This document shows, one piece after another, positions 1 through 64,000 of a stretch of DNA of 64,000 nucleotides; positions within the stretch are counted from its first letter, which is position 1; the number at the start of each line of letters is the position of its first letter. The translations under genes were made by a program, and so were the position numbers. Under the pieces are notes generated by a model that did not search any database, was not told where the DNA came from, and was given only the letters and a program-made list of their open reading frames with translations. The DNA comes from Felis catus. Its lineage: Eukaryota. Location: contig NC_058376.1 in NCBI RefSeq assembly GCF_018350175.1, positions 806,001 to 870,000 on the forward strand. Reading direction: 5' to 3'.

Positions 1-108
1 CCTGCCCACTTGGGGGCCTGGTCCTTGCAGGGTGGGTGGAGAATCTGCTTCCAAGAGGGTTTCTGATTCATACTGGGTACACAGGGAGGCCTGCCCGACG
101 TCACCAAC

Positions 109-7261
<7,153 letters not shown>

Positions 7262-7480
7262 GTTACCGCCGGAGTGTCACCATCGAGCGAGGGCAGGGGT
7301 CAGGGTAGGCCTGCGGCGCGACCAGAGGGAGAGAGAGAAGCTGTCTCTGCTCTCGCAGGGAAGTCACAGCCCAGGAGGGACGGAGGGAGGGACGGAGGGC
7401 TGGGCGGAGGAGGAGGAGGAGCTGGGGCGGGGGCGGCGCGGAGGGCGGGGGTCTCCCCGGGAGTGAGTCACCGTGCCCTG
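7262..7480 (-). promoter_or_regulatory. COL6A1 5'UTR and proximal promoter (GC/GA-rich, no obvious TATA, AP-1 site)
   Basis: Lies immediately upstream of the ATG. GGA/GGGCGG-rich tract at about 7370-7450 and TGAGTCA at 7464-7470. Confidence 0.6.
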
Positions 7481-7949
7481 CGCTCCCCTCTGGGCTCCTG
7501 GGCTCGGGAAGCTTCTTCCTCTGTTTTGGGGGCCGGACAGCTGGTCTGCTCGCGGAGCACAGCGAAACTGCAGCCGAGTTTACAAAAGTCTGAGCAGGAA
7601 TGTCAGGCAGAACGAATCTCCTTCCAGCCCCCTGGGTTGTTTCTAACCCAGACATTTTGTGGAATCGCTCCCTTCACCCATCTCCCTACAAGCGGCCCTC
7701 CGATGGTTTAAATGTCTCAAATCCATTGCTTTGTCGGATTTCCCAGTCATTGTTCATGTAAATATTTCTTCACTGGTCAGCAGATACATATTTGGAAAAG
7801 ATACTTCAATTTTTCACTATGGGAAAACAAAGTCAACAACCGTCCCGTGAACCGTCCCTCACGGCACAGGGCGGGGTCACCAAACTCGTGTAGACGAACA
7901 CCTGGGTGTAATATAAGCCTCCTAGAATTTAATAGTCTAGCGTTGACCA

Positions 7950-8150
7950 GGAATTAACACATATTGTGTATGTTATGTGTATTATACACTGCATTCTTAC
8001 AATAGTCCGCTAGAGAAAAGAGTTATTGGGTTATTCAGAAATTCATCAGGAAGAGAAAACACATTTACGGAACCATATTGTATATTTCAGAAAAACCCAT
8101 ATATAAGCAAACCTGTGCAGTTCAAACCTGTGTTGTTCAAGAGTCAATTA
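7950..8150. mobile_element. Tigger2/MER28-like DNA transposon terminal fragment
   Basis: AT-rich block ending ...GTGCAGTTCAAACCTGTGTTGTTCAAGAGTCAA, resembling the Tigger2-type terminal inverted repeat as recalled from the consensus. Confidence 0.55.
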
Positions 8151-9149
8151 TAGAGAGACAGACCCTGATTCTGAGGACGAGAGTGAGGGCTCCACCCTAG
8201 GATCCTGTGGGGTGGGCTCCAGATGTGGCCAGACCCACCCCTGCCCCAGAGAAGGTTCCAGAAGACCTCCTCCAGAGCTGGGGCCGTTGACACGTATCTA
8301 ATATCGGCCTAAATGTTTTCTAGTTTAAAAACATACAACAGTTGTATAACCATAATAAACTTTCGAGAAGTCCTTCAGAAATCACACTTCTCAATGATTG
8401 CTCTGAGATTTCTTCCAATGCTTGCCCCATACCCACTTTGTGGGATTTTTGTGAACTTGCTGCCTCTGACTTCATCCCAGCTGCGCCATGGGCATCGCTG
8501 TGTGTGCTCCAGTTTGGTGCCGTGACGCCCCGCTTCCCGGCTTCCAGTTCAGACAAATGGAGGTTCAGGGCCCCCCCCCCGTGCGGGACTGTACCCTGCT
8601 TGCTGGCTCCCCCAGTCTGAGCCGCTTATCTGCGAGGCGCCAAAGCGTTCTTGTTCTGGCGGGTTTGGGAGAGGCAGGAAGACGTGTGAATCGCTGACAA
8701 CAGTGAGGTGCCCAGCCAGGCCTTGCACACGTTCTGACCCGTGGGGGCCTGAGCTGCACGCGTGTGCGAGCTAAGCCGTGGGGTTTGCAAATGACTCGTT
8801 TCGCGGCCGCCAGGAGGCCGTGACTGACACCTGTGCTCCAACGTGGCCTGACCTTCTCCAAGGGGAAGGGGACCACGTGAGTCTGCAAAGCAGAAGGAGG
8901 CCCCTGCTGGGGGCCCAGAGGTGCCTTCTGCCTCACAAGAGCTCAGCAATGTCTTCAAAAATTATTATTTTTTCTCTTATGAAAAAGGTATGTGCTCATC
9001 AGAGGAAAATTACAAAACTAGAAAAATACCATCTGGTTTCACTGCCCAGAGGTAGCAAAAGCTGCTACTTTGGTGTCTCTTACGCTCTTTCTGCTGGAAA
9101 CATTTTTAAACTTTTAATGCAAATTCCAATTAGTTCACATGAGTGTGGC

Positions 9150-9880
9150 ATTAGTTTCAGGCGTACAATGCGGTGATTCAGCACTTCCTACATCACCCGG
9201 TGCTCGTCACGACACTGTGTCCTTCACCGCGTCACCAGCTTCCCCCGTCCCCCGCCTCCCCTCCGGTGACCGTCCTTTCTTCTCTACAGGGAAGAGTCTC
9301 TCTTGGTTTCCCTCTCTGCGTCTTTGTTTTTCCCCATTTGCTCGTTTGTTTTGTTTCTTAAATGCCACACACGAGTGAGGTCATACGGTCTTTGTCTTTC
9401 TCCGACTTATTTTGCTTAGCGTAACACGCTCTAGTCCCATCCACATCGTCGCAGATGGCAAGATTTCATTCTTTTTGACGGCTGAGTAACATTCCATTGT
9501 GTGTGTGAGCCACGTCTTTGTCCACCACCAGCCGGTGGGTGCTTGGGCTTTTCCCATAGGTTGGCTCTCGTTGACGGTTCTGCCATAAACGTTGGGGTGC
9601 GTGTGTCCCCCTGAATCAGTATTTTGGTGCTTTTTGGGTCGATACCTAGCAGTGTGCGTGCCAGATCACGGAGTAGTTCTGTTTTTAACGTTTGGAGGAA
9701 ACTTCACACTGTTTTCCAGAGGGGCTGCGCCGGTTTGCTTGTCCACCAACAGTGTGAGAGGGATCCCCTCTCTCGGCATCCTCGCCAACGTCTGTTGTCC
9801 CTGGGTGGTGAATTTTAGCCACCCCGACAAGGTGTGAGGTGCTGTCTCTGCTGGAAACATTTTTACAGACATGCGGCCAC
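9150..9880 (-). mobile_element. L1 3'-region fragment
   Basis: GTCTTTCTCCGACTTATTTTGCTTAGC...GATGGCAAGATTTCATTCTTTTTGACGGCTGAGTAACATTCCATTGT is typical antisense L1 ORF2-end/3'UTR sequence. Confidence 0.8.
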
Positions 9881-12800
9881 CTGGGATATACCCGGTCGTA
9901 CGCCTTCTTCTGTGTTCTTTCCTGAGTATAAAAGTGATGCAAGCATACTAGAAAAATGTGAACGATTCAGAAAATATAAAAAAGAAATAAAAACCATCCT
10001 GATCCGCACTGGTGCTGTCCTGTATTTTTACCTGTGGTTGAGGCGAAGCTGACTCACTCCTCGCTGTCTGGACCCTCCCTCTCCAGGAGCCCGGCACGGT
10101 CCTCCTGAGAAGGAGGGGGTCTGCTCTGCCCCCAACCCTCCATGCCCAGGCCATGGTCAGGCAGTGTCCCTGCAGAGCTGACCCCCCCCCCGCCACCGGC
10201 CGCCTGGCTCCTGCCTCCGCTACCCTGAGGGGCTGCCCCCGGAGAACTGAGGTGGTCTTGGGGGTGCAAGGCTCTGCACCCCTGCTTGGAGAGAAGGGGA
10301 GGTAGGCAGCGAGGGTGACTTTCTTCCTCACATCCCTGCTGGGCTGCCTGGCTCTTGTCGACTCCTGTGCAGGACATCTGGGCCCAGGAGTCCCTTGGGG
10401 AGGGGGTCTGCACCCTCAGGCTGTGCAGGACCCAGGACGGGAGCCCCACCTGCGCGGACCGCCGGGGAACCCACAGGGCAGGGTGCGTGTCTGCCAACAG
10501 GGAGCAGCTGCAGGGAGAGGACGCATGGCCCCCTGCAGGGCACACCCCAGGGGGCGCGACCTGGCCGATGGGGCAGGCCTGGGCTGCAGAGGCCCTGGGG
10601 GTGGGCAGCCGGGCCACGACAGGTCTGGAACACAGGTGGCAACAGCCGGGCCTGGCAGGGAGGAGGAGGGGGGCTGGGGACCTGAAGCAGCGGTCCCCAC
10701 CCCAGGGAAGCCCCACAGACAGGGGGTGGTACGGGGCCCAGAGCGGGGATTTCCTCCGATGGCCTCCAGCATGCGCATCTAAGTGTGAGAGAGCATGTGT
10801 GAGTGTGTGCACCTGAGTACGTGTGAGTGCGAATGTGTGAGTGCATGCACGTGCTCGATGGTGCACGAGCGTCCCCGCGAGGGTCCCCACACCTGGAAGC
10901 CAGCTCTTCTGCCCGGGATCTGAGGGGCGGGGCGGGGGAGCCCTGCGGGGCACCCCGAGAAGGCCTCCTGCTTTTCTCTCCCTCCTGCCCGTGTCCCTAT
11001 GGCTCTTGGTGCCTGGAACAGTAAGAGCAGGAAAGGGGAAATTACCCACCATGACTCTCTTGTTAGGGTTTTAAGAAGTGGGTGGGAGCTGGAAGGAAAG
11101 AGTATCCTAACGACACCTGCTGTGCCCACACTCTAAGCAGCCAAAGTGGACTTGATCCTGGCATCTGATGGAGGAGCTGCCGATCCCCGCCCCCCCCCGC
11201 CCCTCTTACCACCTGCTAACCCAGCCTGGGAGTGGGGGCTTCTTCCGCCTTCAAAAAAAACCCTTCCCCACCCTCTCCCCCCAACTTTTCCGCTCCCTCC
11301 ATGGGTTTTCTGTTAGAGGCAGCAGACAGGGGCTCAGTGAGGTTCAAGGGGGTGGACGCCCCCTGCCGGATGCCCCAGCCACAATCAGGGCCCATGCTGT
11401 GCCTGGACCCCCAGGACACGTCCCTCTGCCCCCCCCCCACAACGTGCCCCCAACCCATGGTACCCTCAGCCAGGGGCACCAACAAGTGGCCATCCTCACC
11501 CAGCCCAAGGTCAGGGTCCCACAGGCATTGGGTCTGCCACAAGAAGGACAGCAGGGGGCCTTTGTGATGGGGGGATGGCAGGGAAGTCTTGGGGGGCCAG
11601 GAGGTGAGGACTGAGCAGAGGGAGGGACTCCACCCGGACCTCTTGCTCTGGTCTCCAGGCCGTTGTCCCTGATGGGTCAGACCCCTCAGATGGGTGATGC
11701 CCCCGTGGAGAATGTGTACATACCTGTGGGCAGTGGGGACACCTGCCAGGCCACACAGTGGTGAATGGGGTGACATAGGGGCTGTCACAGCAGCCTGCCC
11801 TCCTGAGTGACGGCTGGAGTTTCCAGAACGACCCCCTCCTTCCCAGGGGCGTGGGTGATCGAAAGCTGCTTTCATTTATAAATGCCAAAGACCCAAGCCG
11901 TCTTAGCATCTGTTGAACAAAGACCTATTTGATTTCTTTTTCATGCCTCAACTATCCAGTGAGGTTTCCTCCCAGTTTAGAACGTGATTCACCGAGGAAA
12001 ATAATATTTTCCACAGCTTACACATGTGGGTCCGTGGATACTGAAGCTGATGCGGATGCCAGACTGGCCCCCTCCCGGCCCTCACGGGCACATGTCCCGA
12101 GCGCGGACTCTGCCTGGGCTCCCGCCCCTGCCCTCGGCGTGGACCAGCCTGTGCTTCTCATCCTTGTCACCTGGTGACTTGTCCCCGGGCCAGATTGGTT
12201 GTGAGGGGCCCGGCTCCAGGCACCTAGGACGGGGCTCCAAGCCTCCATCTGCCAACTGCAAAATGAGCCAGACGGACAGGAAGCAGCCAGTGGTCAGATC
12301 CACCGCCGGGGTCCGGGTGGTGTAAGCCAGACCTGGGCCCCGCGGTAGACCGGACACAGCAGGTGGCCGTCCTGGAGGACGGCGCTGGGCATCCGGGGTC
12401 TGACTCACACTGTCCTGCAGGCGGGTCCTTCAGGTGACGACTCAGGTCCTAACCGACGAGGGGCTCGCGGCAGTCGGCAGCGGAGAAAGAGGCCGGGATG
12501 GGGCACGCGGTTCCCCCAGAAGCGCGCGTGTGCCAGCGTGCTGGGAACAGATGTCACTGCTGAGACCGCAGAAGGAAGGCCCAGGGATTCACCCCGGACT
12601 GGGGCCCGAGGCAGAGCTGCTCCGGCCTGTCCTTGGCAAGGGCGTGGGCACGTGCGTCAGCGGGTGTCAACTGGGATTGTCTCTTGGAAGAGAGCGTCTA
12701 ACCAGTTTATAGCGCAAGTTAATTGCAGGCAGCACCCTGCACACTCATGTGTAAAATTACACCAAACTACACGGTTTCGGACTGAAATAGTGTGGAAGCT

Positions 12801-15800
12801 CAACAACAGAGGATTGTTCAGAAAATCCGGGGCCCCCCGCACCAGCCCCTCGGCCCTCTAGGCTGCAGGGGAGAGAAAGTGCTGGAGGCGAAGGCCCGGT
12901 GAGGATGCAGGGAAGACGGTCAGGTGACGCTCAGAAGGATGCCCTCAGGGGTGCTCGTCACACACAGCCTGCAGGGCCCCCCGCTTGTTCGGGAAGAGTC
13001 TCTGGACACCCAGATGCTGGTTTCTGGGGGAGGCGAGGACCCGAGCCGGGAGGGGAGCTTCACTGTCATCGTGGAGCTGTGCTCACTGCCCTCTTCCGAG
13101 TCTCCGTAAATGACGACTGTGCGTGTGCGTGACTTTAGTGTAACTGCGGTGGAAACCTGTCAGCCGGTCCTGTCCCCTCCCGGGCCCAGGCTGGCGGGAC
13201 AGCCAAGGCAGCTGCACTGGAGAAGCCCAGGGGGCCGGTCCAGCCTGCTTCCCGCAAGGGGGACACTCTTGTTCCGTTGCCTAAGAGCTGGGAATTTTAT
13301 TTTCCGGTCAGAATCAGACGCAGAGGCCAGCTCTGTGAGCACTGTCGTTTGGAAGGAGGGGAGGGAGGGGGTTCGTCTGGCGGACACGGCCTGTGATGGA
13401 CACCACACGGGTGTCCTGGGTGGTGGGGCGGCCCCCACCCATCTAAGCACAGGTGGAAAACCTAGGCCTGGGGGCCGATGGCACCCCCTCACGCCCAGGC
13501 CACGCAGGACATTCATACCTGCGTGGAGTGGCCCGTGCTGGGGGGTTTCTGGGGCGCCGGAGCCAGGCGGGCCGGGAACGGGGAGGGCCGCCTTTGCTGG
13601 CATTGCCTGGTGAAGGAGTAGCTCTCTGGCCCCTGGGGGTCCCACCAGAAAGCACCGGAACTCCAGGGGCCCCCGCCTGGGCCTCCCCACAGAGGCGGGG
13701 CAGATGGGTCGAGGTCAGCCGAGCTTGCCGGGTCACCCCAACGTGTCTGGTGGGGCCTGACTCAGGGCGGCAAGGGCTACAGGACGCGGGGGCCGAGGGT
13801 CCCCCCAGGGAAGCTGGCAGGCAGGTGCCAGGGGCCATTGGCGGTGTGCTGGGTAGGGGGCCGGACTGCGTCCATCGGGGGCTGTGGCCCCAAGCCCCAG
13901 GCCCACGCAGGGCGTGTCTCCAGGGCACAGACGGACTCTGCAGGCAGGGGACCCACCCCAACTGCTGCGGACACAGTGACTCTGGCTCGGGCCTGCACGG
14001 GTTAATCGTTTTCTAGTTACCTCATGCTGGCCTCTGCTTCTGTGGAAAAGAGCAAAACATCTGGCAATAATATTTCTTTAATGGCTGTCTGAGCCGTGTG
14101 GGAGGGGCTTGGCTGCTTTCCTCACAGCCCAGAGCAGATGTAGATAGGACCCCTGGGGGAGGGGGCTTCCCGGGCAGCGGCCACAACCCTGGGCCTGCCA
14201 CCCCCAGGCCCCAGCACCCACCCACGGGTCCCCAGGGCCAGCGGGGGGAGGCCAGAGCATTCCTGCGCACATAAGTCGTTTCCTGTGTTGCTGACCCTCG
14301 TGTGGGGTTCCCAGGGTGCTGGGCCGCAGTGGGGGTCCTAGGCTGGCCCCTGAGGGGTGGGGGTGGGGGTGCCCTGAGGCAGGTTAGGGTCACCCATGGG
14401 GTCTCTATGTCTGGGGGCCCTGCCTCCTCGCCTCCAAGGCTCCCCAGCTCCTGCCTCCCTTGACCTTGCCGGCTGGGGTTCCCACTGTCACGGCTGGATG
14501 GGGCCTGGGACCCCCACCCCCCACCACTGGGCTGCTTCCTCACTGTGGCGGGGGGCTGGGGAGTACCTGCAGGGTCTTCTTCCCTCTTCCTGGTTTCCTC
14601 GAGGGTGGAGGGGAGGGGACATCAGTGCTGGGTCTGGGGGCTTTAGCCCACACTGGTCCTCCATGGCGTGTGACAAGGGGCGCTTGCCACAGGGGTGCCT
14701 GGGCCCAGGTCCATGGCCTGCCCACCCCAAATTATGCAGCGGCTCCGATGAGGCCTGGTCAGCAGGGAAGGGAGAAAGGGTGGACCAGGGGCCCCTCACA
14801 GGCCAACAGCTCCCACCTTGCCCCCAGATGGCTCCCCTAGACCGCAGGACCCTGAGAAAACACAGCATGCTCCCCCCAACTCTGCAGGCACAGTGACCTC
14901 AGTCTGGGTCCCTGAGCTACATTCAGGCAAGCCCACCCCTCGCTTCCTTCCCAGACCCTCTTCTGGACCACCATATCTGCCTGGGGCCACGAGGACCCTC
15001 TGTCTCTCAGCCTGACCACGCCATGGGTCAGGAAAGCTCCAGGCATCCTGCCCACTGGACCTCAGGGCCAGGTACCCCAGGGGAGCAGGGCTGGTCAGGG
15101 TGAGGTTCCTGTGCTCTGGGGGGAACATCTGGGATTCTCAGGAACATGCCTGGAGCCTGCCTGGTCCCGACTCCTCCGATCAAACCCTGAAGAGAGGGAG
15201 CGTGGGGATTCCACAGTTCCCTGGAAAAGGTTCTGGTCCAGGGGCTGAAGTTTAGAGTGGTTCTCAAGAATTAAAGTCCCCGGAACCCATGGACGCCCCC
15301 ATGGGACCCTGCAGTTGTGCAGCAGGCAGGGAGGGGAACGGGGTCATCCGGTTCTGGGCCACAGTCTGGGGTCCCAGCGTTCAACAAGGGGCTGAGGACT
15401 CTCCATGGGTGCCGGGCTGACCCCAGCATCCTCCCCACATGATACCAAGCTCATTAGGTCCTGATTGTTGCTTCAGAGCAGAGGGGGTCATAGGACAGTC
15501 TGGGACCCTTGCTCCTTCAGGCAGGCCCGGAGCTACAAGACCTCCCCTGGGGAGGATTGCTCTCAGGGTACCAGACAGGGTCGGAGGCTGCCCCTGCAGT
15601 GGGAGGGGGGACACGTGTCAGGACAGCAGGGCTTTGATGTGTGAGACCCTATCGCCCAGCTAGGTGCAGCCCCTGTCCCTGGGGACCCAGAGGGGACAGC
15701 GTAGCCTGGGCACTGTCCTTTCCCTCCCTGATAGACCTGGACACGGGACCAGAAAAAACAGGACCAGCATTTTGGGGAGGGGCGCCCTCTGCTGCCCATT

Positions 15801-16529
15801 GGGGGCAGCCCAGGAACCACTTCGACACCAGGTCTGCCCAGAGGACAGGAGGCAGGAGGGGCTCCCACTGAGGACTGCGGTTGGCTGTGGGGGGGGGGCT
15901 TGTGTGATCCCCGAGGCGCCGGGCCCCCAGTCCTGCCGAGGTGTGGCATGGCTGGGTCAGGCATCGCCCTGAGGCCCACCCAGGCCTTCTGACCCAGCCG
16001 CCCCCACCCCAGGGCAGTGGTCAGCAAGCTCAGCCCCCTGGGCTCTGCTCCTGGCCTCCAGCCAGCTGTCCAGAAGCTTCCAACCTGGCCTTGGCCTGAG
16101 CTTGACCAGCGCTGGCTACACCTGGTCACTCTTTGCCACCGTCCTGGACTGAAGGACACTCCTGGCTGAGGTATGCTGGGGTTACACCCAGCACCCCGGG
16201 ACCCCAAGGCCGTGGGGACGTTAAGGTGGTCCCCCCGCCCCCGGCCAGCCCCAGGACTCAGGTCACAGCCCAGGAGGGAGGCGTGGGGGCTTCTGTGAGC
16301 TCTGGCGCTCCTCAAAAGCCTCACATGAGTGGTGGGTGTCAGTCAGAGGCCACACGAGCTGTTACCACCAAGGGCATACTTCCTTCACCTTCCCGCTTCA
16401 TGGAGTTGCCCAGGGCTCCCAGAAGGACAGTGACGCCTCCAGGTGAGCTCGGGACCCCTGTTCTCCCGCCTGGGCTCCAAGCCCTGGCGAGGGCAGGGTC
16501 GGCAAGTGGAGACCAGGCCTATCCCTCCA

Positions 16530-16771
16530 ACCCCGAAGTGTGTCTGTTGAGGTCCTAACCCCGACGTGGTGGTAGTAGGGCGTCTTCAGGAGGTGGGCTC
16601 CAGGATAGAGACCTAAGGAATGAGATTAGTGAAAGGAGACCCCAGGGAGCTCCCTCCCCTCCCCCACACGAGAAGTCTGCCCTCACCCTGGCCTTGGACT
16701 TCCAGGCTCCAGAGCTGTGAGAAATATGTTTCTGTTGTTTACGAGCCACCCAGATGGAACGGACTAAGACA
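16530..16771 (+). mobile_element. MLT1-type (MaLR) LTR fragment
   Basis: GACTTCCAGGCTCCAGAGCTGTGAGAAATATGTTTCTGTTGTTTACGAGCCACCCAG...GGACTAAGACA is the MLT1 3' end. Confidence 0.75.
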
Positions 16772-16799
16772 CTATTGAAAACATTTAAATGGAAAGCAG

Positions 16800-17030
16800 T
16801 TTCTTTTCTTCTTTTTTTAAAATTTAAATTCAAGTTAGTTAACATACAGTGTAGTTTTGGATTTGGGAGTAGAACGAAGTGATTCATCTCTTACATATGA
16901 CACCCAGTGCTCATCCTGAAAAGTGTCCTTCTTAATGCCCCTCACCCATTGAGCCCATCTTCCCACCCATCTCCCCTCCAGCAACCTTCTGTTCGTTCTC
17001 TGCAGTTAAGAGTCTCTTATGATTTGTCTC
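16800..17030 (-). mobile_element. Carnivore L1 3' end, left half of a split element
   Basis: T-rich tail at about 16800-16820, then CAAGTTAGTTAACATACAGTG...CACCCAGTGCTCATC...AGAGTCTCTTATGATTTGTCTC, stopping abruptly at the LTR at 17031. Confidence 0.85.
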
Positions 17031-17622
17031 TGAAACATGGTGCTGTCGAAAAAAACCACCAGACGCCGAATAGAAGCGAGGCAAGATTTTATTCACGGCC
17101 GGGCCAAACCTGATCTCCTGATCGTAAGGAGAAAAGTACAGAGAATGGCCCCGAACAAAGGTAGCAGTGAGCTTATATGGATTTTAGCAAGTCAGAATAC
17201 GTCATTATTTGGTTAACCAATTACAATCTACAGCCTTTCACGGTAGCCAGTTATATCGTGACACACAGACGTCAGTTTCGGTGGGAACCTATCAATTTAA
17301 AGTTCTTTGTCCTAAGAGGGTTTAAAATGACCAATCATAGTTAGACACCTAAGATGCCGTGGGGCAGCGAGTACGTGCCTTTTACATGTTGGTCTTGCCT
17401 AGGCCAGACCTTGGTAGAGGGGCTGGGGGAGCGTTTTGCATCCTAAGTGATCTATTCAGCAAGCAGGCGAGGTCCCAGAAGCAAGATAGGGAGGTTAGGA
17501 ACTTCCGATAACCCTAATAGGGAACTACAGAAGCCTTTTATCTCAATTATTCATGAAAGGTGACTTTAAGCCGAACTTATATACAATAAGCTTTCTGAGG
17601 TCTTATAAACTGACCTATTACA
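17031..17622 (-). mobile_element. ERV LTR (592 bp) at the outer end of palindrome arm A; no adjacent PBS or PPT
   Basis: Reverse complement of 31765-32356, with TG...CA termini. Flanked by L1 instead of viral internal sequence. Confidence 0.9.
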
Positions 17623-19739
17623 ACATCACCTCGGCCATCTGAGGACCCCAGGCTATGGAACCGTGGTCCGGAGAGATTGCGAGCAGAGCTGGTCGGAATG
17701 GGGTGCGGCAAAGCACAGAGGCAGGTTTCCAGAAAGCTCTCCAGGGTCCTCGGCATCCTGCCGCTTTTGAATCAAAGCCCTGATCTTTAAAATGCCAGCG
17801 ACGTCACAACGTGGGCCAGAAACACAAACATCTCTGGGCGTCCACCACCACCTGAAATATTGTCCATTTCTTGTAACTTGAGGTGGCTGGAAAGAATCAG
17901 GGGCGAGGGCTCCAAGAGGGTGGCTCCTGGCCCAGACTTTGTGTTTGGGGGGTAAACGCCATGCAGACAAACCTTGGCTGAGGAGGGGACAGGTATGGGG
18001 ACCCCGTTGCAGGCACTGCTGTCCCGGTGATGCCGCCTCAGGGCGCTCGAGTCCACCTGCCCCTGGGGGAGCACCTGCGACCCTCCGCTCTGCCTGAGGG
18101 CTCTGTCCTGCCCCACGGGCACCTCCTCTCCTGCCAGCCGGGGCCAGCCTGCCACCCGGGAGCGCGGATACCCCGACGGCCCTGGGGACAGAGCCGGTCC
18201 GGGTACGACACCGTCTCCCAGTTGGCCTGAGCGCCAGGCCGCCACGGTGCTCCCCCCTCCTCCTCCGGGCTCCCTGTACTCGTCATCCTGCGGGCTCCGT
18301 GGGCCCAAGTCTTCCTCTGATCAGGGACCACCCCGTGTCCAGTCTCCACACGCTGGGACTTGGGGCAGGTCGTCTGGACCTTCCGGACTCGTGCTTCCTT
18401 GCAGGGACATGTGCAGAGGCCTCCCTCCCAGACTCGCCAGAGGGGACCCAGCACAGGAAGATTCAGACGCCGTAAAGGAAGAGGCCACGTGGGGGACCCC
18501 GTCGGGTCGCGCTCACCGATGAGGTCCCGGTGTTCGGCACACGGCAGGGACCTGAGATGGCCGGCTGAATTAGGGAAGGAGGGAGGGAAGGTGGGAGTGA
18601 AACCACAGAAGCCGGGTCCACACACCAGGTCGGGTCAGAGGTCAGGTCAGAGGGCGTCACAGCTCGGGCCCTGGAAGGGGGCACGGGACACGTCCTTCTG
18701 TCCCTCCAGCGCTGACCTTCCTTCACGTGGGACCTGCTGACGTCCTGGATCGTCTCCACCTCCTCCGCAAACAACGCTGAGTGTTCCCGGAAGGGGGACG
18801 GCAGGCAGGGGCCGAGGAGGGGCTTCCGGAATCCTGTGCCCTGGGGGACTCTGGGACAGCCTTCCAGGTGGCCCCTTGTGTCCTCCAGGCACCAGGCCAC
18901 GATTCCACCTCATCTGTCGGGGAATGCGACAAGCCATCTAGAAGGCCCGTTTCGTCCCCGTGTCACAGATGGGGACACCGAGGCTAATAGCACAGCCTGG
19001 GTCACTAGTAAGACGAGCTAGGTCAGGAAGCCCATGTCCTTGACTTTGGATTGTCCTACCCGCAGGCCTGCGTCTTGGCGTCCTGGGGCTCGGGGTCCCT
19101 CTTCCTGGGGAACCCCACCACCCGCCGAAGGCCCGCCCCCCCTGAACTCAGGGGAGCAGAGCTGACCAACCTGCCTGGGGCCGGGCATGGGGACCGGGGA
19201 AGGGCCGACCCCAGGCTCTGTGGGCTCTCCCAGTCCTGGGCCAGCCGGTCCCCTGCAGGACGAGGACTTCTCGCTGGGGACCTGCTGGGGCCTCTGCTGC
19301 CTCACGTTGTCACCTGGGCTGCCGGTCCCCAGACCAGAAACCTGCCGGTCTGAAGGTGCCCAGCGCTGCCTCCCTCGGGTTTCACTTGCCCGAGTCCCTC
19401 CCCGGGACGCCCCGCATCTCTGACGCCGGCTCCCATGGACTGGGACGGGTCTGGTCTCCATCCCGGGGAACGCACGGGCTTTGGAGCGTTATTTGGCCCA
19501 GGGGCCTGTGAACCTTTCTGGCCCTGGGTCGTGAGGGATGCTCTCCCCTCTGCGGTGTGACCGTCCGGCCTTCTGCGTCTCCCGGCTTCTGTCTGGGCCA
19601 CGGGGGGACCAGCCGTGTCCTGGCTGGCGTCAGGCTGTGGTGTCACAGCACAAACGGGGGTCTCCACCCCGAGACCGTGCCCATTGTCACCGAAGGGGCC
19701 TCTTTTTTCCCACCTAATCTTTAATCCATTGTGATTTCA

Positions 19740-20070
19740 ACATCAAAGGAGAAACAGTCTATTTCAAGCGACCACAGAGTACGAAAATGAATCTGTCCCG
19801 TCTGAAAAGTCGGTGCAGACCCGAAGGTATCTCTTGAGAGATTCCACTTGTAGGAAACCTCCAGAGTAAGTAACGGAACACGGAGAGAAAGCGGACTGGG
19901 GGTTCCCAGGGCCTGGCGGGGGCACGAATGGGGAGGGCGGGCTCCGGGTACACGGTGTCCCTCGGGGACTGAGATACTCTGCACCAATATTCTGTGGCGT
20001 GGTTCACAGCGTCGTGAGTGTACCCAGCGCGCAGGAATTGCACAACGTAAAGTAAATAAAAATTTTACTG
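19740..20070 (+). mobile_element. Ancient L1M 3'-end relic inside the duplicated unit (copies near 29317-29647 and 58273-58603)
   Basis: GATTCCACTTGTAGGAAACCTCCAGAGTAAG...GGGGGTTCCCAGGGCCTGG...GGGTACACGGTGTCCCTCGGGGACTGAGA...GAATTGCACAACGTAAA follows the L1MB/MC 3' pattern with GC-shifted substitutions. Confidence 0.65.
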
Positions 20071-20269
20071 AGGATTAATATGGATTATAAACCAACAGTG
20101 AAGAAATAAAGTCACAGCTAAAAAGAAGAGGAGAGAAAGGATAAGGGAGAAGAGGAAGAGACATTGTGGTAGGGTGTCAGGGTCGGGGATTGGAACAATT
20201 AGAAATAAAACAAACATCCCGTGTAGGCCCTCAGGCCCTTGATCAGTGGCTGGCATCCATGTGGGAGCA

Positions 20270-20420
20270 AGGGCGGTGGCAGGGGCAGGGAGAAGGGCGG
20301 TGGCAGGGGCGGGGGCAGGGGCAGGGAGAAGAGAGGTGGCAGGGGCGGGGAGAAGGGCGGTGGCAGGAACGGTGTTGGGAGCAGAAGCAGGAACAGTGGA
20401 AGCAGCAGGAGCAGAAGCAG
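20270..20420 (+). repeat. Low-complexity GGGCGGTGGCAGGGGCAG / GCAGGAGCAGAA tandem repeat (copies near 28967-29117 and 58803-58953)
   Basis: Visible short imperfect tandem units. Confidence 0.75.
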
Positions 20421-21446
20421 GACCCAGCTGACTCTGCCCAGGTGCCCGCTGTCCCCGCACAGGTCCCAGGTCACCTGCCGGCTGCCGGGCCCCTGCAGGA
20501 GTCGCCCCAGACGCCACCCCCGCCTCCAGAGCCGCCGAGGCCCCCGAGGCTGTTGGGTCGGGCTCTGGAGCCGCACCGGCTTCTGCTCCTGCCCCGGACT
20601 CTTGAGAAGGAAACAGAGTGATGGTTGCAGCGGCTCCAAGGGCTCAGGGTGACAGGAGAGAAGGTCCCCCCGCGCCGGCCTCTCCAGGGGCCTTGCAGAC
20701 ACACAACACACCCCAGGGCCTCCCGAGAAGCCGCGGCCAGGAACCCACACCAGGACCTCTGGCCCCCTGCGGCCCGCAGCCCCGGGGGCTCTCAGTCTCT
20801 GCTCCTGGCCCCACACCAGCCCCCGGGGGCTCCTCCCTGGGTGGCCCAGCACCGCCCGGGGCCCCATGCACCCCATCCCCCACCCCCAGCCTTCTCACCC
20901 TCGGGCTCGGGCTCTGGGGGCTCCGGGTCCTGGTCCCAGGACCGCTGAGCCAGGACCCTGTGGAGGGGCCCGGGCGGTGAGGGAGGCCCTCCCAGGCCAT
21001 CTCCAGGCCCTGCTTCCGGAGACCTCCGTGCGGCCACTCTCTCCCCGGGTCCAGGGTGGCCCTCCTGGGCGACGGGGCACACGCACACCTCTGTAGGGCA
21101 GGTGAATCGGGATCCCGACAGTCGCCTCCCGATTTCATCCGTTGATTTCTGTAAAGACAGTGACCCGCGGCCGGCCCGGAGGCATCACAGCCCCGCCCGG
21201 CCATCCTCAGTGTCCTTCCGCCCTCTCCCCCTGCGGCTCCCAGATCCGACACAGACCTGAGTGCGCACAGCCCTGCGCCCGGGACACAGTGACATCCACC
21301 TGCAGGCTCGGGATGAATCTTGGGGACAAGAGGGCCACCCCAGCACACTCTGTCCCTCCCAGCCAGCCTTGACCTGGAGTGTGAGCATGGCCTGCCCACC
21401 AGGCATCTGACCCCTTCATCAGCCTGCACCTGCTCACGTGGGCCCT

Positions 21447-21448
<2 letters not shown>

Positions 21449-21480
<32 letters not shown>
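21449..21480 (+). repeat. (AC)16 microsatellite (copies at 27907-27938 and about 59982-60013)
   Basis: Direct count; same length in all three copies. Confidence 0.9.
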
Positions 21481-21482
<2 letters not shown>

Positions 21483-23337
21483 GAGGGGCCGTGGGGCCGC
21501 ACAAGTCAGATCAGAGCGGTGTCGGGCTGGACCGACTGTCTCTGGGGCTCCCTGGGTTACCTTTGGCTCCCTGCGAGCTAGAGACCTGAGGCGTCCTGTG
21601 CACGACCTGACCCACTGTCTCCGGGGTCGGGGAGCGTCGCAGCCACGGGCTCCCCTGAGCCAGCAGCCGCGGGACACGGGCACACAACAGGAGAACATGT
21701 TCGTCAGGCGAAGGTGTCCCAACGAATGAGCCCAGTCGGGCGCTGTCTCCACAATGTGGGTGCCTGGTGACCCGGGTTCTGACTTCACTTGGGCTTTGTG
21801 ACCAGAGAGGTGAGGTCACTGCCAGGTCACTGGGCTTTGTGACCAGAGAGGTGGGTCCCCTTACCCATCTTCCTCCTCCTACAAGAGCCCCTCCCAGGCT
21901 GCGGAGGGCTCCCCTCCACCCCATGCCCTGTCCCTACAGTGACACCAACACAGCCCAGCCACATCCCCGCGAGGCCTGGTGCAGCCGGTGTGGCAGCTCT
22001 GGGGACACAGAGCTGGGTTCAGACCTGGGTTTTCCTCCTGACCAGTGCCGGGACCCCGCACAGACCCTGTGCCTCCCGGGGCCCCCCGGTCTCCCCGTCT
22101 GCACAGTGGGGTCCTTCTGGAATCCACTTCTAGGGACACCATCAGGGAGACACCTGTAGACTCGTCCCGTGCCTGCTACCCCATGAGGCTCGTGGGCACA
22201 CGTGGCCGTGGAAAGATGAGGAAGGGGTGGGCCTGGCACGGAACACACTCACGCGGGCCTGGGTCTGCTCCGGGTCCAGGCACAGCCACCCCTCCTGCCT
22301 GGGTCCCGGGCCCGGGGGAAGGTGGAGGTGAGCTCGTTCAGACCCTGTGCCCACCCGACACGCCCCTCCAGGGGCTCCATCACATTTGGGCCCGGGTCCC
22401 AGCGCCTGGGCTGTGGCTCCCAGCCTTCCCGAATCCTGGTCACACATCCCTGTGTCACCCCCTCCCCTTCCGGGTGGACGGCCCGTGTGACCGCGTTCTA
22501 AGGGCTAGAAGACGATGACGGGCTGTCACTTCCAGGCCGATTCATGGAATTTCTGCTTTCCTCTCTCCGGGGTCCATTCTCTGTGTCTGCCTCGGACTCG
22601 GTCTGTCTCTGTGTGTCTCACAGGAGCAGGGCCTGTGGGCTCCAGGGTCCAGGTGACGACCCTCAGAAGCCTCCCTTGTGGCCCGTGTCCCTCCCCCGGC
22701 CCGGTGCTCAGCTCCCTCACGAGGCCTCCTCACCCCAGGCAGGGCACTGCCTGGGGAACCACTTCCTAATGAGGACCCGAGGCTCCAACAAGGAGGGTCT
22801 TCACCTCGGTCCCCACACCAGGGTCCACTGCTCGGCCACGTGCTGCAAACCCAGGACCTCGGTCCTCCAAGCCCCCAGGCTGCCCTCTGCTCAGAAGGAC
22901 CTTGAGGGAGTAGGAAGCATTTTCCCAGGAGGGGAGAACAGAGGGTCAGGGATGAAGATCCCGGGACACAGACTCGTCTATGAGCCTGTGGGACCCTGGG
23001 GACACTGTCTACGCAGCCCAATTTACGGAGGAGGACGCTGAGTCCTTCTGTGCCCTAGCCCCGTCCACACTTCCTACTTCCAGGTGCCCAGTGTGGTGGA
23101 CACAGGACCCCAGACCCCGTCCTCCCCTAGTTCCCGCCAATCCCCCCAGACATCTTGGGGACCCCCCGGCCCTCAGCCGGCACATCTCCCCTCCCCATGC
23201 TGTGGGTCCCGGGCTATTGCCAGGAATCCTGATGTCCCTGCCCATGGCCCCACTGCCTCCAGCCTTTCTCTTCTTTCCCCCACGTTACCCACCCCCTCCC
23301 AGTGTGGACTCCCCTCTGACCCCCAGCGGGGCAGTCC

Positions 23338-23340
<3 letters not shown>

Positions 23341-23374
<34 letters not shown>
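23341..23374 (+). repeat. (TG)17 microsatellite (mirror at 26013-26046; (TG)13 at 61874-61899)
   Basis: Direct count. Confidence 0.9.
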
Positions 23375-23375
<1 letters not shown>

Positions 23376-25657
23376 ACCCGCCTGTCTGGAGATGCCCAGT
23401 GGTCACAGCCTCACACAGACGGGGTGGATAGGGACCCCCGAGCATCTCAGGGGGTCTCGTTCCCAGGGAGAACCCCACGGGGGGATAGAGGCTGGCCTAG
23501 GACTGGAGACCAGCTCTGCTCCTCGGACGCCGCACACCTCACTTGTCCTGGGCCAGTCCTTGCCTCTCCTGACCTCAGTGTCCCCACTGTCCCTGAGGGT
23601 CAGACGGGGAAGTGCATCAGCGTGGCCTTGACCCAGGCTGTCCTCCAGGGGTAGGTGGAGGGGAGGTGCCCCGGCTACACAGGCCTCCCTCCCCAGGGCC
23701 GGCCAGGTCTGTGTCGTGGCCACGTGTGCAGACAGAAGGGGAATGAAATGGATGATGCAGAGTGATCACTACCACGGCAGGAACAAGGCGGGTACCGGTG
23801 ACTGATGGAGCACCCATACAGAGCCCGGATCGCAAACTCAGTGGGGAAGAGGAGAGGGGACACCAGTGAGGTACCCCCCCACAAAGCCATCCAGCGTTTC
23901 CATCCAGCCACCAGGGCTTGGCATGGCCCCAGGAGCAGTGGCCAACCAGACTCCTGACACAGGTCACTGTGGCCTCTTTCTCAGCAGTGGGGATCCAGGG
24001 GCCGGGAAACCCAGGGTGCAAGGGTGCTTGGGGCTACCTCCTCCCTTGGAGGAAAGAGAACAATAGAGATGTTCTCTGGGGACTCCCCAGGGCAGGAAAA
24101 ATGGGAGGAGCCCTCCCCCAGCCCAGACAACTCTTCCCCATGACTATTTCCCTGCTGGTGGTGGGAGGCGTTGAGGGAGTGTGGTACTGGCTTTAAACAG
24201 TGACTCTACACTTGAATGTTAGGTTCAAATTCTGCTTCTACTAGAACCTGAGCTTTGTGGCTTGGATCTTTCACTTGCCAGGCTGAGGGGATACACATGC
24301 TCTCAAGGACTCTCAAACGGAGATCTCTCGCAGGGTCCTGAACCTACTGGACCTGGGGAAGGGGTGGACCGGTCCCCTCCCTGGTCCTGATGGAGACCTT
24401 TCCTCCCAAAGACAGGTTCGTTCCTGGGCGTGATCCTGGGCCAGGGCTGGAGACAGCCCCTCACTCCCCAGGGGCTCTGGGGGCCGAGGGGGCTTGGATA
24501 CAAGCACAGCTCACTGCACCTCTCCCCCCAACCAGTGTGCACTGCCTGGGCAGGGACCCCCCGAGCCAAGGGCAAGCCTTCCCCTTCCGTCTGACCACAC
24601 ATTCTTCCCAGAGCTTGACGATGGCCTGTTCTTCTTGGCCATGGGGTATTGCTGGCCGACCAGGAGGGAGTCCAGCTGGTAGGGCAGGTGTAGCTACCGG
24701 ACACAGGGACACCTGTGAGCTACCGGGAGCCACATTCTGGTCTCTGTCCCCGGGCCTGCCCGGCAGCTGGGATCCAGGTGCCCTAGGGGTCAGCAGACAA
24801 CAGGGTCTGGGCTGAGCAGGAGGCCATGACCTCAAGGAGACTCCACTGGGCCCTCTCCTGGCTCCTGCCTAGTCTCACCTGTCCTCCCTGAGGGGCTCCA
24901 GGGCCCGGATCCAGGCCCCTTACGGCTGCTGGGGCTCCAGCCTGGAAAGATGTATAGCCTCTGGGGCAGCTGGACTTGTTGGGGCTGGAGGGAGGGCCGG
25001 CCACCGACAGGGCCTCGGCTGGGGAGGATGCGGGCCTCGTGGGGGTGAGGATGGGGCCGGGACCCGGTGCTGGGTCACGGCTCATGTATACAAAGGGCTG
25101 AAATCACTGAGTGCCCGGGGGGCGCCGAGTTAAAGTAGCCCCCTGACGCTTGGTCATCCTGGAGGTGGCCCCAGGCCTCCCCAGGCCGCTTCCCACCCTC
25201 TGACTCTGCCCAGGGCTGCAGCCAGGCCCAGGCTGGACCTCTGTCCAAGGTCCTGCCAGGAAGACAAGGCAGAAGGAGGAAAGGAGAAGGGGGAGGGGCG
25301 GACCGACTTCTCCCTGCCCTGAGTTGGCCTCCCTGCTGCCTGCAGGAGCCCTGGCCCAGCCATGCCCCAGGGTCCATGCACCTGGACCCTGGGGTAGAGT
25401 CTGCGGTCCAGGCCAGCTGGGTGGGGGTGGGTGTATTCACTGGCCTTCGTGTCCCCAGATGTCCAACCCACCTGGCCTTGCACCCTGAGGTGTGCCTGGC
25501 TGGGGCAGGCATGGTTCTGGGGCGCAGGAGAGGTTCGGGTCCCAGAGCCGTTGGTGGAGGCGGGAACATAGGGGACCAGCCAGGTGGGGAGCGATTGGAT
25601 TCATGCACGTCAGCGTTGCATCTGGATCATCTACAGGTGCTGAGTGCAGGTCCCTGG

Positions 25658-26011
25658 GCACACCTGGCCACGACACAGACCTGGCCGGCCCTGGGGAGGG
25701 AGGCCTGTGTAGCCGGGGCACCTCCCCTCCACCTACCCCTGGAGGACAGCCTGGGTCAAGGTCACGCTGATGCACTTCCCCGTCTGACCCTCAGGGACAG
25801 TGGGGACACTGAGGTCAGGAGAGGCAAGGACTGGCCCAGGACAAGTGAGGTGTGCGGCGTCCGAGGAGCAGAGCTGGTCTCCAGTCCTAGGCCAGCCTCT
25901 ATCCCCCCGTGGGGTTCTCCCTGGGAACGAGACCCCCTGAGATGCTCGGGGGTCCCTATCCACCCCGTCTGTGTGAGGCTGTGACCACTGGGCATCTCCA
26001 GACAGGCGGGT

Positions 26012-26049
<38 letters not shown>

Positions 26050-27904
26050 GGACTGCCCCGCTGGGGGTCAGAGGGGAGTCCACACTGGGAGGGGGTGGGT
26101 AACGTGGGGGAAAGAAGAGAAAGGCTGGAGGCAGTGGGGCCATGGGCAGGGACATCAGGATTCCTGGCAATAGCCCGGGACCCACAGCATGGGGAGGGGA
26201 GATGTGCCGGCTGAGGGCCGGGGGGTCCCCAAGATGTCTGGGGGGATTGGCGGGAACTAGGGGAGGACGGGGTCTGGGGTCCTGTGTCCACCACACTGGG
26301 CACCTGGAAGTAGGAAGTGTGGACGGGGCTAGGGCACAGAAGGACTCAGCGTCCTCCTCCGTAAATTGGGCTGCGTAGACAGTGTCCCCAGGGTCCCACA
26401 GGCTCATAGACGAGTCTGTGTCCCGGGATCTTCATCCCTGACCCTCTGTTCTCCCCTCCTGGGAAAATGCTTCCTACTCCCTCAAGGTCCTTCTGAGCAG
26501 AGGGCAGCCTGGGGGCTTGGAGGACCGAGGTCCTGGGTTTGCAGCACGTGGCCGAGCAGTGGACCCTGGTGTGGGGACCGAGGTGAAGACCCTCCTTGTT
26601 GGAGCCTCGGGTCCTCATTAGGAAGTGGTTCCCCAGGCAGTGCCCTGCCTGGGGTGAGGAGGCCTCGTGAGGGAGCTGAGCACCGGGCCGGGGGAGGGAC
26701 ACGGGCCACAAGGGAGGCTTCTGAGGGTCGTCACCTGGACCCTGGAGCCCACAGGCCCTGCTCCTGTGAGACACACAGAGACAGACCGAGTCCGAGGCAG
26801 ACACAGAGAATGGACCCCGGAGAGAGGAAAGCAGAAATTCCATGAATCGGCCTGGAAGTGACAGCCCGTCATCGTCTTCTAGCCCTTAGAACGCGGTCAC
26901 ACGGGCCGTCCACCCGGAAGGGGAGGGGGTGACACAGGGATGTGTGACCAGGATTCGGGAAGGCTGGGAGCCACAGCCCAGGCGCTGGGACCCGGGCCCA
27001 AATGTGATGGAGCCCCTGGAGGGGCGTGTCGGGTGGGCACAGGGTCTGAACGAGCTCACCTCCACCTTCCCCCGGGCCCGGGACCCAGGCAGGAGGGGTG
27101 GCTGTGCCTGGACCCGGAGCAGACCCAGGCCCGCGTGAGTGTGTTCCGTGCCAGGCCCACCCCTTCCTCATCTTTCCACGGCCACGTGTGCCCACGAGCC
27201 TCATGGGGTAGCAGGCACGGGACGAGTCTACAGGTGTCTCCCTGATGGTGTCCCTAGAAGTGGATTCCAGAAGGACCCCACTGTGCAGACGGGGAGACCG
27301 GGGGGCCCCGGGAGGCACAGGGTCTGTGCGGGGTCCCGGCACTGGTCAGGAGGAAAACCCAGGTCTGAACCCAGCTCTGTGTCCCCAGAGCTGCCACACC
27401 GGCTGCACCAGGCCTCGCGGGGATGTGGCTGGGCTGTGTTGGTGTCACTGTAGGGACAGGGCATGGGGTGGAGGGGAGCCCTCCGCAGCCTGGGAGGGGC
27501 TCTTGTAGGAGGAGGAAGATGGGTAAGGGGACCCACCTCTCTGGTCACAAAGCCCAGTGACCTGGCAGTGACCTCACCTCTCTGGTCACAAAGCCCAAGT
27601 GAAGTCAGAACCCGGGTCACCAGGCACCCACATTGTGGAGACAGCGCCCGACTGGGCTCATTCGTTGGGACACCTTCGCCTGACGAACATGTTCTCCTGT
27701 TGTGTGCCCGTGTCCCGCGGCTGCTGGCTCAGGGGAGCCCGTGGCTGCGACGCTCCCCGACCCCGGAGACAGTGGGTCAGGTCGTGCACAGGACGCCTCA
27801 GGTCTCTAGCTCGCAGGGAGCCAAAGGTAACCCAGGGAGCCCCAGAGACAGTCGGTCCAGCCCGACACCGCTCTGATCTGACTTGTGCGGCCCCACGGCC
27901 CCTC

Positions 27905-27940
<36 letters not shown>

Positions 27941-30900
27941 AGGGCCCACGTGAGCAGGTGCAGGCTGATGAAGGGGTCAGATGCCTGGTGGGCAGGCCAT
28001 GCTCACACTCCAGGTCAAGGCTGGCTGGGAGGGACAGAGTGTGCTGGGGTGGCCCTCTTGTCCCCAAGATTCATCCCGAGCCTGCAGGTGGATGTCACTG
28101 TGTCCCGGGCGCAGGGCTGTGCGCACTCAGGTCTGTGTCGGATCTGGGAGCCGCAGGGGGAGAGGGCGGAAGGACACTGAGGATGGCCGGGCGGGGCTGT
28201 GATGCCTCCGGGCCGGCCGCGGGTCACTGTCTTTACAGAAATCAACGGATGAAATCGGGAGGCGACTGTCGGGATCCCGATTCACCTGCCCTACAGAGGT
28301 GTGCGTGTGCCCCGTCGCCCAGGAGGGCCACCCTGGACCCGGGGAGAGAGTGGCCGCACGGAGGTCTCCGGAAGCAGGGCCTGGAGATGGCCTGGGAGGG
28401 CCTCCCTCACCGCCCGGGCCCCTCCACAGGGTCCTGGCTCAGCGGTCCTGGGACCAGGACCCGGAGCCCCCAGAGCCCGAGCCCGAGGGTGAGAAGGCTG
28501 GGGGTGGGGGATGGGGTGCATGGGGCCCCGGGCGGTGCTGGGCCACCCAGGGAGGAGCCCCCGGGGGCTGGTGTGGGGCCAGGAGCAGAGACTGAGAGCC
28601 CCCGGGGCTGCGGGCCGCAGGGGGCCAGAGGTCCTGGTGTGGGTTCCTGGCCGCGGCTTCTCGGGAGGCCCTGGGGTGTGTTGTGTGTCTGCAAGGCCCC
28701 TGGAGAGGCCGGCGCGGGGGTACCTTCTCTCCTGTCACCCTGAGCCCTTGGAGCCGCTGCAACCATCACTCTGTTTCCTTCTCAAGAGTCCGGGGCAGGA
28801 GCAGAAGCCGGTGCGGCTCCAGAGCCCGACCCAACAGCCTCGGGGGCCTCGGCGGCTCTGGAGGCGGGGGTGGCGTCTGGGGCGACTCCTGCAGGGGCCC
28901 GGCAGCCGGCAGGTGACCTGGGACCTGTGCGGGGACAGCGGGCACCTGGGCAGAGTCAGCTGGGTCCTGCTTCTGCTCCTGCTGCTTCCACTGTTCCTGC
29001 TTCTGCTCCCAACACCGTTCCTGCCACCGCCCTTCTCCCCGCCCCTGCCACCTCTCTTCTCCCTGCCCCTGCCCCCGCCCCTGCCACCGCCCTTCTCCCT
29101 GCCCCTGCCACCGCCCTTGCTCCCACATGGATGCCAGCCACTGATCAAGGGCCTGAGGGCCTACACGGGATGTTTGTTTTATTTCTAATTGTTCCAATCC
29201 CCGACCCTGACACCCTACCACAATGTCTCTTCCTCTTCTCCCTTATCCTTTCTCTCCTCTTCTTTTTAGCTGTGACTTTATTTCTTCACTGTTGGTTTAT
29301 AATCCATATTAATCCTCAGTAAAATTTTTATTTACTTTACGTTGTGCAATTCCTGCGCGCTGGGTACACTCACGACGCTGTGAACCACGCCACAGAATAT
29401 TGGTGCAGAGTATCTCAGTCCCCGAGGGACACCGTGTACCCGGAGCCCGCCCTCCCCATTCGTGCCCCCGCCAGGCCCTGGGAACCCCCAGTCCGCTTTC
29501 TCTCCGTGTTCCGTTACTTACTCTGGAGGTTTCCTACAAGTGGAATCTCTCAAGAGATACCTTCGGGTCTGCACCGACTTTTCAGACGGGACAGATTCAT
29601 TTTCGTACTCTGTGGTCGCTTGAAATAGACTGTTTCTCCTTTGATGTTGAAATCACAATGGATTAAAGATTAGGTGGGAAAAAAGAGGCCCCTTCGGTGA
29701 CAATGGGCACGGTCTCGGGGTGGAGACCCCCGTTTGTGCTGTGACACCACAGCCTGACGCCAGCCAGGACACGGCTGGTCCCCCCGTGGCCCAGACAGAA
29801 GCCGGGAGACGCAGAAGGCCGGACGGTCACACCGCAGAGGGGAGAGCATCCCTCACGACCCAGGGCCAGAAAGGTTCACAGGCCCCTGGGCCAAATAACG
29901 CTCCAAAGCCCGTGCGTTCCCCGGGATGGAGACCAGACCCGTCCCAGTCCATGGGAGCCGGCGTCAGAGATGCGGGGCGTCCCGGGGAGGGACTCGGGCA
30001 AGTGAAACCCGAGGGAGGCAGCGCTGGGCACCTTCAGACCGGCAGGTTTCTGGTCTGGGGACCGGCAGCCCAGGTGACAACGTGAGGCAGCAGAGGCCCC
30101 AGCAGGTCCCCAGCGAGAAGTCCTCGTCCTGCAGGGGACCGGCTGGCCCAGGACTGGGAGAGCCCACAGAGCCTGGGGTCGGCCCTTCCCCGGTCCCCAT
30201 GCCCGGCCCCAGGCAGGTTGGTCAGCTCTGCTCCCCTGAGTTCAGGGGGGGCGGGCCTTCGGCGGGTGGTGGGGTTCCCCAGGAAGAGGGACCCCGAGCC
30301 CCAGGACGCCAAGACGCAGGCCTGCGGGTAGGACAATCCAAAGTCAAGGACATGGGCTTCCTGACCTAGCTCGTCTTACTAGTGACCCAGGCTGTGCTAT
30401 TAGCCTCGGTGTCCCCATCTGTGACACGGGGACGAAACGGGCCTTCTAGATGGCTTGTCGCATTCCCCGACAGATGAGGTGGAATCGTGGCCTGGTGCCT
30501 GGAGGACACAAGGGGCCACCTGGAAGGCTGTCCCAGAGTCCCCCAGGGCACAGGATTCCGGAAGCCCCTCCTCGGCCCCTGCCTGCCGTCCCCCTTCCGG
30601 GAACACTCAGCGTTGTTTGCGGAGGAGGTGGAGACGATCCAGGACGTCAGCAGGTCCCACGTGAAGGAAGGTCAGCGCTGGAGGGACAGAAGGACGTGTC
30701 CCGTGCCCCCTTCCAGGGCCCGAGCTGTGACGCCCTCTGACCTGACCTCTGACCCGACCTGGTGTGTGGACCCGGCTTCTGTGGTTTCACTCCCACCTTC
30801 CCTCCCTCCTTCCCTAATTCAGCCGGCCATCTCAGGTCCCTGCCGTGTGCCGAACACCGGGACCTCATCGGTGAGCGCGACCCGACGGGGTCCCCCACGT

Positions 30901-32356
30901 GGCCTCTTCCTTTACGGCGTCTGAATCTTCCTGTGCTGGGTCCCCTCTGGCGAGTCTGGGAGGGAGGCCTCTGCACATGTCCCTGCAAGGAAGCACGAGT
31001 CCGGAAGGTCCAGACGACCTGCCCCAAGTCCCAGCGTGTGGAGACTGGACACGGGGTGGTCCCTGATCAGAGGAAGACTTGGGCCCACGGAGCCCGCAGG
31101 ATGACGAGTACAGGGAGCCCGGAGGAGGAGGGGGGAGCACCGTGGCGGCCTGGCGCTCAGGCCAACTGGGAGACGGTGTCGTACCCGGACCGGCTCTGTC
31201 CCCAGGGCCGTCGGGGTATCCGCGCTCCCGGGTGGCAGGCTGGCCCCGGCTGGCAGGAGAGGAGGTGCCCGTGGGGCAGGACAGAGCCCTCAGGCAGAGC
31301 GGAGGGTCGCAGGTGCTCCCCCAGGGGCAGGTGGACTCGAGCGCCCTGAGGCGGCATCACCGGGACAGCAGTGCCTGCAACGGGGTCCCCATACCTGTCC
31401 CCTCCTCAGCCAAGGTTTGTCTGCATGGCGTTTACCCCCCAAACACAAAGTCTGGGCCAGGAGCCACCCTCTTGGAGCCCTCGCCCCTGATTCTTTCCAG
31501 CCACCTCAAGTTACAAGAAATGGACAATATTTCAGGTGGTGGTGGACGCCCAGAGATGTTTGTGTTTCTGGCCCACGTTGTGACGTCGCTGGCATTTTAA
31601 AGATCAGGGCTTTGATTCAAAAGCGGCAGGATGCCGAGGACCCTGGAGAGCTTTCTGGAAACCTGCCTCTGTGCTTTGCCGCACCCCATTCCGACCAGCT
31701 CTGCTCGCAATCTCTCCGGACCACGGTTCCATAGCCTGGGGTCCTCAGATGGCCGAGGTGATGTTGTAATAGGTCAGTTTATAAGACCTCAGAAAGCTTA
31801 TTGTATATAAGTTCGGCTTAAAGTCACCTTTCATGAATAATTGAGATAAAAGGCTTCTGTAGTTCCCTATTAGGGTTATCGGAAGTTCCTAACCTCCCTA
31901 TCTTGCTTCTGGGACCTCGCCTGCTTGCTGAATAGATCACTTAGGATGCAAAACGCTCCCCCAGCCCCTCTACCAAGGTCTGGCCTAGGCAAGACCAACA
32001 TGTAAAAGGCACGTACTCGCTGCCCCACGGCATCTTAGGTGTCTAACTATGATTGGTCATTTTAAACCCTCTTAGGACAAAGAACTTTAAATTGATAGGT
32101 TCCCACCGAAACTGACGTCTGTGTGTCACGATATAACTGGCTACCGTGAAAGGCTGTAGATTGTAATTGGTTAACCAAATAATGACGTATTCTGACTTGC
32201 TAAAATCCATATAAGCTCACTGCTACCTTTGTTCGGGGCCATTCTCTGTACTTTTCTCCTTACGATCAGGAGATCAGGTTTGGCCCGGCCGTGAATAAAA
32301 TCTTGCCTCGCTTCTATTTGGCGTCTGGTGGTTTTTTTCGACAGCACTCTGTTTCA
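25658..32356 (-). repeat. Palindrome arm B (6.7 kb)
   Basis: Reverse complement of 17031-23729; the spacer is 23730-25657. Confidence 0.97.
31765..32356 (+). mobile_element. 5' LTR of a gammaretrovirus-like ERV
   Basis: Starts TGTAATAGG and ends GTTTCA. ATTGG (CCAAT) motifs, TATAA at 32210-32214, AATAAA at 32294-32299; directly followed by a PBS. Confidence 0.9.
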
Positions 32357-32358
32357 TT

Positions 32359-32376
32359 TGGAGGTCCCACCGAGAT
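32359..32376 (+). other. Primer-binding site, tRNA-Gln
   Basis: TGGAGGTCCCACCGAGAT, 2 nt after the LTR CA end; matches the known Gln-type PBS of endogenous gammaretroviruses. Confidence 0.9.
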
Positions 32377-32761
32377 TCTGTGACCACCCGAAATTCAGAG
32401 GCTGAAGCGGAACAGCTAAGGGAGAGCTCCCGAGGGACGTTCCTGGGCCCCGCTTTCCGTTCTCAGACCTGGCTTAAGTAAGGTACGTGAGGCGGTGCCT
32501 ATTTTCTATTTTCAGTTTTCTGTTTTCTGTTTTCTGTTACTGGTTGGATCTGACTCTAGGAGGGAAGGCTGGATGCGGGTTAACTTCCCCCTAGCTGGTG
32601 TCTGGTGGAGATGTCCCCAGCACCGCCTGGGTCTCCGGACCGTCTGGGTTGGGTTGATCACCCCAACCGTTTGTTCTATGTTCAGTGCTCTGTGTGCCCT
32701 GTTAAACATTTCCTGTTAACCTATCATTATCTCTGGTGTGACCCACTGTTTAGCCTCTGTC

Positions 32762-34256
32762 ATCGGTCAGTCTTTGTCCAAGCCTTGCTCCCCCCTTAAA
32801 TGCACGCTAAATAACTTCTCTGGTTTCAGAAAAAGAAGAAAGAACTATGGCTTTAACTTAAAGCCATCCTGGCTGCGGACATATTGCCAACTGGACTGGC
32901 CGACATTCTCTGGGGTTGACTGGCCCCCAGAGGGCTCCTATAATCTTAACCTTGCTTATGCCGTCCGCAGGATTTGTCATGATGTCCATCCTGACCGGGA
33001 GCCATATGCTGTGACTTGGGTCGACCTCCTAGAAGACCCACCTTCCTGGCTGAGAGAGTGCCAGAAATGGCCAAAAGCCATCATCTGGGATTTCCCTTTC
33101 CCACTCCCCTTCCTGCTCTCCTCCAAACTCCAAACCCTTGCTTCCTGTCACTCAGCCTTCAAAGAGGCTTTACCCAGTGCTTCAGGAGATACATGAAGGT
33201 GGGGACTTGTTATCTGATCCTCAGGGACCACCTCCTTATCTGCAGAGCTAGCTATCCCCACTAGCTCCCCAGGAACCAAAAGCCGAAGGAGATCCTTTGA
33301 CTACTCCCCCACATACCAGATCAGGAGCCCTCTATAGAGGAGAACACCAGTCCTCTGATGCCCCAGTTCCCATCCTTCCTCTTAGGCAAACGGCTCCGGC
33401 TCCTAGTCCAGACGGGCAGCCAACACGCCCGATGCTGGTCTACACTCCTTTCTCCACCACGGACCTCTACAACTGGAAAACTCAGAACCTGCCTTTCTCT
33501 GAAAACCCCCAGGGCCTAATTGACTTATTGAGCTCTATTTTCACCACCCACTTACCCTCTTGGGAAGATTGTCACCAACTCTTGCAGGTCTCACTGACTT
33601 CCGAGGAAAGGGCCCGAGTGCTCCGGGAAGCCACGAGAGCAGTCCTTGGCCCAGATGGAATGCCTACCACAGACCTTCACGGAATTGAGCACGTTTTTCC
33701 TTCCGCGCCGCCCCAGTGGGGCCCGAACACGGATAACGGTAGGGAGCATCCACCCCAGTATCGCCAGATTCTGTTACAGGGGTTCCGCGCAGCAGCACAA
33801 AAGCCCACCGATCTGACAAAAATTCATGACACGGTCCAAGGACCGAATGAGTCACCTGCAGCCTTCCTAGAAAGGCTTTACCAGGCTTTCCGCTTATATT
33901 CTCCTATTGATCCTGAGGCAGCAGAGAACCGAAAAACCATTAATACGGATTTCGATTCTCAGTCGGCCCCAGACATCCGTAAAAACTCCAAAAATTAGAA
34001 GGATTCGAAGGAAAGGTGATTTCAGAGTTGGTAGAAATAGCCCAGCGAGTTTTTCAGAGCCAGGACAGCCCTGCCATTGTGCAAGGGAAGGAAATAGGGA
34101 AGGTCCTCGTAGCAGCCGGGGGAAAACCACCGGGCAACAGCAAAGGACAGGGGAGGCCTCAACCCCGCCAGAAAGGACCCCGAGCAACGAGCAACGTTGG
34201 GAAAAAATCAATGTGCTTATTGCAAAAAAGAAGGACGTTGGAAAGATAAATGCCCC
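32762..34256 (+). pseudogene. gag: ERV gag (MA-CA-NC), defective
   Basis: Start codon appears as ATC (IGQSLSKP for MGQSLSKP). MA motif LDWPTFSGVDWPPEGS, CA motif YTPFSTTDLYNWKTQN, NC knuckle CAYCKKEGRWKDKC (H to R). Frameshifts between segments. Confidence 0.9.
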
Positions 34257-36430
34257 AAGGGTTTAAAAACTCCCCTACTCTTTTTGATGAGGCTCTTCGA
34301 AGGGATTTGGTCCCCTACCGGGAGAGCCACCCAGATGTTACGCTGTTACAACATGTAGATGACTTGCTCCTAGCTGCCGACTCCTTAGAGAGCTGCACAA
34401 AGGCTACGGAGGACCTGCTAAGGGAATTAGATGTCCTGGGATATAAAGTTTCTGCAAAAAAGGCGCAAATTTGCTTGGACTCTGTAATATACTTGGGCTA
34501 CCAACTGCATGAAGGCAAGCGATCGCTGGGGCCGGAAAGAATCCAAGCTATCCTCAACATTCCTAAACCCACAACTAAAGGCAGATCAGGGAGTTCCTAG
34601 GGGCCGCCGGGTATTGCTGTCTCTGGATACCCAGTTGCGCTGAAATGGCGAAACCCCTGTACTCTGCCGCTGGGGGTGAAGGAACCGAGATGGTCCGGGG
34701 AGAACAAGAAGATAGGGCTTTGGAGCAGATCAAGAGCGCCCTCAGCCAAGCCCCGGCCCCAGCCTTACCTGCTATTACCAAACCCTTCCAACTATTTGAG
34801 CATGAGATCCGGGGAATTGCGAAAGGGGTCCTAACTCACACTTGGACTAACCAACGCTTGGACAAGACCTTCAGATCACAGGACCTCACCCAGTAGCATC
34901 ACTGCTGCGCTCCCCGCCAGACCGATGGATCTCTAATGTGCGAATCATCCAGGATCAGGTATTGCGTCTAGACCCTCCACGCATCACTTTCCTGAAGACA
35001 GAGGCTTTGAATCCAGCCACGTTGCTGCCTGATAGGGACTCAGAGGCCCCACTCCACGATTGCTTGGAAACCGTGAGTACTCTTACGGGACTGAGGGGGG
35101 ACTTAAGAGATCAACCTCTGTCAAAGGTGGACTTCGAGCTGTTCACTGATGGCAGCAGTCTTGTCGAAGATGGAATCGGATGTGCAGGTGCAGCTGTAGT
35201 GACTCAGGACCAGGTTCTCTGGGCCCAAGTCCTGGAGCACGACACTTCTGCCCAAAGAGCAGAGCTGATAGCCCTAGCCCAGGCCCTCAGATGGGCAAAG
35301 GGAAAAACGGTGAACATTTTCACGGGTAGCAGGTACGCCTTCGCCACCGCCCAGGTTCATGGAGCTCTATATAAGGAAAGAGGACTGTTAACATCAGGAG
35401 GGAAGGAAATTAAAAATAAAAAAGAAATCCTGGCCCTACTGGAAGCCTGATGGCTTCCTAAAAAGGTGGCTATTATACATCGCAAGAGCCACCAAAAGGC
35501 AGACTCGCCCCAAGCAGAAGGAAACGCCTCTGCTGACGCAACAGCAAAGGCCACAGCAGAAAGAGATGTTCTTCCGATTAAGATTTTGCCTCTGCTGCCC
35601 CCACGCTTTCTCCCCACGGGACCGTCTTATACCAAAGAAGAGCTACGCCTGATGAAAACCTAGAGGGCAAAAAGAGATGACCAGCATTGGTATCGCCTCG
35701 AGGATGGACGCATCTTCATGCCAGGAGCTATAGGAGGGACCTGGTGCCCGCAAGTCCACAGCCCTACACATCTAGGGGCAACCTAGTTGTCTGAACTAGC
35801 CCAAAGGGACTATTTTATCCCAAACCTTAATAAAACCGTAAAAAGCCTAGTAGACCGATGCAAAGCCTGTGCTCAGACTAACCCATCTCCCAAGTTTAAT
35901 TTTTCAGGGCAGAGACGACGCGGACAGATGCCTGGAGAAATATGGGAACTTGACTTCACTGAGATGAAACAGGGACTCTATGGCTATCATTATCTCCTCG
36001 TTCTAGTGGACACCTTCTCTGGATGGGTAGAGGCTTTACCCACGACAACAGAGTCAGCTCAGAGAGTAGCTAAGAAATTACTCAGTGAATTGGTTCCCCG
36101 GAGTGGCATCCCTATTGGTCTGGGGTCAGATAATGGCCCAGATATCTAAAATGTTGGCCAAAAGCTTACAAATAAATTGGAAATTACGTTGTGCCTACCA
36201 CCCCCGAAGTTCAGGGCAGGTAGAAAGAACGAATAGAACTCTAAAAGAAACCTTGACTGAATTAATTCCAGAAACTTGCGAAAACTGGGTAGGCCTCCTT
36301 CCTGTTGCCCTCCTCAGAGGGCGCTGTATACCTTACGTAAGAAGGGCATCCCCCCCCCCTTGAAATCCTATTTGGAAGACCACCTCCCTTGCTTCCAAAA
36401 CTGGGAGATGAACAATGGGCGGAAATCTCA
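34251..36430 (+). pseudogene. pol: ERV pol (partial RT, RNase H, integrase), defective; protease and N-terminal RT deleted
   Basis: PQGFKNSPTLFDEAL; LQHVDDLLLA (YVDD to HVDD); RNase H FTDGSS and TSAQRAELIAL; integrase WELDFTE and GSDNGP. Several stops and frameshifts. Confidence 0.92.
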
Positions 36431-37050
36431 AACCAACACCTAGGTTTTGTTCCCCAGTCTCGATTTACGAGGGAACCCATTTCTATCATCCTAGTGCCCC
36501 TCTTTGTAGGACCGGGGGTTGCAGGATCCATTGGCGTAAGTACTGCCGCTCTCATCACAGGGGATCAGAACTTCAAATTACTAAGCAAACACATTGATCA
36601 GGATATATCAGAATTAGAAAGGAATATCGATAAACTGTCTGAATCCATAAACTCTTTAGCCGAGGTGGTACTTCAGAATCGGAGGGGCTTAGACCTGTTA
36701 TTGTTACCACAAGGAGGGCTTTGGATGGCCCTTGGGGGACAATGCTGTTTTTATGTCAATAATTCAAGAATCGTCAAGCAGAGCTTGAGTCAGGTCAGAC
36801 AACGACTAGAGGAAAGAGAAAGGCAAAGATGAATTAGTCAAAATTGGTATGAGTCTATATTCTCCTGGTTGCCTTGGCTAACGACTCTCCTAAGTGCCCT
36901 TGTGGGACCCCTTATCTTTCTCTTTCTAGCTATGACTATAGGTCCCTGTTGATAAAACTACTACTCCAGTTCATAAATACAAAAATAGGATCTATGAAGC
37001 TTATGGTGTTACGTAGCCCATACGTCCCACTGGCCCAAATGCCAGATTAA
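36430..37050 (+). pseudogene. env: ERV env, TM region only (SU deleted)
   Basis: RFTR/EPIS cleavage site, immunosuppressive domain LQNRRGLDLLL, WMALGGQCC (degenerate CX6CC), TGA at 36830-36832, then membrane anchor [16 protein letters not shown] and terminal TAA at 37048-37050. Confidence 0.9.
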
Positions 37051-37077
37051 GGCGATTCAAAGGTTTGAATAACTGGC

Positions 37078-37097
37078 AAACAGGAGCGGGGAGTGTA
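37078..37097 (+). other. Polypurine-tract-like sequence plus the first 4 nt (TGTA) of the missing 3' LTR
   Basis: AAACAGGAGCGGGGAG then TGTA (37094-37097), after which the sequence no longer matches the 5' LTR. Confidence 0.6.
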
Positions 37098-38538
37098 GGG
37101 GGCAGGAGAGCCCTCCCTGGGGCCCTGGCCTCTGCCGTCCCCTCCCCCCCCCCAGAGCTGCATCCAGTGAACACACTTCAAAGGGGCGGGGGCGGGGGCG
37201 GGGGTGGGGCAGGAAGGTATCGGCGGTCCTGCTTCATGGCTCATGGGCTGGAGCTGGAGGCCATCAGCCACATCAGATGAGGGACATCTGTCCTTGCCCT
37301 GCTCCTGCTTATCCACAGTGTCCCCCGCACTTCCTGTCCTCCCTCTCCTGCCTGGCCAAGCACGTCCTGGGGGGCCCTCTCCTGTTAGTCTGGGCCGGGA
37401 GCAGCCTGGGGCTCAGATCCACCGGTCCTCAGCCTCCTTGGGGCCCCGCTGCCCCTGCTGTGTCGATGCCCCCCCACTCCCCTCCCGGTCTCAGGCGTGC
37501 CTGCCAGCCCTGGGCCGCCCCGTCCTAGCTTGACCTTTCCACACCTGCCTGACCCTAAACTGATAGCCTTTGTGGGAGGGCAGTGTCCTGGGTCCAAGGT
37601 GGCCGGTCCCCCTGGTGGGTGGGACCTCCCCTTCGGCTGACCAAGCCTGGGGCCATTCCAGGGTGGGCTTTTCTGGCCCCGAAGCTGGGAAGGATCCCTC
37701 CTACCGGCCAAGAACCAGGATGCAGCCTCAGACCCCTCCTGGCCACGTGGCACTGTCCCTCTGCTTTGTCACCAGTACACACGGGGAACCGAGGCAGCGC
37801 AACTTGCCCTGGGTCACACAGCTGGTGGGGCCGGGGCTGCTGTTCACGAAGCCGTCATCTGGGATAAACTGAAGTTGGGGGGGGGGTCCAGATGGGGAGG
37901 AGGTGGGGCTGGGTCTCACCACCCTGGCTCGTGTCCTGGTCAGCGTCAGCAAGACAGGGCTGCTCTCGGGCCGGCCTTCTGGGCTCCGGGTCTTACCTGG
38001 CTGTGCCCCGAGGCCTGAGTGAATCTGGTGGGGGACGGACGCGGGGCCTGGCCTGGTTCCTGTCACGGTGGCAGAGGACACAGGCCATAGGAAGGTGTCT
38101 GCAGAGGTCCCCGAGCCTCGGCCCCCCCCCAAATCTCCCATGAGTCCTCCCCCTCACCGGGGCTCTGTGCCTCCTCTCTGGAGACCTCCGCGGGGAGAGG
38201 GACCCCTCATTCATTTCCCCACCTGGAGGGCAGAGCCCCCATCGGCTCGGTGCTGCGCCGGCCGGGTGTACCCAGCCGTCAGGACGTTTCCTCACCGTCC
38301 CAAGGCTGATCTGAAAGAGCCAGAAAGAGAAAGCTGTTCTGAGCCCGTGGGGCCTGGGCCCGGCATGCCCCTCGGGCTTGGGGCTGTGGTCCCTAGCCGC
38401 CCCATGGGGGTGGGGGGCCTCCTCCCTCCTCTTCTCGGGGACTCCAGGCGGGCCCACCGTGGGGCCGTGGGTGTCACCGGGCCTGGACCGTGCTCCAGGT
38501 GCGTGGTGTCCCCGGGAGCTTGCGCAACACTGTCTCGA

Positions 38539-38544
38539 TATAAA
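38539..38544 (+). promoter_or_regulatory. LCN8 TATA box
   Basis: TATAAA about 40 nt upstream of the ATG at 38582. Confidence 0.65.
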
Positions 38545-38581
38545 CCCAGGTGCTGGGGCAGCAGAGGCTCCGTGAGCGGCG

Positions 38582-41269
38582 ATGGATGCGGGGCTGCTGC
38601 GTGTCATCCTGGGCACTGTCCTAGTGCGGGTGGAGACGGCCACGCAGGACCTCAATCTACACAAGGTGGCTCTTCTGTCTTACGTGGACAGGTCGGGCAG
38701 GGAGGGGCCTGCGTGTCCGCTCCACCGGCCCCGCCTCCGTCCCTCCAGCCCCCAGCCGACGCCACAGCAGCCACCCCGGGGGCCCCGGGGCCCACCCAGG
38801 TTGCTGAGGGCACGAGCCTCTCCTGGAGACGGGATGTGAGAGCAAGGACCCAGGGACCGGCAGGGCCAGAGCCCTCCCTGAGCGTTTCCTGTGGGCAGGC
38901 CGGCTGGCCCTGCGGGGTCTCCGGGGCCCGGGGCTCAGCGTGGTCACCTCCTGCTCCCGGATCGGTGGGGTCGCCCCCACCCTCCATGGCGCCACACCCC
39001 GTGGCGCCCGGAAGAGGCTTTCCCAGCGTGGGGCCTTTGGTTCCCGTCTAGATGCTTCTTTGCCAGTCTGTGTTGGCTGCTGAGTCAGGAGCACACCAGA
39101 AGGCATAGAGATGACAGACGTTGGGGACACAAATTCTTTTCTCTTGCAAAACGATCAGTTTCTGAGTTTCAGATGGAAGTTCTGGGCTCCAGGTGGGTGT
39201 CCGAAGGCAGAAGTCCCCTCCCCCGGCTGTGCCCTTCCTGCGGGGGACGGTTGCTGGCCGCCCCCTCCTGTCTTTGGGCTCCAGTCACCGCTGGCCCTGG
39301 CGTCCTGGCCCCAAGGACAGGGCATCGCCGTCTGATGGGCCGGAGGGGCTTCTCAGGAGGGTGGTGACCGTCGCTTTGCCACAAGGGCTTGTTGACCTTT
39401 CAGACCTGCCCAGGTGGTGTGGGTCTGCTCCCTGACCCTGCCCCTGCCCCTGCCCAGGTGGTGTGGGCTCTGCTCCCTTGGACGGGGCTCCGGCTTCTCT
39501 GTCTAGATTGTAGGATTTTGGCGAGAAGCTGGTGTGGCCTCCAGCCAAAACCTGGCGCTAGAGACCCCAAAGAGGCTGGAGGCCTTGTTCCTGACCTTGA
39601 GTGGAGATGAGCTGACGGGGAAGGCTGCGGACGACAGGTGAGGGGCCCCAGGGGGTTCCCGGGAGCTCCGGCAGGAACAGGCGCGTGAGGCCAGCCCCAG
39701 GCTGCACCGGCTGTAGCTGCGGGAGCTGGACGGTGTCCCTTTGGTGGACCGGTCCCCGCTGTGTCCAAAATACCAGACCTTGACCCGCTTCCCCAGCCCC
39801 ACACCCCCAGGGTCCCACAGCTGCCACAAGTCAATCTGCTCCTAGATCTGAAGATAAGCGTAGAGTTTTGAAAAAAACCCCATTAACTGAAAAGAGAGAA
39901 AACAGTGCTGGGGCCCCTGGGGGTCACAGACCCAGGGGGGCAGAGGCTGGCGGGGCCCCGGCCCCGCCCCTCCGCCACCCTCGGCCTGCCCCAGGCCCTC
40001 CTGGGTATGGATCCGGGGCTGGAGCCCTTTGTGAAGATGCGTTCCCCTCTCCGCACTCCTGTTATGGGGCCCGGCACAAGGAACGCCGGCCGGCCTTTCC
40101 CTAATGAGCCCTTTGCTCCCTTCCAGCTCAGGAAGTTGTGAGACAGAAAACATAGTGGGCTCAGAAACCGATGTTTCGGGGAGATTTGTTTTTCCTGGTA
40201 AGAACCGCTGCCCGGTTGTCACAGTTACCACCCCCTGGCCCTGCACGCCAGCTCTCCTCGGCTCTGCCGTTCCCTGCGCTGTTCTTCATGCTGTTCCCTG
40301 TGCTCCTCCTCATGCCCCAGACCCTCCCATTCTCTCAGCACAAACTGGGCCATCGTTCAAGGCCTGGGTCCCCCCGGCCCTCTGCCTGGTGTTACTGGAG
40401 GGTCTGGATGCTGGTCGGGGACAGGATGGAGTCAGACCCTGCCCAACCCGGTGCACGCGGGCTCTCCTCCCCCCGCCCCCCAGGCCACAGGGAGATCCAC
40501 GTGATAGACACGGACTACGAGCAGGACGCCATTCTGAGGGTGTCCCTGCACTGGCAGGGCCAGGATTTCCACATGCTCAAATACTTTAGTAAGCGCACCC
40601 CGCGGTGGGGGCTGGCCTCGCTCCCGCGTCCCGGGGACGGCCCAGCCCAGCCCCCTGGTGTCCCCACAGCTCGGAGCCTCGAGGACGAGTACGGACCAGG
40701 CTTCTAGAGGTTCCGGGAGTTGACAGCTGATGTAGAGCTGTACCTGGTGGCCCGGCACGGTGAGTCCCAGGCCTTCCGGGCGGGGGTTGAGCTGGGGACC
40801 CCGAGGGTGGGGTCCGGGGGCCAGTCCCACAGCACCTCACGCTCCCCTGTCCCGCAGGGAGGTGTGCCAAGCTCCTGAAGGAGGTGAGCCTCGCCCCCCG
40901 CTGTGCCGAGCCCCCAGGCTGAGTCTCCCGGCCTGACAGGGGCCCTGGGTCACTCTGGATCCACTCTGCCAGATGGGGACCCTGAAGGCTGGGGGACTGA
41001 GGACAGGGCTGGGAGAGGGAAGGGGAGAGGCGGAGCCCGTACGTCCCACCCAGGTGGGGACACGGACCCCGTGTCTCAGGTTCCCACTGTGCCGGCCCAT
41101 CCCCTGCTTGAGCCCCGAGAGGTGGGGGATTATCACCCTGCTTTGCAGGTAGAGAAACTGAGGCCCAGGGAGGCTGCTCACAGTCATGCATCTAAGACAC
41201 GGGCTCCCACCTGTGGCCCCAACCACTGCCCTGAGGCCCTGCCCTTCTGTGTCTCAGGAGCTGATCTAG
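38582..41269 (+). pseudogene. LCN8: Epididymal-specific lipocalin-8 with premature stop (W143*)
   Basis: Exons 38582-38665, 39507-39637, 40127-40197, 40484-40588, 40670-40759, 40858-40883, 41258-41269, all GT-AG. Peptides IVGFWREAGVAS, SGSCETENIVGSE, GHREIHVIDTDYE, RSLEDE, ELI* match LCN8. TAG at 40705-40707 where human has GFWKFRELTAD. AATAAA at 41357-41362. Confidence 0.92.
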
Positions 41270-42989
41270 AGGATCCCCTGACCCCAGGCCAGCATGGTCC
41301 GAGCCCCCACCCGCCTGGCCTGCCCTGGCCCCAGGGGGCGGCTCGCACCCGCTCCGAATAAACCCCATGCCAAACCCACTGCCCTGAGTGTCTTTCTTGG
41401 GAAGGTGGGCCTGGGGGGTGACAGGTGGGTGCAGTGGGTGTGTGTCCCATGACTTCCCTGAAGCAGCAGCAAAGCTAAGTGTTGCGTGTTTGTTCACCGT
41501 GAACGGTGGCATGTGTGAACCACTCAGGTCCCGTCCCTGGCTGGACCTTTGCCCAGACAGGGCTGGGCTGGGGGGCCGCCTCTGGGCAGGCTGTCCCGTG
41601 TTTCCTTCCCTGTGGGGCCCGGGGGCCACACAGCTCAGACGCAGGGTGACAGCCCCTGGAACCTCCCCCCTTCCCGCCTGGAGGGTCTCACCCGGCCCTG
41701 CCCTGCTCGGGGCCCACGAGCCAGGCTCCCCGGGTGCGTGGGCCCCGCAACCATCCTCCCACCACTGTCCCGCTCCCAGAGAGCCTGAGCGGCCCCGAGC
41801 CGGGCATCCTTGAGCTGAGCTGCTGGTTTAGTCTCTCAGATGAAAGGGGACCACACTGCATTTCTGCCTACATTCTCCCATGGCTCCCTCTTGCCCGAAA
41901 GTCAGATCCCACAGGCATGCAGCCCAAAGTCCTCCAGTCAAGGCCGCTCTTCTGTCCACCCGCTGGCTTCCACCCACCCTCCCCTGCGTGATCAGCTCAG
42001 CCCTTTCAGTGTCCGGGTCCCCTCATGCACCCTGTCACCCTGTGTCCTACACTGACCGATCGCCCCACTTCCTTTCCATCAGCTGGGGCTGAGACCACAG
42101 GGCAGACAGGGTGTCCTGGTCAGGGCAGAGAAAGTGGGGAAGGTCTCAGCCTAGGATGACCAGGCTCACAGGGAGCAGCTGCCTCACGGGTGAGGCCAAG
42201 CAGCGCTGGGGGGCTGGTGGGGACCGGCCCAGCCCCAGCAGAAACCGCCCCCGCTCAGGCGTCCGGCACCCTCCGCCAAGGCCTGCCTGGAGGGAGGCCT
42301 GCCCGAGGCGGGGGCCTGCCCGGGACCTGCCGGACCGAATCCCGAGCCAGGCTCCCGACAGACCCATGTTGCTCGAAGCTGCCCCTGACAGGTTAGAGGG
42401 GACAACTGGGACTTTCCACGCATCCGTCCGCCCGAAGCTCACAGTGCTGGGTGGTCCGCGTGCCGGTGGGCTCACCGGCTCGGGCAGCCGCCACAAGCTC
42501 CACGGGCCTGGAGGGGGGGCGGCGGGGCTCGGGGAGCAATGCGGCACCAAGAGTTTATGTCTCACGCATCTGGAGCCCGGGTGCTGATGGGTCGGTCTCT
42601 GCTGAGAGCCCTCTTCCGGCCTGGAGCCCGTGGGTTTCCGGCTGTGCCCTCGCCAGGCCCCTGCCCCACACACCCCGGAGAGACCTCTGTGTCTTGCCTC
42701 CCTCCTCTCAGAAGGGCGCCAGTCCTACCCTCACGACCTCCCCCCACCCCGTCACCCCCTCAGAGGCCCCGTCTCCAGGCACAGCCACAGTGAGGATTGA
42801 GGCTTCAACCGTTGCATTTCTGGAGACACGATTCAGTCCCTAACGAAAGCCAGCGGGATTCAGAGGCTGACTCTGGGTCCAGGGCCTCCGCACTGCGTCC
42901 TAAGTGCACGCGCTGCTGGACGTACGAGGAAACAGAAAAGGACGGCTGAGCTGCACACAACGAACAGGAGCGCTGCTAAATGTGACCCG

Positions 42990-43180
42990 GGGGCGCCTGG
43001 GCGGCTCGGTTGGTTGAGCATCTGACCGGCTCAAGTCATGATCTCACAGTTCGTGAGTTCAAGCCCCGCGTCGGGCTCTGTGCTTCAGATTCTGTGTCTC
43101 CCTCTCTCCCTGCCCCTCCCCTGTTCACGCTCTGTCTCTGTCTCAAAAATGAATAAACATTAAAAAGAATAAAATCAAAA
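42990..43180 (+). mobile_element. SINEC_Fc-type carnivore SINE with internal deletion
   Basis: GGGGCGCCTGGGCGGCTCGGTTGGTTGAGC head, CT-rich segment and A-rich tail; degenerate TSD AAATGTGACCCG / AAAAGTGAGCCG. Confidence 0.9.
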
Positions 43181-43850
43181 GTGAGCCGGAGAAGATCCGT
43201 GGGCAGAGCGAGAAGACAGGTGGAGAGCGGCCTGGTACGGACACAAAGGGACGAAAGGAAGGCAGGCTCAAGGGACTAACTCGCCGACGAGACGGCAGAA
43301 TTAAACAGCTGGCTAACGAACCCAGAACGAGCGAGCCAATGGGGCCGGGGGGCAGCGCGACGGGGGCCACCAGGAGAGCCAGGCGGGGACGCCAGTGCCG
43401 CGTGGCACAGCAGCCGAGACGAAAGCTTGCCCGGACGGGCGTAGGGGACCGCAGGGGGCACGAGCCAGTGGCCGCGAGCCCGGGACACGCCGGCACAGGC
43501 TGTCTAAGCTGAGGAGCAGAGAATGACCGCCAGTGGCCGGGGTCGGGCGTGTGAAGTGCTCCCAGGAAGAGAAGGGAGCGAAAATTGGGCAGAAAAAGAT
43601 TTGAAGAAACAGAGGCAAAGATATGCCCACTTGACCGAACACGTCCCGGGCGCAGGGAAGCCAGAGCAGGATGAAAGAAACCACCCCCAGGGACATCGTG
43701 CTCAAGTGGACGCAGCGGCTTGGGGACGACGTTCACGGAGCCGCAGAGAAAAGGCGCTTCGCAGCCAGAGGCCGTGACACCTGGCTTCTCGTGGCACGGG
43801 ACGCAGGCACATCTCTGAAACCAACTCGGAGTTCTGGGAAATCAAGTGTA
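43180..43850 (+). mobile_element. Ancient L1 ORF1 relic, GC/CpG-enriched
   Basis: ORF 43671..43904 ETTPRDIVLKW...GAAEKRRF resembles L1 ORF1 KTTPRHIIIKL...KAAREKR. Confidence 0.6.
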
Positions 43851-43857
43851 TTTTTAA

Positions 43858-44056
43858 GTGTATTTTTAAAATTTATGTATTTACTCTTGGGGTGGGGGGC
43901 ATGAGCAGGGGAGGGGCGGAAAGAGAGGGAGGGAGAGAATCCCAAGCTGACTCAGGGCAGAGTCCGACGCGGGGTGCAAACCCACGAACTGTGACATCCT
44001 GACCTGAGCCAAAATCATGAGTGGGATGCTTAGCCGACTGAGCCCCCGGGGGCCCC
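43858..44056 (-). mobile_element. Carnivore SINE (older CanSINE type)
   Basis: T-rich tail, GAGAGAATCCCAAGCTGAC...GACCTGAGCCAAAATCATGAGTGGGATGCTTAGCCGACTGAGCC. Confidence 0.8.
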
Positions 44057-44847
44057 AATAAAGCTACGCTTCGAGAAATCAACGTGGAGAGATTTCTCCC
44101 TCGTTTACCTGTGGCACAATAAATTACTGCTAGCGTGTTCCTCAGGCAGAGGGAAATTGCAGGCGACGCCCCCCGAGGTCCGCGGGGAGGACGGCGGCGC
44201 AGGGGATGCCGGGAGAGCGCGCTCAGCGGGGACAGAGGGTCAGTGACCTCCCGTGATCGCAAGACTCCGCTTCTCCGCCACGTGTTTCTTGCCTGTCAGT
44301 CCGGACCCAAGAACGCTCCCTTCTTTCCTCTAGAGGCGCAAACCTGTCCAGATCTGTCCAGTGGGGGCTCCCCCCGGACAGCCGCTGAGTCCTTTTGACA
44401 CACTTCCCTGATTCCTCAAACACGTGTTTACTGGAAACACTCCGAGTCCTTTCCTGTTGTCCGTGACCCCACCCTGGAGTCATCCCCCCACGGAGCCGGC
44501 TCCTTCTTGCAGAGAGCGGTGTTGAGAAAGCAGGATCCGAGAGCCAGGTGCCCCTCGCTCCCTCCTCACTGGGCTGGCATGGGCTTGGCCTCAGCAGAGA
44601 GACGCCCCCCGCTTTCCAACCCCGAGAAGACCGTCGCCCTCTGACGCATCCCGGAGCGCACAGAAAGCCGTTTCGGGCTCGCTCCCCCAAACCGCCGCGA
44701 AGGACGAGCCTCAGAAAATCCAGAACTCAGGGTTTGTTTGGGGTTCCTTTACTCTTTAGCCTGAGAATATACAGAAAAAAAATCAGGGCTGATTCCGCTG
44801 ACCCCGTTCGGGTGTTACATCATTCGTCTATTATACAGTTTGACTCC

Positions 44848-45069
44848 TTTTAAAAAGTTTTAAATGTTTGTTTATTTTTGACAGAGAGAGACAGATGGAG
44901 TGCGAGATGGGGAGGGGCAGAGAGAGAGAGGGAGACACGGAATCTGCAGCCGGCTCCAGGCTCCGAGCTGTCAGCACAGAGCCCGATGCGGGGCTCGGAC
45001 TTGTAAACCCCAATATGATGACCTGAGCCGAAGTCGGACGCTCAACTGACGGAGCCACCCAGGCGCCCC
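44848..45069 (-). mobile_element. SINEC_Fc-type carnivore SINE
   Basis: Ends GACCTGAGCCGAAGTCGGACGCTCAACTGACGGAGCCACCCAGGCGCCCC, with GA-rich segment and T-rich tail. Confidence 0.92.
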
Positions 45070-45824
45070 TGTGCAGTTGAATCTCACTCGTTTGCTTTTG
45101 ATGTAATAGGTTACCCAGATCCCAAAGTCAAAGCGACACCAAGGAGGCATGCAGGGGGAGGGGGGTGTAACTTCCTCCCCGGCCCTACCTACCCTACCTG
45201 CCCCTGGGGGGGGGGGCGCACTCCTTAGACTCCGATTTCTCCCTTCTGGGTTTCTTCTGGCAGAAGGAGGCAGACACACACGTTCTGAGTCTCACCCGCC
45301 CGCTTCGCGTGCCCTTCGGCACTTTGTTCTTTCACTTGACGGTACACCCGCGTGTCACGTCACCCGACACCAGTTCACGGAGCCTTCCCACTGCGTGCGT
45401 CGCCGCGTAGGGCTCCGCTGCGGGCACACCGTCTTTGCGCCAACCAAGCTCCCGTGTGTGGCCATTTAGGTGGCTTCCAACGGCGTTCCGTTAGAAACGG
45501 TGCTTTGGTGAGTGAGCACCGCGCACATCCATTTTTTGTGTCGTGGCAGGTGATTCTTCGGGGTAAGTTCCTGAGCGGGCTTCTAGATCAGAAGATAAAT
45601 GGGTTTTGTTAGACGTCACCACATTTCCCTGTATAGGAATCGTACCCTTTTGCGGTCTGAAGAGCCAAACGTGGCACGCTCGGGGCCCCACGGCCTGGCC
45701 AGGGAGCGTGTGGTGTGGCCGAGCTCTTCGACTTTTCGCCGGGTGATAGGTGATAACCAGTTATCGGTGTTGTTTTAATTTGCGCGTCTCCGACGGTGAA
45801 TGAAAATGGAGACCGTCTCCGTTC

Positions 45825-46157
45825 ATCGGGGCTGCCCTCATGAAGGACCATAGCCCTAAACGTCAGAGGTGGATTCTGTCCCAGCTCTGGAGGCTGGAGT
45901 TTGGAACCCAGATGGCTGGGTTGTGTCCTCCTGAGGCCTCTCTCACGGCCATCTCCTTCCCGTGTCCCCACACGGTCTCCCCTGTGTGTGTGTCTGTGTC
46001 TTAATCTCTTCTCATAAGGACCCCAGTTACGTTTAACCCATATGACCTCCTTTTGATTTAATCCCTCTTCAAAGGCTCCATCTCTAAATAGTGCTGCATT
46101 CTGAGGTGTTGGGGTCAGGACTTAAGCAGAGAAATTGGGGGGGGGGACACAATTCAT
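45825..46157 (-). mobile_element. MLT1-type LTR
   Basis: CAGCTCTGGAGGCTGGAG...CTAAATAGTGCTGCATTCTGAGGTGTTGGGGTCAGGAC...GGGGACACAATTCA. Confidence 0.75.
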
Positions 46158-46259
46158 AAGAAACATCTTTTCGTATGTTTAGGCACCACTTTAATTTTTT
46201 TTGTGTGAATCATCTGGTTGTGTCATTTGTCCATTTTTCTGATGAGTTTTTGGCCCTTT

Positions 46260-46475
46260 TTTCTTTAATTTTTAACTATTTGAGAGAGAGAGACAGAGAG
46301 ACAGAGAGAGTGGGGGAGGGGCAGAGAGGCAGAGAGACAGAGAGGGAGAGACAGAGTCTCAAGCAGGCTCCACGCTGCCAGTGCAGAGCCCAATGTGGGG
46401 CTTGAACTCAGGAACTGTGAGATCCTGACCTGAGGCAAAGTCGGACACTTAAATGACTGAGCCACTCAGGTGCCC
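46260..46475 (-). mobile_element. SINEC_Fc-type carnivore SINE
   Basis: GA-rich tract, then GACCTGAGGCAAAGTCGGACACTTAAATGACTGAGCCACTCAGGTGCCC. Confidence 0.9.
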
Positions 46476-47329
46476 TTTTTCTTAAATTTTTAAAAGTTCC
46501 TTATAGAGCATGGCTATTAGCCCTTGCATGTGATATATGTTGGAAATACTTTCTCCAGATCTGTCATTCATCTTTTGACTTTGTGGCTTCTTTTGGTTAC
46601 AAAGAAGTTTAAAAAATACAGACAGGTTATTTATCAATACTTTTTTTTTTATCGCATCTGGATGTTGATGCAAGTTAGTGTGGCCTGTGGGTTTGTAATG
46701 GCCTGATTTGCCTCGGCTGCACGGTATTTCCCAGAATTCCCAGAAGGCGACAGCCTTACAGGGCTTATGGAATGATCTCCCACAGCGACATGGGGTCAAA
46801 CTCCTGCCCCAAATCCCTTATTTGTGAATTCATATGCCTCCTGGTGGTTCTGCTTTCAGGAGTGAACTGATGGAATTAGAAAGCCTTTTCCTACATCCAT
46901 GTGATAGGGAAATTCACCAATGATTTCACTCATTACTTGTGTGGTTCTGTTTCCACATTTAGTATCAGATCTTTGGTCCATTTGGTGTTTACTCTCGTGC
47001 ATGAGGTGAATATGTTTCATTTTAATCTTCTTCCAGATGGAAATCCAGTTGCCCTGACAGCATTGATTTACAAAAACTGATTTTTTCCTGGGGTTTAAGA
47101 CATCTCCTTTGCAGCACGACCTGTTCAATCTGGCTCAGGAGAGCCTACTGTATATATTTTTTCCCCAAATCTGCATTCCGTAAGATCATTTCGGGCTACC
47201 CAGATGTCTTTTTATCTCTACCATGTTTTATGGTTTCCAGCGACATTACGAGAATTTAAAGAACACGGCGTAACATCAAATGTGGCTCTTATCTTGTTAA
47301 GCCAGGTGTTCGTAGCCGTTCTCACAATC

Positions 47330-47638
47330 TGTGTGGTTCCAACGTGTGTGTCTGCCCCCAGCATTCCTGTTGCCATCCTGACCCCCAACATGATGGCGCT
47401 GGGAGGTGGGCTTTTGGAAGGTGACAAGGCCATGGGGGGTGGAGTGCCCATGAGGGGAATCGGCGCAGCCGGAGCCCCCCACGTCCCCCCGCCGTGAGGA
47501 CACCGAGACGCCCTTGTCCATCCTGCAGGCACAGCTGACTGGAACACCCGGCGTCCAGAACTGGGAGAGATCAGTGTCTGTTGCGCGTAAGCCGCCCGGT
47601 GTGCGCTTTTGTGATGCCAGCCCCGGGGCACTAAGGGA
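47330..47638 (+). mobile_element. MLT1-type LTR, GC-shifted
   Basis: CTGACCCCCAACATGATGGCGCTGGGAGGTGGGCTTTTGGAAGGTG...AGAACTGGGAGAGATCAGTGTCTGTTGCGCGTAAGCCGCCCGG. Confidence 0.65.
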
Positions 47639-49009
47639 GGCCGCCTGGGGTCCCAATGCAGGAAGCGTCTGTGGGGCTTCTGTTACCTCTTCCTTCTGCT
47701 GTGTTTCTCTCCGTTCACCTTAGTCTCCCTGAATGTTTTGTCAGGAATCTCCATGCGAAAAAACAGCAAATAGGATTACTCTGAAGCGTGGGGTGATATT
47801 TTTGTCCTTGTGTGTCATCTCCGGCTGCGAGGCGTGGGAGAAGCTGGCAGTCAGGGGCCCTCCTCAGCCACGTTCGAGGCCCGAGGCTCCCCAGGCTCCA
47901 GGGCAGTGGGAGCTTAGCTGCACGTCTGTGCCGGGGCTGGCTGGTTTACCTGTGTCCACCTTCGCCACGGGGCTCACCAAGGGCCGGGTGGTGGCTCATC
48001 AGGGGTCAGTCCTTAGACCTGGCAAGACACGTGGCTTTATCTTTCCTTCACCTTCCGCATCTCGCTTGTTTTGGTGTTAGAACCCTTGGAAGCCGACTGG
48101 CAAAGCCATTGGAAATGTAGTGTGCCCATTCCACCCCCACCCCCGGGGGATCCTGCCGGCCGCCTCCCCTTGGATTTCAGGGTCTCAGATCCAGCCAAGC
48201 CCTCTGCCTTCTGCTCCCAGGTAGGGGCTCAGATGATCCAGAGGTGAGAAACCCAGGCCCACAGAGAACTCTCACGGAAACTTGGGGGATGTGCAGCTCC
48301 CGGCCCGGGTCATGGAGTACAGAGGTGGGGGGCAGCAGGCCAAGCCTGGCCAGAGAGTGGGCGAGTCCAGACAGGTGGAGCGGAGGGGCAGAAGGAACAG
48401 GACATTCCGGGCTGGCTGCTGACTGTGTCGGGAGCAGGAGGCCAAGGCCAGCAGAGCAGAATAACGGGTGGTCAGGAGGGAGTGGGAGGTTTTTTTTTTT
48501 TTTCCTATTTTTAGTGATTGAGACAAAAGATCTGAAGTGCAGCTTCTAGAAGAACTGTTTGTGCCTTCCTTCCCTTGGTCTTGACTTTGGCCTGCTGCCA
48601 GCCACGGTTAAAGACCAGGGTCTCTGGCCTTCCCAGACTGAGCAAGGGAGAGGGTTGAATCCCCAGTGGTGTCAGTGGTTTGACCGGGGTTAGGATGCCC
48701 ATTCTGGAACCGCCCAACAGAAGGAAGCAGACAGAAGCAGGGATCGGCACGGCAGTGTTGATGCTCCCCGGGGCCCAATCCCCATTCTCCAGCGCATCGG
48801 GGCGGGGCACAGGGGCCACCACTGAATAATAATGCCACCCCCTCGGGAAATGTCACCACCTTGCAAGGAGACAGGCCAGCGTGGTGTCTTGGTGGTCAGT
48901 GGCCGCCCACAGTGACCCACGCAGAGACATTTGAACGGGTTTACATGGGCCGGAGGGACTGCGCAGACCCGGGCCCCGCGGCAGGTGTGCTGGTGCAGAC
49001 TTCCGGAAG

Positions 49010-52000
49010 ATGGGGAGCGTCCTGCTCACTGCTCTTCTGACGTCGGTCTCAGCGCCTTGCGCCCAGGCTGTGTGGCTGGGAAGGCTGGACCCGAGGCAGG
49101 TAACGGCCCATCCGTTGGTGCCAGCACTGGCCTCGAGCCCCGTCGGTCCTAGGGGCCCAGGCCCCTCCTGTGGGGCTGCAGTCTCTGGGTTACCCTCCCG
49201 GTGCCGGCCCAGACCGGCACCGGCTACGGGGGGGACGGGTCAGCCTGAGTCAGGGGCCCTGGACTCCCAGACAAAGAGGATGCCTCAAGGGTCTGGGGGA
49301 CCCGGCCCCCCTCACCTGCTCCTCTCCTCCCAGCTTCTGGGGTCCTGGTACGTTCTCGCCGTGGCCTCCGGTGAGAAGGGCTTTGCGGTGGAGAAGGCCA
49401 CGAAGAACATCGAGGGTGTCGTGGTGACCCTTACTGCAGAAAACAATCTGAAAATGCTGTCCTCCAGACACAGGTGAGCGAGCTGTGCGCTGTGGGCCTG
49501 TGTCCCCGGAGAGCAGGTCTGGCGGGCCTCTGGGTGGGATCATGGTGGATGCGTGGATGCGGGAGGCCTCTCGGGGCGAGGCCCCCCCTCAGCTGCCGCC
49601 TAACGTGGGCTCGCGCATCATGTCTCGGAGCCGCTGGTAACCTTCCTCCCACACCCGCGTCTGCCTTCGGGAGCCATGGGGCCCTGGGTCCCGCTGGGAC
49701 GGGCCTGGCCGTGGGACGAGCAAGGACAGAGGAGGTCTGGGGTCCGATGGCGGCCCCGCTATGTTGGCCCCGCGAGCACACACGGTCACGCGCGCCACGG
49801 TGTGGGCCACAAGGCCGCGTGGCTGGCTGTGTTCCGGTGAGGCTGGCGGAATCAGACATCCAAATCCAGAAGCCAGGCGTCTGGAGAGCCCCAGGCTCTG
49901 TGAAAAGCCACCGGTGACCTAAGGGCCACGCGGGTGGACGTAAGGGCCACGGGGGTGGCCGCGGGGCTGGGACGCCATTCCGGTGTCCGCTCTCTGGTGT
50001 GACTGGTTAGCAGCCCCTCCTGGTGCTGTGTCACCTGCACCTCTGGGGACCGCGGCCAGACGCTGGTTTGGAAAGACGGGTGGTGCCAAGCCCCGCTCCC
50101 CACCAGGACTGCAAGTGGGCCCTCTTACATTGAATTGAATTGAGTTGAGTTGAATTGAATTGAATTGAAGTCATCTGTTGGCCTTCGGATAGGAAATGCA
50201 TTTGCATGGCTCAGAAATCAGTCCCCGAAGGTACTCAGAGCGGGTCCTTCCCACCTGCCCAGCCAGCCCGTCCCCTCCCTGCAGGTGACCCATGCTTGTG
50301 ATTCGTGGCGGCTCCTCCGACACGGGCGGCCACACGCCAGCACACGTGTGTCACCGAGCCACGCACGCCGGGAACCTCTCCGTATCCGTCCACACAGGCT
50401 CTGCTCTCTCTTAGAACATTTCCCATTTTATTCTCTTCTGTCTTTATTGAGTTGTTAAAAATTGTGGTAAGATAAATGCAGCACAGAGACGGCCATCTTA
50501 ACCACTTTCAAGGTCACAGTTCAGGGGCGTCAGGCGCATTCACACTGTCGTGCAGCCGTCTCCCCGTCTGTCCCCAGAACGTGTTCATCTTCCCAGTAGA
50601 CTCTGTCCCGTTGCGTGTGGACCCTCCCCTCCCCCAGCCCCACCCTCCTACTCCTCCAGGGCCTCCGGTGAGCATCCACTCCTATAGGACGTGTCCCCCT
50701 GTGACGGGCCGACCTCAGCACGGTGTCCTCCAGCTTCGTCCACGTTGTAGCAGGTGCCGCGATTCCCCTCCCTTTTGAGGCTGACGTTCCGTGGTGTGGC
50801 CGGAGCACGTGGCAGCTCCCGCCTCTTGGTTTTGTAAATCACGCCGCCGTGAACGTGGGTGTGTAAGTCTCCCTTCAGATCTTGCTTTCAGTTCTGGGCG
50901 CTCGCAGCGGCGGGACTGCGGGGTCACACGGTGATTCCATGTCACATTTTCGGAGGCGCTCTGCTCTGTTTTTTTTTTTTTTTAAATATATGAAACTTAT
51001 TGTCAAATTGGTTTCCATACAACACCCAGTGCTCATCCCAACACGTGCCCTCCTCGATACCCGTCATCCACCCTCCCCTCCCTCCCACCCCCCATCAGCC
51101 CTCAGTTCTCAGTTTTTGAGAGTCTCTTATGCTTTGGCTCTCTCCCACTCTAACCTCTTTTTTTTTTTTTTCCTTCGCCTCCCCCATGGGTTCCTGTTAA
51201 GTTTCTGTTGTGTTTTACAGCTGCGTATTGGTCCAGGAGGCTTCGTGCCAGCGCCCTGCTGCTGGGCAGACGGGGGTCTCCAATCTTTTGCAGTTGGAAA
51301 CACACTTTGGGGAGCGGGCTCAGGGGTCTACCCGAAGGATAAATCTCTCGGAGTCCCTGTGGCTCCACGTCATACGTGGCCGGTCCCCTGAACAAGCGCC
51401 TGCCCCGGGCATTCCCTTACTCTTTGTTCTTTGCCGTCTGATGGGCAGCAGATGGCCCCGTGTCAACTTTTATGTACCTTCTCTAAGGGCAGGGGCCAGG
51501 GGCATCCTGGGACATGTCAACGTGGTTTGTGTGCTTCCTCCCCAACACGGGCTCAAACTCACAACCCTGAGATCAAGACCTGAGCCGAGATCAAGAGTCG
51601 GACGCTTAACTGAGTCACCCAGGCTCCCCTGGCTGTTCGTATCTTGGCATATTTTTCTGTTAGGTGTGTTTTTAGTGGTTTGTAAGAACCCTTCAGTTAT
51701 TTGGGATCTTAGCCTCTCATCTGTGATAAAAATTAGTTGCAAATATAGTTCCCAGTTTGTAATTTTTCTTATAACATTGAGAAGGGTTTTTGTTTGTTTG
51801 TTTTATTTTTTTAATTTTAATTTTTTAAAGTTTATTTACTTATTTTGAGAGGGAGAGAAATTGTGAGTGAGGGAGGGTCAAAGAGAGAAAGAGGGAGAGA
51901 GAGAGAATCCCAAGTAGGTTCCACGCTGTCAGCACAGAGCCTGACACGGGGTTCGATCCCACAAACCATGAGATCATGCCTGAGGCTGAAATCTGGAGTC

Positions 52001-53483
52001 GGACCCTTAACCGCCTGAGCCCCCCAGGCACCCCAAGACCCACTGCCTGTCTGTTGTGTCGGTTCACTTTAGGGACTGAGTGGCCCCTTGTGATGCTGGG
52101 GCTCCTCACCCAAAATTGCAGAGGGCCCAGCGTCTGTCTGAGGCTCATTTTGCGCCCTCGCACCCCCACCACCCTGGGGAGGGAGCTGATCTGCACTTGG
52201 CTCTCGTGTAGCTCATTCCCGAGCCAGGCTGGATTCGCTGGAGAGCGAGGTTTCTGGGTAACGGGGGCCGTCAGAGGAAGCCAGGATCCCCTCTGCGACA
52301 CGCTGGCGGCAGGCCGGGCCCCGGCGGCAGGACCTTTGTGTCCCGTGGTCCCGACTCTGGACCCTGAGCTGAGGACGGACGGTCTCTTTTCCAGGCTGGA
52401 GAGGTGTGACGTGGGCACAGTGTTGCTGCGGAGACAGAACTCTGGATGGGTGTTTGAGAACCCCTGTAAGGCGACAGCCTCCGCGGGTGCGGGGCAGCCT
52501 GGGGATGGGCTCGCTCGCCCGGCCAGCACTGCGGGAAGGGGAGGGGATCGGTCACCCCCAGACTCCCTCTGTAGTGTGCAGGGGGGTGGCCCTCTGCCCC
52601 CGTGGGGACAGGACCGGGGGAGTGTGACCCCGGATGAGCTGGGACAGGCCCTCGCCAGCTGGCCATCCGTCACCGGGGACCCGGGGACCACGGGGCTCTG
52701 GGGCTCTGAGCTTGCCGGGGGGCCTCTCGTGTCTCCCAGCCCTGGGCGTGTTAGACTACCGGGTACTGGGCACCAACTTCAGGGACTACGCCATCGTCTT
52801 CACCCAGCTGGAGTTCAAGGACGAGGCCTTCAGCACCGTGGAGCTCTACAGTGAGTGGCTGAGACCTCGGGCCCGCCCACAAACTCCCTGCCGGCAGCAG
52901 CCACGCTGTGCGGGAAGCACATCGTCCCAGGGTCCGGGGCTAGAGAGAGGGGTCCACCGCCTGGGCTGGCCCCTGTGCCCCCAGGGACCCGGCGCCTCAT
53001 CCTGCACTCCCCCCGCTGCAAGAGGGGCGGCTGGGGCGTGGGGCACAGGTGTGAGGGTCCCCTCCTGCCCCGCAGGTCGGACGGAGCTGGCCAGCCAGGA
53101 GGCCGTGCGCCTCTTCACCAGGTGGAGCAGGGGCCTGGGCTTCCTGTCCCAGCAGCAGGCCGTGCTGCAGCGGGACCGTGAGTGTCCCCCGGGGCCGCCC
53201 CCATGCCCAAGAACCGGCTCACTTCCTCTGGTCTCGGGGACCCTCCCGGTCTCAGTGAGTCAGGCAGGACTGGGGGCGGGGGTGGTGGTTAGTTCTTCAA
53301 GGAGTCACCTGCTCCCTGGCCCAAGTCAGGCCGGCAGGGGAGGCCCCGTCTCGGGTGAGGTCGTGGGCCCGTCCTCACGCCTCCTCTTGTCCCTCCAGTC
53401 ACCTGCGCGCACAAGGCCTTCCAGGTAAGCTGGCTTCCCGAGCATCACCCCGCGTCCTACACCCCAGTGCTCTGCAGCCGTGA
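49010..53483 (+). CDS. LCN6: Epididymal-specific lipocalin-6, intact, 181 aa
   Basis: Exons 49010-49099, 49334-49473, 52395-52465, 52740-52850, 53076-53177, 53399-53424, 53478-53483, all GT-AG, total 546 nt. MGSVLLTALL...AVWLGRLDPRQLLGSWYVLAVAS...NSGWVFENP...TNFRDYAIVFTQLEF...TCAHKAFQP* matches LCN6. AATAAA at 53715-53720. Confidence 0.95.
50134..50170 (+). repeat. (TTGAA)n pentanucleotide repeat in LCN6 intron 2
   Basis: TGAATTGAATTGAGTTGAGTTGAATTGAATTGAATTGAA. Confidence 0.8.
50455..51800 (-). mobile_element. Old L1M 3' fragment with a nested younger carnivore L1 3' end (about 50968-51207) and a SINE fragment (about 51540-51630)
   Basis: Poly-T then AAATTGGTTTCCATACAACACCCAGTGCTCATCCCAAC...GAGTCTCTTATGCTTTGGCTC for the carnivore L1; flanks resemble L1M 3'UTR. 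Confidence 0.75.
51815..52034 (-). mobile_element. Carnivore SINE in LCN6 intron 2
   Basis: T-rich tail, GA tract, GAGATCATGCCTGAGGCTGAAATCTGGAGTCGGACCCTTAACCGCCTGAGCCCCCCAGGCACCCC. Confidence 0.88.
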
Positions 53484-54880
53484 AGGGCCAGGGACCCGGG
53501 TGGAGGCAGATGCCCCTCGGGGTGAACCTGGGGTCCCCCAGTGCTCTTCCTGGTTTTCAGTGAATGCTTCGGCCTCCAGCGGGGACAGTGCCCACTGTGT
53601 CCGGACCAGGCCGGCCAGGCACTGGCAACCTGCTCAGCCACCTGGGTGCTGGGTGCTGGGTGCTGGATGCTGGGTGCTGGGCAGGTGCTCCCAGGGACTC
53701 TTGCTGTGTTTCCAAATAAAGCGATTCCACAAACCGCTAGAGTTGCCTCTCACTCGTGTGCTGGGCTGGGCTCGGTGTCGAGGGCGGACAGAGATGGACA
53801 GGGCGCCGCTCTCGTGGGGCGCGGGCCGCACAGGGAGAGGATAGGGTGCGGTGGGCACACCCCGGCTGAACCACACGGCACAGAGAGCCAGCTCGGGGGC
53901 GAGAGGGCCGGCCTGCACTTGTGTCCCTCGGCAGAGTCCCTCTGGGTGAGGGGACCCGCGCACACGGGTCTCGGCCGGGGAGTGGGGGCTGGGCCGGAGG
54001 CAGCCGCTCCCCGGGGAGGGGTCACACAGCCCTGGGCCGATGGGAGGGTCGTCTGCCCGAGTGAGAGCAGGCCTGCGGTTCGAGTTCGGACAGGGTGCTG
54101 GGCCGACGAGGTGGGCACTGGTGCCCACCGGGGTGCCAGGCTGGGGCACCTCGGTGTCCGGGGCAGGGGCACCTCGGTGTCCGGGGCAGGGCTCTGGGGC
54201 AAGGGCAGGGGCCCAGGATTGCAGAGGCCTGGGCTGTGGGGCCTCCTGTGGTCTGGTGGGGCCCTGCCTGAGGTCCTGGCAGAAGCTGGGGTGGGGGCTG
54301 CCCATCCCTCACGGCGAGGGGCGGTGCATACCAGGAAGGGGGGCAGGCGGGCACATACAGGAGAGTTGCATGCACATGCACACACACCCCATGTGCCTGT
54401 GCACACACACCGGCTGCCCCCTCTGTCAACACCTGCTCAGGACAGATCGCCCGTCAGCACCTGCTCAGGGCGACCCTGCGGTCGGGTCCTGCTTCTCACA
54501 CTCGGATAACCTTATGAAGTGACTCATAGTGACACCAGCTGGCTGTTGTCTCTCTTCCGGGGGTGGGGAGCTACTGTGAGAGGCCCAGGGCTCCCACTGT
54601 GAGGAGGGACGGCTCCAGGGGACACGTGGTGACCTGAGGTCGGGGGGGGGGAGTGACCTCGGGAACACGATGGCTTTGTCTTCAGGGGCCTCCCGGGCAG
54701 GTGGCACCGACCAGGCTGAGCACCTGGGCCGGCCCTCTGTGCCCGGGGGAGCCCCCCGGCCTCCCCATCGGCCCACCCCAGGCCGGCTCAAGGCTCCGGG
54801 TTGGTTGGACGGCCACGGCAGGGTCGGTGGGTGGGGAGATTTAAACTCAGTGCCCTGGTGGCCGAAGAGGGAGGCTGGAG

Positions 54881-54991
54881 ATGGGACCGGGGAGGCTGGT
54901 GTCCACGCTGGTCCTGGCGTTCGTGCTGGCCATGGGGTCCCGGCCACAGGAACAGCTGCCCAGGGAGGCCCACAGCCTCAACTGGAACAAG
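54881..54991 (+). pseudogene. LCN10: Lipocalin-10 exon 1 only; gene truncated in intron 1
   Basis: [37 protein letters not shown] then GT, versus human LCN10 ...PRESHALNWNK. TTTAAA at 54840-54845. I found no FSGFWY-type exon 2 downstream, and duplicon sequence starts at 55599. Confidence 0.85.
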
Positions 54992-55598
54992 GTAGAGCCG
55001 TAGGCCTGCTGTCCCCCGAGCCAGGCACCCAGGCCGTGGGGGCCAGGGATCATCCATTTAGGGATCGCTCCCTAAAAATCTCCCAAGGGCCTTCCCGGGG
55101 CCCTGGGCAGGGCCCCGAGGCTGGCAGGAGTCTCCGGCACAGGCCCCTGCCGGCCCAGTGGGACTGCTCCCCCGGCCTCTCCCAGAGCAGCTGCCGGCCA
55201 TGGGGGTGGGTAAGGCGCAGGGCCCCAGGCAGGTGCACCCAGAGATGCTAGGTGGGCAGAGGTGGAATCAGCAGGACGTGTTCTGGAACGGGGAGATGGC
55301 TGGCAGGTGGAACCCTCCAGCGGGGGTGGCTGTGGGCACAGGCTGAGCGGGCCGTGGCGGTGTCTGGGACGGTGGGTTTGCGGCAGGAAATCGGAGGGAT
55401 GGGGCCCCCCCGGAGGCCCTGCACGGGAAGGAAGTTACAGCACACGGTTCCCAGTGCCCAGCCCCCGCACCCACAGACAGTCTGGCGTCTGCCCACCAGG
55501 GCCCCTAACCAGGGGCGTGCAGGTCCGGGGGGCTGGATGCGGGCTGGGTGTCTGGGAGGCATCCCTTGTCCAGTGGGTTCCGGGAACCTGGGAAGGAG

Positions 55599-56731
55599 CC
55601 CCTGAGTTCAGGGGGGGGGCCTTCGGCGGGTGGTGGGGTTCCCCAGGAAGAGGGACCCCGAGCCCCAGGACGCCAAGACGCAGGCCTGCGGGTAGGACAA
55701 TCCAAAGTCAAGGACATGGGCTTCCTGACCTAGCTCGTCTTACTAGTGACCCAGGCTGTGCTATTAGCCTCGGTGTCCCCATCTGTGACACGGGGACGAA
55801 ACGGGCCTTCTAGATGGCTTGTCGCATTCCCCGACAGATGAGGTGGAATCGTGGCCTGGTGCCTGGAGGACACAAAGGGCCACCTGGAAGGCTGTCCCAG
55901 AGTCCCCCAGGGCACAGGATTCCGGAAGCCCCTCCTCGGCCCCTGCCTGACGTCCCCCTTCCGGGAACACTCAGCGTTGTTTGCAGAGGAGGTGGAGACG
56001 ATCCAGGACGTCAGCAGGTCCCACGTGAAGGAAGGTCAGCGCTGGAGGGACAGAAGGATGTGTCCCGTGCCCCCTTCCAGGGCCCGAGCTGTGACGCCCT
56101 CTGACCTGACCTCTGACCCGACCTGGTGTGTGGACCCGGCTTCTGTGGTTTCACTCCCTCCTTCCCTCCCTCCTTCCCTAATTCAGCCGGCCATCTCAGG
56201 TCCCTGCCGTGTGCCGAACACCGGGACCTCATCGGTGAGCGCGACCCGACGGGGTCCCCCACGTGGCCTCTTCCTTTGCGGCGTCTGAATCTTCCTGTGC
56301 TGGGTCCCCTCTGGCGAGTCTGGGAGGGAGGCCTCTGCACATGTCCCTGCAAGGAAGCACGAGTCCGGAAGGTCCAGACGACCTGCCCCAAGTCCCAGCG
56401 TGTGGAGACTGGACACGGGGTGGTCCCTGATCAGAGGAAGACTTGGGCCCACGGAGCCCGCAGGATGACGAGTACAGGGAGCCCGGAGGAGGAGGGGGGA
56501 GCACCGTGGCGGCCTGGCGCTCAGGCCAACTGGGAGACGGTGTCGTACCCGGACCGGCTCTGTCCCCAGGGCCGTCGGGGTATCCGCGCTCCCGGGTGGC
56601 AGGCTGGCCCCGGCTGGCAGGAGAGGAGGTGCCCGTGGGGCAGGACAGAGCCCTCAGGCAGAGCGGAGGGTCGCAGGTGCTCCCCCAGGGGCAGGTGGAC
56701 TCGAGCGCCCTGAGGCGGCATCACCGGGACA
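55599..56731 (+). repeat. Third copy of a 1.13-kb arm segment; direct repeat of 30233-31367, inverted relative to about 18020-19154
   Basis: Offset about 25365 bp; about 7 differences seen by eye. Confidence 0.95.
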
Positions 56732-57029
56732 ACTGTGCCGTGCCAGCCCCACTTCCCCAAATTCAAGACCAAGACCCTATCACCCTGTCCCACCCCCGAG
56801 AGCAGAAACCGCTTCTGTCCTAGTTCCTTTGTGGATGCTTCCATGCCTGCCCTCAGCACCCTGTCTGCTCCCCGCTGTGTGCACACACCTGGATCACGAG
56901 AGTGAGCCCCGGACCCCACCCAGGAGGTGGTACGGCCCCTCACCCACCCCAGCAAGGGAGAGCGCCGTCCCCATGGCCCTACTCCCCCTAAGAAGACACG
57001 TAAGCCATATTCACCAAGGTTTTTAACCA

Positions 57030-57065
<36 letters not shown>

Positions 57066-57838
57066 CGAAGGATGGGGGCCTTGGGGACCCGCACACGAAT
57101 GTCTCCTGTGCTTTTGTGGGTTTGCTCTGGTTCTCCGGATCCTCCTCCTGGCTCCCTTGAAGTTGTCAGGCCTCTGCCCGAGTCCCTGGGTCACCCACCT
57201 ACCCTCTCCTGTTAGGAAGACGTCCAAATGCACGCCCTGCGTTTCCTCTCATGTTCCTCTCGCCTCCTAGACTTCGGTCATCAGATTTGGGAGTCGTGAA
57301 CAGCCTTTCTGTCTTCCCTCACCTGTCCTTCCACCCAGCTCTTCCCAGGCCGGCCCCGAGGCTGTCCTCGGGTTGGATTCATCTCCTCCTGGGAGGTGGG
57401 GGTCGGGTGGACAGAGGGCAGACGGTGCCGGTGGGGGCAGGAGAGGCCGTGGCCCACAGGCCGAGGGCGGGCTTGTCTGCCAGGGCCCCCGGGCGGGGTG
57501 AGCCCCGCCTGCCTCTCCTCTTTCTTACCGGGAGGCATCGTTGTCCTGAACGGGCACCAGGGAACCTGAACGAAGAGACCACTTTGCTTTGAGACAAGGG
57601 GCGGTGTGGCAAGGGCTGCAGGGGACGTTGGCCTTGGATTTGGGAAAGAGAGGCCGGCCACGCACTGCTGTCGCGTTCATGTCCTCTCTGCCCACCTGAG
57701 TGCACCTGCAGCCGGAGGGGCTGGTTCCCGGCAGGCTGGCAGCGTCCCCTGGAGTCCCCGGTCCCTCCTCTCTGCCTGAGGACGGTCCCCCGGAGACGGG
57801 AGCCCCACACCTGTCTCTGGAGACCTCTGCTTTGTCAA

Positions 57839-59979
57839 GTTGTCACCTGGGCTGCCGGTCCCCAGACCAGAAACCTGCCGGTCTGAAGGTGCCCAGCGCT
57901 GCCTCCCTCGGGTTTCACTTGCCCGAGTCCCTCCCCGGGATGCCCCGCATCTCTGACGCCGGCTCCCATGGACCGGGACGGGTCTGGTCTCCATCCCGGG
58001 GAACGCACGGGCTTTGGAGCGTTATTTGGCCCAGGGGCCTGTGAACCTTTCTGGCCCTGGGTCGTGAGGGATGCTCTCCCCTCTGCGGTGTGACCGTCCG
58101 GCCTTCTGCGTCTCCCGGCTTCTGTCTGGGCCACGGGGGGACCAGCCGTGTCCTGGCTGGCGTCAGGCTGTGGTGTCACAGCACAAACGGGGGTCTCCAC
58201 CCCGAGACCGTGCCCATTGTCACCGAAGGGGCCTCTTTTTTCCCACCTAATCTTTAATCCATTGTGATTTCAACATCAAAGGAGAAACAGTCTATTTCAA
58301 GCGACCACAGAGTACGAAAATGAATCTGTCCCGTCTGAAAAGTCGGTGCAGACCCGAAGGTATCTCTTGAGAGATTCCACTTGTAGGAAACCTCCAGAGT
58401 AAGTAACGGAACACGGAGAGAAAGCGGACTGGGGGTTCCCAGGGCCTGGCGGGGGCACGAATGGGGAGGGCGGGCTCCGGGTACACGGTGTCCCTCGGGG
58501 ACTGAGATACTCTGCACCAATATTCTGTGGCGTGGTTCACAGCGTCGTGAGTGTACCCAGCGCGCAGGAATTGCACAACGTAAAGTAAATAAAAATTTTA
58601 CTGAGGATTAATATGGATTATAAACCAACAGTGAAGAAATAAAGTCACAGCTAAAAAGAAGAGGAGAGAAAGGATAAGGGAGAAGAGGAAGAGACATTGT
58701 GGTAGGGTGTCAGGGTCGGGGATTGGAACAATTAGAAATAAAACAAACATCCCGTGTAGGCCCTCAGGCCCTTGATCAGTGGCTGGCATCCATGTGGGAG
58801 CAAGGGCGGTGGCAGGGGCAGGGAGAAGGGCGGTGGCAGGGGCGGGGGCAGGGGCAGGGAGAAGAGAGGTGGCAGGGGCGGGGAGAAGGGCGGTGGCAGG
58901 AACGGTGTTGGGAGCAGAAGCAGGAACAGTGGAAGCAGCAGGAGCAGAAGCAGGACCCAGCTGACTCTGCCCAGGTGCCCGCTGTCCCCGCACAGGTCCC
59001 AGGTCACCTGCCGGCTGCCGGGCCCCTGCAGGAGTCGCCCCAGGCGCCACCCCCGCCTCCAGAGCCGCCGAGGCCCCCGAGGCTGTTGGCTCGGGCTCTG
59101 GAGCCGCACCGGCTTCTGCTCCTGCCCCGGACTCTTGAGAAGGAAACAGAGTGATGGTTGCAGCGGCTCCAAGGGCTCAGGGTGACAGGAGAGAAGGTCC
59201 CCCCGCGCCGGCCTCTCCAGGGGCCTTGCAGACACACAACACACCCCAGGGCCTCCCGAGAAGCCGCGGCCAGGAACCCACACCAGGACCTCTGCCCCCC
59301 TGCGGCCCGCAGCCCCGGGGGCTCTCAGTCTCTGCTCCTGGCCCCACACCAGCCCCCGGGGGCTCCTCCCTGGGTGGCCCAGCACCGCCCGGGGCCCCAT
59401 GCACCCCATCCCCCACCCCCAGCCTTCTCACCCTCGGGCTCGGGCTCTGGGGGCTCCGGGTCCTGGTCCCAGGACCGCTGAGCCAGGACCCTGTGGAGGG
59501 GCCCGGGCGGTGAGGGAGGCCCTCCCAGGCCATCTCCAGGCCCTGCTTCCGGAGACCTCCGTGCGGCCACTCTCTCCCCGGGTCCAGGGTGGCCCTCCTG
59601 GGCGACGGGGCACACGCACACCTCTGTAGGGCAGGTGAATCGGGATCCCGACAGTCGCCTCCCGATTTCATCCGTTGATTTCTGTAAAGACAGTGACCCG
59701 CGGCCGGCCCGGAGGCATCACAGCCCCGCCCGGCCATCCTCAGTGTCCTTCCGCCCTCTCCCCCTGCGGCTCCCAGATCCGACACAGACCTGAGTGCGCA
59801 CAGCCCTGCGCCCGGGACACAGTGACATCCACCTGCAGGCTCGGGATGAATCTTGGGGACAAGAGGGCCACCCCAGCACACTCTGTCCCTCCCAGCCAGC
59901 CTTGACCTGGAGTGTGAGCATGGCCTGCCCACCAGGCATCTGACCCCTTCATCAGCCTGCACCTGCTCACGTGGGCCCT

Positions 59980-60015
<36 letters not shown>

Positions 60016-63000
60016 GAGGGGCCGTGGGGCCGCACAAGTCAGATCAGAGCGGTGTCGGGCTGGACCGACTGTCTCTGGGGCTCCCTGGGTTACCTTTGGC
60101 TCCCTGCGAGCTAGAGACCTGAGGCGTCCTGTGCACGACCTGACCCACTGTCTCCGGGGTCGGGGAGCGTCGCAGCCACGGGCTCCCCTGAGCCAGCAGC
60201 CGCGGGACACGGGCACACAACAGGAGAACATGTTCGTCAGGCGAAGGTGTCCCAACGAATGAGCCCAGTCGGGCGCTGTCTCCACAATGTGGGTGCCTGG
60301 TGACCCGGGTTCTGACTTCACTTGGGCTTTGTGACCAGAGAGGTGAGGTCACTGCCAGGTCACTGGGCTTTGTGACCAGAGAGGTGGGTCCCCTTACCCG
60401 TCTTCCTCCTCCTACAAGAGCCCCTCCCAGGCTGCGGAGGGCTCCCCTCCACCCCATGCCCTGTCCCTACAGTGACACCAACACAGCCCAGCCACATCCC
60501 CGCGAGGCCTGGTGCAGCCGGTGTGGCAGCTCTGGGGACACAGAGCTGGGTTCAGACCTGGGTTTTCCTCCTGACCAGTGCCGGGACCCCGCACAGACCC
60601 TGTGCCTCCCGGCGCCCCCCGGTCTCCCCGTCTGCACAGTGGGGTCCTTCTGGAATCCACTTCTAGGGACACCATCAGGGAGACACCTGTAGACTCGTCC
60701 CGTGCCTGCTACCCCATGAGGCTCGTGGGCACACGTGGCCGTGGAAAGATGAGGAAGGGGTGGGCCTGGCACGGAACACACTCACGCGGGCCTGGGTCTG
60801 CTCCGGGTCCAGGCACAGCCACCCCTCCTGCCTGGGTCCCGGGCCCGGGGGAAGGTGGAGGTGAGCTCGTTCAGACCCTGTGCCCACCCGACACGCCCCT
60901 CCAGGGGCTCCATCACATTTGGGCCCGGGTCCCAGCGCCTGGGCTGTGGCTCCCAGCCTTCCCGAATCCTGGTCACACATCCCTGTGTCACCCCCTCCCC
61001 TTCCGGGTGGACGGCCCGTGTGACCGCGTTCTAAGGGCTAGAAGACGATGACGGGCTGTCACTTCCAGGCCGATTCATGGAATTTCTGCTTTCCTCTCTC
61101 CGGGGTCCATTCTCTGTGTCTGCCTCGGACTCGGTCTGTCTCTGTGTGTCTCACAGGAGCAGGGCCTGTGGGCTCCAGGGTCCAGGTGACGACCCTCAGA
61201 AGCCTCCCTTGTGGCCCGTGTCCCTCCCCCGGCCCGGTGCTCAGCTCCCTCACGAGGCCTCCTCACCCCAGGCAGGGCACTGCCTGGGGAACCACTTCCT
61301 AATGAGGACCCGAGGCTCCAACAAGGAGGGTCTTCACCTCGGTCCCCACACCAGGGTCCACTGCTCGGCCACGTGCTGCAAACCCAGGACCTCGGTCCTC
61401 CAAGCCCCCAGGCTGCCCTCTGCTCAGAAGGACCTTGAGGGAGTAGGAAGCATTTTCCCAGGAGGGGAGAACAGAGGGTCAGGGATGAAGATCCCGGGAC
61501 ACAGACTCGTCTATGAGCCTGTGGGACCCTGGGGACACTGTCTACGCAGCCCAATTTACGGAGGAGGACGCTGAGTCCTTCTGTGCCCTAGCCCCGTCCA
61601 CACTTCCTACTTCCAGGTGCCCAGTGTGGTGGACACAGGACCCCAGACCCCGTCCTCCCCTAGTTCCCGCCAATCCCCCCAGACATCTTGGGGACCCCCC
61701 GGCCCTCAGCCGGCACATCTCCCCTCCCCATGCTGTGGGTCCCGGGCTATTGCCAGGAATCCTGATGTCCCTGCCCATGGCCCCACTGCCTCCAGCCTTT
61801 CTCTTCTTTCCCCCACGTTACCCACCCCCTCCCAGTGTGGACTCCCCTCTGACCCCCAGCGGGGCAGTCCGAGTGTGTGTGTGTGTGTGTGTGTGTGTGC
61901 ACCCGCCTGTCTGGAGATGCCCAGTGGTCACAGCCTCACACAGACGGGGTGGATAGGGACCCCCGAGCATCTCAGAGGGTCTCGTTCCCAGGGAGAACCC
62001 CACGGGGGGATAGAGGCTGGCCTAGGACTGGAGACCAGCCCTGCTCCTCAGACGCCGCACACCTCACTTGTCCTGGGCCAGTCCTTGCCTCTCCTGACCT
62101 CAGTGTCCCCACTGTCCCTGAGGGTCAGACGGGGAAGTGCATCAGCGTGGCCTTGACCCAGGCTGTCCTCCAGGGGTAGGTGGAGGGGAGGTGCCCCGGC
62201 TACACAGGCCTCCCTCCCCAGGGCCGGCCAGGTCTGTGTCGTGGCCAGGTGTGCCCAGGCACCTGCACTCAGCACCTGTAGATGATCCAGAGGTGACACT
62301 GATGTGCATGAATCCAATTGCTCCCCACCTGGCTGGTCCCCCATGTTTCCACCTCCGCCAACGGTTCTGGGACCCGAACCTCTCCTGCACCCCAGAACCA
62401 TGTCTGCCCCAGCCAGGCACACCTCAGGGTGCAAGGCCAGGTGGGTTGGACATCTGGGGACACGAAGGCCAGTGAATACACCCACCCCCACCCAGCTGGC
62501 CTGGACCGCAGACTCTACCCCAGGGTCCAGGTGCATGGACCCTGGGGCATGGCTGGGCCAGGGCTCCTGCAGGCAGCAGTGGAGGTCAACTCAGGGCAGG
62601 GAGAAGTCGGTCCGCCCCTTCCCCTTCTCCTTTCCTCCTTCTGCCTTGTCTTCCTGGCAGGACCTTGGACAGAGGTCCAGCCTGGGCCTGGCTGCAGCCC
62701 TGGGCAGAGTCAGAGGGTGGGAAGCGGCCTGGGGAGGCCTGGGGCCACCTCCAGGATGACCAAGCGTCAGGGGGCTACTTTAACTCGGCGCCCCCCGGGC
62801 ACTCAGTGATTTCAGCCCTTTGTATACATGAGCCGTGACCCCGGGACCGAGTCCCGGCCCCATCCTCACCCCCACGAGGCCCGCATCCTCCCCAGCCGAG
62901 GCCCTGTCGGTGGCCGGCCCTCCCTCCAGCCCCAACAAGTCCAGCTGCCCCAGAGGCTATACATCTTTCCAGGCTGGAGCCCCAGCAGCCGTAAGGGGCC

Positions 63001-63369
63001 TGGATCCGGGCCCTGGAGCCCCTCAGGGAGGACAGGTGAGACTAGGCAGGAGCCAGGAGAGGGCCCAGTGGAGTCTCCTTGAGGTCATGGCCTCCTGCTC
63101 AGCCCAGACCCTGTTGTCTGCTGACCCCTAGGGCACCTGGATCCCAGCTGCCGGGCAGGCCCGGGGACAGAGACCAGAATGTGGCTCCCGGTAGCTCACA
63201 GGTGTCCCTGTGTCCGGTAGCTACACCTGCCCTACCAGCTGGACTCCCTCCTGGTCGGCCAGCAATACCCCATGGCCAAGAAGAACAGGCCATCGTCAAG
63301 CTCTGAAAGAATGAGTGGCCAGATGGAAGGGGAAGGCTGGCTCTTGGCTCGGGGGGGGGGTTCCTGCCC
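57839..63369 (+). repeat. Third copy of arm plus spacer: direct repeat of 19306-23729, continuing as the reverse complement of spacer 25657 to about 24547
   Basis: Offset 38533, then 38525 after a (TG)4 contraction; matching ORF translations in the track. Confidence 0.95.
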
Positions 63370-63471
63370 GGGCTGGCGAGGGCTCCGGAGGTGGTATTCC
63401 AGCTCTCTGCTGCTCAGCCCTGTACCCCGAGACACCTGCCTCCCTTCTCTGGGTCTCACTCTCCTGCTCTG

Positions 63472-63601
63472 TGAAATGGATGATGCAGAGTGATCGCTCC
63501 CATGGCAGGAACAAGGCAGGTACCGGGGACTGATGGAGCACCCATTCAGAGCCCGGATCGCAGAACGCAGTGGGGAAGGGGAGAGGGAATGCCAGTGAGG
63601 T
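63472..63601 (+). repeat. Diverged direct copy of spacer segment 23744-23872
   Basis: TGAAATGGATGATGCAGAGTGATC...CCAGTGAGGT; about 12 differences in 130 nt. Confidence 0.85.
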
Positions 63602-63621
63602 CTTATAATTTACCTATTCCA
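63596..63621 (-). mobile_element. 5'-terminal 26 nt of the same LTR family
   Basis: TGAGGTCTTATAATTTACCTATTCCA versus TGAGGTCTTATAAACTGACCTATTACA at 17596-17622. Confidence 0.8.
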
Positions 63622-64000
63622 GTCTTCCTCCCTGTTTTTGTATTATTTTTCCTTCCCTTCCCCTATGTTCATCTGTTTTGTTTCTCAAATTCCACGTATG
63701 AGTTAAATCATTTGCTATTTGTCTTTCTCTGACTGACTTATTTTGCTTAATGTAATGCACTCTAGTTTTATACACATTGTTGCAAATGGCAGGATTTCAT
63801 TCTTTTTGATCTCCGAGTAATACTCCATTGTAAATAACCACATCTTCTTTATCCATTCATCCGTCGATGGACATTTGGGCTCTTTCCATCCTTTGGCTAT
63901 TGTCGACGGTGCTGCTATAAACATTGGGTGCACGTGGCCCTTCAAACAGCACACCTGTATCCTCTGGATAAATTCCTAGTAGTGCGATTCCTGGGTTGTA
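63622..64000 (-). mobile_element. Carnivore L1, right half of the split element (continues off the window)
   Basis: GTCTT then CCTCCCTGTTTTTGTATTATTTTTCCTTCCCTTCCCCTATGTTCATCTG...; continues the L1 3'UTR where 17030 stops. Confidence 0.88.

What the first reader, a model, noticed from the sequence alone, without database searches (positions are those of the whole stretch)
17026..63626. 46.6-kb cargo sits inside the footprint of one LTR insertion in a split L1
Seen: the L1 at 16800-17030 ends ...TATGATTTGTCTC and the L1 at 63622 starts GTCTT CCTCCCTGTTTTTG. Collapsing the 5-bp duplication (GTCTC at 17026-17030, GTCTT at 63622-63626, one mismatch) gives continuous carnivore L1 3'UTR (GATTTGTCTCCCTCCCTGTTTTT). 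Just inside each duplication is an end of the same minus-strand LTR: the U5 end at 17031 and the first 26 nt of U3 at 63596-63621. Inference: an LTR or provirus integrated upstream of COL6A1 and later served as the landing pad for a palindrome, a provirus and three lipocalin genes. This would be LTR-targeted duplicative transposition of a gene cluster.
Basis: partly seen in the sequence, partly recalled or inferred. Interest (0 to 1): 0.92.

Follow-up and report, generated by a model that had tools for sequence, protein, structure and literature searches.

The report
Retrovirus-bounded relocation of cat lipocalin genes
Before lions and house cats split, about 47,000 bases holding two sperm-maturation genes were copied from one chromosome into the landing site of an old retrovirus on another, and the new copies appear to have become the working ones while the originals decayed.

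Summary
Real and old. The L1 halves are contiguous with a 5-nt overlap (16 of 19 paralogues). Both outer ends are retroviral TG...CA ends, and this LTR family makes 4-5-bp target duplications. The cargo is an intron-bearing copy of LCN8-LCN6-LCN10 (exon 1 only) from contig C31, 4-6% diverged, plus three copies of an amplified ~8-kb C31 unit. Public proteins show the same pattern in lion, leopard cat and Iriomote cat, with broken parent-type models in lynx and tiger. LCN8 mostly follows it, and has since gained a stop in the domestic cat. So this is a felid-wide gene relocation, older than about 11.5 My. Corrections: the 'cargo provirus' is most simply the landing provirus's own interior, flipped; 'later' is not shown, because cargo and ERV burst have the same age. 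Best mechanism: template-switching repair of breaks at both U3 starts, then LTR-driven inverted duplication and gene conversion. Junction reads were not tested. The scan's index held no look-alike. Verdict: new variant of a known kind.

The parts
16800..17030 (-). 3' end (poly-A tail and 3'UTR) of an old L1, left half
17026..17030 (.). left copy of the 5-bp target duplication (GTCTC)
17031..17622 (-). complete 592-bp LTR of an ERV1/gamma-like family; U5 end joined to the L1; inferred to be the original 3' LTR
17031..23729 (.). left arm of the palindrome (6699 bp; 6 mismatches to the right arm, 5 of them within 105 nt of an arm end)
17623..24491 (.). copy 1 of an ~8-kb unit amplified on C31 (90.7-95.1 Mb) and on C32, C33, C36; outer end maps to C31:91,916,798, in the loop of a perfect 8-bp hairpin
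24492..24543 (.). 52-nt filler at the turn-around junction; no local template of 9 nt or more
24544..31764 (.). copy 2 of the unit, inverted
25658..32356 (.). right arm of the palindrome, ending exactly at the U5 end of the plus-strand LTR
31765..32356 (+). complete LTR (original 5' LTR, now inverted relative to the footprint)
32357..37093 (+). defective proviral interior: primer-binding site (tRNA-Gln type, label recalled), gag/pol/env remnants with stops and internal deletions, polypurine tract
37094..37097 (+). U3 nt 1-4 of the missing 3' LTR, overlapping the donor start by 3-4 nt (donor C31:91,792,288)
37095..55600 (+). collinear copy of C31:91,792,288-91,811,419 with introns, 4.1-5.7% substitutions
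38582..41269 (+). LCN8 copy, 7 exons, premature stop at codon 143 (40705-40707)
49010..53563 (+). LCN6 copy, 7 exons, all GT-AG, intact 180-aa frame; the only intact LCN6 found in this genome
54881..54991 (+). LCN10 exon 1 only (name recalled; the donor's next exons match the LCN10 half of read-through model P0001); the rest of the gene is absent here
55599..63600 (.). copy 3 of the amplified unit, partly rearranged; ends at a C31:91,820,235-type position
63596..63621 (-). 26-nt stub of U3 nt 1-27, TG end joined to the L1; 5-nt overlap (63596-63600) with donor DNA
63622..63626 (.). right copy of the 5-bp target duplication (GTCTT)
63622..64000 (-). right half of the same L1, continuing beyond the window

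Best explanation
One gamma-like provirus integrated normally, on the minus strand, into an old L1 about 10 kb upstream of COL6A1 in the ancestor of living cats (shown: TG...CA ends, 5-bp duplication, contiguous L1). Within the same era it broke at the start of U3 in both LTRs: at the polypurine-tract/U3 boundary of the 3' LTR and at nt 27 of the 5' LTR (positions shown; that they were breaks is inferred). Repair by template switching flipped the proviral interior and copied DNA from the lipocalin cluster of another chromosome into both gaps, using 1-5-nt homologies (donor and homologies shown; mechanism inferred). The two LTRs, now inverted, let one prime on the other and copy its flank, which made the 6.7-kb palindrome; arm-to-arm gene conversion has kept it near-identical (inferred from where the mismatches sit). 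The new LCN6 and LCN8 copies stayed coding while the parents took frameshifts before the felid radiation (shown for LCN6 at DNA level here and in predicted proteins of other felids; expression not shown). The outcome is a relocation of two epididymal lipocalin genes.
For: Footprint. One provirus: the U3 variant is in 0 of 17 sister LTRs, is found genome-wide only in the two LTRs here and is shared by the stub; no family sequence in the fetched donor regions. The interior runs from U3 nt 1 of one LTR to U3 nt 4 of the other, inverted relative to the outer ends. The palindrome's outer edge is exactly the U5 end; 3 of 6 arm mismatches lie in the outer 38 nt and 5 of 6 within 105 nt of an arm end (post hoc P about 4e-6 and 2e-7). 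Age: cargo 4.1-5.7% (non-CpG 2.3-3.7%) against 1.8-5.3% (1.5-3.3%) for sister LTR pairs. Relocation: the window LCN6 is intact and the donor stops at codon 82. At 9 of 11 amino-acid differences the window carries the caniform residue. Intact LCN6 lies on 157.7-159.9-Mb contigs in lion, Iriomote cat, leopard cat and domestic cat. The exon-4 frameshift signature is in 4 of 4 parent-type models (domestic cat, Iberian lynx, Iriomote cat, tiger) and 0 of 7 window-type models. LCN8 is on both contig sizes in lion and cheetah.
Against: The order of events cannot be read from one end product, and the model needs at least four non-homologous junctions plus a conversion step. Why both breaks fall within 27 nt of the U3 start is unexplained; a plus-strand nick at the polypurine tract is my guess. 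The host|TG junction at 31764/31765 looks like an integrase product, which rivals 1 and 2 explain more directly. The unconverted LTR bits (U5 tip and stub) differ at about 8 of 65 positions, more than sister LTR pairs do. The unit copies are 8-11% from every fetched C31 copy, about twice the lipocalin part. Exceptions to clean relocation: the cheetah's 93-Mb LCN8 model looks window-type, and the lion's 158-Mb LCN6 has two parent-type residues in exon 2. The protein tree has no strongly supported fork (parent clade 90/88). Chromosome placement in other species rests on contig length only.
Confidence: 0.55

Rival explanations
1. Two proviruses (closest to the first reader's view). A solo LTR or provirus sat in the L1, and a sister provirus sat in the lipocalin cluster. 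A break in the resident U3 invaded the donor LTR by homology, copied its flank, folded back through the donor provirus, switched to the LCN8-LCN6 region and rejoined the 27-nt stub. The donor provirus was later lost or never fixed.
For: The host|TG junction at 31764/31765 has the form of a normal integration into donor DNA. The left LTR has its U3 side in donor DNA and its U5 side in the L1, as a recombinant would. Tip and stub are more diverged than sister LTR pairs. The order unit-provirus-LCN8-LCN6-LCN10-unit is permuted relative to the donor.
Against: No trace of this ERV family in the fetched donor regions. The private U3 variant would have to be carried by two integrants and by no other copy found. 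The switch exactly at the tract/U3 boundary is still a coincidence.
Confidence: 0.22
2. One-step capture by integrase. An abortive, one-ended integration in the lipocalin cluster let host polymerases append chromosomal DNA to viral ends, as described for aberrant HIV and ASLV integrations. The chimeric linear molecule still ended in a U3 and a U5 attachment site and was then inserted concertedly into the L1. No cargo-free provirus ever stood here.
For: Both outer ends are exact TG...CA ends with a family-typical 5-bp duplication. Cargo and ERV burst have the same age. The inner junctions are truncated viral ends with short homology to appended DNA from another chromosome, as in PMC5041404 (sections 10 and 12 read), which also reports viral circles with host DNA between the LTRs. 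The donor breakpoint lies in a hairpin loop (background 0.2% of positions, post hoc).
Against: In PMC5041404 the aberrant class has one host-made end and lacks the short duplication; here both outer ends are normal. Appended pieces of tens of kilobases followed by a second, concerted integration are not described in what I read. Same age within a few percent divergence still allows millions of years.
Confidence: 0.2
3. Assembly artefact or a private allele: contigs from the lipocalin cluster were joined into the COL6A1 region through LTR or L1 repeats.
For: The donor region is a hard-to-assemble array with unplaced scaffolds. The arms are 99.9% identical. Reads across the junctions were not tested.
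Against: The cargo is a 4-6% diverged paralogue with its own deletions, not a duplicate of donor sequence. A mis-join would not leave a 5-bp duplication in register in an L1. 14 whole-genome-size runs from 7 studies hold 0.83-0.89 of the sampled words of 15500-18500, against about 0.57 expected without the insert, counting only the paralogues I hold; this shows presence, not adjacency. Assemblies of lion, cheetah, leopard cat and Iriomote cat place the same genes on 156-160-Mb contigs.
Confidence: 0.02

Closest known systems
Aberrant retroviral integrations of HIV-1 and ASLV (PMC5041404; sections 10 and 12 read in full, other passages by search)
   Same: Truncated viral ends joined by short homology to appended host DNA; several templates in a row; inversions; DNA brought in from other chromosomes.
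   Different: There one end is host-made and the short duplication is replaced by large duplications or deletions, in somatic cells under drug or mutation. Here both outer ends and the 5-bp duplication are normal, the cargo is tens of kilobases with whole genes, and it is fixed in a germ line.
Interchromosomal segmental duplication by duplicative transposition with repeat-rich breakpoints (Alu-associated primate duplications, recalled; core duplicons PMC5088589 and PMC7419210, search listing only)
   Same: DNA-level copy with introns, above 90% identity, on another chromosome, tied to a core-like unit that is itself amplified in arrays.
   Different: The acceptor site keeps an exact integrase footprint, and the provirus is rearranged at its two U3 starts.
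HERV-HERV non-allelic homologous recombination (PMC4195946, PMC3292815; search listing only)
   Same: ERV sequence at the breakpoints of a rearrangement between chromosomes.
   Different: Needs long homologous ERVs at both partners; none was found at the donor, and the junction homology is 1-5 nt.
LTR-mediated retroposition / retroviral transduction of host genes (recalled)
   Same: Host genes between LTR ends, inserted with a target duplication.
   Different: RNA-based, so introns are lost and size is bound by packaging. Here all introns are kept and the insert is 46.6 kb.
Translocation through circular intermediates, bovine KIT Cs29/Cs6 alleles (recalled)
   Same: Large donor segment on another chromosome, in permuted order, with microhomology junctions.
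   Different: No retroviral footprint there; here the permutation cannot be tested cleanly because the donor array has since been rearranged.
Palindromes kept by arm-to-arm gene conversion (Y chromosome, recalled); inverted copy-number variants (PMC10766186, search listing only)
   Same: Near-identical inverted arms around a short spacer, mismatches gathered at the edges.
   Different: Autosomal, small, and bounded by an inverted LTR pair.

Membership tests
Concerted retroviral integration (normal provirus) | TG...CA termini joined to the target at both ends | tested here: met
   17031 and 63621
Concerted retroviral integration (normal provirus) | Short target duplication of family-typical length | tested here: met
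   5 bp with one mismatch; sisters 5 bp in 8 of 13, 4 bp in 5 of 13
Concerted retroviral integration (normal provirus) | Two direct LTRs around a co-oriented interior | tested here: not met
   Interior inverted, right LTR reduced to 26 nt
Aberrant one-ended retroviral integration | One end made by integrase, the other by host repair, short duplication lost | tested here: not met
   Both outer ends are normal and the 5-bp duplication is kept
Aberrant one-ended retroviral integration | Truncated viral ends with short homology to appended DNA, also from other chromosomes | tested here: met
   37094-37097 and 63596-63600; donor on C31
Interchromosomal segmental duplication | More than 1 kb, more than 90% identity, on another chromosome | tested here: met
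   18.5 kb at 94-96% substitution identity (90-94% counting gaps), C31 to C18
Interchromosomal segmental duplication | DNA-level copy (introns and intergenic DNA kept) | tested here: met
   All LCN6 and LCN8 introns present
LTR-mediated retroposition / retroviral transduction | Spliced, intron-less cargo within packaging size | tested here: not met
   Introns kept, 46.6 kb
ERV-ERV non-allelic homologous recombination | Homologous ERV at both donor and acceptor breakpoints | tested here: not met
   None in the fetched C31 regions; a lost donor provirus cannot be excluded
Circular-intermediate translocation | Permuted donor order with one closing junction | tested here: inconclusive
   The order is permuted, but the donor array holds many tandem and inverted unit copies
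Gene relocation (duplicate kept, parent lost) | New copy intact, parent disabled | tested here: met
   LCN6 in this genome and in predicted proteins of other felids; LCN8 with exceptions
Gene relocation (duplicate kept, parent lost) | New copy expressed in the ancestral tissue | not tested
   No epididymis RNA was examined
Conversion-maintained palindrome | Arm identity higher than age predicts, mismatches at the edges | tested here: met
   99.91% against 8.5% divergence in an unconverted 129-nt bit; edge clustering
Conversion-maintained palindrome | Same palindrome in related species with species-specific shared changes in both arms | not testable with these tools
   No relative's DNA is held for this genome

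The most novel reading that the evidence does not exclude
A retroviral integrase inserted, in one step, a chimeric DNA of tens of kilobases carrying intron-containing chromosomal genes between a U3 and a U5 attachment site. That would be a germ-line route of gene transposition by an abortive-then-concerted integration, and it moved the working LCN6 and LCN8 genes of all cats to a new chromosome.
Probability: 0.2. Interest if true: 0.87.

Novelty: new variant of a known kind. Interest (0 to 1): 0.66.

Why it matters
Breakpoints of old segmental duplications are usually erased. Here the acceptor site, the donor and all junctions of a fixed event older than 11 My can be read to the base, and every junction to donor DNA sits at the U3 start of one provirus. 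That makes the question of how retroviral integration seeds duplications testable across some 40 cat genomes. It is also a gene relocation with likely consequences. Mouse males lacking Lcn5, Lcn6, Lcn8 and Lcn10 together are subfertile (PMC10506895, abstract read). In cats the working LCN6 now lies beside COL6A1, and the domestic cat seems to have lost LCN8 in both copies. Orthology tables that follow synteny pick the broken parent as 'LCN6'.

Tried and rejected
Read-level test of the junctions: not obtained, so adjacency rests on assemblies and on the footprint. A gene in the ~8-kb unit: Pfam found nothing convincing in 103 frames, but the positive control (an LCN6 exon frame) also scored nothing, so the test is too weak. 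The whole-genome PF00061 search listed no hit in the unit and also missed the window's LCN6. tblastn with the held lipocalins found none, and no clear exon-like conservation peak appeared. Rfam found 0 matches in 16000-64000. A target duplication of the L1 itself: only 8-nt one-mismatch words, rejected as chance. A local template for the two fillers: none convincing. Non-felid feliform LCN6 (hyena, mongoose) as an upper age bound: none among the 120 of 187 listed hits or the 70. Protein tree of LCN6: weak support, used only as a side check. GC-bias test: the window LTR is GC-richer at differing sites than all 17 sisters, but CpG decay in the sisters could give the same, so it is not counted. 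RNA-based transduction rejected (introns kept). Literature: searches listed no paper on this locus or on LCN6/LCN8 relocation in cats (top listings only). The 2023 Nature Genetics single-haplotype cat genome paper is not held; its supplements may list this duplication. Scan index: 8 unrelated notes shown, no look-alike by sequence.
Full report
Setting. The window is G000:C18:806001-870000, 0.8 Mb from the start of a 158.6-Mb contig. Named protein records on contigs of the same lengths as C18 and C31 are from Felis catus. The chromosome names C2 and D4 for these contigs are recalled. COL6A1 lies on the minus strand, with its start codon near 7260.

Observation. The footprint is as described. 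The L1 halves overlap by exactly 5 nt in 16 of 19 paralogous L1 copies. The left end is the U5 CA of a complete 592-bp LTR (17031-17622). The right end is a 26-nt stub of U3 nt 1-27 that matches within 4 edits, against 0 matches in 20 shuffled windows. The family has at least 40 copies at 89% identity or more, two of them in this window, and makes 5-bp duplications in 8 of 13 and 4-bp in 5 of 13 insertions examined (read by eye).

Anatomy. From left to right: LTR(-); copy 1 of an ~8-kb unit; a 52-nt filler; copy 2 inverted; LTR(+), primer site, decayed gag/pol/env and polypurine tract; four bases of the next U3; an 18.5-kb collinear copy of C31:91,792,288-91,811,419; copy 3 of the unit; the U3 stub. 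The unit is amplified at many places on C31 between 90.7 and 95.1 Mb and on C32, C33 and C36. All junctions between viral and donor DNA sit at the U3 start: nt 0 (host|TG, present twice because of the palindrome), nt 4 (3-4-nt homology) and nt 27 (5-nt homology). The donor breakpoint of the first lies in the loop of a perfect 8-bp hairpin (0.2% of positions nearby, post hoc). No unit-LTR junction was found elsewhere among the 40 best matches.

One provirus or two. The two full LTRs and the stub share a U3 variant found in 0 of 17 sister LTRs. A fixed-length pattern with one mismatch found it genome-wide only in the two LTRs here (the stub, one base shorter, cannot match that pattern). The variant bases fall inside the stub's overlap with donor DNA, so the sharing is suggestive, not proof. 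No sequence of the family lies in the fetched donor regions. The simplest reading is that the interior belongs to the landing provirus and was flipped between breaks at the two U3 starts. The palindrome ends exactly at the U5 ends. Three of its 6 mismatches lie in the outer 38 nt, and 5 of 6 within 105 nt of an arm end. A 129-nt piece shared by copies 1 and 3 outside the arms differs by 8.5%. This points to old copies kept alike by conversion, although polishing of an assembly could add to the likeness.

Age. Cargo and donor differ by 4.1-5.7% (2.3-3.7% outside CpG). The LTR pairs of four sister proviruses differ by 1.8, 3.5, 3.7 and 5.3%; a fifth related locus had no matching LTR. The copy is therefore as old as the ERV burst, and no gap between integration and cargo arrival is resolved. 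Window-type LCN6 is annotated on 157.7-159.9-Mb contigs in lion, Iriomote cat, leopard cat and domestic cat, and without a chromosome-size contig in fishing cat and jaguar. LCN8 is on both a 93-94-Mb and a 156-158-Mb contig in lion and cheetah. The lion's two genes on the large contig have consecutive accession numbers. The event thus predates the Panthera-Felinae split, more than 11.5 My ago by a passage in PMC4691742. No non-felid feliform record was seen, so the upper bound is open.

Fate of the genes. The window's LCN6 has 7 exons with GT-AG introns and an open 180-aa frame. The parent has a shifted acceptor in exon 3, a one-base loss in exon 4 and a stop at codon 82. Only these two copies were found. 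Of 11 amino-acid differences, 9 have the caniform residue in the window copy and 2 are ambiguous. The exon-4 frameshift signature appears in 4 of 4 parent-type models (domestic cat, Iberian lynx, Iriomote cat, tiger) and in 0 of 7 window-type models. For LCN8, the parent in this genome lacks the start codon and exon 2 and has an extra base in exon 3. The matching altered motif is in 6 of 14 felid models aligned (two lynxes, leopard, lion, tiger, Geoffroy's cat), a seventh is a truncated Iriomote model, and 7 keep the ancestral-type motif. Six of those 7 are the window type; the seventh is the cheetah's 93-Mb model, an exception. The window's LCN8 has a stop at codon 143 that the fishing cat, lion, jaguar and cheetah models lack. 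LCN10 stayed at the donor. The lion's window-type LCN6 carries two parent-type residues, which hints at occasional conversion between chromosomes.

Is it real? Junction reads were not tested. The cargo is a diverged paralogue with private deletions. Fourteen whole-genome-size runs from 7 studies and two organism labels hold 0.83-0.89 of the words across the left end (about 0.57 expected without the insert, a floor because not all paralogues are held). Four other species place the genes on a contig of the same size. An artefact is very unlikely.

Mechanism. Best (0.55): normal integration, then breaks at both U3 starts repaired by template switching into the lipocalin cluster, with the interior flipped, then an LTR-primed inverted duplication and conversion. 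Rival 1 (0.22): a second provirus at the donor, reached by LTR homology and since lost. Rival 2 (0.2): the chimeric molecule was built first, by host polymerases extending viral ends after an abortive integration, and integrase then inserted it whole. PMC5041404 (sections 10 and 12 read) describes this priming and multi-template copying, insertions from other chromosomes, and viral circles with host DNA between the LTRs. In that class, though, one end is host-made and the short duplication is lost, which is not the case here.

Comparison and verdict. It works like repair-driven duplicative transposition with features of aberrant retroviral integration. It is a member of interchromosomal segmental duplications and of gene relocations. 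It is not a normal provirus, a retroposed copy or a case of ERV-ERV recombination as far as tested. Searches listed no description of this locus, but subscription papers and the supplements of the 2023 cat haplotype paper could not be seen. Both gene copies are already present in automatic annotations. New variant of a known kind; interest 0.66.

Noticed in passing
G000:C31:90.7-95.1 Mb, C32, C33, C36; window 17623-31764 and 55599-63600: An ~8-kb unit of unknown content forms tandem arrays (spacing about 7.8 and 8.5 kb) and dispersed copies near the end of C31 and on unplaced scaffolds; it behaves like a core duplicon or macrosatellite.
   Followed up: partly
G000:C31:91,810,000-91,917,000 (L039-L049): LCN10 with part of the unit is repeated in about five 13-kb tandem copies at 99.3-99.8% identity, plus inverted copies: a recent LCN10 amplification.
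   Followed up: partly
window 40705-40707 and C31:91,793,767-91,794,604: Both LCN8 copies are broken in this genome, so the domestic cat may lack LCN8, while fishing cat, lion and jaguar keep an open window-type frame.
   Followed up: partly
window 39204-39981: This 0.8-kb piece with LCN8 exon 2 is missing from the donor locus, so the copy preserves sequence the parent lost.
   Followed up: yes
P0175 (cheetah, 93-Mb contig) and P0071 (lion, 158-Mb contig): Each carries residues of the other paralogue type, hinting at gene conversion between the two chromosomes or at model errors.
   Followed up: no
L091-L094, L003-L010, L090: One ERV family shows both 4-bp and 5-bp target duplications (5 and 8 of 13); three of the four two-LTR proviruses have 4 bp.
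   Followed up: partly
window 3818-4357: A 23-bp GC-rich minisatellite with higher-order 115- and 184-bp periods inside COL6A1.
   Followed up: no
window 9330-9609 and 50960-51180: Further L1 3'-end fragments, one between COL6A1 and the insertion and one in LCN6 intron 2.
   Followed up: no
window 21790-21855 (and copies 2 and 3): A short local duplication present in the window's unit copies but gapped against the C31 copies, a marker shared by conversion or common origin.
   Followed up: no

Follow-up and report, generated by a model that had tools for sequence, protein, structure and literature searches.

Fold-back and FoSTeS/MMBIR-type template switching, and the DUP-TRP/INV-DUP structures of human genomic disorders, are known kinds of rearrangement, and a segmental duplication is, by the standard definition, a sequence present in copies that are at least 1 kb long and at least 90% identical. 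ERV-mediated rearrangements, in work that Hughes and Coffin are said to have published in Nat Genet in 2001, were reportedly recognised by non-matching target-site duplications. The large palindromes of mammalian X and Y chromosomes were delimited by arms of >8 kb with >99% arm identity, one 6.5-kb orthologue having been admitted despite the 8-kb cut-off; their arms carry protein-coding, often testis-expressed, gene families, and deletions of the spacer and of the inner arms have been reported (Jackson et al. 2021, PMC8327919). Moreover, the divergence between the arms of X/Y palindromes is far below that between genomes, which has been read as gene conversion (PMC8327919; bioRxiv 10.1101/800185, Swanepoel et al.; PMC8600007; PMC8981503).

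The palindrome described here lies in a window (the whole stretch of Felis catus DNA that was analysed) of 64,000 nucleotides. It resembles the X/Y palindromes in that inverted arms with >99% identity (99.91%) enclose a unique spacer, the arms are closer to each other than the genomes are, and structural change is found at the centre of symmetry, here as a 1.2-kb inner loss in one arm. It differs from them in its arms, which at 6.7 kb now, and presumably ~7.8 kb before the inner deletion, fall below the 8-kb cut-off (PMC8327919), in the lack of a detected protein-coding or testis gene family (Pfam, 20 ORFs from arm and spacer), and in an outer boundary that is set by a retroviral LTR. With ERV-mediated rearrangements it has in common a complete LTR with unlike flanking 4-mers in a family that makes 4-bp duplications (AACT/AACT in Neofelis), and probable LTR-level recombination, which would put breakpoints exactly on element ends; unlike in those rearrangements and in solo LTRs, the presumed recombinant LTR is here the outer end of a palindrome arm, and its partner LTR still sits on a provirus without its own 3' LTR. 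Like FoSTeS/MMBIR duplications, it has an inverted copy near its source, a short spacer and putative short G-rich junction microhomology, whereas, in contrast to the disorder structures, the locus is germline, fixed or at least shared, small in scale and overlaid with later secondary changes, and, unlike DUP-TRP/INV-DUP, it has no triplication; the evidence for microhomology is weak. The palindrome is inherited and lies in GC-rich, apparently gene-free felid DNA. As its history we favour, with a probability of roughly 55%, an inverted duplication made by template switching, LTR-LTR recombination later affecting one of the arms and gene conversion keeping them alike.

Anatomy of the palindrome and its third copy

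Repeat search, base-by-base comparison and self-BLAST agreed on a single inverted pair with gap-free arms of 6699 bp each, whose paired coordinates sum to 49387 (Table 1), exactly as had been claimed in the original prediction; its 1928-bp spacer (23730–25657) was likewise recovered by all three methods. Beyond the arms, complementarity fell to chance level on either side in the base-by-base comparison, and the window sequence contains no N. The arms are 99.91% identical, with no indel and with six mismatches, at positions 17038, 17039, 17068, 20666, 23625 and 23723 of the left arm (the partner of each being 49387 minus its position); the total is one higher than that listed by the original prediction. 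Two microsatellites, (CA)n near 21447 and (GT)n at 23340–23374, have equal lengths in both arms, as had been noted beforehand, because there is no arm indel; both vary in length in the third copy and in the contigs of other samples. Being inverted copies of this length and identity, the palindrome is a genuine but fairly ordinary inverted segmental duplication.

Pfam domains were absent from 20 ORFs taken from the arm and the spacer, 30 long ORFs outside the provirus gave no Pfam match within the window, and neither Rfam families nor tRNAs were found within the window. The idea that the arms, or other parts of the window, contain a gene was therefore rejected, the Pfam, Rfam and tRNA searches being empty outside the provirus. 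The arms are apparently gene-free as far as such a search reaches, short exons and expression lying outside its range.

Table 1 Coordinates of the palindrome, the flanking elements and the third copy within the window
Feature	Position	Strand	Description
5'-truncated L1-like 3' end	16822..17030	-	short A-rich tail; flanks left LTR
Left arm	17031..23729	-	solo LTR and 6.1 kb of host DNA, GC-rich and non-coding (segments N, A, g, B)
Left LTR, solo	17031..17622	-	592 bp; U5 end (CA) adjoins L1-like repeat, U3 start adjoins host DNA
14-nt remnant of distal S2	23730..23743	+	reverse complement of 24579-24592 with 1 mismatch; also matches 63321-63334 (third copy)
M2	23744..23872	+	follows S2 in third copy (63472-63601, 90.8% identical); same orientation relative to left arm
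Y, unique spacer DNA	23873..24536	+	no other match within window
S2	24537..25657	+	colinear with right arm exactly as in third copy; now counted as spacer
Right arm	25658..32356	+	mirror of left arm; 6 mismatches, no indel
Right LTR, 5' LTR of provirus	31765..32356	+	U3-side flank ATGT, same as left LTR
Proviral interior, old gammaretrovirus-like	32357..37097	+	TT, PBS, MA, p30, RNase H, integrase, env TM; large internal gaps
Start of host segment K	37098..37125	+	joined to provirus at junction J2 (37097/37098)
Third copy, segment A	55599..56739	+	99.1% identity with 30233-31375; opposite orientation to segment B of the same copy
Third copy, B, S2, m98 and M2	57824..63601	-	B 57824-62254 (~99.5%), S2 62255-63373 (97.1%), m98 and M2 63374-63601

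The palindrome is part of a near-identical duplication cluster, the third copy of which, at 55.6–63.4 kb, is devoid of the LTR and of the 388 bp adjoining it. Segments B and S2 are unbroken in the right arm and in the third copy; in the left arm, B is followed by the 14-nt remnant of distal S2 and then by M2 (which we take to be half of a MIR element), and in the third copy M2 lies 137 bp beyond the 14-mer. On the other side of the spacer, Y meets S2 at junction J1, near 24536/24537. Because the third copy runs through from B to S2, the current boundary between arm and spacer is secondary: judged by this comparison, S2 once belonged to the arm and the inner arm boundary is a later deletion breakpoint, the left arm having lost ~1.2 kb and retained the 14-nt remnant. 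The original arms would accordingly have measured at least 7.8 kb (~7.8–12.6 kb) and the original spacer ~0.9 kb.

LTR edges and proposed history

The limits of the LTR were taken from both LTRs of a related clouded-leopard (Neofelis) provirus, which carries a 4-bp target-site duplication, AACT, on each side; so delimited, the LTR is 592 bp long, begins TGTAATAGG and finishes CTGTTTCA. With these limits, the homology between the arms ends exactly at the LTR CA, and the two arms continue as the original prediction had it, the right one into TT, PBS and gag (the last by Pfam) and the left one into an L1-like repeat. The left junction has the processed CA end but no TT, whereas in the right arm TT comes directly after CA. 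The repeat, which we take to be an L1 3' end, the name resting on our reading of the sequence, has copies at 9103–9309 and 51013–51140 and one in the Neofelis locus, and the neighbouring ORF2-like and L1 pieces gave no Pfam match. The pieces at 16822–17030 and 63602–64000 were considered as the halves of one L1 and rejected, since they overlap by ~40 bp in L1 coordinates.

The left LTR is a complete LTR without internal sequence, situated between L1-like and host DNA as a solo LTR would be; in place of an identical target-site duplication on both sides, it is flanked in ERV orientation by ATGT (U3 side) and GAGA (U5 side). These unlike flanks suggest that different elements recombined, or that flanks were exchanged in some other way. 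An LTR start at 31557, for which the GAGA before its TG would match the L1-side flank, was rejected because the Neofelis comparison gives 31765 and hence unlike flanks, and a single provirus with L1|LTR as its 3' junction was rejected because the same LTR limits leave the flanks non-matching. Divergence between the arms is highest in the outermost 38 bp of the LTR: relative to both Neofelis LTRs, there are two derived changes in the right tip and one in the left, as expected if the tips go back to different LTRs. In the Neofelis provirus itself, the 5' LTR differs from the 3' LTR by 3.55% overall and at 7 of the last 80 bp. Error-prone synthesis near the breakpoints was rejected as the full cause of the edge mismatches, since both tips carry derived changes and 23723 lies on the deletion junction.

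On the right, the CA of the LTR is directly followed by TT and an 18-nt PBS (32359–32376), presumably for tRNA-Gln, and then by the Pfam domains Gag_MA, Gag_p30, RNase_H, rve and TLV_coat, in this order on the + strand and with large gaps between them. The TG...CA LTR, the PBS and the gamma-type gag, pol and env domains make the provirus gammaretrovirus-like, and its closest named relative is the Neofelis locus; a pair of LTRs with a matching 4-bp target-site duplication is lacking. The provirus is old, internally deleted and defective. Its 3' LTR is absent, and no third LTR copy occurs anywhere within the window; the interior ends with a polypurine tract (37079–37093) and TGTA (37094–37097), the first 4 nt of the LTR, after which host DNA begins. 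The start of this host segment, K, has GGGCAGG in common with the start of S2, and CAGGAG and a G run in common with the polypurine tract. The presence of GGGCAGG at both J1 and J2 is only suggestive of a 7-nt microhomology at the insertion junctions, a 7-nt word being shared, at any position, by ~5% of random host 25-mer pairs. The similarity between the polypurine tract and the K start might weakly explain why the copy ends just 4 nt into the LTR.

In the history that we favour, the order of events and the direction of copying are inferred as follows. An old gammaretrovirus-like provirus would have stood beside host segment H, and a fold-back-type template switch during replication or repair would have copied ~12.6 kb in inverted orientation (S2, H, the 5' LTR, the interior of the provirus and the first 4 nt of another LTR after it) and inserted the block ~0.9 kb away, between Y and K. 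In the source arm, homologous recombination of the 5' LTR with another LTR of the same orientation may then have removed the proviral interior and left the solo LTR; because the flanking 4-mers are unlike, the partner was probably an LTR of a second element inside the L1, itself a presumed element, rather than the provirus's own 3' LTR. Such LTR-LTR recombination in one arm would explain why the arm homology ends exactly at the LTR CA, why one arm leads to L1 and the other to PBS and gag, and why divergence peaks in the outermost 38 bp of the LTR. Two deletions next to the spacer, one of ~1065 bp and one of 137 bp, would have shortened the source arm and made S2 appear as spacer, and arm-to-arm gene conversion throughout would have kept the interiors near-identical, with the extreme edges escaping it. 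Most simply, then, arms ending exactly at LTR termini are a by-product of LTR-LTR recombination, and a new mechanism is unnecessary.

The same edges may also be read with copying in the opposite direction. The right arm and the provirus would then be in situ, a broken end in a separate solo LTR within the L1 would have invaded the inverted 5' LTR, and break-induced replication would have proceeded leftwards through the LTR, H and S2 and then switched back; the provirus would have lost its 3' LTR separately, by a deletion at a 4-nt (TGTA) microhomology. This course accounts for the exact U5 edge, the unlike flanks (GAGA vs ATGT) and the diverged LTR tip, and TGTA at 37094–37097 may alternatively be what is left of an ATGT duplication, followed by the first base of K. 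We nevertheless regard it as doubtful, since on the right it requires a separate loss of exactly one LTR length, it leaves as coincidences both GGGCAGG at the S2 and K starts and the resemblance of K to the polypurine tract, and no trace of the remaining L1 half or of the second element is found within the window.

Arm identity and probable gene conversion

The arm interiors differ at 2 of 6654 positions (0.03%). For comparison, the window differs from contigs of other samples by 0.40% in the unique left flank (L011) and by ~0.74% in the unique part of the spacer (L003, a contig of a k-mer short-read metagenome assembly from a different sample). The divergence between arms is thus below that between genomes (0.03% vs 0.40–0.74%), as judged with a single junction-spanning contig from one of these samples. 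Moreover, five of the six mismatches are found no more than 105 bp from an arm end (P ~2e-7 under uniformity), and this clustering makes an evenly ageing young duplicate unlikely. Conversion also fits the microsatellites, which are equally long in the two arms but vary among other copies and samples. The original prediction had offered very recent formation and ongoing arm-to-arm conversion side by side; the low divergence of the interiors and the edge-clustered mismatches speak against the former and favour the latter, so that the arms are most likely kept alike by gene conversion.

A very young duplication, in which the arms would be alike for lack of time and without any conversion, is consistent with the 99.91% identity, the absence of indels and the equal microsatellite lengths. 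It appears rather improbable, because the derived inner junctions are also present in a sample whose unique DNA is 0.4–0.7% different, because the structure already bears subsequent changes (one arm has lost the proviral interior, and two inner deletions have occurred), and because the mismatches are situated at the arm edges and not evenly spread.

The alleles at 20762, 21867 and 22080 were taken up as derived and common to both arms relative to the third copy and the sample contigs; they were downgraded, the copies of segment B being 0.2–0.4% apart. Sample contigs inside segment B look like mosaics of the three near-identical copies, so that alleles in this segment are not safely assignable to one arm, and the argument for conversion therefore rests on the junction-bearing unique parts.

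Junctions in other samples and meaning of the locus

In the contig L003, the right arm is followed by S2, J1, Y, M2, the 14-nt remnant and, finally, 59 bp of the left arm; its junctions are identical to those in the window. The junction between host DNA and LTR is carried by four further contigs (L002, L008, L009 and L010), and L011 carries the left flank up to the L1, ending 107 bp before the L1|LTR junction. Exact look-ups of the outer junctions (17030/17031 and 37097/37098) gave no match, nor did two metagenome scans with outer-junction 24-mers; a homologue search with the ORF spanning J2 gave no support for that outer junction, and in one with an ORF from K the sole match was the protein of the window itself. 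A search for a unique-flank contig of the same sample, for comparing depth by SPAdes coverage, found none.

A fold-back assembly artefact is unlikely, because L003 crosses the whole spacer and both inner junctions. Thus, the fold-back chimera against which the original prediction had been set was not seen at the inner junctions; L003 covers no outer junction. Long near-identical inverted repeats beside a near-identical third copy are hard to assemble, and the outer junctions are without an independent match, as would be the case if only one arm were real and the other came from a chimeric fold-back read or from wrongly joined haplotigs or paralogues. We consider such an artefact, in any of these forms, very improbable, since a different sample enters the left arm through the same 14-nt remnant junction, the arms have distinct, biologically sensible flanks and six real differences, and the structure requires four distinct junctions and not one fold-back point.

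Finally, it is scarcely credible that the inverted duplication was started by retroviral machinery or by strand discontinuities in a provirus that had just integrated, either as a copy made from tRNA-primed cDNA of a read-through transcript or through a break at a plus-strand discontinuity with integrase joining the CA end, which if true would mean a host palindrome created directly by a retrovirus: both odd boundaries do lie 0–4 nt from ends defined by reverse transcriptase (U5|PBS; polypurine tract|U3), and the left junction is a processed CA end without the TT seen in the right arm, but the provirus is an old, defective one, the landing of a cDNA 0.9 kb from the template it was copied from would be unexpected, the CA edge is obtained more simply from LTR-LTR recombination, and a matching 4-bp duplication around the structure is absent.

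Read according to the favoured history of template switch, LTR-LTR recombination and conversion, the locus would be a compact and readable case of how a mammalian palindrome is built and then remodelled, in which inverted duplication, loss of the proviral interior in one arm, erosion of the centre and homogenisation of the remainder are visible as stages. For annotation, it warns that the boundaries between palindrome arm and spacer may differ from the original ones, and that a single history can underlie both a one-LTR provirus and a solo LTR located 15 kb from it. Since the arms yielded no gene, a direct phenotypic consequence is not expected. From the analogy of known palindromes (PMC8327919), it is reasonable to suppose that the spacer may flip and that the locus may be at risk of rearrangement; the main effects would be local structural instability, that is, spacer inversion and central deletions.

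Arms, LTRs, and the adjoining provirus

Self-comparison of the window revealed an inverted repeat whose arms pair without a gap, partner coordinates always summing to 49387 (see the table), and thus the arm length, spacer length, and coordinate sum of the original prediction were all confirmed. A base-by-base comparison of the arms gave six mismatches (17038, 17039, 17068, 20666, 23625, and 23723), which include the sites noticed before and exceed their predicted count by one. Past both ends, arm complementarity falls to chance level, and the window contains no N, so that no masked sequence lies within the palindrome. Both arms and the third copy of the arm sequence described below also carry a short tandem repeat rich in G, with periods of 24 and 36 bp (20263-20367, 29020-29124, and 58796-58900), which could form a G-quadruplex.

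Palindrome features in the window
Feature	Position	Strand or orientation	Length	Basis
Left arm	17031-23729		6699 bp	Self-comparison
Right arm	25658-32356	Inverted relative to left arm	6699 bp	Self-comparison
Spacer between arms			1928 bp	
Left LTR	17031-17622	-	592 bp	Limits from Neofelis provirus (L001)
Right LTR	31765-32356	+	592 bp	Limits from Neofelis provirus (L001)

On the 3' side of the right arm, Pfam matches to Gag_MA, Gag_p30, RNase H, integrase, and the TM part of the TLV_coat envelope follow in this order on the plus strand, and the provirus is therefore gammaretrovirus-like and, given domain spacings too small for complete pol and env, internally deleted. Its best named p30 relative is an uncharacterised clouded leopard locus (91% identity), which places the host among the felids. 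This Neofelis locus (L001) holds a provirus of the same family, paralogous to that of the window and ~89% identical; both of its LTRs begin TGTAATAGG and terminate CTGTTTCA, with AACT on either side as a 4-bp target duplication. The limits of the window LTRs were transferred from these two LTRs, and therefore the arm homology stops exactly at the terminal CA, bearing out a predicted edge with PBS-gag on one side and an L1-like repeat on the other. Beyond CA, the right arm continues with TT and an 18-nt primer-binding site, presumably of the tRNA-Gln type, and the left arm with a 5'-truncated L1-like repeat, which we take to be an L1 3' end and which recurs elsewhere in the window as well as in L001. 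A Pfam search of the L1-like pieces gave no match, and no third LTR copy occurs within the whole 64-kb window.

The proviral interior closes with a polypurine tract (37079-37093) followed by TGTA (37094-37097), the first four LTR bases, and then by GC-rich, unrelated host DNA (segment K). In ERV orientation, the left LTR is bordered by ATGT on the U3 side, common to both arms, and by GAGA on the U5 side; given the 4-bp duplication of the family, the L1/LTR and host/LTR junctions are not partners from one integration. The window provirus (32357-37097) has a 5' LTR only, and its internal deletions differ from those of L001, 34214-35974 being without counterpart in L001 and L001:11684-13243 without counterpart in the window.

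Inner boundary and independent contigs

The self-comparison also revealed a third copy of the arm sequence at 55599-63601, in which the duplicon segments A and B are 99.1% identical to 30233-31375 and ~99.5% identical to 25658-30096, respectively. Its homology runs beyond the arm boundary into 1.1 kb of the spacer (S2, 24537-25657; 97%), and 98 bp beyond S2 lies a 130-bp segment (M2) with a 90.8% match to spacer 23744-23872. The right arm is colinear with S2, like the third copy, and the left arm runs from B through 14 nt (23730-23743) to M2. Read in reverse complement, these 14 nt match 24579-24592 at all but one position (17/21 with context), and the third copy has the same 14-mer between B and M2, separated from them by 1066 bp and 137 bp, respectively. 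In the simplest reading of this order, the left arm would formerly have run through S2 before two losses, of ~1065 bp and 137 bp, with the resulting deletion junction at the 23723 mismatch. In the original palindrome, arms at least 7.8 kb long would then have flanked a spacer of ~0.93 kb, with the novel fold-back junction (J1) at ~24536/24537, where S2 meets the unique spacer part (Y). This would agree with primate X palindromes, in which erosion at the symmetry centre has also been described (PMC8327919).

Within the third copy, segment A (55599-56739) lies in the opposite orientation to segment B (within 57824-63601), an unrelated 1084-bp stretch (56740-57823) replaces the 136 bp of the arms (30097-30232), and the LTR and the adjoining 388 bp are absent. 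Two L1-like fragments, at 17030 adjoining the left LTR and at 63602 adjoining the third-copy M2, are cut at nearly the same site of the L1 3' region and overlap by ~40 bp in L1 coordinates (relative to the copy at 9103-9609). Since the L1 at 63602 has no 3' end, its edge against M2 points to a rearrangement breakpoint and not to an insertion.

Contigs built from cat-family host reads in ENA metagenome assemblies were reached through one arm ORF in a protein collection. One of 6356 bp (L003), from a k-mer assembly of a different sample, aligns to 30003 down to 23671 and covers B of the right arm, S2, J1, Y, M2, the 14-nt remnant, and 59 bp of the left arm, with both inner junctions identical to the window. 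The palindrome centre is therefore independently confirmed, and the fold-back chimera that the original prediction had considered is unlikely. The outer junctions (17030/31 and 37097/98) lack such confirmation, having had no match in further look-ups and two metagenome scans. Contig L002 extends from within the LTR through the arm's host DNA (H) to S2, the host/LTR junction is present in L008, L009, and L010, and L011, from the same sample as L003, covers the left flank up to L1, ending 107 bp short of the LTR.

In L009, positions 1-95 correspond to window 30564-30658 and 85-1989 to 30100-32006, and upstream of 30100 a 92%-identical piece of segment A takes the place of segment B, which could be an alternative duplicon order or a misjoin. 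In L003, the 59 bp at the inner end of the left arm (23671-23729) differ from the right-arm end of the same contig at three positions (23692, 23708, and 23723), which fits edge divergence, contig-end errors being possible.

Probable gene conversion and age of the palindrome

Very recent formation and arm-to-arm gene conversion had been predicted as alternatives, and the divergence pattern favours the latter. Because the same derived junctions occur in both, the palindrome predates the divergence of the window and sample genomes, which differ in unique DNA by 0.40% in the left flank (21 substitutions/5188 bp, L011) and by ~0.74% in the unique spacer part (6 substitutions/807 bp, L003). A young duplicate without conversion does not fit, as the arm interiors (17069-23722) differ at 2 of 6654 positions and five of the six mismatches lie at most 105 bp from an arm end (P about 2e-7). 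This pattern fits arm-to-arm gene conversion, ongoing or recent. Neither microsatellite varies in length between the two arms, and both have other lengths in the third copy and other samples.

In segment B, paralogous and orthologous copies all lie within 0.2-0.4% and short-read contigs resemble mosaics; therefore, allele sharing there was not used as support. Patchy identity suggests exchange between paralogues, with chimeric assembly as the alternative. S2 and the third copy (62255-63373) show zero differences over 24609-25063 and clusters of differences at 24547-24608, 25064-25071, and 25509-25652; L003 carries third-copy alleles at 13 sites within 25523-25652, and a further cluster, at 25269-25351, is peculiar to L002, either paralogue gene conversion or chimeric short-read assembly accounting for these patterns. 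A paralogous contig (L004, ENA ERZ27274756; ~88% identical to the arms over window 19708-23519) contains an 800-bp block 100% identical to 22269-23068, which resembles a tract of recent conversion, in either direction, with a diverged fourth copy.

Proposed history and role

A model of template switching and LTR-LTR recombination covers most of the facts. The source on the left would have comprised the L1-side LTR, the proviral interior, the 5' LTR, H, and S2, then M2, Y, and K. A template switch would have copied S2 through the interior and 4 nt of the next LTR, inverted, between Y and K; homologous recombination between the left-arm LTRs would then have removed the proviral interior, and the inner deletions would have come afterwards. 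Because this recombination leaves LTRs facing L1 and PBS-gag, respectively, homology must stop at CA; in the model, the right side lacks a 3' LTR because it was never copied, and TGTA follows the polypurine tract because the copy ends 4 nt into the next LTR. Against both Neofelis LTRs, the right arm has the derived state at two of the three LTR-tip differences and the left arm at one, which an origin of the tips from different LTRs would predict; between the Neofelis LTRs themselves, 7 of the last 80 bp differ (3.55% overall). The non-matching flanks would be explained if the recombination partner were the LTR of another element in L1. Both S2 and K carry GGGCAGG at their start, and the beginning of K is similar to the polypurine tract, lending weak support to a template-switch junction; a 7-nt match is, however, not uncommon in such GC-rich DNA, occurring in about 5% of random pairs when its position is free.

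The main rival takes the right arm as the in-situ copy and the left as one made by break-induced copying from an anchor in a solo LTR. It explains the left edge equally well but requires that a piece of exactly LTR size was lost separately on the right. Copying may have run in either direction, and the LTR-terminus edge of the arms has an ordinary explanation.

A G-rich minisatellite at 3818-4357 has nested periods of 23, 115, and 184 bp, such repeats being typical of recombination-prone GC-rich DNA. A family of ~200-bp repeats (42989-43175, 43899-44058, 44847-45070, 46257-46475, and 51815-52034), 70-83% identical mutually and to three places in L001, presumably represents carnivore SINEs.

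In the arms, the CpG observed/expected ratio ranges over about 0.3-0.7. Searches of the arms and of the rest of the window outside the provirus found no gene, RNA family, or tRNA, and the palindrome is therefore treated as a structural feature with no known cellular role. Its action would be mechanical, the arms pairing and converting each other; in analogy to other palindromes, they may also invert the centre or delete around it, and one centre deletion has already happened in this palindrome.

Follow-up and report, generated by a model that had tools for sequence, protein, structure and literature searches.

A 46.6-kb insert within a single retroviral LTR upstream of cat COL6A1 carries a lipocalin segment copied from another chromosome

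The domestic-cat window (the whole stretch of DNA analysed, 64,000 nucleotides) is DNA upstream of COL6A1, and positions 17031-63621 (46,591 bp) lie wholly within one minus-strand gammaretroviral LTR. Inside this block, LCN8 (with a stop codon), LCN6 and LCN10 exon 1 form a copy from another chromosome, made before the lion and cat lineages split. The preliminary description had reported three repeat pairs, (i) to (iii), around this gene cassette; what is new here is the complete LTR-bounded insert, of which these pairs are parts. The locus is probably best read as a replicative insertion, primed by an LTR and drawing on several templates, through which a gene was moved. A literature search, with most subscription papers outside its coverage, returned no earlier account of the locus.

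The features at the host site and at the outer edges were the following:

1..7261, minus strand: 5' portion of COL6A1, whose start codon lies at 7261 (position, and a PDB match to collagen VI alpha-1 with E 4e-37)
16814..17025, minus strand: L1 3'-UTR, left half of the split target (aligns to 9103-9314, an intact L1 piece in the window)
17026..17030, no strand: left target-site duplication GTCTC (comparison with the right one)
17031..17622, minus strand: full LTR, outer left edge of the insert, its CA end adjoining the duplication (LTR comparison)
63596..63621, minus strand: 26-bp remnant of the LTR 5' start, outer right edge (tile-score test)
63622..63626, no strand: right target-site duplication GTCTT, 4/5 match to GTCTC (comparison with the left one)
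63627..64000, minus strand: L1 3'-UTR, right half, picking up at the left half's end (alignment to two in-window L1s)

The full LTR copy, 9,770 bp from the COL6A1 part, and the LTR remnant are thus the two edges of the block, around which a 5-bp target-site duplication (TSD) splits one element, presumably an L1. Compared with two other L1s in the window, the split element was contiguous (left half ending at 9314 and 51140, right half starting at 9311 and 51141). The remnant ranked first of 2,498 tiles, with a score of 36 (next 26, mean 12.8, sd 2.8). The weak spots at these edges are the single TSD mismatch in five positions and the remnant's length of only 26 bp. Blocks B, y, C and D (see below) were ruled out as native COL6A1-upstream DNA, all of them lying between the split-L1 halves. 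The history would have begun with a gammaretroviral LTR integrating in the L1 about 9.8 kb upstream of COL6A1, a step for which both LTR termini, the TSD and the split L1 are observed directly.

Retroviral integrase has a length requirement for its attachment sites, and the right remnant is roughly of that length; moreover, both edges of the block coincide exactly with LTR termini and adjoin a TSD. Integrase might then have inserted cargo DNA ended by two LTR attachment sites, the TSD dating from that insertion (composite transposition). Yet no primer-binding site (PBS) or polypurine tract (PPT) is present inside the outer ends, so no RNA intermediate fits, and recombination within a pre-existing LTR gives the same ends more simply, which leaves this reading very unlikely. 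The lack of PBS and PPT there, the 46.6-kb length and the 26-bp outer end also led to rejection of retroviral transduction of host genes.

The interior consists largely of repeat blocks, located by self-BLAST of the window, with identities taken from global alignments:

17031..23729, minus strand: palindrome left arm, with LTR, U, B and x inverted, then C forward (99.91% to 25658-32356)
18020..19154, minus strand: block B, third copy, inverted relative to the other two (self-BLAST, alignment)
19306..23729, plus strand: block C, left copy, pair (ii) (99.57% to 57839-62254)
23730..23743, plus strand: 14-bp junction insert at the C/E join, probably templated from block D (match counts)
23744..24543, plus strand: block E, unconverted paralogue of the sequence past D; starts the palindrome spacer (match to 63472-63601)
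24544..30081, minus strand: blocks D and C inverted, left copy of pair (iii) (self-BLAST, alignment)
25658..32356, plus strand: palindrome right arm (self-BLAST, alignment)
30082..30232, plus strand: block x, an old C-B link (C-x-B order in diverged public ORFs)
30233..31367, plus strand: block B, first direct copy, pair (i) (global alignment)
31368..31764, plus strand: block U, flank of the provirus before integration (B-U join in P0099, P0101 and P0107)
55599..56731, plus strand: block B, second direct copy, starting at the donor breakpoint (alignment)
56732..57838, plus strand: block y, an old B-C link (B-y in P0102; y-C in P0147 and P0153)
57839..63373, plus strand: blocks C and D, right copy, common to pairs (ii) and (iii) (alignments)
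63472..63601, plus strand: E-like 130 bp (E'), ending in TGAGGT microhomology with the LTR (alignment)

The three reported pairs were recovered at the positions given for them, with 99.0-99.6% identity, far above chance. Direct pair (i) (30233-31367 and 55599-56731) displayed 99.30% identity, with 6 substitutions, 2 gap columns and a longest perfect run of 453 bp; values for direct pair (ii) (19306-23729 and 57839-62254) and inverted pair (iii) (24547-30081 and 57839-63369) were 99.57% and 1259 bp, and 99.03% and 1286 bp, respectively. Missing from the preliminary description were the inverted third copy of B and the strongest repeat of the window, a 6,699-bp inverted pair (17031-23729 and 25658-32356) with 99.91% identity around a 1,928-bp spacer. 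Pair (ii) results from reflecting pair (iii) through this palindrome, so neither is independent of the other. Perfect runs across the window repeats ranged from 453 to 3,597 bp. The palindrome arms differed at 6 sites, three of which fell in the outer 40 bp of 6,699 bp (p 4e-6), and mismatches between the left LTR and the proviral LTR occurred only near the outer end of the former.

Such very high identity might suggest an assembly artefact, by fold-back or polishing, as the source of the palindrome and hence of pair (ii), and polishing could indeed raise the identity between the arms. However, the left arm terminates in a genuine junction of LTR, TSD and L1 and has its own inner junction, a non-mirrored 1.9-kb spacer and the 6 differences from the right arm. 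A public contig ORF (P0139) also matched the x-B join at 99%, though this join is present in both arms. We therefore see little likelihood in an artefact.

At the joins, E' and the LTR have the 6-bp TGAGGT in common on the right, and the 14-bp insert at the C/E join matched block D at 24592 (minus strand, 13/14) and 63321 (12/14), with two further 12/14 matches elsewhere in the window. Microhomology and templated inserts are reported as hallmarks of complex insertions (PMC5120786), and their presence here agrees with an insertion of the MMBIR/FoSTeS type. Within the window, the other three joins revealed no clear microhomology. The first 130 bp of block E differed from 63472-63601 by 11 substitutions.

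Block adjacencies outside the window were read from chance ORFs on public contigs, two of 16 hits (P0141 and P0148) being dropped as unrelated repeats. The B-U join occurred in homologues about 10% or more diverged from the window, and B-y likewise in a diverged homologue, indicating that these flanking joins are older than the insertion; P0100 carries U without the LTR. Rfam gave no match in the 64 kb, and block C was dropped as a snoRNA host on that account. Pfam matched none of 150 ORFs (of 172 listed) from B, y, C, D, E, x, U and the region upstream of LCN8, a weak test in that genuine LCN6 exon 2 likewise scored nothing. A tblastn search of 98 proteins returned no match in the repeat blocks, and none of 600 pattern matches from a metagenome scan was confirmed.

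Between the two direct B copies, and beyond U, lie a provirus and the lipocalin segment:

31765..32356, plus strand: 5' LTR of the provirus, TG...CA (LTR comparison)
32357..37097, plus strand: broken gammaretrovirus-like internal region without 3' LTR (domain matches of ORF pieces)
32359-32376, plus strand: PBS, which we take to be that of tRNA-Gln (follows the 5' LTR)
37079-37093, plus strand: PPT (the internal region ends 4 nt past it)
37098..55598, plus strand: lipocalin segment from the ancestral cluster, donor gene order kept (left end placed from the PPT junction)
38582..41269, plus strand: LCN8 copy, 7 exons, premature stop at codon 143 (TAG at 40705-40707)
49010..53563, plus strand: LCN6 copy, intact 180-codon frame (180/180 residues identical to cat XP_044892334.1)
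54881..55598, plus strand: LCN10 exon 1 and intron 1, cut just before exon 2 (donor-type ORFs)

Six of the 24 proviral ORF pieces matched Gag_MA, Gag_p30, RVT_1, RNase_H, rve and TLV_coat, so that gag MA/p30, reverse transcriptase, RNase H, integrase and a TLV-type env follow one another in order, with PBS and PPT, all as broken pieces. This inner provirus lacks two direct LTRs with a matching TSD: it has one LTR only, its 3' LTR being absent, and the TSD is that of the outer LTR on the minus strand. The left LTR was rejected as the missing 3' LTR, its flank being unlike the U-side flank and its TSD partner lying at 63622. The gene names given previously stand with some reservations: the LCN6 frame is intact, LCN8 carries its premature stop, LCN10 is represented by exon 1 only and the ERV has a single LTR.

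On donor-type contigs, LCN10 intron 1 runs into exon 2 and not into the cassette's left end. The donor intron continuation was compatible, off-frame, with two LCN10-containing proteins at 38/44 and 35/44 positions (best of 20 shuffles, 0.52). Comparisons of U with the LCN10 intron or with other window flanks gave one marginal score and otherwise no match above shuffles. These data bear on the circular intermediate previously envisaged, in which a 25.4-kb circle (ERV-LCN8-LCN6-LCN10 exon 1) would have integrated at B, thereby duplicating it. B does flank the cassette in direct orientation and its second copy does start at the donor breakpoint. Nevertheless, the donor continues into LCN10 exon 2 instead of U or ERV, the lipocalin segment and its donor are collinear, and the circle needs a new B-U join although B-U, like B-y, predates the insertion. 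The outer LTR ends and TSD are also left unaccounted for, and we regard this circle as extremely unlikely.

Two LCN6 loci were recorded among cats. Window-type LCN6 occurred on contigs of 157.7-159.9 Mb in four species including lion, and the other type on contigs of 93-95 Mb in two, cat and Iriomote cat. The donor remains in place, as attested by the second LCN6 and by donor ORFs joining LCN10 intron 1 to exon 2; the segment was copied, not cut. Both the interchromosomal duplicate common to the cat and lion lineages and the second LCN6 paralogue had escaped the preliminary description, and because of the latter, ddPCR for LCN6 without paralogue discrimination would add the two loci together. 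With bear as outgroup, the relocated cat LCN6 had accumulated 1 change against 13 at the ancestral locus. All 12 rate comparisons gave p<0.03, with the exon 4/5 block in or out, for tests that have common branches and use predicted gene models. The lion window-type protein displayed two parent-type residues (N55D, N68S). At the level of predicted proteins, the relocated LCN6 is conserved and the ancestral-locus copy is decaying; the former seems to be the working copy and to have replaced its parent.

The block map and the donor breakpoint before LCN10 exon 2 show that the insert combines several non-contiguous templates, some of them inverted. In the replicative insertion that we favour, a break in the LTR would have been mended in a felid ancestor by copying from elsewhere. 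The broken end would have aligned with a homologous LTR of a donor locus, whose flank served as the first template, giving U, B, x, C and E; after a fold-back, synthesis on the opposite strand would have added D, C, x, B, U and the provirus. A switch to the lipocalin cluster would have supplied LCN8-LCN6-LCN10 exon 1, and a further one, to another old paralogue, B, y, C, D and E', before the 6-bp microhomology led back into the LTR of origin. The product would be a 46.6-kb complex templated insertion, made in one event or several. Pairs (i) to (iii) would be old paralogous blocks united by the insertion and later homogenised, presumably by ectopic gene conversion; judged by predicted proteins, the relocated LCN6 remained conserved as the parent copy decayed.

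Two steps might have led to the same arrangement. An 11-kb collinear piece (U, B, x, C, D, E') would first have been copied into the LTR, and a 38.5-kb circle (E, D, C, x, B, U, provirus, lipocalins) would later have integrated by recombination at C, producing direct pair (ii). If pair (ii) is collapsed, what remains is indeed a simple insert with two joins, one by homology and one by microhomology, and the homogenised tract between the inverted copies extends no further than the left C copy. Such a circle, however, would need four internal joins involving at least two loci, and its lipocalin part is unpermuted relative to the donor; we consider this course unlikely.

Divergence between repeat copies was patchy: tracts at 0.27% (12/4416) and 0.56% (5/900) adjoin others at 9.4% (14/149) and 12.5% (8/64) in the same pair, and substitutions were far rarer in C (12/4416) than in D (27/1113, p 4e-11). 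Patchy identity points to past exchange by ectopic gene conversion, although in the palindrome arms polishing could mimic it. Recurrent non-allelic homologous recombination (NAHR) typically involves repeats longer than 1 kb, above about 97% identity and with long perfect tracts, all of which the window repeats display, in keeping with the earlier claim that they are suitable substrates. On this basis, inversion or deletion alleles at the cassette are plausible. A crossover in pair (iii) would invert 27.8 kb, and one in pair (i) or (ii) would delete 25.4 or 38.5 kb, either deletion taking out the conserved LCN6. An inversion segregating or fixed somewhere in Felidae is rated slightly short of an even prospect, and a deletion at detectable frequency as unlikely. 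That germ-line composite transposition, with integrase inserting gene-bearing DNA of tens of kilobases ended solely by LTR attachment sites, moved the cat family's only working LCN6 into a cassette still inverting and deleting by way of its repeats is, taken as a whole, very unlikely. A short-read cat CNV list contained three chrC2 regions, none near the chromosome start; four supplementary files of PMC6288940 gave no match for six gene names, nor did files 1-13 of PMC7581003 for the genes sought, and file 15 of the latter held only intronic COL6A1 and PCBP3 rows. LCN6 alone is reported as dispensable for mouse fertility (PMC10506895), and selection against a deletion may therefore be weak.

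The locus offers a base-resolved record in which the TSD and the two ends of the original LTR can still be read. It suggests that multi-template transfer of a gene between mammalian chromosomes can start from a lone retroviral LTR. The cat karyotype is regarded as very stable. A conserved sperm-maturation gene, LCN6, now lies between sequence-exchanging repeats and may flip or be lost, at a candidate hotspot of structural variation, 9.8 kb from COL6A1, which would escape short reads. Cat LCN6 orthology and copy-number assays must tell the two loci apart.

Several known systems resemble this locus in part. Gene-converting sex-chromosome palindromes have arms above 99.9% identity around a short spacer, as does the cat palindrome, which differs in being autosomal, with 6.7-kb arms, below the usual size, and no gene found in them. 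In HERV-mediated ectopic recombination, homologous LTR/ERV sequences pair distant loci, as proposed here for the LTR; the cat insert, in contrast, has one homologous end and a 6-bp microhomology at the other, and is an insertion instead of an exchange of arms. Bovine KIT colour-sidedness reportedly arose by translocation via circular intermediates and likewise involves a gene-bearing segment copied to another chromosome, whereas the cat donor segment is unpermuted and its flanking joins predate the event. The replicative template-switching insertions of chromoanasynthesis (PMC5120786) are recent clinical events, while the cat insert is common to cat lineages, lies entirely inside a single LTR whose TSD survives, and bears a gene copy by which the parent seems to have been supplanted. 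Finally, the recurrent FLNA-EMD inversion (HsInv0389; PMC3961182) likewise has kb-sized inverted repeats enclosing some tens of kb of genes, and tracts of high identity within older duplications. There, both orientations were genotyped, whereas in cats the second orientation is a prediction; unlike FLNA-EMD, the cat genes are also flanked by direct repeats, so that deletion competes with inversion.

Self-BLAST of the window returned five long repeat blocks, two of which were absent from the preliminary description. All three pairs reported there were recovered: direct pair (i) (30233-31367 and 55599-56731, 99.30% identity), direct pair (ii) (19306-23729 and 57839-62254, 99.57%) and inverted pair (iii) (24547-30081 and 57839-63369, 99.03%), with perfect runs of 453-1,286 bp. 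A further inverted pair (17031-23729 and 25658-32356) forms a palindrome of two 6,699-bp arms with 6 substitutions (99.91%) and a 1,928-bp spacer; that it is artefactual was judged very improbable. Pair (ii) is pair (iii) viewed through this palindrome, and the 1.1-kb block B has a third, inverted copy. A (GT)n tract counts 17.5 units in both palindrome arms (23340-23374 and 26013-26047) and 13.5 in the right C copy (61873-61899), its unit number being a marker for distinguishing C copies.

Repeat and flank blocks (window positions)
30082-30232, block x
31368-31764, block U
55599-56731, block B
57839-62254, block C
62255-63373, block D

The left of the window is occupied by minus-strand COL6A1 (PDB match, E 4e-37), whose start codon lies 9,770 bp from the palindrome; a COL6A1 intron holds a 23-bp minisatellite (~23 copies, 3818-4357). 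The left palindrome arm stops at the terminal CA of a minus-strand LTR (outer LTR, 17031-17622), adjoining an L1 3'-UTR. On the right, 63596-63621 matches the initial bases of this LTR on the same strand and ranked top of 2,498 tiles (score 36, next 26, mean 12.8, sd 2.8), with L1 3'-UTR directly beyond it. The two L1 halves were contiguous against one in-window L1 piece (9103-9314 then 9311-9654) and another in-window L1 (left ending at 51140, right starting at 51141), and the 5 bases outside the LTR ends are GTCTC and GTCTT. It follows from these termini, halves and 5-mers that a single minus-strand LTR element integrated in a single L1: the whole of 17031-63621 (46,591 bp) is enclosed between its two ends. 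Insertion of a cargo DNA by an integrase is highly unlikely.

The window LCN6 translation (180 residues) is identical to cat protein XP_044892334.1, which places the window in domestic cat or a very near relative. In other mammals, COL6A1 is on a different chromosome from LCN6/8/10. This relocated, window-type LCN6 occurred on 157.7-159.9 Mb contigs in cat, lion, leopard cat and Iriomote cat with further annotations in jaguar and fishing cat; among the matches it was not seen in lynx or tiger. The other type occurred on 93.2 and 95.2 Mb contigs in Iriomote cat and cat, and was also seen in lynx and tiger. In size these contig groups are consistent with chromosomes C2 and D4. Since the two types occupy different contigs, the lipocalin segment is an interchromosomal duplicate, and it predates the divergence of lion and cat, about 11 million years ago. 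Three public-contig ORFs tracked LCN10 intron 1 until ~55600 and then departed from the window; their tails correspond to exon 2 read in another frame: with two LCN10-containing proteins, 38/44 and 35/44 positions were compatible, whereas LCN6 reached 19/44 and the best of 20 shuffles 0.52. In the donor, therefore, intron 1 leads to exon 2 rather than to U or the ERV, and the copied segment shows no permutation, so that the 25.4-kb circular intermediate proposed earlier can scarcely be credited.

The age of the joins was read from chance ORFs on public contigs. The order C-x-B was found in two ORF clusters (11 and 14; 8/25 mapped) and three further representatives, with 79-88% identity to the window over C-x. 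Homologues also displayed the joins B-U (three ORFs), B-y (y, 56732-57838; one cluster) and y-C (two), as well as U without LTR (one). Both joins on the far side of B recur in homologues that differ considerably from the window; B is therefore an ancient paralogous block rather than a duplication produced by the integration. These homologues may be orthologous or paralogous. Blocks C, x, B, U and y (29700-31760, 55599-58200) have many diverged public-contig homologues in two arrangements (C-x-B-U, B-y-C), and are possibly an undescribed carnivore low-copy repeat; Pfam and Rfam gave no match on them.

The inner provirus (5' LTR 31765-32356, internal region 32357-37097) is gammaretrovirus-like and broken, 6/24 ORF pieces matching retroviral families. 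It displays large internal gaps (only the second half of RT and the transmembrane part of env), and no protease match was found in 32357-37097. It stops 4 nt beyond the polypurine tract, where the lipocalin segment starts; the junction at 37094-37098 thus lies precisely 4 nt inside the missing 3' LTR, very near that tract. A public contig (P0100) has U without LTR, running into sequence absent from the window, and is the empty site of this provirus.

At the left, the full outer LTR runs into U, which flanks another insertion from this LTR family; 3/6 palindrome mismatches fall in the outer 40 bp of the outer LTR (p 4e-6), the pattern that homologous joining of two LTRs would give. At the right, TGAGGT is common to the LTR remnant and E' (63472-63601, resembling E, 23744-24543) at their join. 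The C/E join carries 14 bp matching D at 13/14 and 12/14; templating from D is suggestive only, two other 12/14 matches existing in the window. What the sequence shows directly is the boundaries, the TSD, the order of the blocks, the donor breakpoint and the patchy identity; the order and number of events we infer. The best-supported account, which we consider probable, is a break in the resident LTR repaired by copying: the broken end would have invaded another LTR by homology, copying would have folded back and jumped template twice before returning to the resident LTR through microhomology, and long-term conversion among repeats would have followed. A two-step history in which a 38.5-kb circle entered at C appears unlikely.

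Inverted copies of pair (iii) differ at 12/4,416 sites in C and 27/1,113 in D (p 4e-11); D itself is uneven, with 14/149 and 8/64 differences at its ends and 5/900 in the middle, and E differs from E' at 11/130. About 10% is the unconverted distance between copies, and tracts at 0.3-0.6% are best read, from sequence, as gene conversion. Since the window holds no third D, the middle tract of D suggests that exchange took place across pair (iii) or with an out-of-window copy. The view that the repeats are recombination substrates thus gained support from patchy divergence. Crossover would invert 27,757 bp in pair (iii), delete 25,366 bp in pair (i) and 38,533 bp in pair (ii), and flip only the spacer within the palindrome; both predicted deletions would remove the conserved LCN6. 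COL6A1 lies near the start of C2. The available part of a cat short-read CNV study gives three chrC2 regions (18.0, 56.5 and 116.7 Mb; PMC6288940), none of them near the chromosome start, and no inversion or deletion allele was found for cats among these regions; inversions here would escape short reads. Similarly built human loci are often polymorphic and recurrent, according to the accessible text of PMC3961182.

With a bear outgroup and 152 aligned positions, private changes in the cat pair numbered 1 in the relocated LCN6 and 13 in the parent-type copy of the ancestral cluster (p 0.002); leaving out the exon 4/5 block gave 1 vs 11. Each of the 12 comparisons (three pairs, four outgroups) gave p<0.03 with and without this block, on predicted gene models and with shared branches. 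The exon 4/5 junction was disturbed in 4/4 parent-type models (P0008, P0028, P0001, P0045), of odd lengths (370, 126, 318 and 155 residues), and may hide a frameshift common to Felidae. The moved LCN6 appears to have replaced its parent. Lion window-type LCN6 (P0071, 158-Mb contig) has two parent-type exon 2 residues (N55D, N68S) that jaguar lacks, reflecting interchromosomal conversion or model error. LCN6 intron 2 holds a short L1 3' end (50975-51313), and cat gene model P0006 has sequence like 51203-51313 as an exon. Relocated LCN8 has a premature TAG at codon 143 (40705-40707), all its splice sites looking intact, and relocated LCN10 is cut after exon 1. In mouse, the LCN6 single knockout was reported fertile and a four-gene knockout subfertile (PMC10506895, in the portion available).

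No published account of this locus was found in the literature searched. The repeat prediction by itself is ordinary; the LTR-nested gene move is not. The insert lacks two features of KIT-type circular translocations, and in structure the locus resembles recurrent NAHR loci. In mechanism the insert resembles the complex insertions known from patients, displaying the three features of that class that were tested, as given in the accessible part of PMC5120786.

What the first reader, a model, noticed from the sequence alone, without database searches (positions are those of the whole stretch)
37098..55598. Epididymal lipocalin block (LCN8-LCN6-LCN10) placed next to COL6A1, out of normal synteny
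Established: in human COL6A1 lies beside PCBP3 and COL6A2 on 21q22.3, while LCN15-LCN8-LCN6-LCN10 lie on 9q34.3. Seen: an 18.5-kb slice of the LCN cluster in its normal gene order, starting 1.5 kb before the LCN8 ATG and ending in LCN10 intron 1, bounded by non-LCN sequence on both sides. Inference: this is a duplicated copy rather than a chromosome fusion point, because the host L1 resumes at 63622.
Basis: partly seen in the sequence, partly recalled or inferred. Interest (0 to 1): 0.82.

Follow-up and report, generated by a model that had tools for sequence, protein, structure and literature searches.

The report
Cat lipocalin genes copied beside COL6A1
A block of three sperm-maturation lipocalin genes (LCN8, LCN6, start of LCN10) was copied from one cat chromosome to a spot about 30 kb upstream of COL6A1 on another before the living cat species split, and the copied LCN6 now looks like the working gene, at least in Prionailurus, where the original is broken.

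Summary
Window 37095-55598 is an 18.5-kb slice of the LCN8-LCN6-LCN10 cluster, in order on the + strand. It starts 1,487 bp before the LCN8 ATG and ends 607 bp into LCN10 intron 1. COL6A1 is real (minus strand, ATG at 7261).

The window is domestic cat, Fca126 record CM031420.1, positions 806,001-870,000.

"Duplicate, not fusion point" is correct. Felids keep a parental cluster on a 93-95 Mb chromosome. The same ERV|LCN junction occurs in cheetah and fishing cat. Lion and leopard cat carry the block with the same right-hand junction.

The left flank is a truncated gammaretrovirus-like provirus, not L1. The right flank is a third copy of a local ~7-kb repeat. The L1 at 63622 is a separate minus-strand 3' end.

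New findings:
- The ancestral copy was ~21.4 kb and held all of LCN10; the cat deleted exons 2 onward.
- LCN6 at this locus is intact in five felids (dN/dS 0.06-0.14).
- The parental LCN6 is broken in Prionailurus.
- The cat's copied LCN8 has a premature stop.

This is an ordinary kind of event, an interchromosomal segmental duplication with complementary gene loss. No paper describing it was found. Moderate interest.

The parts
1..7261 (-). 5' part of COL6A1: exon 1 (signal peptide) at 7169-7261, N-terminal VWA exons inside 6493-6939, 4765-5469, 3151-3570 and 2904-3260, first triple-helix Gly-X-Y exons below 1808
   Evidence: PDB 9han_A collagen VI alpha 1 matches; Pfam VWA just below the curated cut-off (23.2 and 23.1 against 23.8 bits); Gly-X-Y pieces; exon 1 by motif and GT donor
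17031..17830 (-). Probable solo LTR (TG...CA, 800 bp) with a candidate 4-bp target duplication TCTC on both sides; forms the outer end of palindrome arm C1
   Evidence: 99.7% identical to the inverted 5' LTR at 31557-32356. The TSD match alone has a chance probability of about 0.25.
17031..23729 (.). Repeat copy C1 (left palindrome arm)
   Evidence: Self-BLAST: 99.91% identical to inverted 32356-25658 over 6,699 bp
25658..32356 (.). Repeat copy C2 (right palindrome arm, inverted); its last 800 bp are the provirus 5' LTR
   Evidence: LTR U5 ends ...TTTCA at 32356 and is followed by a primer-binding-site-like sequence; colinear with cheetah L008 and fishing cat L007
32357..37094 (+). Internal region of a degenerate gammaretrovirus-like endogenous provirus (gag, partial pol, env TM part); many stops and internal deletions; no 3' LTR
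   Evidence: Pfam Gag_MA, Gag_p30, RVT_1 (C-terminal half only), RNase_H, rve, TLV_coat positions 385-509 of 560; ORF pieces; no LTR pair found
37095..55598 (+). Segment copied from the parental lipocalin cluster (interchromosomal segmental duplication)
   Evidence: BLAST to parental loci L009, L010 and L002 at 91-94% and to the same-locus copies of five other felids at 94-96%; junction alignments
38582..40922 (+). LCN8 copy: six exons, all GT-AG, but an in-frame TAG at 40705-40707 in exon 5 where other felids and sea lion have Trp
49010..53424 (+). LCN6 copy: six coding exons, intact, encodes XP_044892334.1 (180 aa, Pfam Lipocalin)
54881..54991 (+). LCN10 exon 1 (37 codons, GT donor); the rest of the gene is deleted in the cat
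55599..63356 (.). Repeat copy C3. 55599-56743 has the C2 orientation, 56744-57816 is a 1.07-kb insert with a CA repeat, 57817-62254 has the C1 orientation, and 62255-63356 equals inverted 25658-24557.
   Evidence: Self-BLAST at 99.0-99.4%; flank 63472-63601 resembles 23744-23872
63622..64000 (-). 3' end of an L1 element; its body runs off the right edge of the window
   Evidence: ORF 63718-63975 (-) matches human L1 ORF2p residues 1184-1264, E 4e-20

Best explanation
An interchromosomal segmental duplication that arose before the living cats diverged. About 21.4 kb holding LCN8, LCN6 and LCN10 was copied from the ancestral lipocalin cluster. That cluster lies about 1-2.4 Mb from one end of a 93-95 Mb chromosome, cat D4 by established synteny with human 9q34.3. 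The copy landed about 0.8 Mb from the end of the ~158 Mb chromosome (C2), roughly 30 kb upstream of COL6A1. The copied span runs from 1.5 kb upstream of LCN8 to about 0.9 kb past the last LCN10 coding exon. It sits between inverted copies of a local ~7-kb repeat and abuts an older gammaretroviral provirus. This fits a replication-based, template-switching rearrangement (direct, inverted and direct copies of the target plus a foreign insert); that step is inferred. The two clusters then lost genes in a complementary way. LCN6 is kept intact under purifying selection at the new site, while the parental LCN6 is disabled, shown in Prionailurus and indirect for tiger and cat. LCN10 stays conserved at the parental site, while the new-site copy diverges fast and in the cat lost exons 2 onward through a lineage-specific deletion ending at 55598. 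LCN8 decays at both sites in several species. The paralogues still exchange short tracts by gene conversion.
For: Identity of the window: L004 (Felis catus GCA_018350175.1, CM031420.1:845010-869563) equals window 39010-63563 at 100.000%.

Two loci per genome.

Parental direction: the 93-95 Mb locus keeps the upstream LCN15-like lipocalin gene, as sea lion does (L009, L010, L011), and that gene is not in the copy.

Single origin: the ERV|LCN junction is identical in cat, cheetah and fishing cat. The right end of parental homology (L002 19558) plus a 221-bp filler is shared by lion and fishing cat.

Age: an 8.4-kb tree puts all six new-site copies in one clade (99/99) with the felid species order inside it. 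The parental copies are their sister group, and sea lion lies outside both.

LCN6 at the new site: intact with canonical splice sites in cat, three Prionailurus and lion. Against lion there are 9-10 synonymous and 2-4 non-synonymous changes, dN/dS 0.06-0.14, binomial P 4e-5 to 1e-3.

Parental LCN6 in Prionailurus: ATG to ACG, a stop at codon 14, exon 3 acceptor GG, and a 1-nt deletion in exon 4.

LCN10: the parental copy is 95-98% identical to clouded-leopard LCN10 in exons 1, 2 and 4 (67-80% in the exon 3 and 5 alignments, whose HSPs run past the exon ends). The new-site copies are 75-87% identical, and the cat keeps exon 1 only.

Gene conversion: mosaic paralogue distances.
Against: Chromosome names (C2, D4) rest on record length and established synteny; they were not tested here.

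The cat's own parental LCN6 was never seen as DNA. Only a truncated UniProt model (P0003) with parental-type residues was available. The leopard parental LCN6 exons 1-2 look intact, so 'the parental copy is dead in all cats' is not shown.

Support for monophyly of the parental clade is only 75/83, and gene conversion blurs the dating.

No expression data exist for either locus.

The template-switching mechanism is inferred from the architecture alone. The solo-LTR target duplication could be chance (p about 0.25).

No non-felid feliform was sampled.
Confidence: 0.8

Rival explanations
1. Assembly misjoin or collapsed/chimeric contig in the cat reference: the lipocalin block does not really lie beside COL6A1.
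For: The block lies among near-identical inverted and direct repeats (99.0-99.9%). This is a subtelomeric, GC-rich context where assemblers err.
Against: Independent assemblies of six species place LCN6 or LCN8 0.81-0.85 Mb into a 156-160 Mb record (fishing cat: a 4.46 Mb contig): cat, leopard cat, Iriomote cat, fishing cat, lion and cheetah. They share the same left junction or right junction. The copies form their own clade, distinct from the parental locus.
Confidence: 0.02
2. Evolutionary breakpoint or fusion: the lipocalin cluster itself moved (translocation), or the 9q34-like and 21q22-like segments are ancestrally adjacent in carnivores.
For: Both regions are subtelomeric, and the gene order inside the block is unchanged.
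Against: The full cluster with LCN15-like, LCN8, LCN6 and LCN10 remains on the 93-95 Mb chromosome in the same genomes. The block here is only 18.5 kb (21.4 kb ancestrally) and has local repeat copies on both sides. Sea lion sequences branch outside both felid copies.
Confidence: 0.02
3. A neutral, decaying duplicate: all three copied genes are pseudogenes or on their way there, and the parental cluster does the work.
For: In the cat the copied LCN8 has a TAG (40705-40707) and LCN10 is reduced to exon 1. dN/dS for copied LCN8 is about 0.5-1.6. Leopard cat and Iriomote cat deleted LCN8 entirely.
Against: Copied LCN6 is intact in five species with dN/dS 0.06-0.14. The parental LCN6 of Prionailurus has lost its start codon and carries a stop and a frameshift. 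NCBI's only cat protein named LCN6 among the hits is encoded here.
Confidence: 0.15
4. Insertion into a single host L1 that resumes at 63622.
For: An L1 3' end does begin near 63622.
Against: The left flank has retroviral gag, pol and env domains and an LTR, with no L1 similarity. The right L1 is on the minus strand at its own 3' terminus. Between the block and that L1 lie 7.8 kb of local repeat C3.
Confidence: 0.01

Closest known systems
Subtelomeric interchromosomal segmental duplications of mammals (e.g. human subtelomeric duplicon exchange)
   Same: A block of tens of kb holding whole genes was copied between the distal ~1-2 Mb of two non-homologous chromosomes. It shows later structural variation between species and ectopic gene conversion between copies.
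   Different: There is one extra copy only, it is old (shared by Pantherinae and Felinae), and one gene in it is under clear purifying selection. This differs from a recent multi-copy duplicon family.
Gene relocation by duplication followed by loss of the parental copy (complementary or reciprocal gene loss)
   Same: LCN6 is retained at the new site and disabled at the old one in Prionailurus. LCN10 shows the reverse pattern.
   Different: Loss of the parental LCN6 is shown directly only for two Prionailurus species. LCN8 follows no clean pattern.
DUP-TRP/INV-DUP and other replication-based (FoSTeS/MMBIR) complex rearrangements described at human disease loci
   Same: The target repeat is present three times, as direct, inverted and direct copies. 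A foreign segment sits at one junction, with 0-2 nt microhomology (GT at 37095) and a 221-bp filler at the ancestral right junction.
   Different: This event is germline-fixed and about 10 million years old or more, and later deletions and inversions overprint it. The original junction set cannot be fully reconstructed from one window plus 10-kb flanks.
Epididymal lipocalin cluster LCN5/6/8/10 of mouse chromosome 2 and human 9q34.3
   Same: Same genes in the same order and orientation. Joint knockout of Lcn5, Lcn6, Lcn8 and Lcn10 in mouse gives male subfertility (PMC10506895).
   Different: In cats part of the cluster exists a second time on another chromosome, away from the other cluster members.

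Membership tests
Lipocalin family; LCN8, LCN6 and LCN10 orthology groups | Best matches are proteins named LCN8, LCN6 and LCN10, with the Pfam PF00061 fold | tested here: met
   (named hits at 85-100% identity in felids). PF00061 is recorded for the cat 180-aa LCN6 product and for the fishing-cat LCN8-like product.
Lipocalin family; LCN8, LCN6 and LCN10 orthology groups | Conserved multi-exon lipocalin gene structure with canonical splice sites, and gene order LCN8-LCN6-LCN10 on one strand | tested here: met
   The order is the same as in the sea lion and felid parental loci.
Functional gene (as opposed to pseudogene), per copied gene in the cat | Uninterrupted reading frame, start codon, splice sites, and purifying selection | tested here: inconclusive
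   LCN6 meets all four criteria. LCN8 fails because of a TAG at 40705-40707. LCN10 fails because only exon 1 remains. Expression was not testable.
Interchromosomal segmental duplication | Two paralogous copies in the same genome on different chromosomes, more than 1 kb long and over 90% identical | tested here: met
   Iriomote cat has L006 (157.7 Mb record) and L002 (93.2 Mb record). Fishing cat has L003/L007 and L009. Paralogue p-distance is 3.8% over 8.4 kb.
Interchromosomal segmental duplication | Discrete breakpoints where paralogy ends, shared by descent among species | tested here: met
   Left breakpoint at 37094/37095. Ancestral right breakpoint at L002 19558. Cat-specific right edge at 55598.
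   The left side is a retroviral provirus. The right L1 is a minus-strand ORF2 C-terminus.
Gammaretrovirus-like endogenous retrovirus | LTR, primer-binding site, gag (MA, p30), pol (RT, RNase H, integrase) and env (TLV_coat TM) in that order on one strand | tested here: met
   The element is degenerate: RT N-terminal half, protease and most of env SU were not detected, there are many stops, and the 3' LTR is absent.
DUP-TRP/INV-DUP-type replicative rearrangement | Three copies of a segment with the middle one inverted, and junctions with microhomology or templated insertions | tested here: inconclusive
   The copy number and orientations fit, as do the 2-nt microhomology and the 221-bp filler. 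Later rearrangements differ between species, and the pre-insertion state was not available.

The most novel reading that the evidence does not exclude
In the cat family the working LCN6 gene has moved: the copy beside COL6A1 is the functional one, and the original in the lipocalin cluster died early. The 1-nt exon 4 deletion appears to be shared by tiger and Prionailurus. A conserved, co-regulated epididymal gene cluster has therefore been split across two chromosomes, and the halves still exchange sequence by interchromosomal gene conversion. This would be a natural experiment on whether epididymis-specific expression of these lipocalins needs the cluster context.
Probability: 0.55. Interest if true: 0.55.

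Novelty: new member of a known kind. Interest (0 to 1): 0.42.

Why it matters
The lipocalins LCN5, 6, 8 and 10 act together in sperm maturation in mouse (PMC10506895) and lie in one conserved cluster across mammals. Cats offer a case where three of them were copied to a new chromosomal setting, upstream of a collagen gene, and where selection kept LCN6 at the new place.

- It bears on annotation. NCBI calls some of these copies 'LCN6' and others 'LCN6-like', so orthology tables for felids will be wrong if the two loci are confused.
- It bears on studies of feline male fertility.
- It bears on how subtelomeric duplication, provirus-rich repeat structures and gene conversion reshape gene families.

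It does not reveal a new kind of element or mechanism.

Tried and rejected
- Pfam on single exons gave only weak VWA hits, and nothing for the L1 piece. PDB sequence search settled both COL6A1 and L1.
- A search for an LTR pair inside 32200-37300 found none. The provirus has a 5' LTR only, recognised from the poly(A) signal, the terminal CA and a primer-binding-site-like sequence.
- Weak tblastn hits of LCN10 exon 2 to the local repeat (27971-28141 and its two copies; 32% identity, E about 0.04) lack the lipocalin G-x-W motif. I treat them as GC-rich noise.
- The 304-311-aa genes that annotation pipelines call in the repeat have no Pfam hit and are low-complexity. I treat them as doubtful models.
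- The cat parental LCN8 isoform P0068 is not on record for a contig look-up, so the cat's own parental locus was never fetched.
- First attempts to fit the LCN6 exon model with narrow splice-site windows failed and were redone.
- Three literature searches found no paper on a felid LCN duplication. Subscription journals are largely absent from that library.
Full report
**What the window is.** A locus fetched through the protein XP_044892334.1 (Felis catus GCA_018350175.1, record CM031420.1, 158,578,461 bp, positions 845,010-869,563) matches window 39010-63563 at 100.000% over 24,554 bp. The window is therefore CM031420.1:806,001-870,000 of the domestic cat Fca126 assembly. By length and accession order this is chromosome C2; that assignment is an inference. 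The sequence has no N and is GC-rich, 0.5-0.68.

**COL6A1.** Gly-X-Y coding pieces lie on the minus strand below 1808.
- Minus-strand ORF pieces 4765-5469 and 3151-3570 match PDB chain 9han_A, 'Collagen type VI alpha 1 chain', at residues 75-143 and 143-196 (E 4e-37 and 8e-32).
- The piece 6493-6939 carries the start of the N-terminal VWA domain.
- Exon 1 (signal peptide, ending in a GT donor) is at 7169-7261.

COL6A1 thus runs leftward out of the window, and its ATG is at 7261.

**The lipocalin block.**
- LCN6: an ORF at 48935-49474 holds LCN6 exons 1 and 2. A word search returned felid proteins named epididymal-specific lipocalin-6 at 100% identity. The cat protein P0063 is reproduced exactly by six exons at 49010-49099, 49334-49473, 52395-52465, 52740-52850, 53076-53177 and 53399-53424.
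- LCN8: the search returned proteins named lipocalin-8. Spliced fitting gives six GT-AG exons between 38582 and 40919.
- LCN10: named LCN10 proteins align only with residues 1-37, at 54881-54991, followed by a GT donor.

Homology to the parental cluster of other felids begins at 37095 and ends at 55591-55598.

**It is a duplicate, and it is old.** LCN6 or LCN8 proteins map to two places in single assemblies.

| Species | Copy beside COL6A1 | Parental copy |
|---|---|---|
| Iriomote cat | 157.7 Mb record at 0.81 Mb (L006) | 93.2 Mb record at 90.8 Mb (L002) |
| Fishing cat | L003/L007 | L009 |
| Cheetah | P0084, 156.4 Mb record | P0075, 93.0 Mb record |
| Domestic cat | this window | LCN8 and LCN10 models on a 95.15 Mb record |

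- The 93-95 Mb locus also carries an upstream lipocalin gene (LCN15-like), as sea lion does, and that gene is not in the copy. It is therefore the parental locus.
- The junction between provirus and lipocalin sequence (…GGGGAGT|GTAGGGGGCAGG…, 37094/37095) is identical in cat, cheetah and fishing cat.
- A maximum-likelihood tree of 8.4 kb (window 42000-50400) puts the six copies beside COL6A1 in one clade (99/99). Lion is outermost, and the three parental copies form the sister group (75/83). Sea lion lies outside both.
- The stem of the new-site clade is short (0.007) against a crown depth of about 0.02-0.027. The event therefore looks only slightly older than the Panthera-Felis split.
- Paralogue distances are mosaic. 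They are 1.4% in 42000-42684 within Prionailurus and 1.6% in 44082-44781 within Panthera, against 3.5-5% elsewhere. This points to later interchromosomal gene conversion and makes any date a minimum.

**The copy was originally longer.** Lion, leopard cat, Iriomote cat and fishing cat have about 2.9 kb more to the right of window-equivalent 55591. That stretch is homologous to the parental sequence up to L002 19558 and carries LCN10 exons 2 to the end. The end of parental homology plus a 221-bp filler is shared by lion and fishing cat.
- The ancestral insert was about 21.4 kb and held three whole genes.
- In the cat, LCN10 intron 1 is joined about 25 nt before the exon 2 acceptor to a piece of the local repeat. 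This is a lineage-specific deletion.
- Leopard cat and Iriomote cat instead lost window-equivalent 30760-41951, which includes all of LCN8.

**The flanks.** Self-comparison shows three copies of a local repeat.
- C1 at 17031-23729 and C2 at 25658-32356 form a palindrome, 99.91% identical with a 1.9-kb spacer.
- C3 at 55599-63356 follows the lipocalin block directly.
- Cheetah and fishing cat are colinear with C2, the provirus and the lipocalin block. Fishing cat lacks window 23918-30067.

The 32357-37094 element is not L1.
- It has Gag_MA, Gag_p30, the C-terminal half of RVT_1, RNase_H, integrase and the TM part of TLV_coat, in that order on the + strand. Many stops interrupt it.
- A poly(A) signal and a terminal …CA at 32356, followed by a primer-binding-site-like sequence, mark the end of a 5' LTR. 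That point is also exactly where the C1/C2 homology ends.
- In C1 the inverted LTR (17031-17830) is flanked by TCTC on both sides. This suggests a solo LTR at the original integration site, although the match alone could be chance (p about 0.25).
- The provirus has no 3' LTR. The lipocalin sequence starts within 3 nt of where that LTR should begin. I cannot explain this.
- The only L1 near the block is a minus-strand ORF2 C-terminus at 63718-63975. It is the 3' end of a separate element.

**Fate of the genes.**

| Gene | Copy beside COL6A1 | Parental copy |
|---|---|---|
| LCN6 | Intact, canonical splice sites in cat, three Prionailurus and lion | Two Prionailurus: ATG changed to ACG and a stop at codon 14. 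Iriomote cat also: exon 3 acceptor GG and a 1-nt deletion in exon 4 |
| LCN8 | Cat: TAG at 40705-40707 replaces a conserved Trp codon. Cheetah: two donor sites lost. Fishing cat intact; lion exons 2-6 intact | Leopard and Prionailurus: +1 insertion in exon 3. Prionailurus also lacks exon 2 |
| LCN10 | Many amino-acid changes; cat keeps exon 1 only | Conserved |

- LCN6 at the new site: against lion there are 9-10 synonymous and 2-4 non-synonymous differences, dN/dS 0.06-0.14, binomial P 4e-5 to 1e-3.
- Parental LCN6: the defects come. A tiger protein model with parental-type residues shows the same 'STGS' reading that the exon 4 deletion produces, which is indirect evidence. Exons 1-2 of the leopard parental copy look intact.
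- LCN8. dN/dS among the copies at this locus is about 0.5-1.6.
- LCN10.

**Mechanism (inferred).** Several features fit a replication-based template-switching event at a subtelomeric site:
- three copies of the target in direct, inverted and direct order;
- a foreign 21-kb segment at one junction;
- 2-nt microhomology (GT) at the left junction;
- a 221-bp filler at the right junction.

The event would have been followed by solo-LTR formation in C1, arm-to-arm conversion, and species-specific deletions and inversions. The pre-insertion state was not available, so this remains a model.

**Comparison and novelty.** This is a segmental duplication with complementary gene loss, which is a known kind of event. 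The copies are already in public annotation under names such as 'LCN6', 'LCN6-like' and 'LCN8-like'. Three full-text searches found no paper describing the felid duplication. The functional background, that joint loss of Lcn5/6/8/10 causes male subfertility in mouse, comes from PMC10506895.

**Verdict.** Interest is moderate.

Noticed in passing
window 17031-32356: A 6.7-kb palindrome (arms 99.91% identical, 1.9-kb spacer at 23730-25657) lies 10 kb upstream of COL6A1. Its outer 800 bp on each side are inverted copies of a retroviral LTR. Fishing cat lacks window 23918-30067, which looks like a deletion across the centre of the palindrome.
   Followed up: partly
window 37048-37097: The provirus ends within 3 nt of the expected start of its 3' LTR: the env stop, a purine-rich tract, then TGT, directly joined to lipocalin-cluster DNA. 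This is too precise to be a random break, and I have no explanation.
   Followed up: partly
window 40705-40707: An in-frame TAG in LCN8 exon 5. An ORF from an ENA contig (P0067, 99% identical, with the same intron-derived residues as this copy) has Trp there. The stop may therefore be polymorphic or specific to this haplotype.
   Followed up: partly
L002 and L009 against window 39323-39750: The parental LCN8 of Prionailurus lacks a 428-bp stretch that holds exon 2. All parental copies examined (leopard and two Prionailurus) have a +1 insertion in exon 3. Several public LCN8 protein models for felids read around this.
   Followed up: partly
alignment of window 42000-50400 with L003, L005, L009 and L010: Short tracts where the two paralogues of one lineage are far closer (1.4-1.6%) than orthologues are. 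This indicates gene conversion between different chromosomes.
   Followed up: partly
window 3683-4471: An imperfect tandem repeat array (self-matches at 76-90% with offsets of about 23-370 bp) inside a COL6A1 intron. It gives long proline-rich pseudo-ORFs on the minus strand.
   Followed up: no
window 9330-9670: Another minus-strand L1 ORF2 C-terminal fragment upstream of COL6A1, 74% identical to the L1 at 63658-63931.
   Followed up: no
window 58598-60231 and its copies in C1 and C2; L001 147-1361; L004 19589-21222: Annotation pipelines call a 304-311-aa gene with no Pfam domain inside each copy of the local repeat. The translations are GC-rich and low in complexity, so these are probably not real proteins.
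   Followed up: partly
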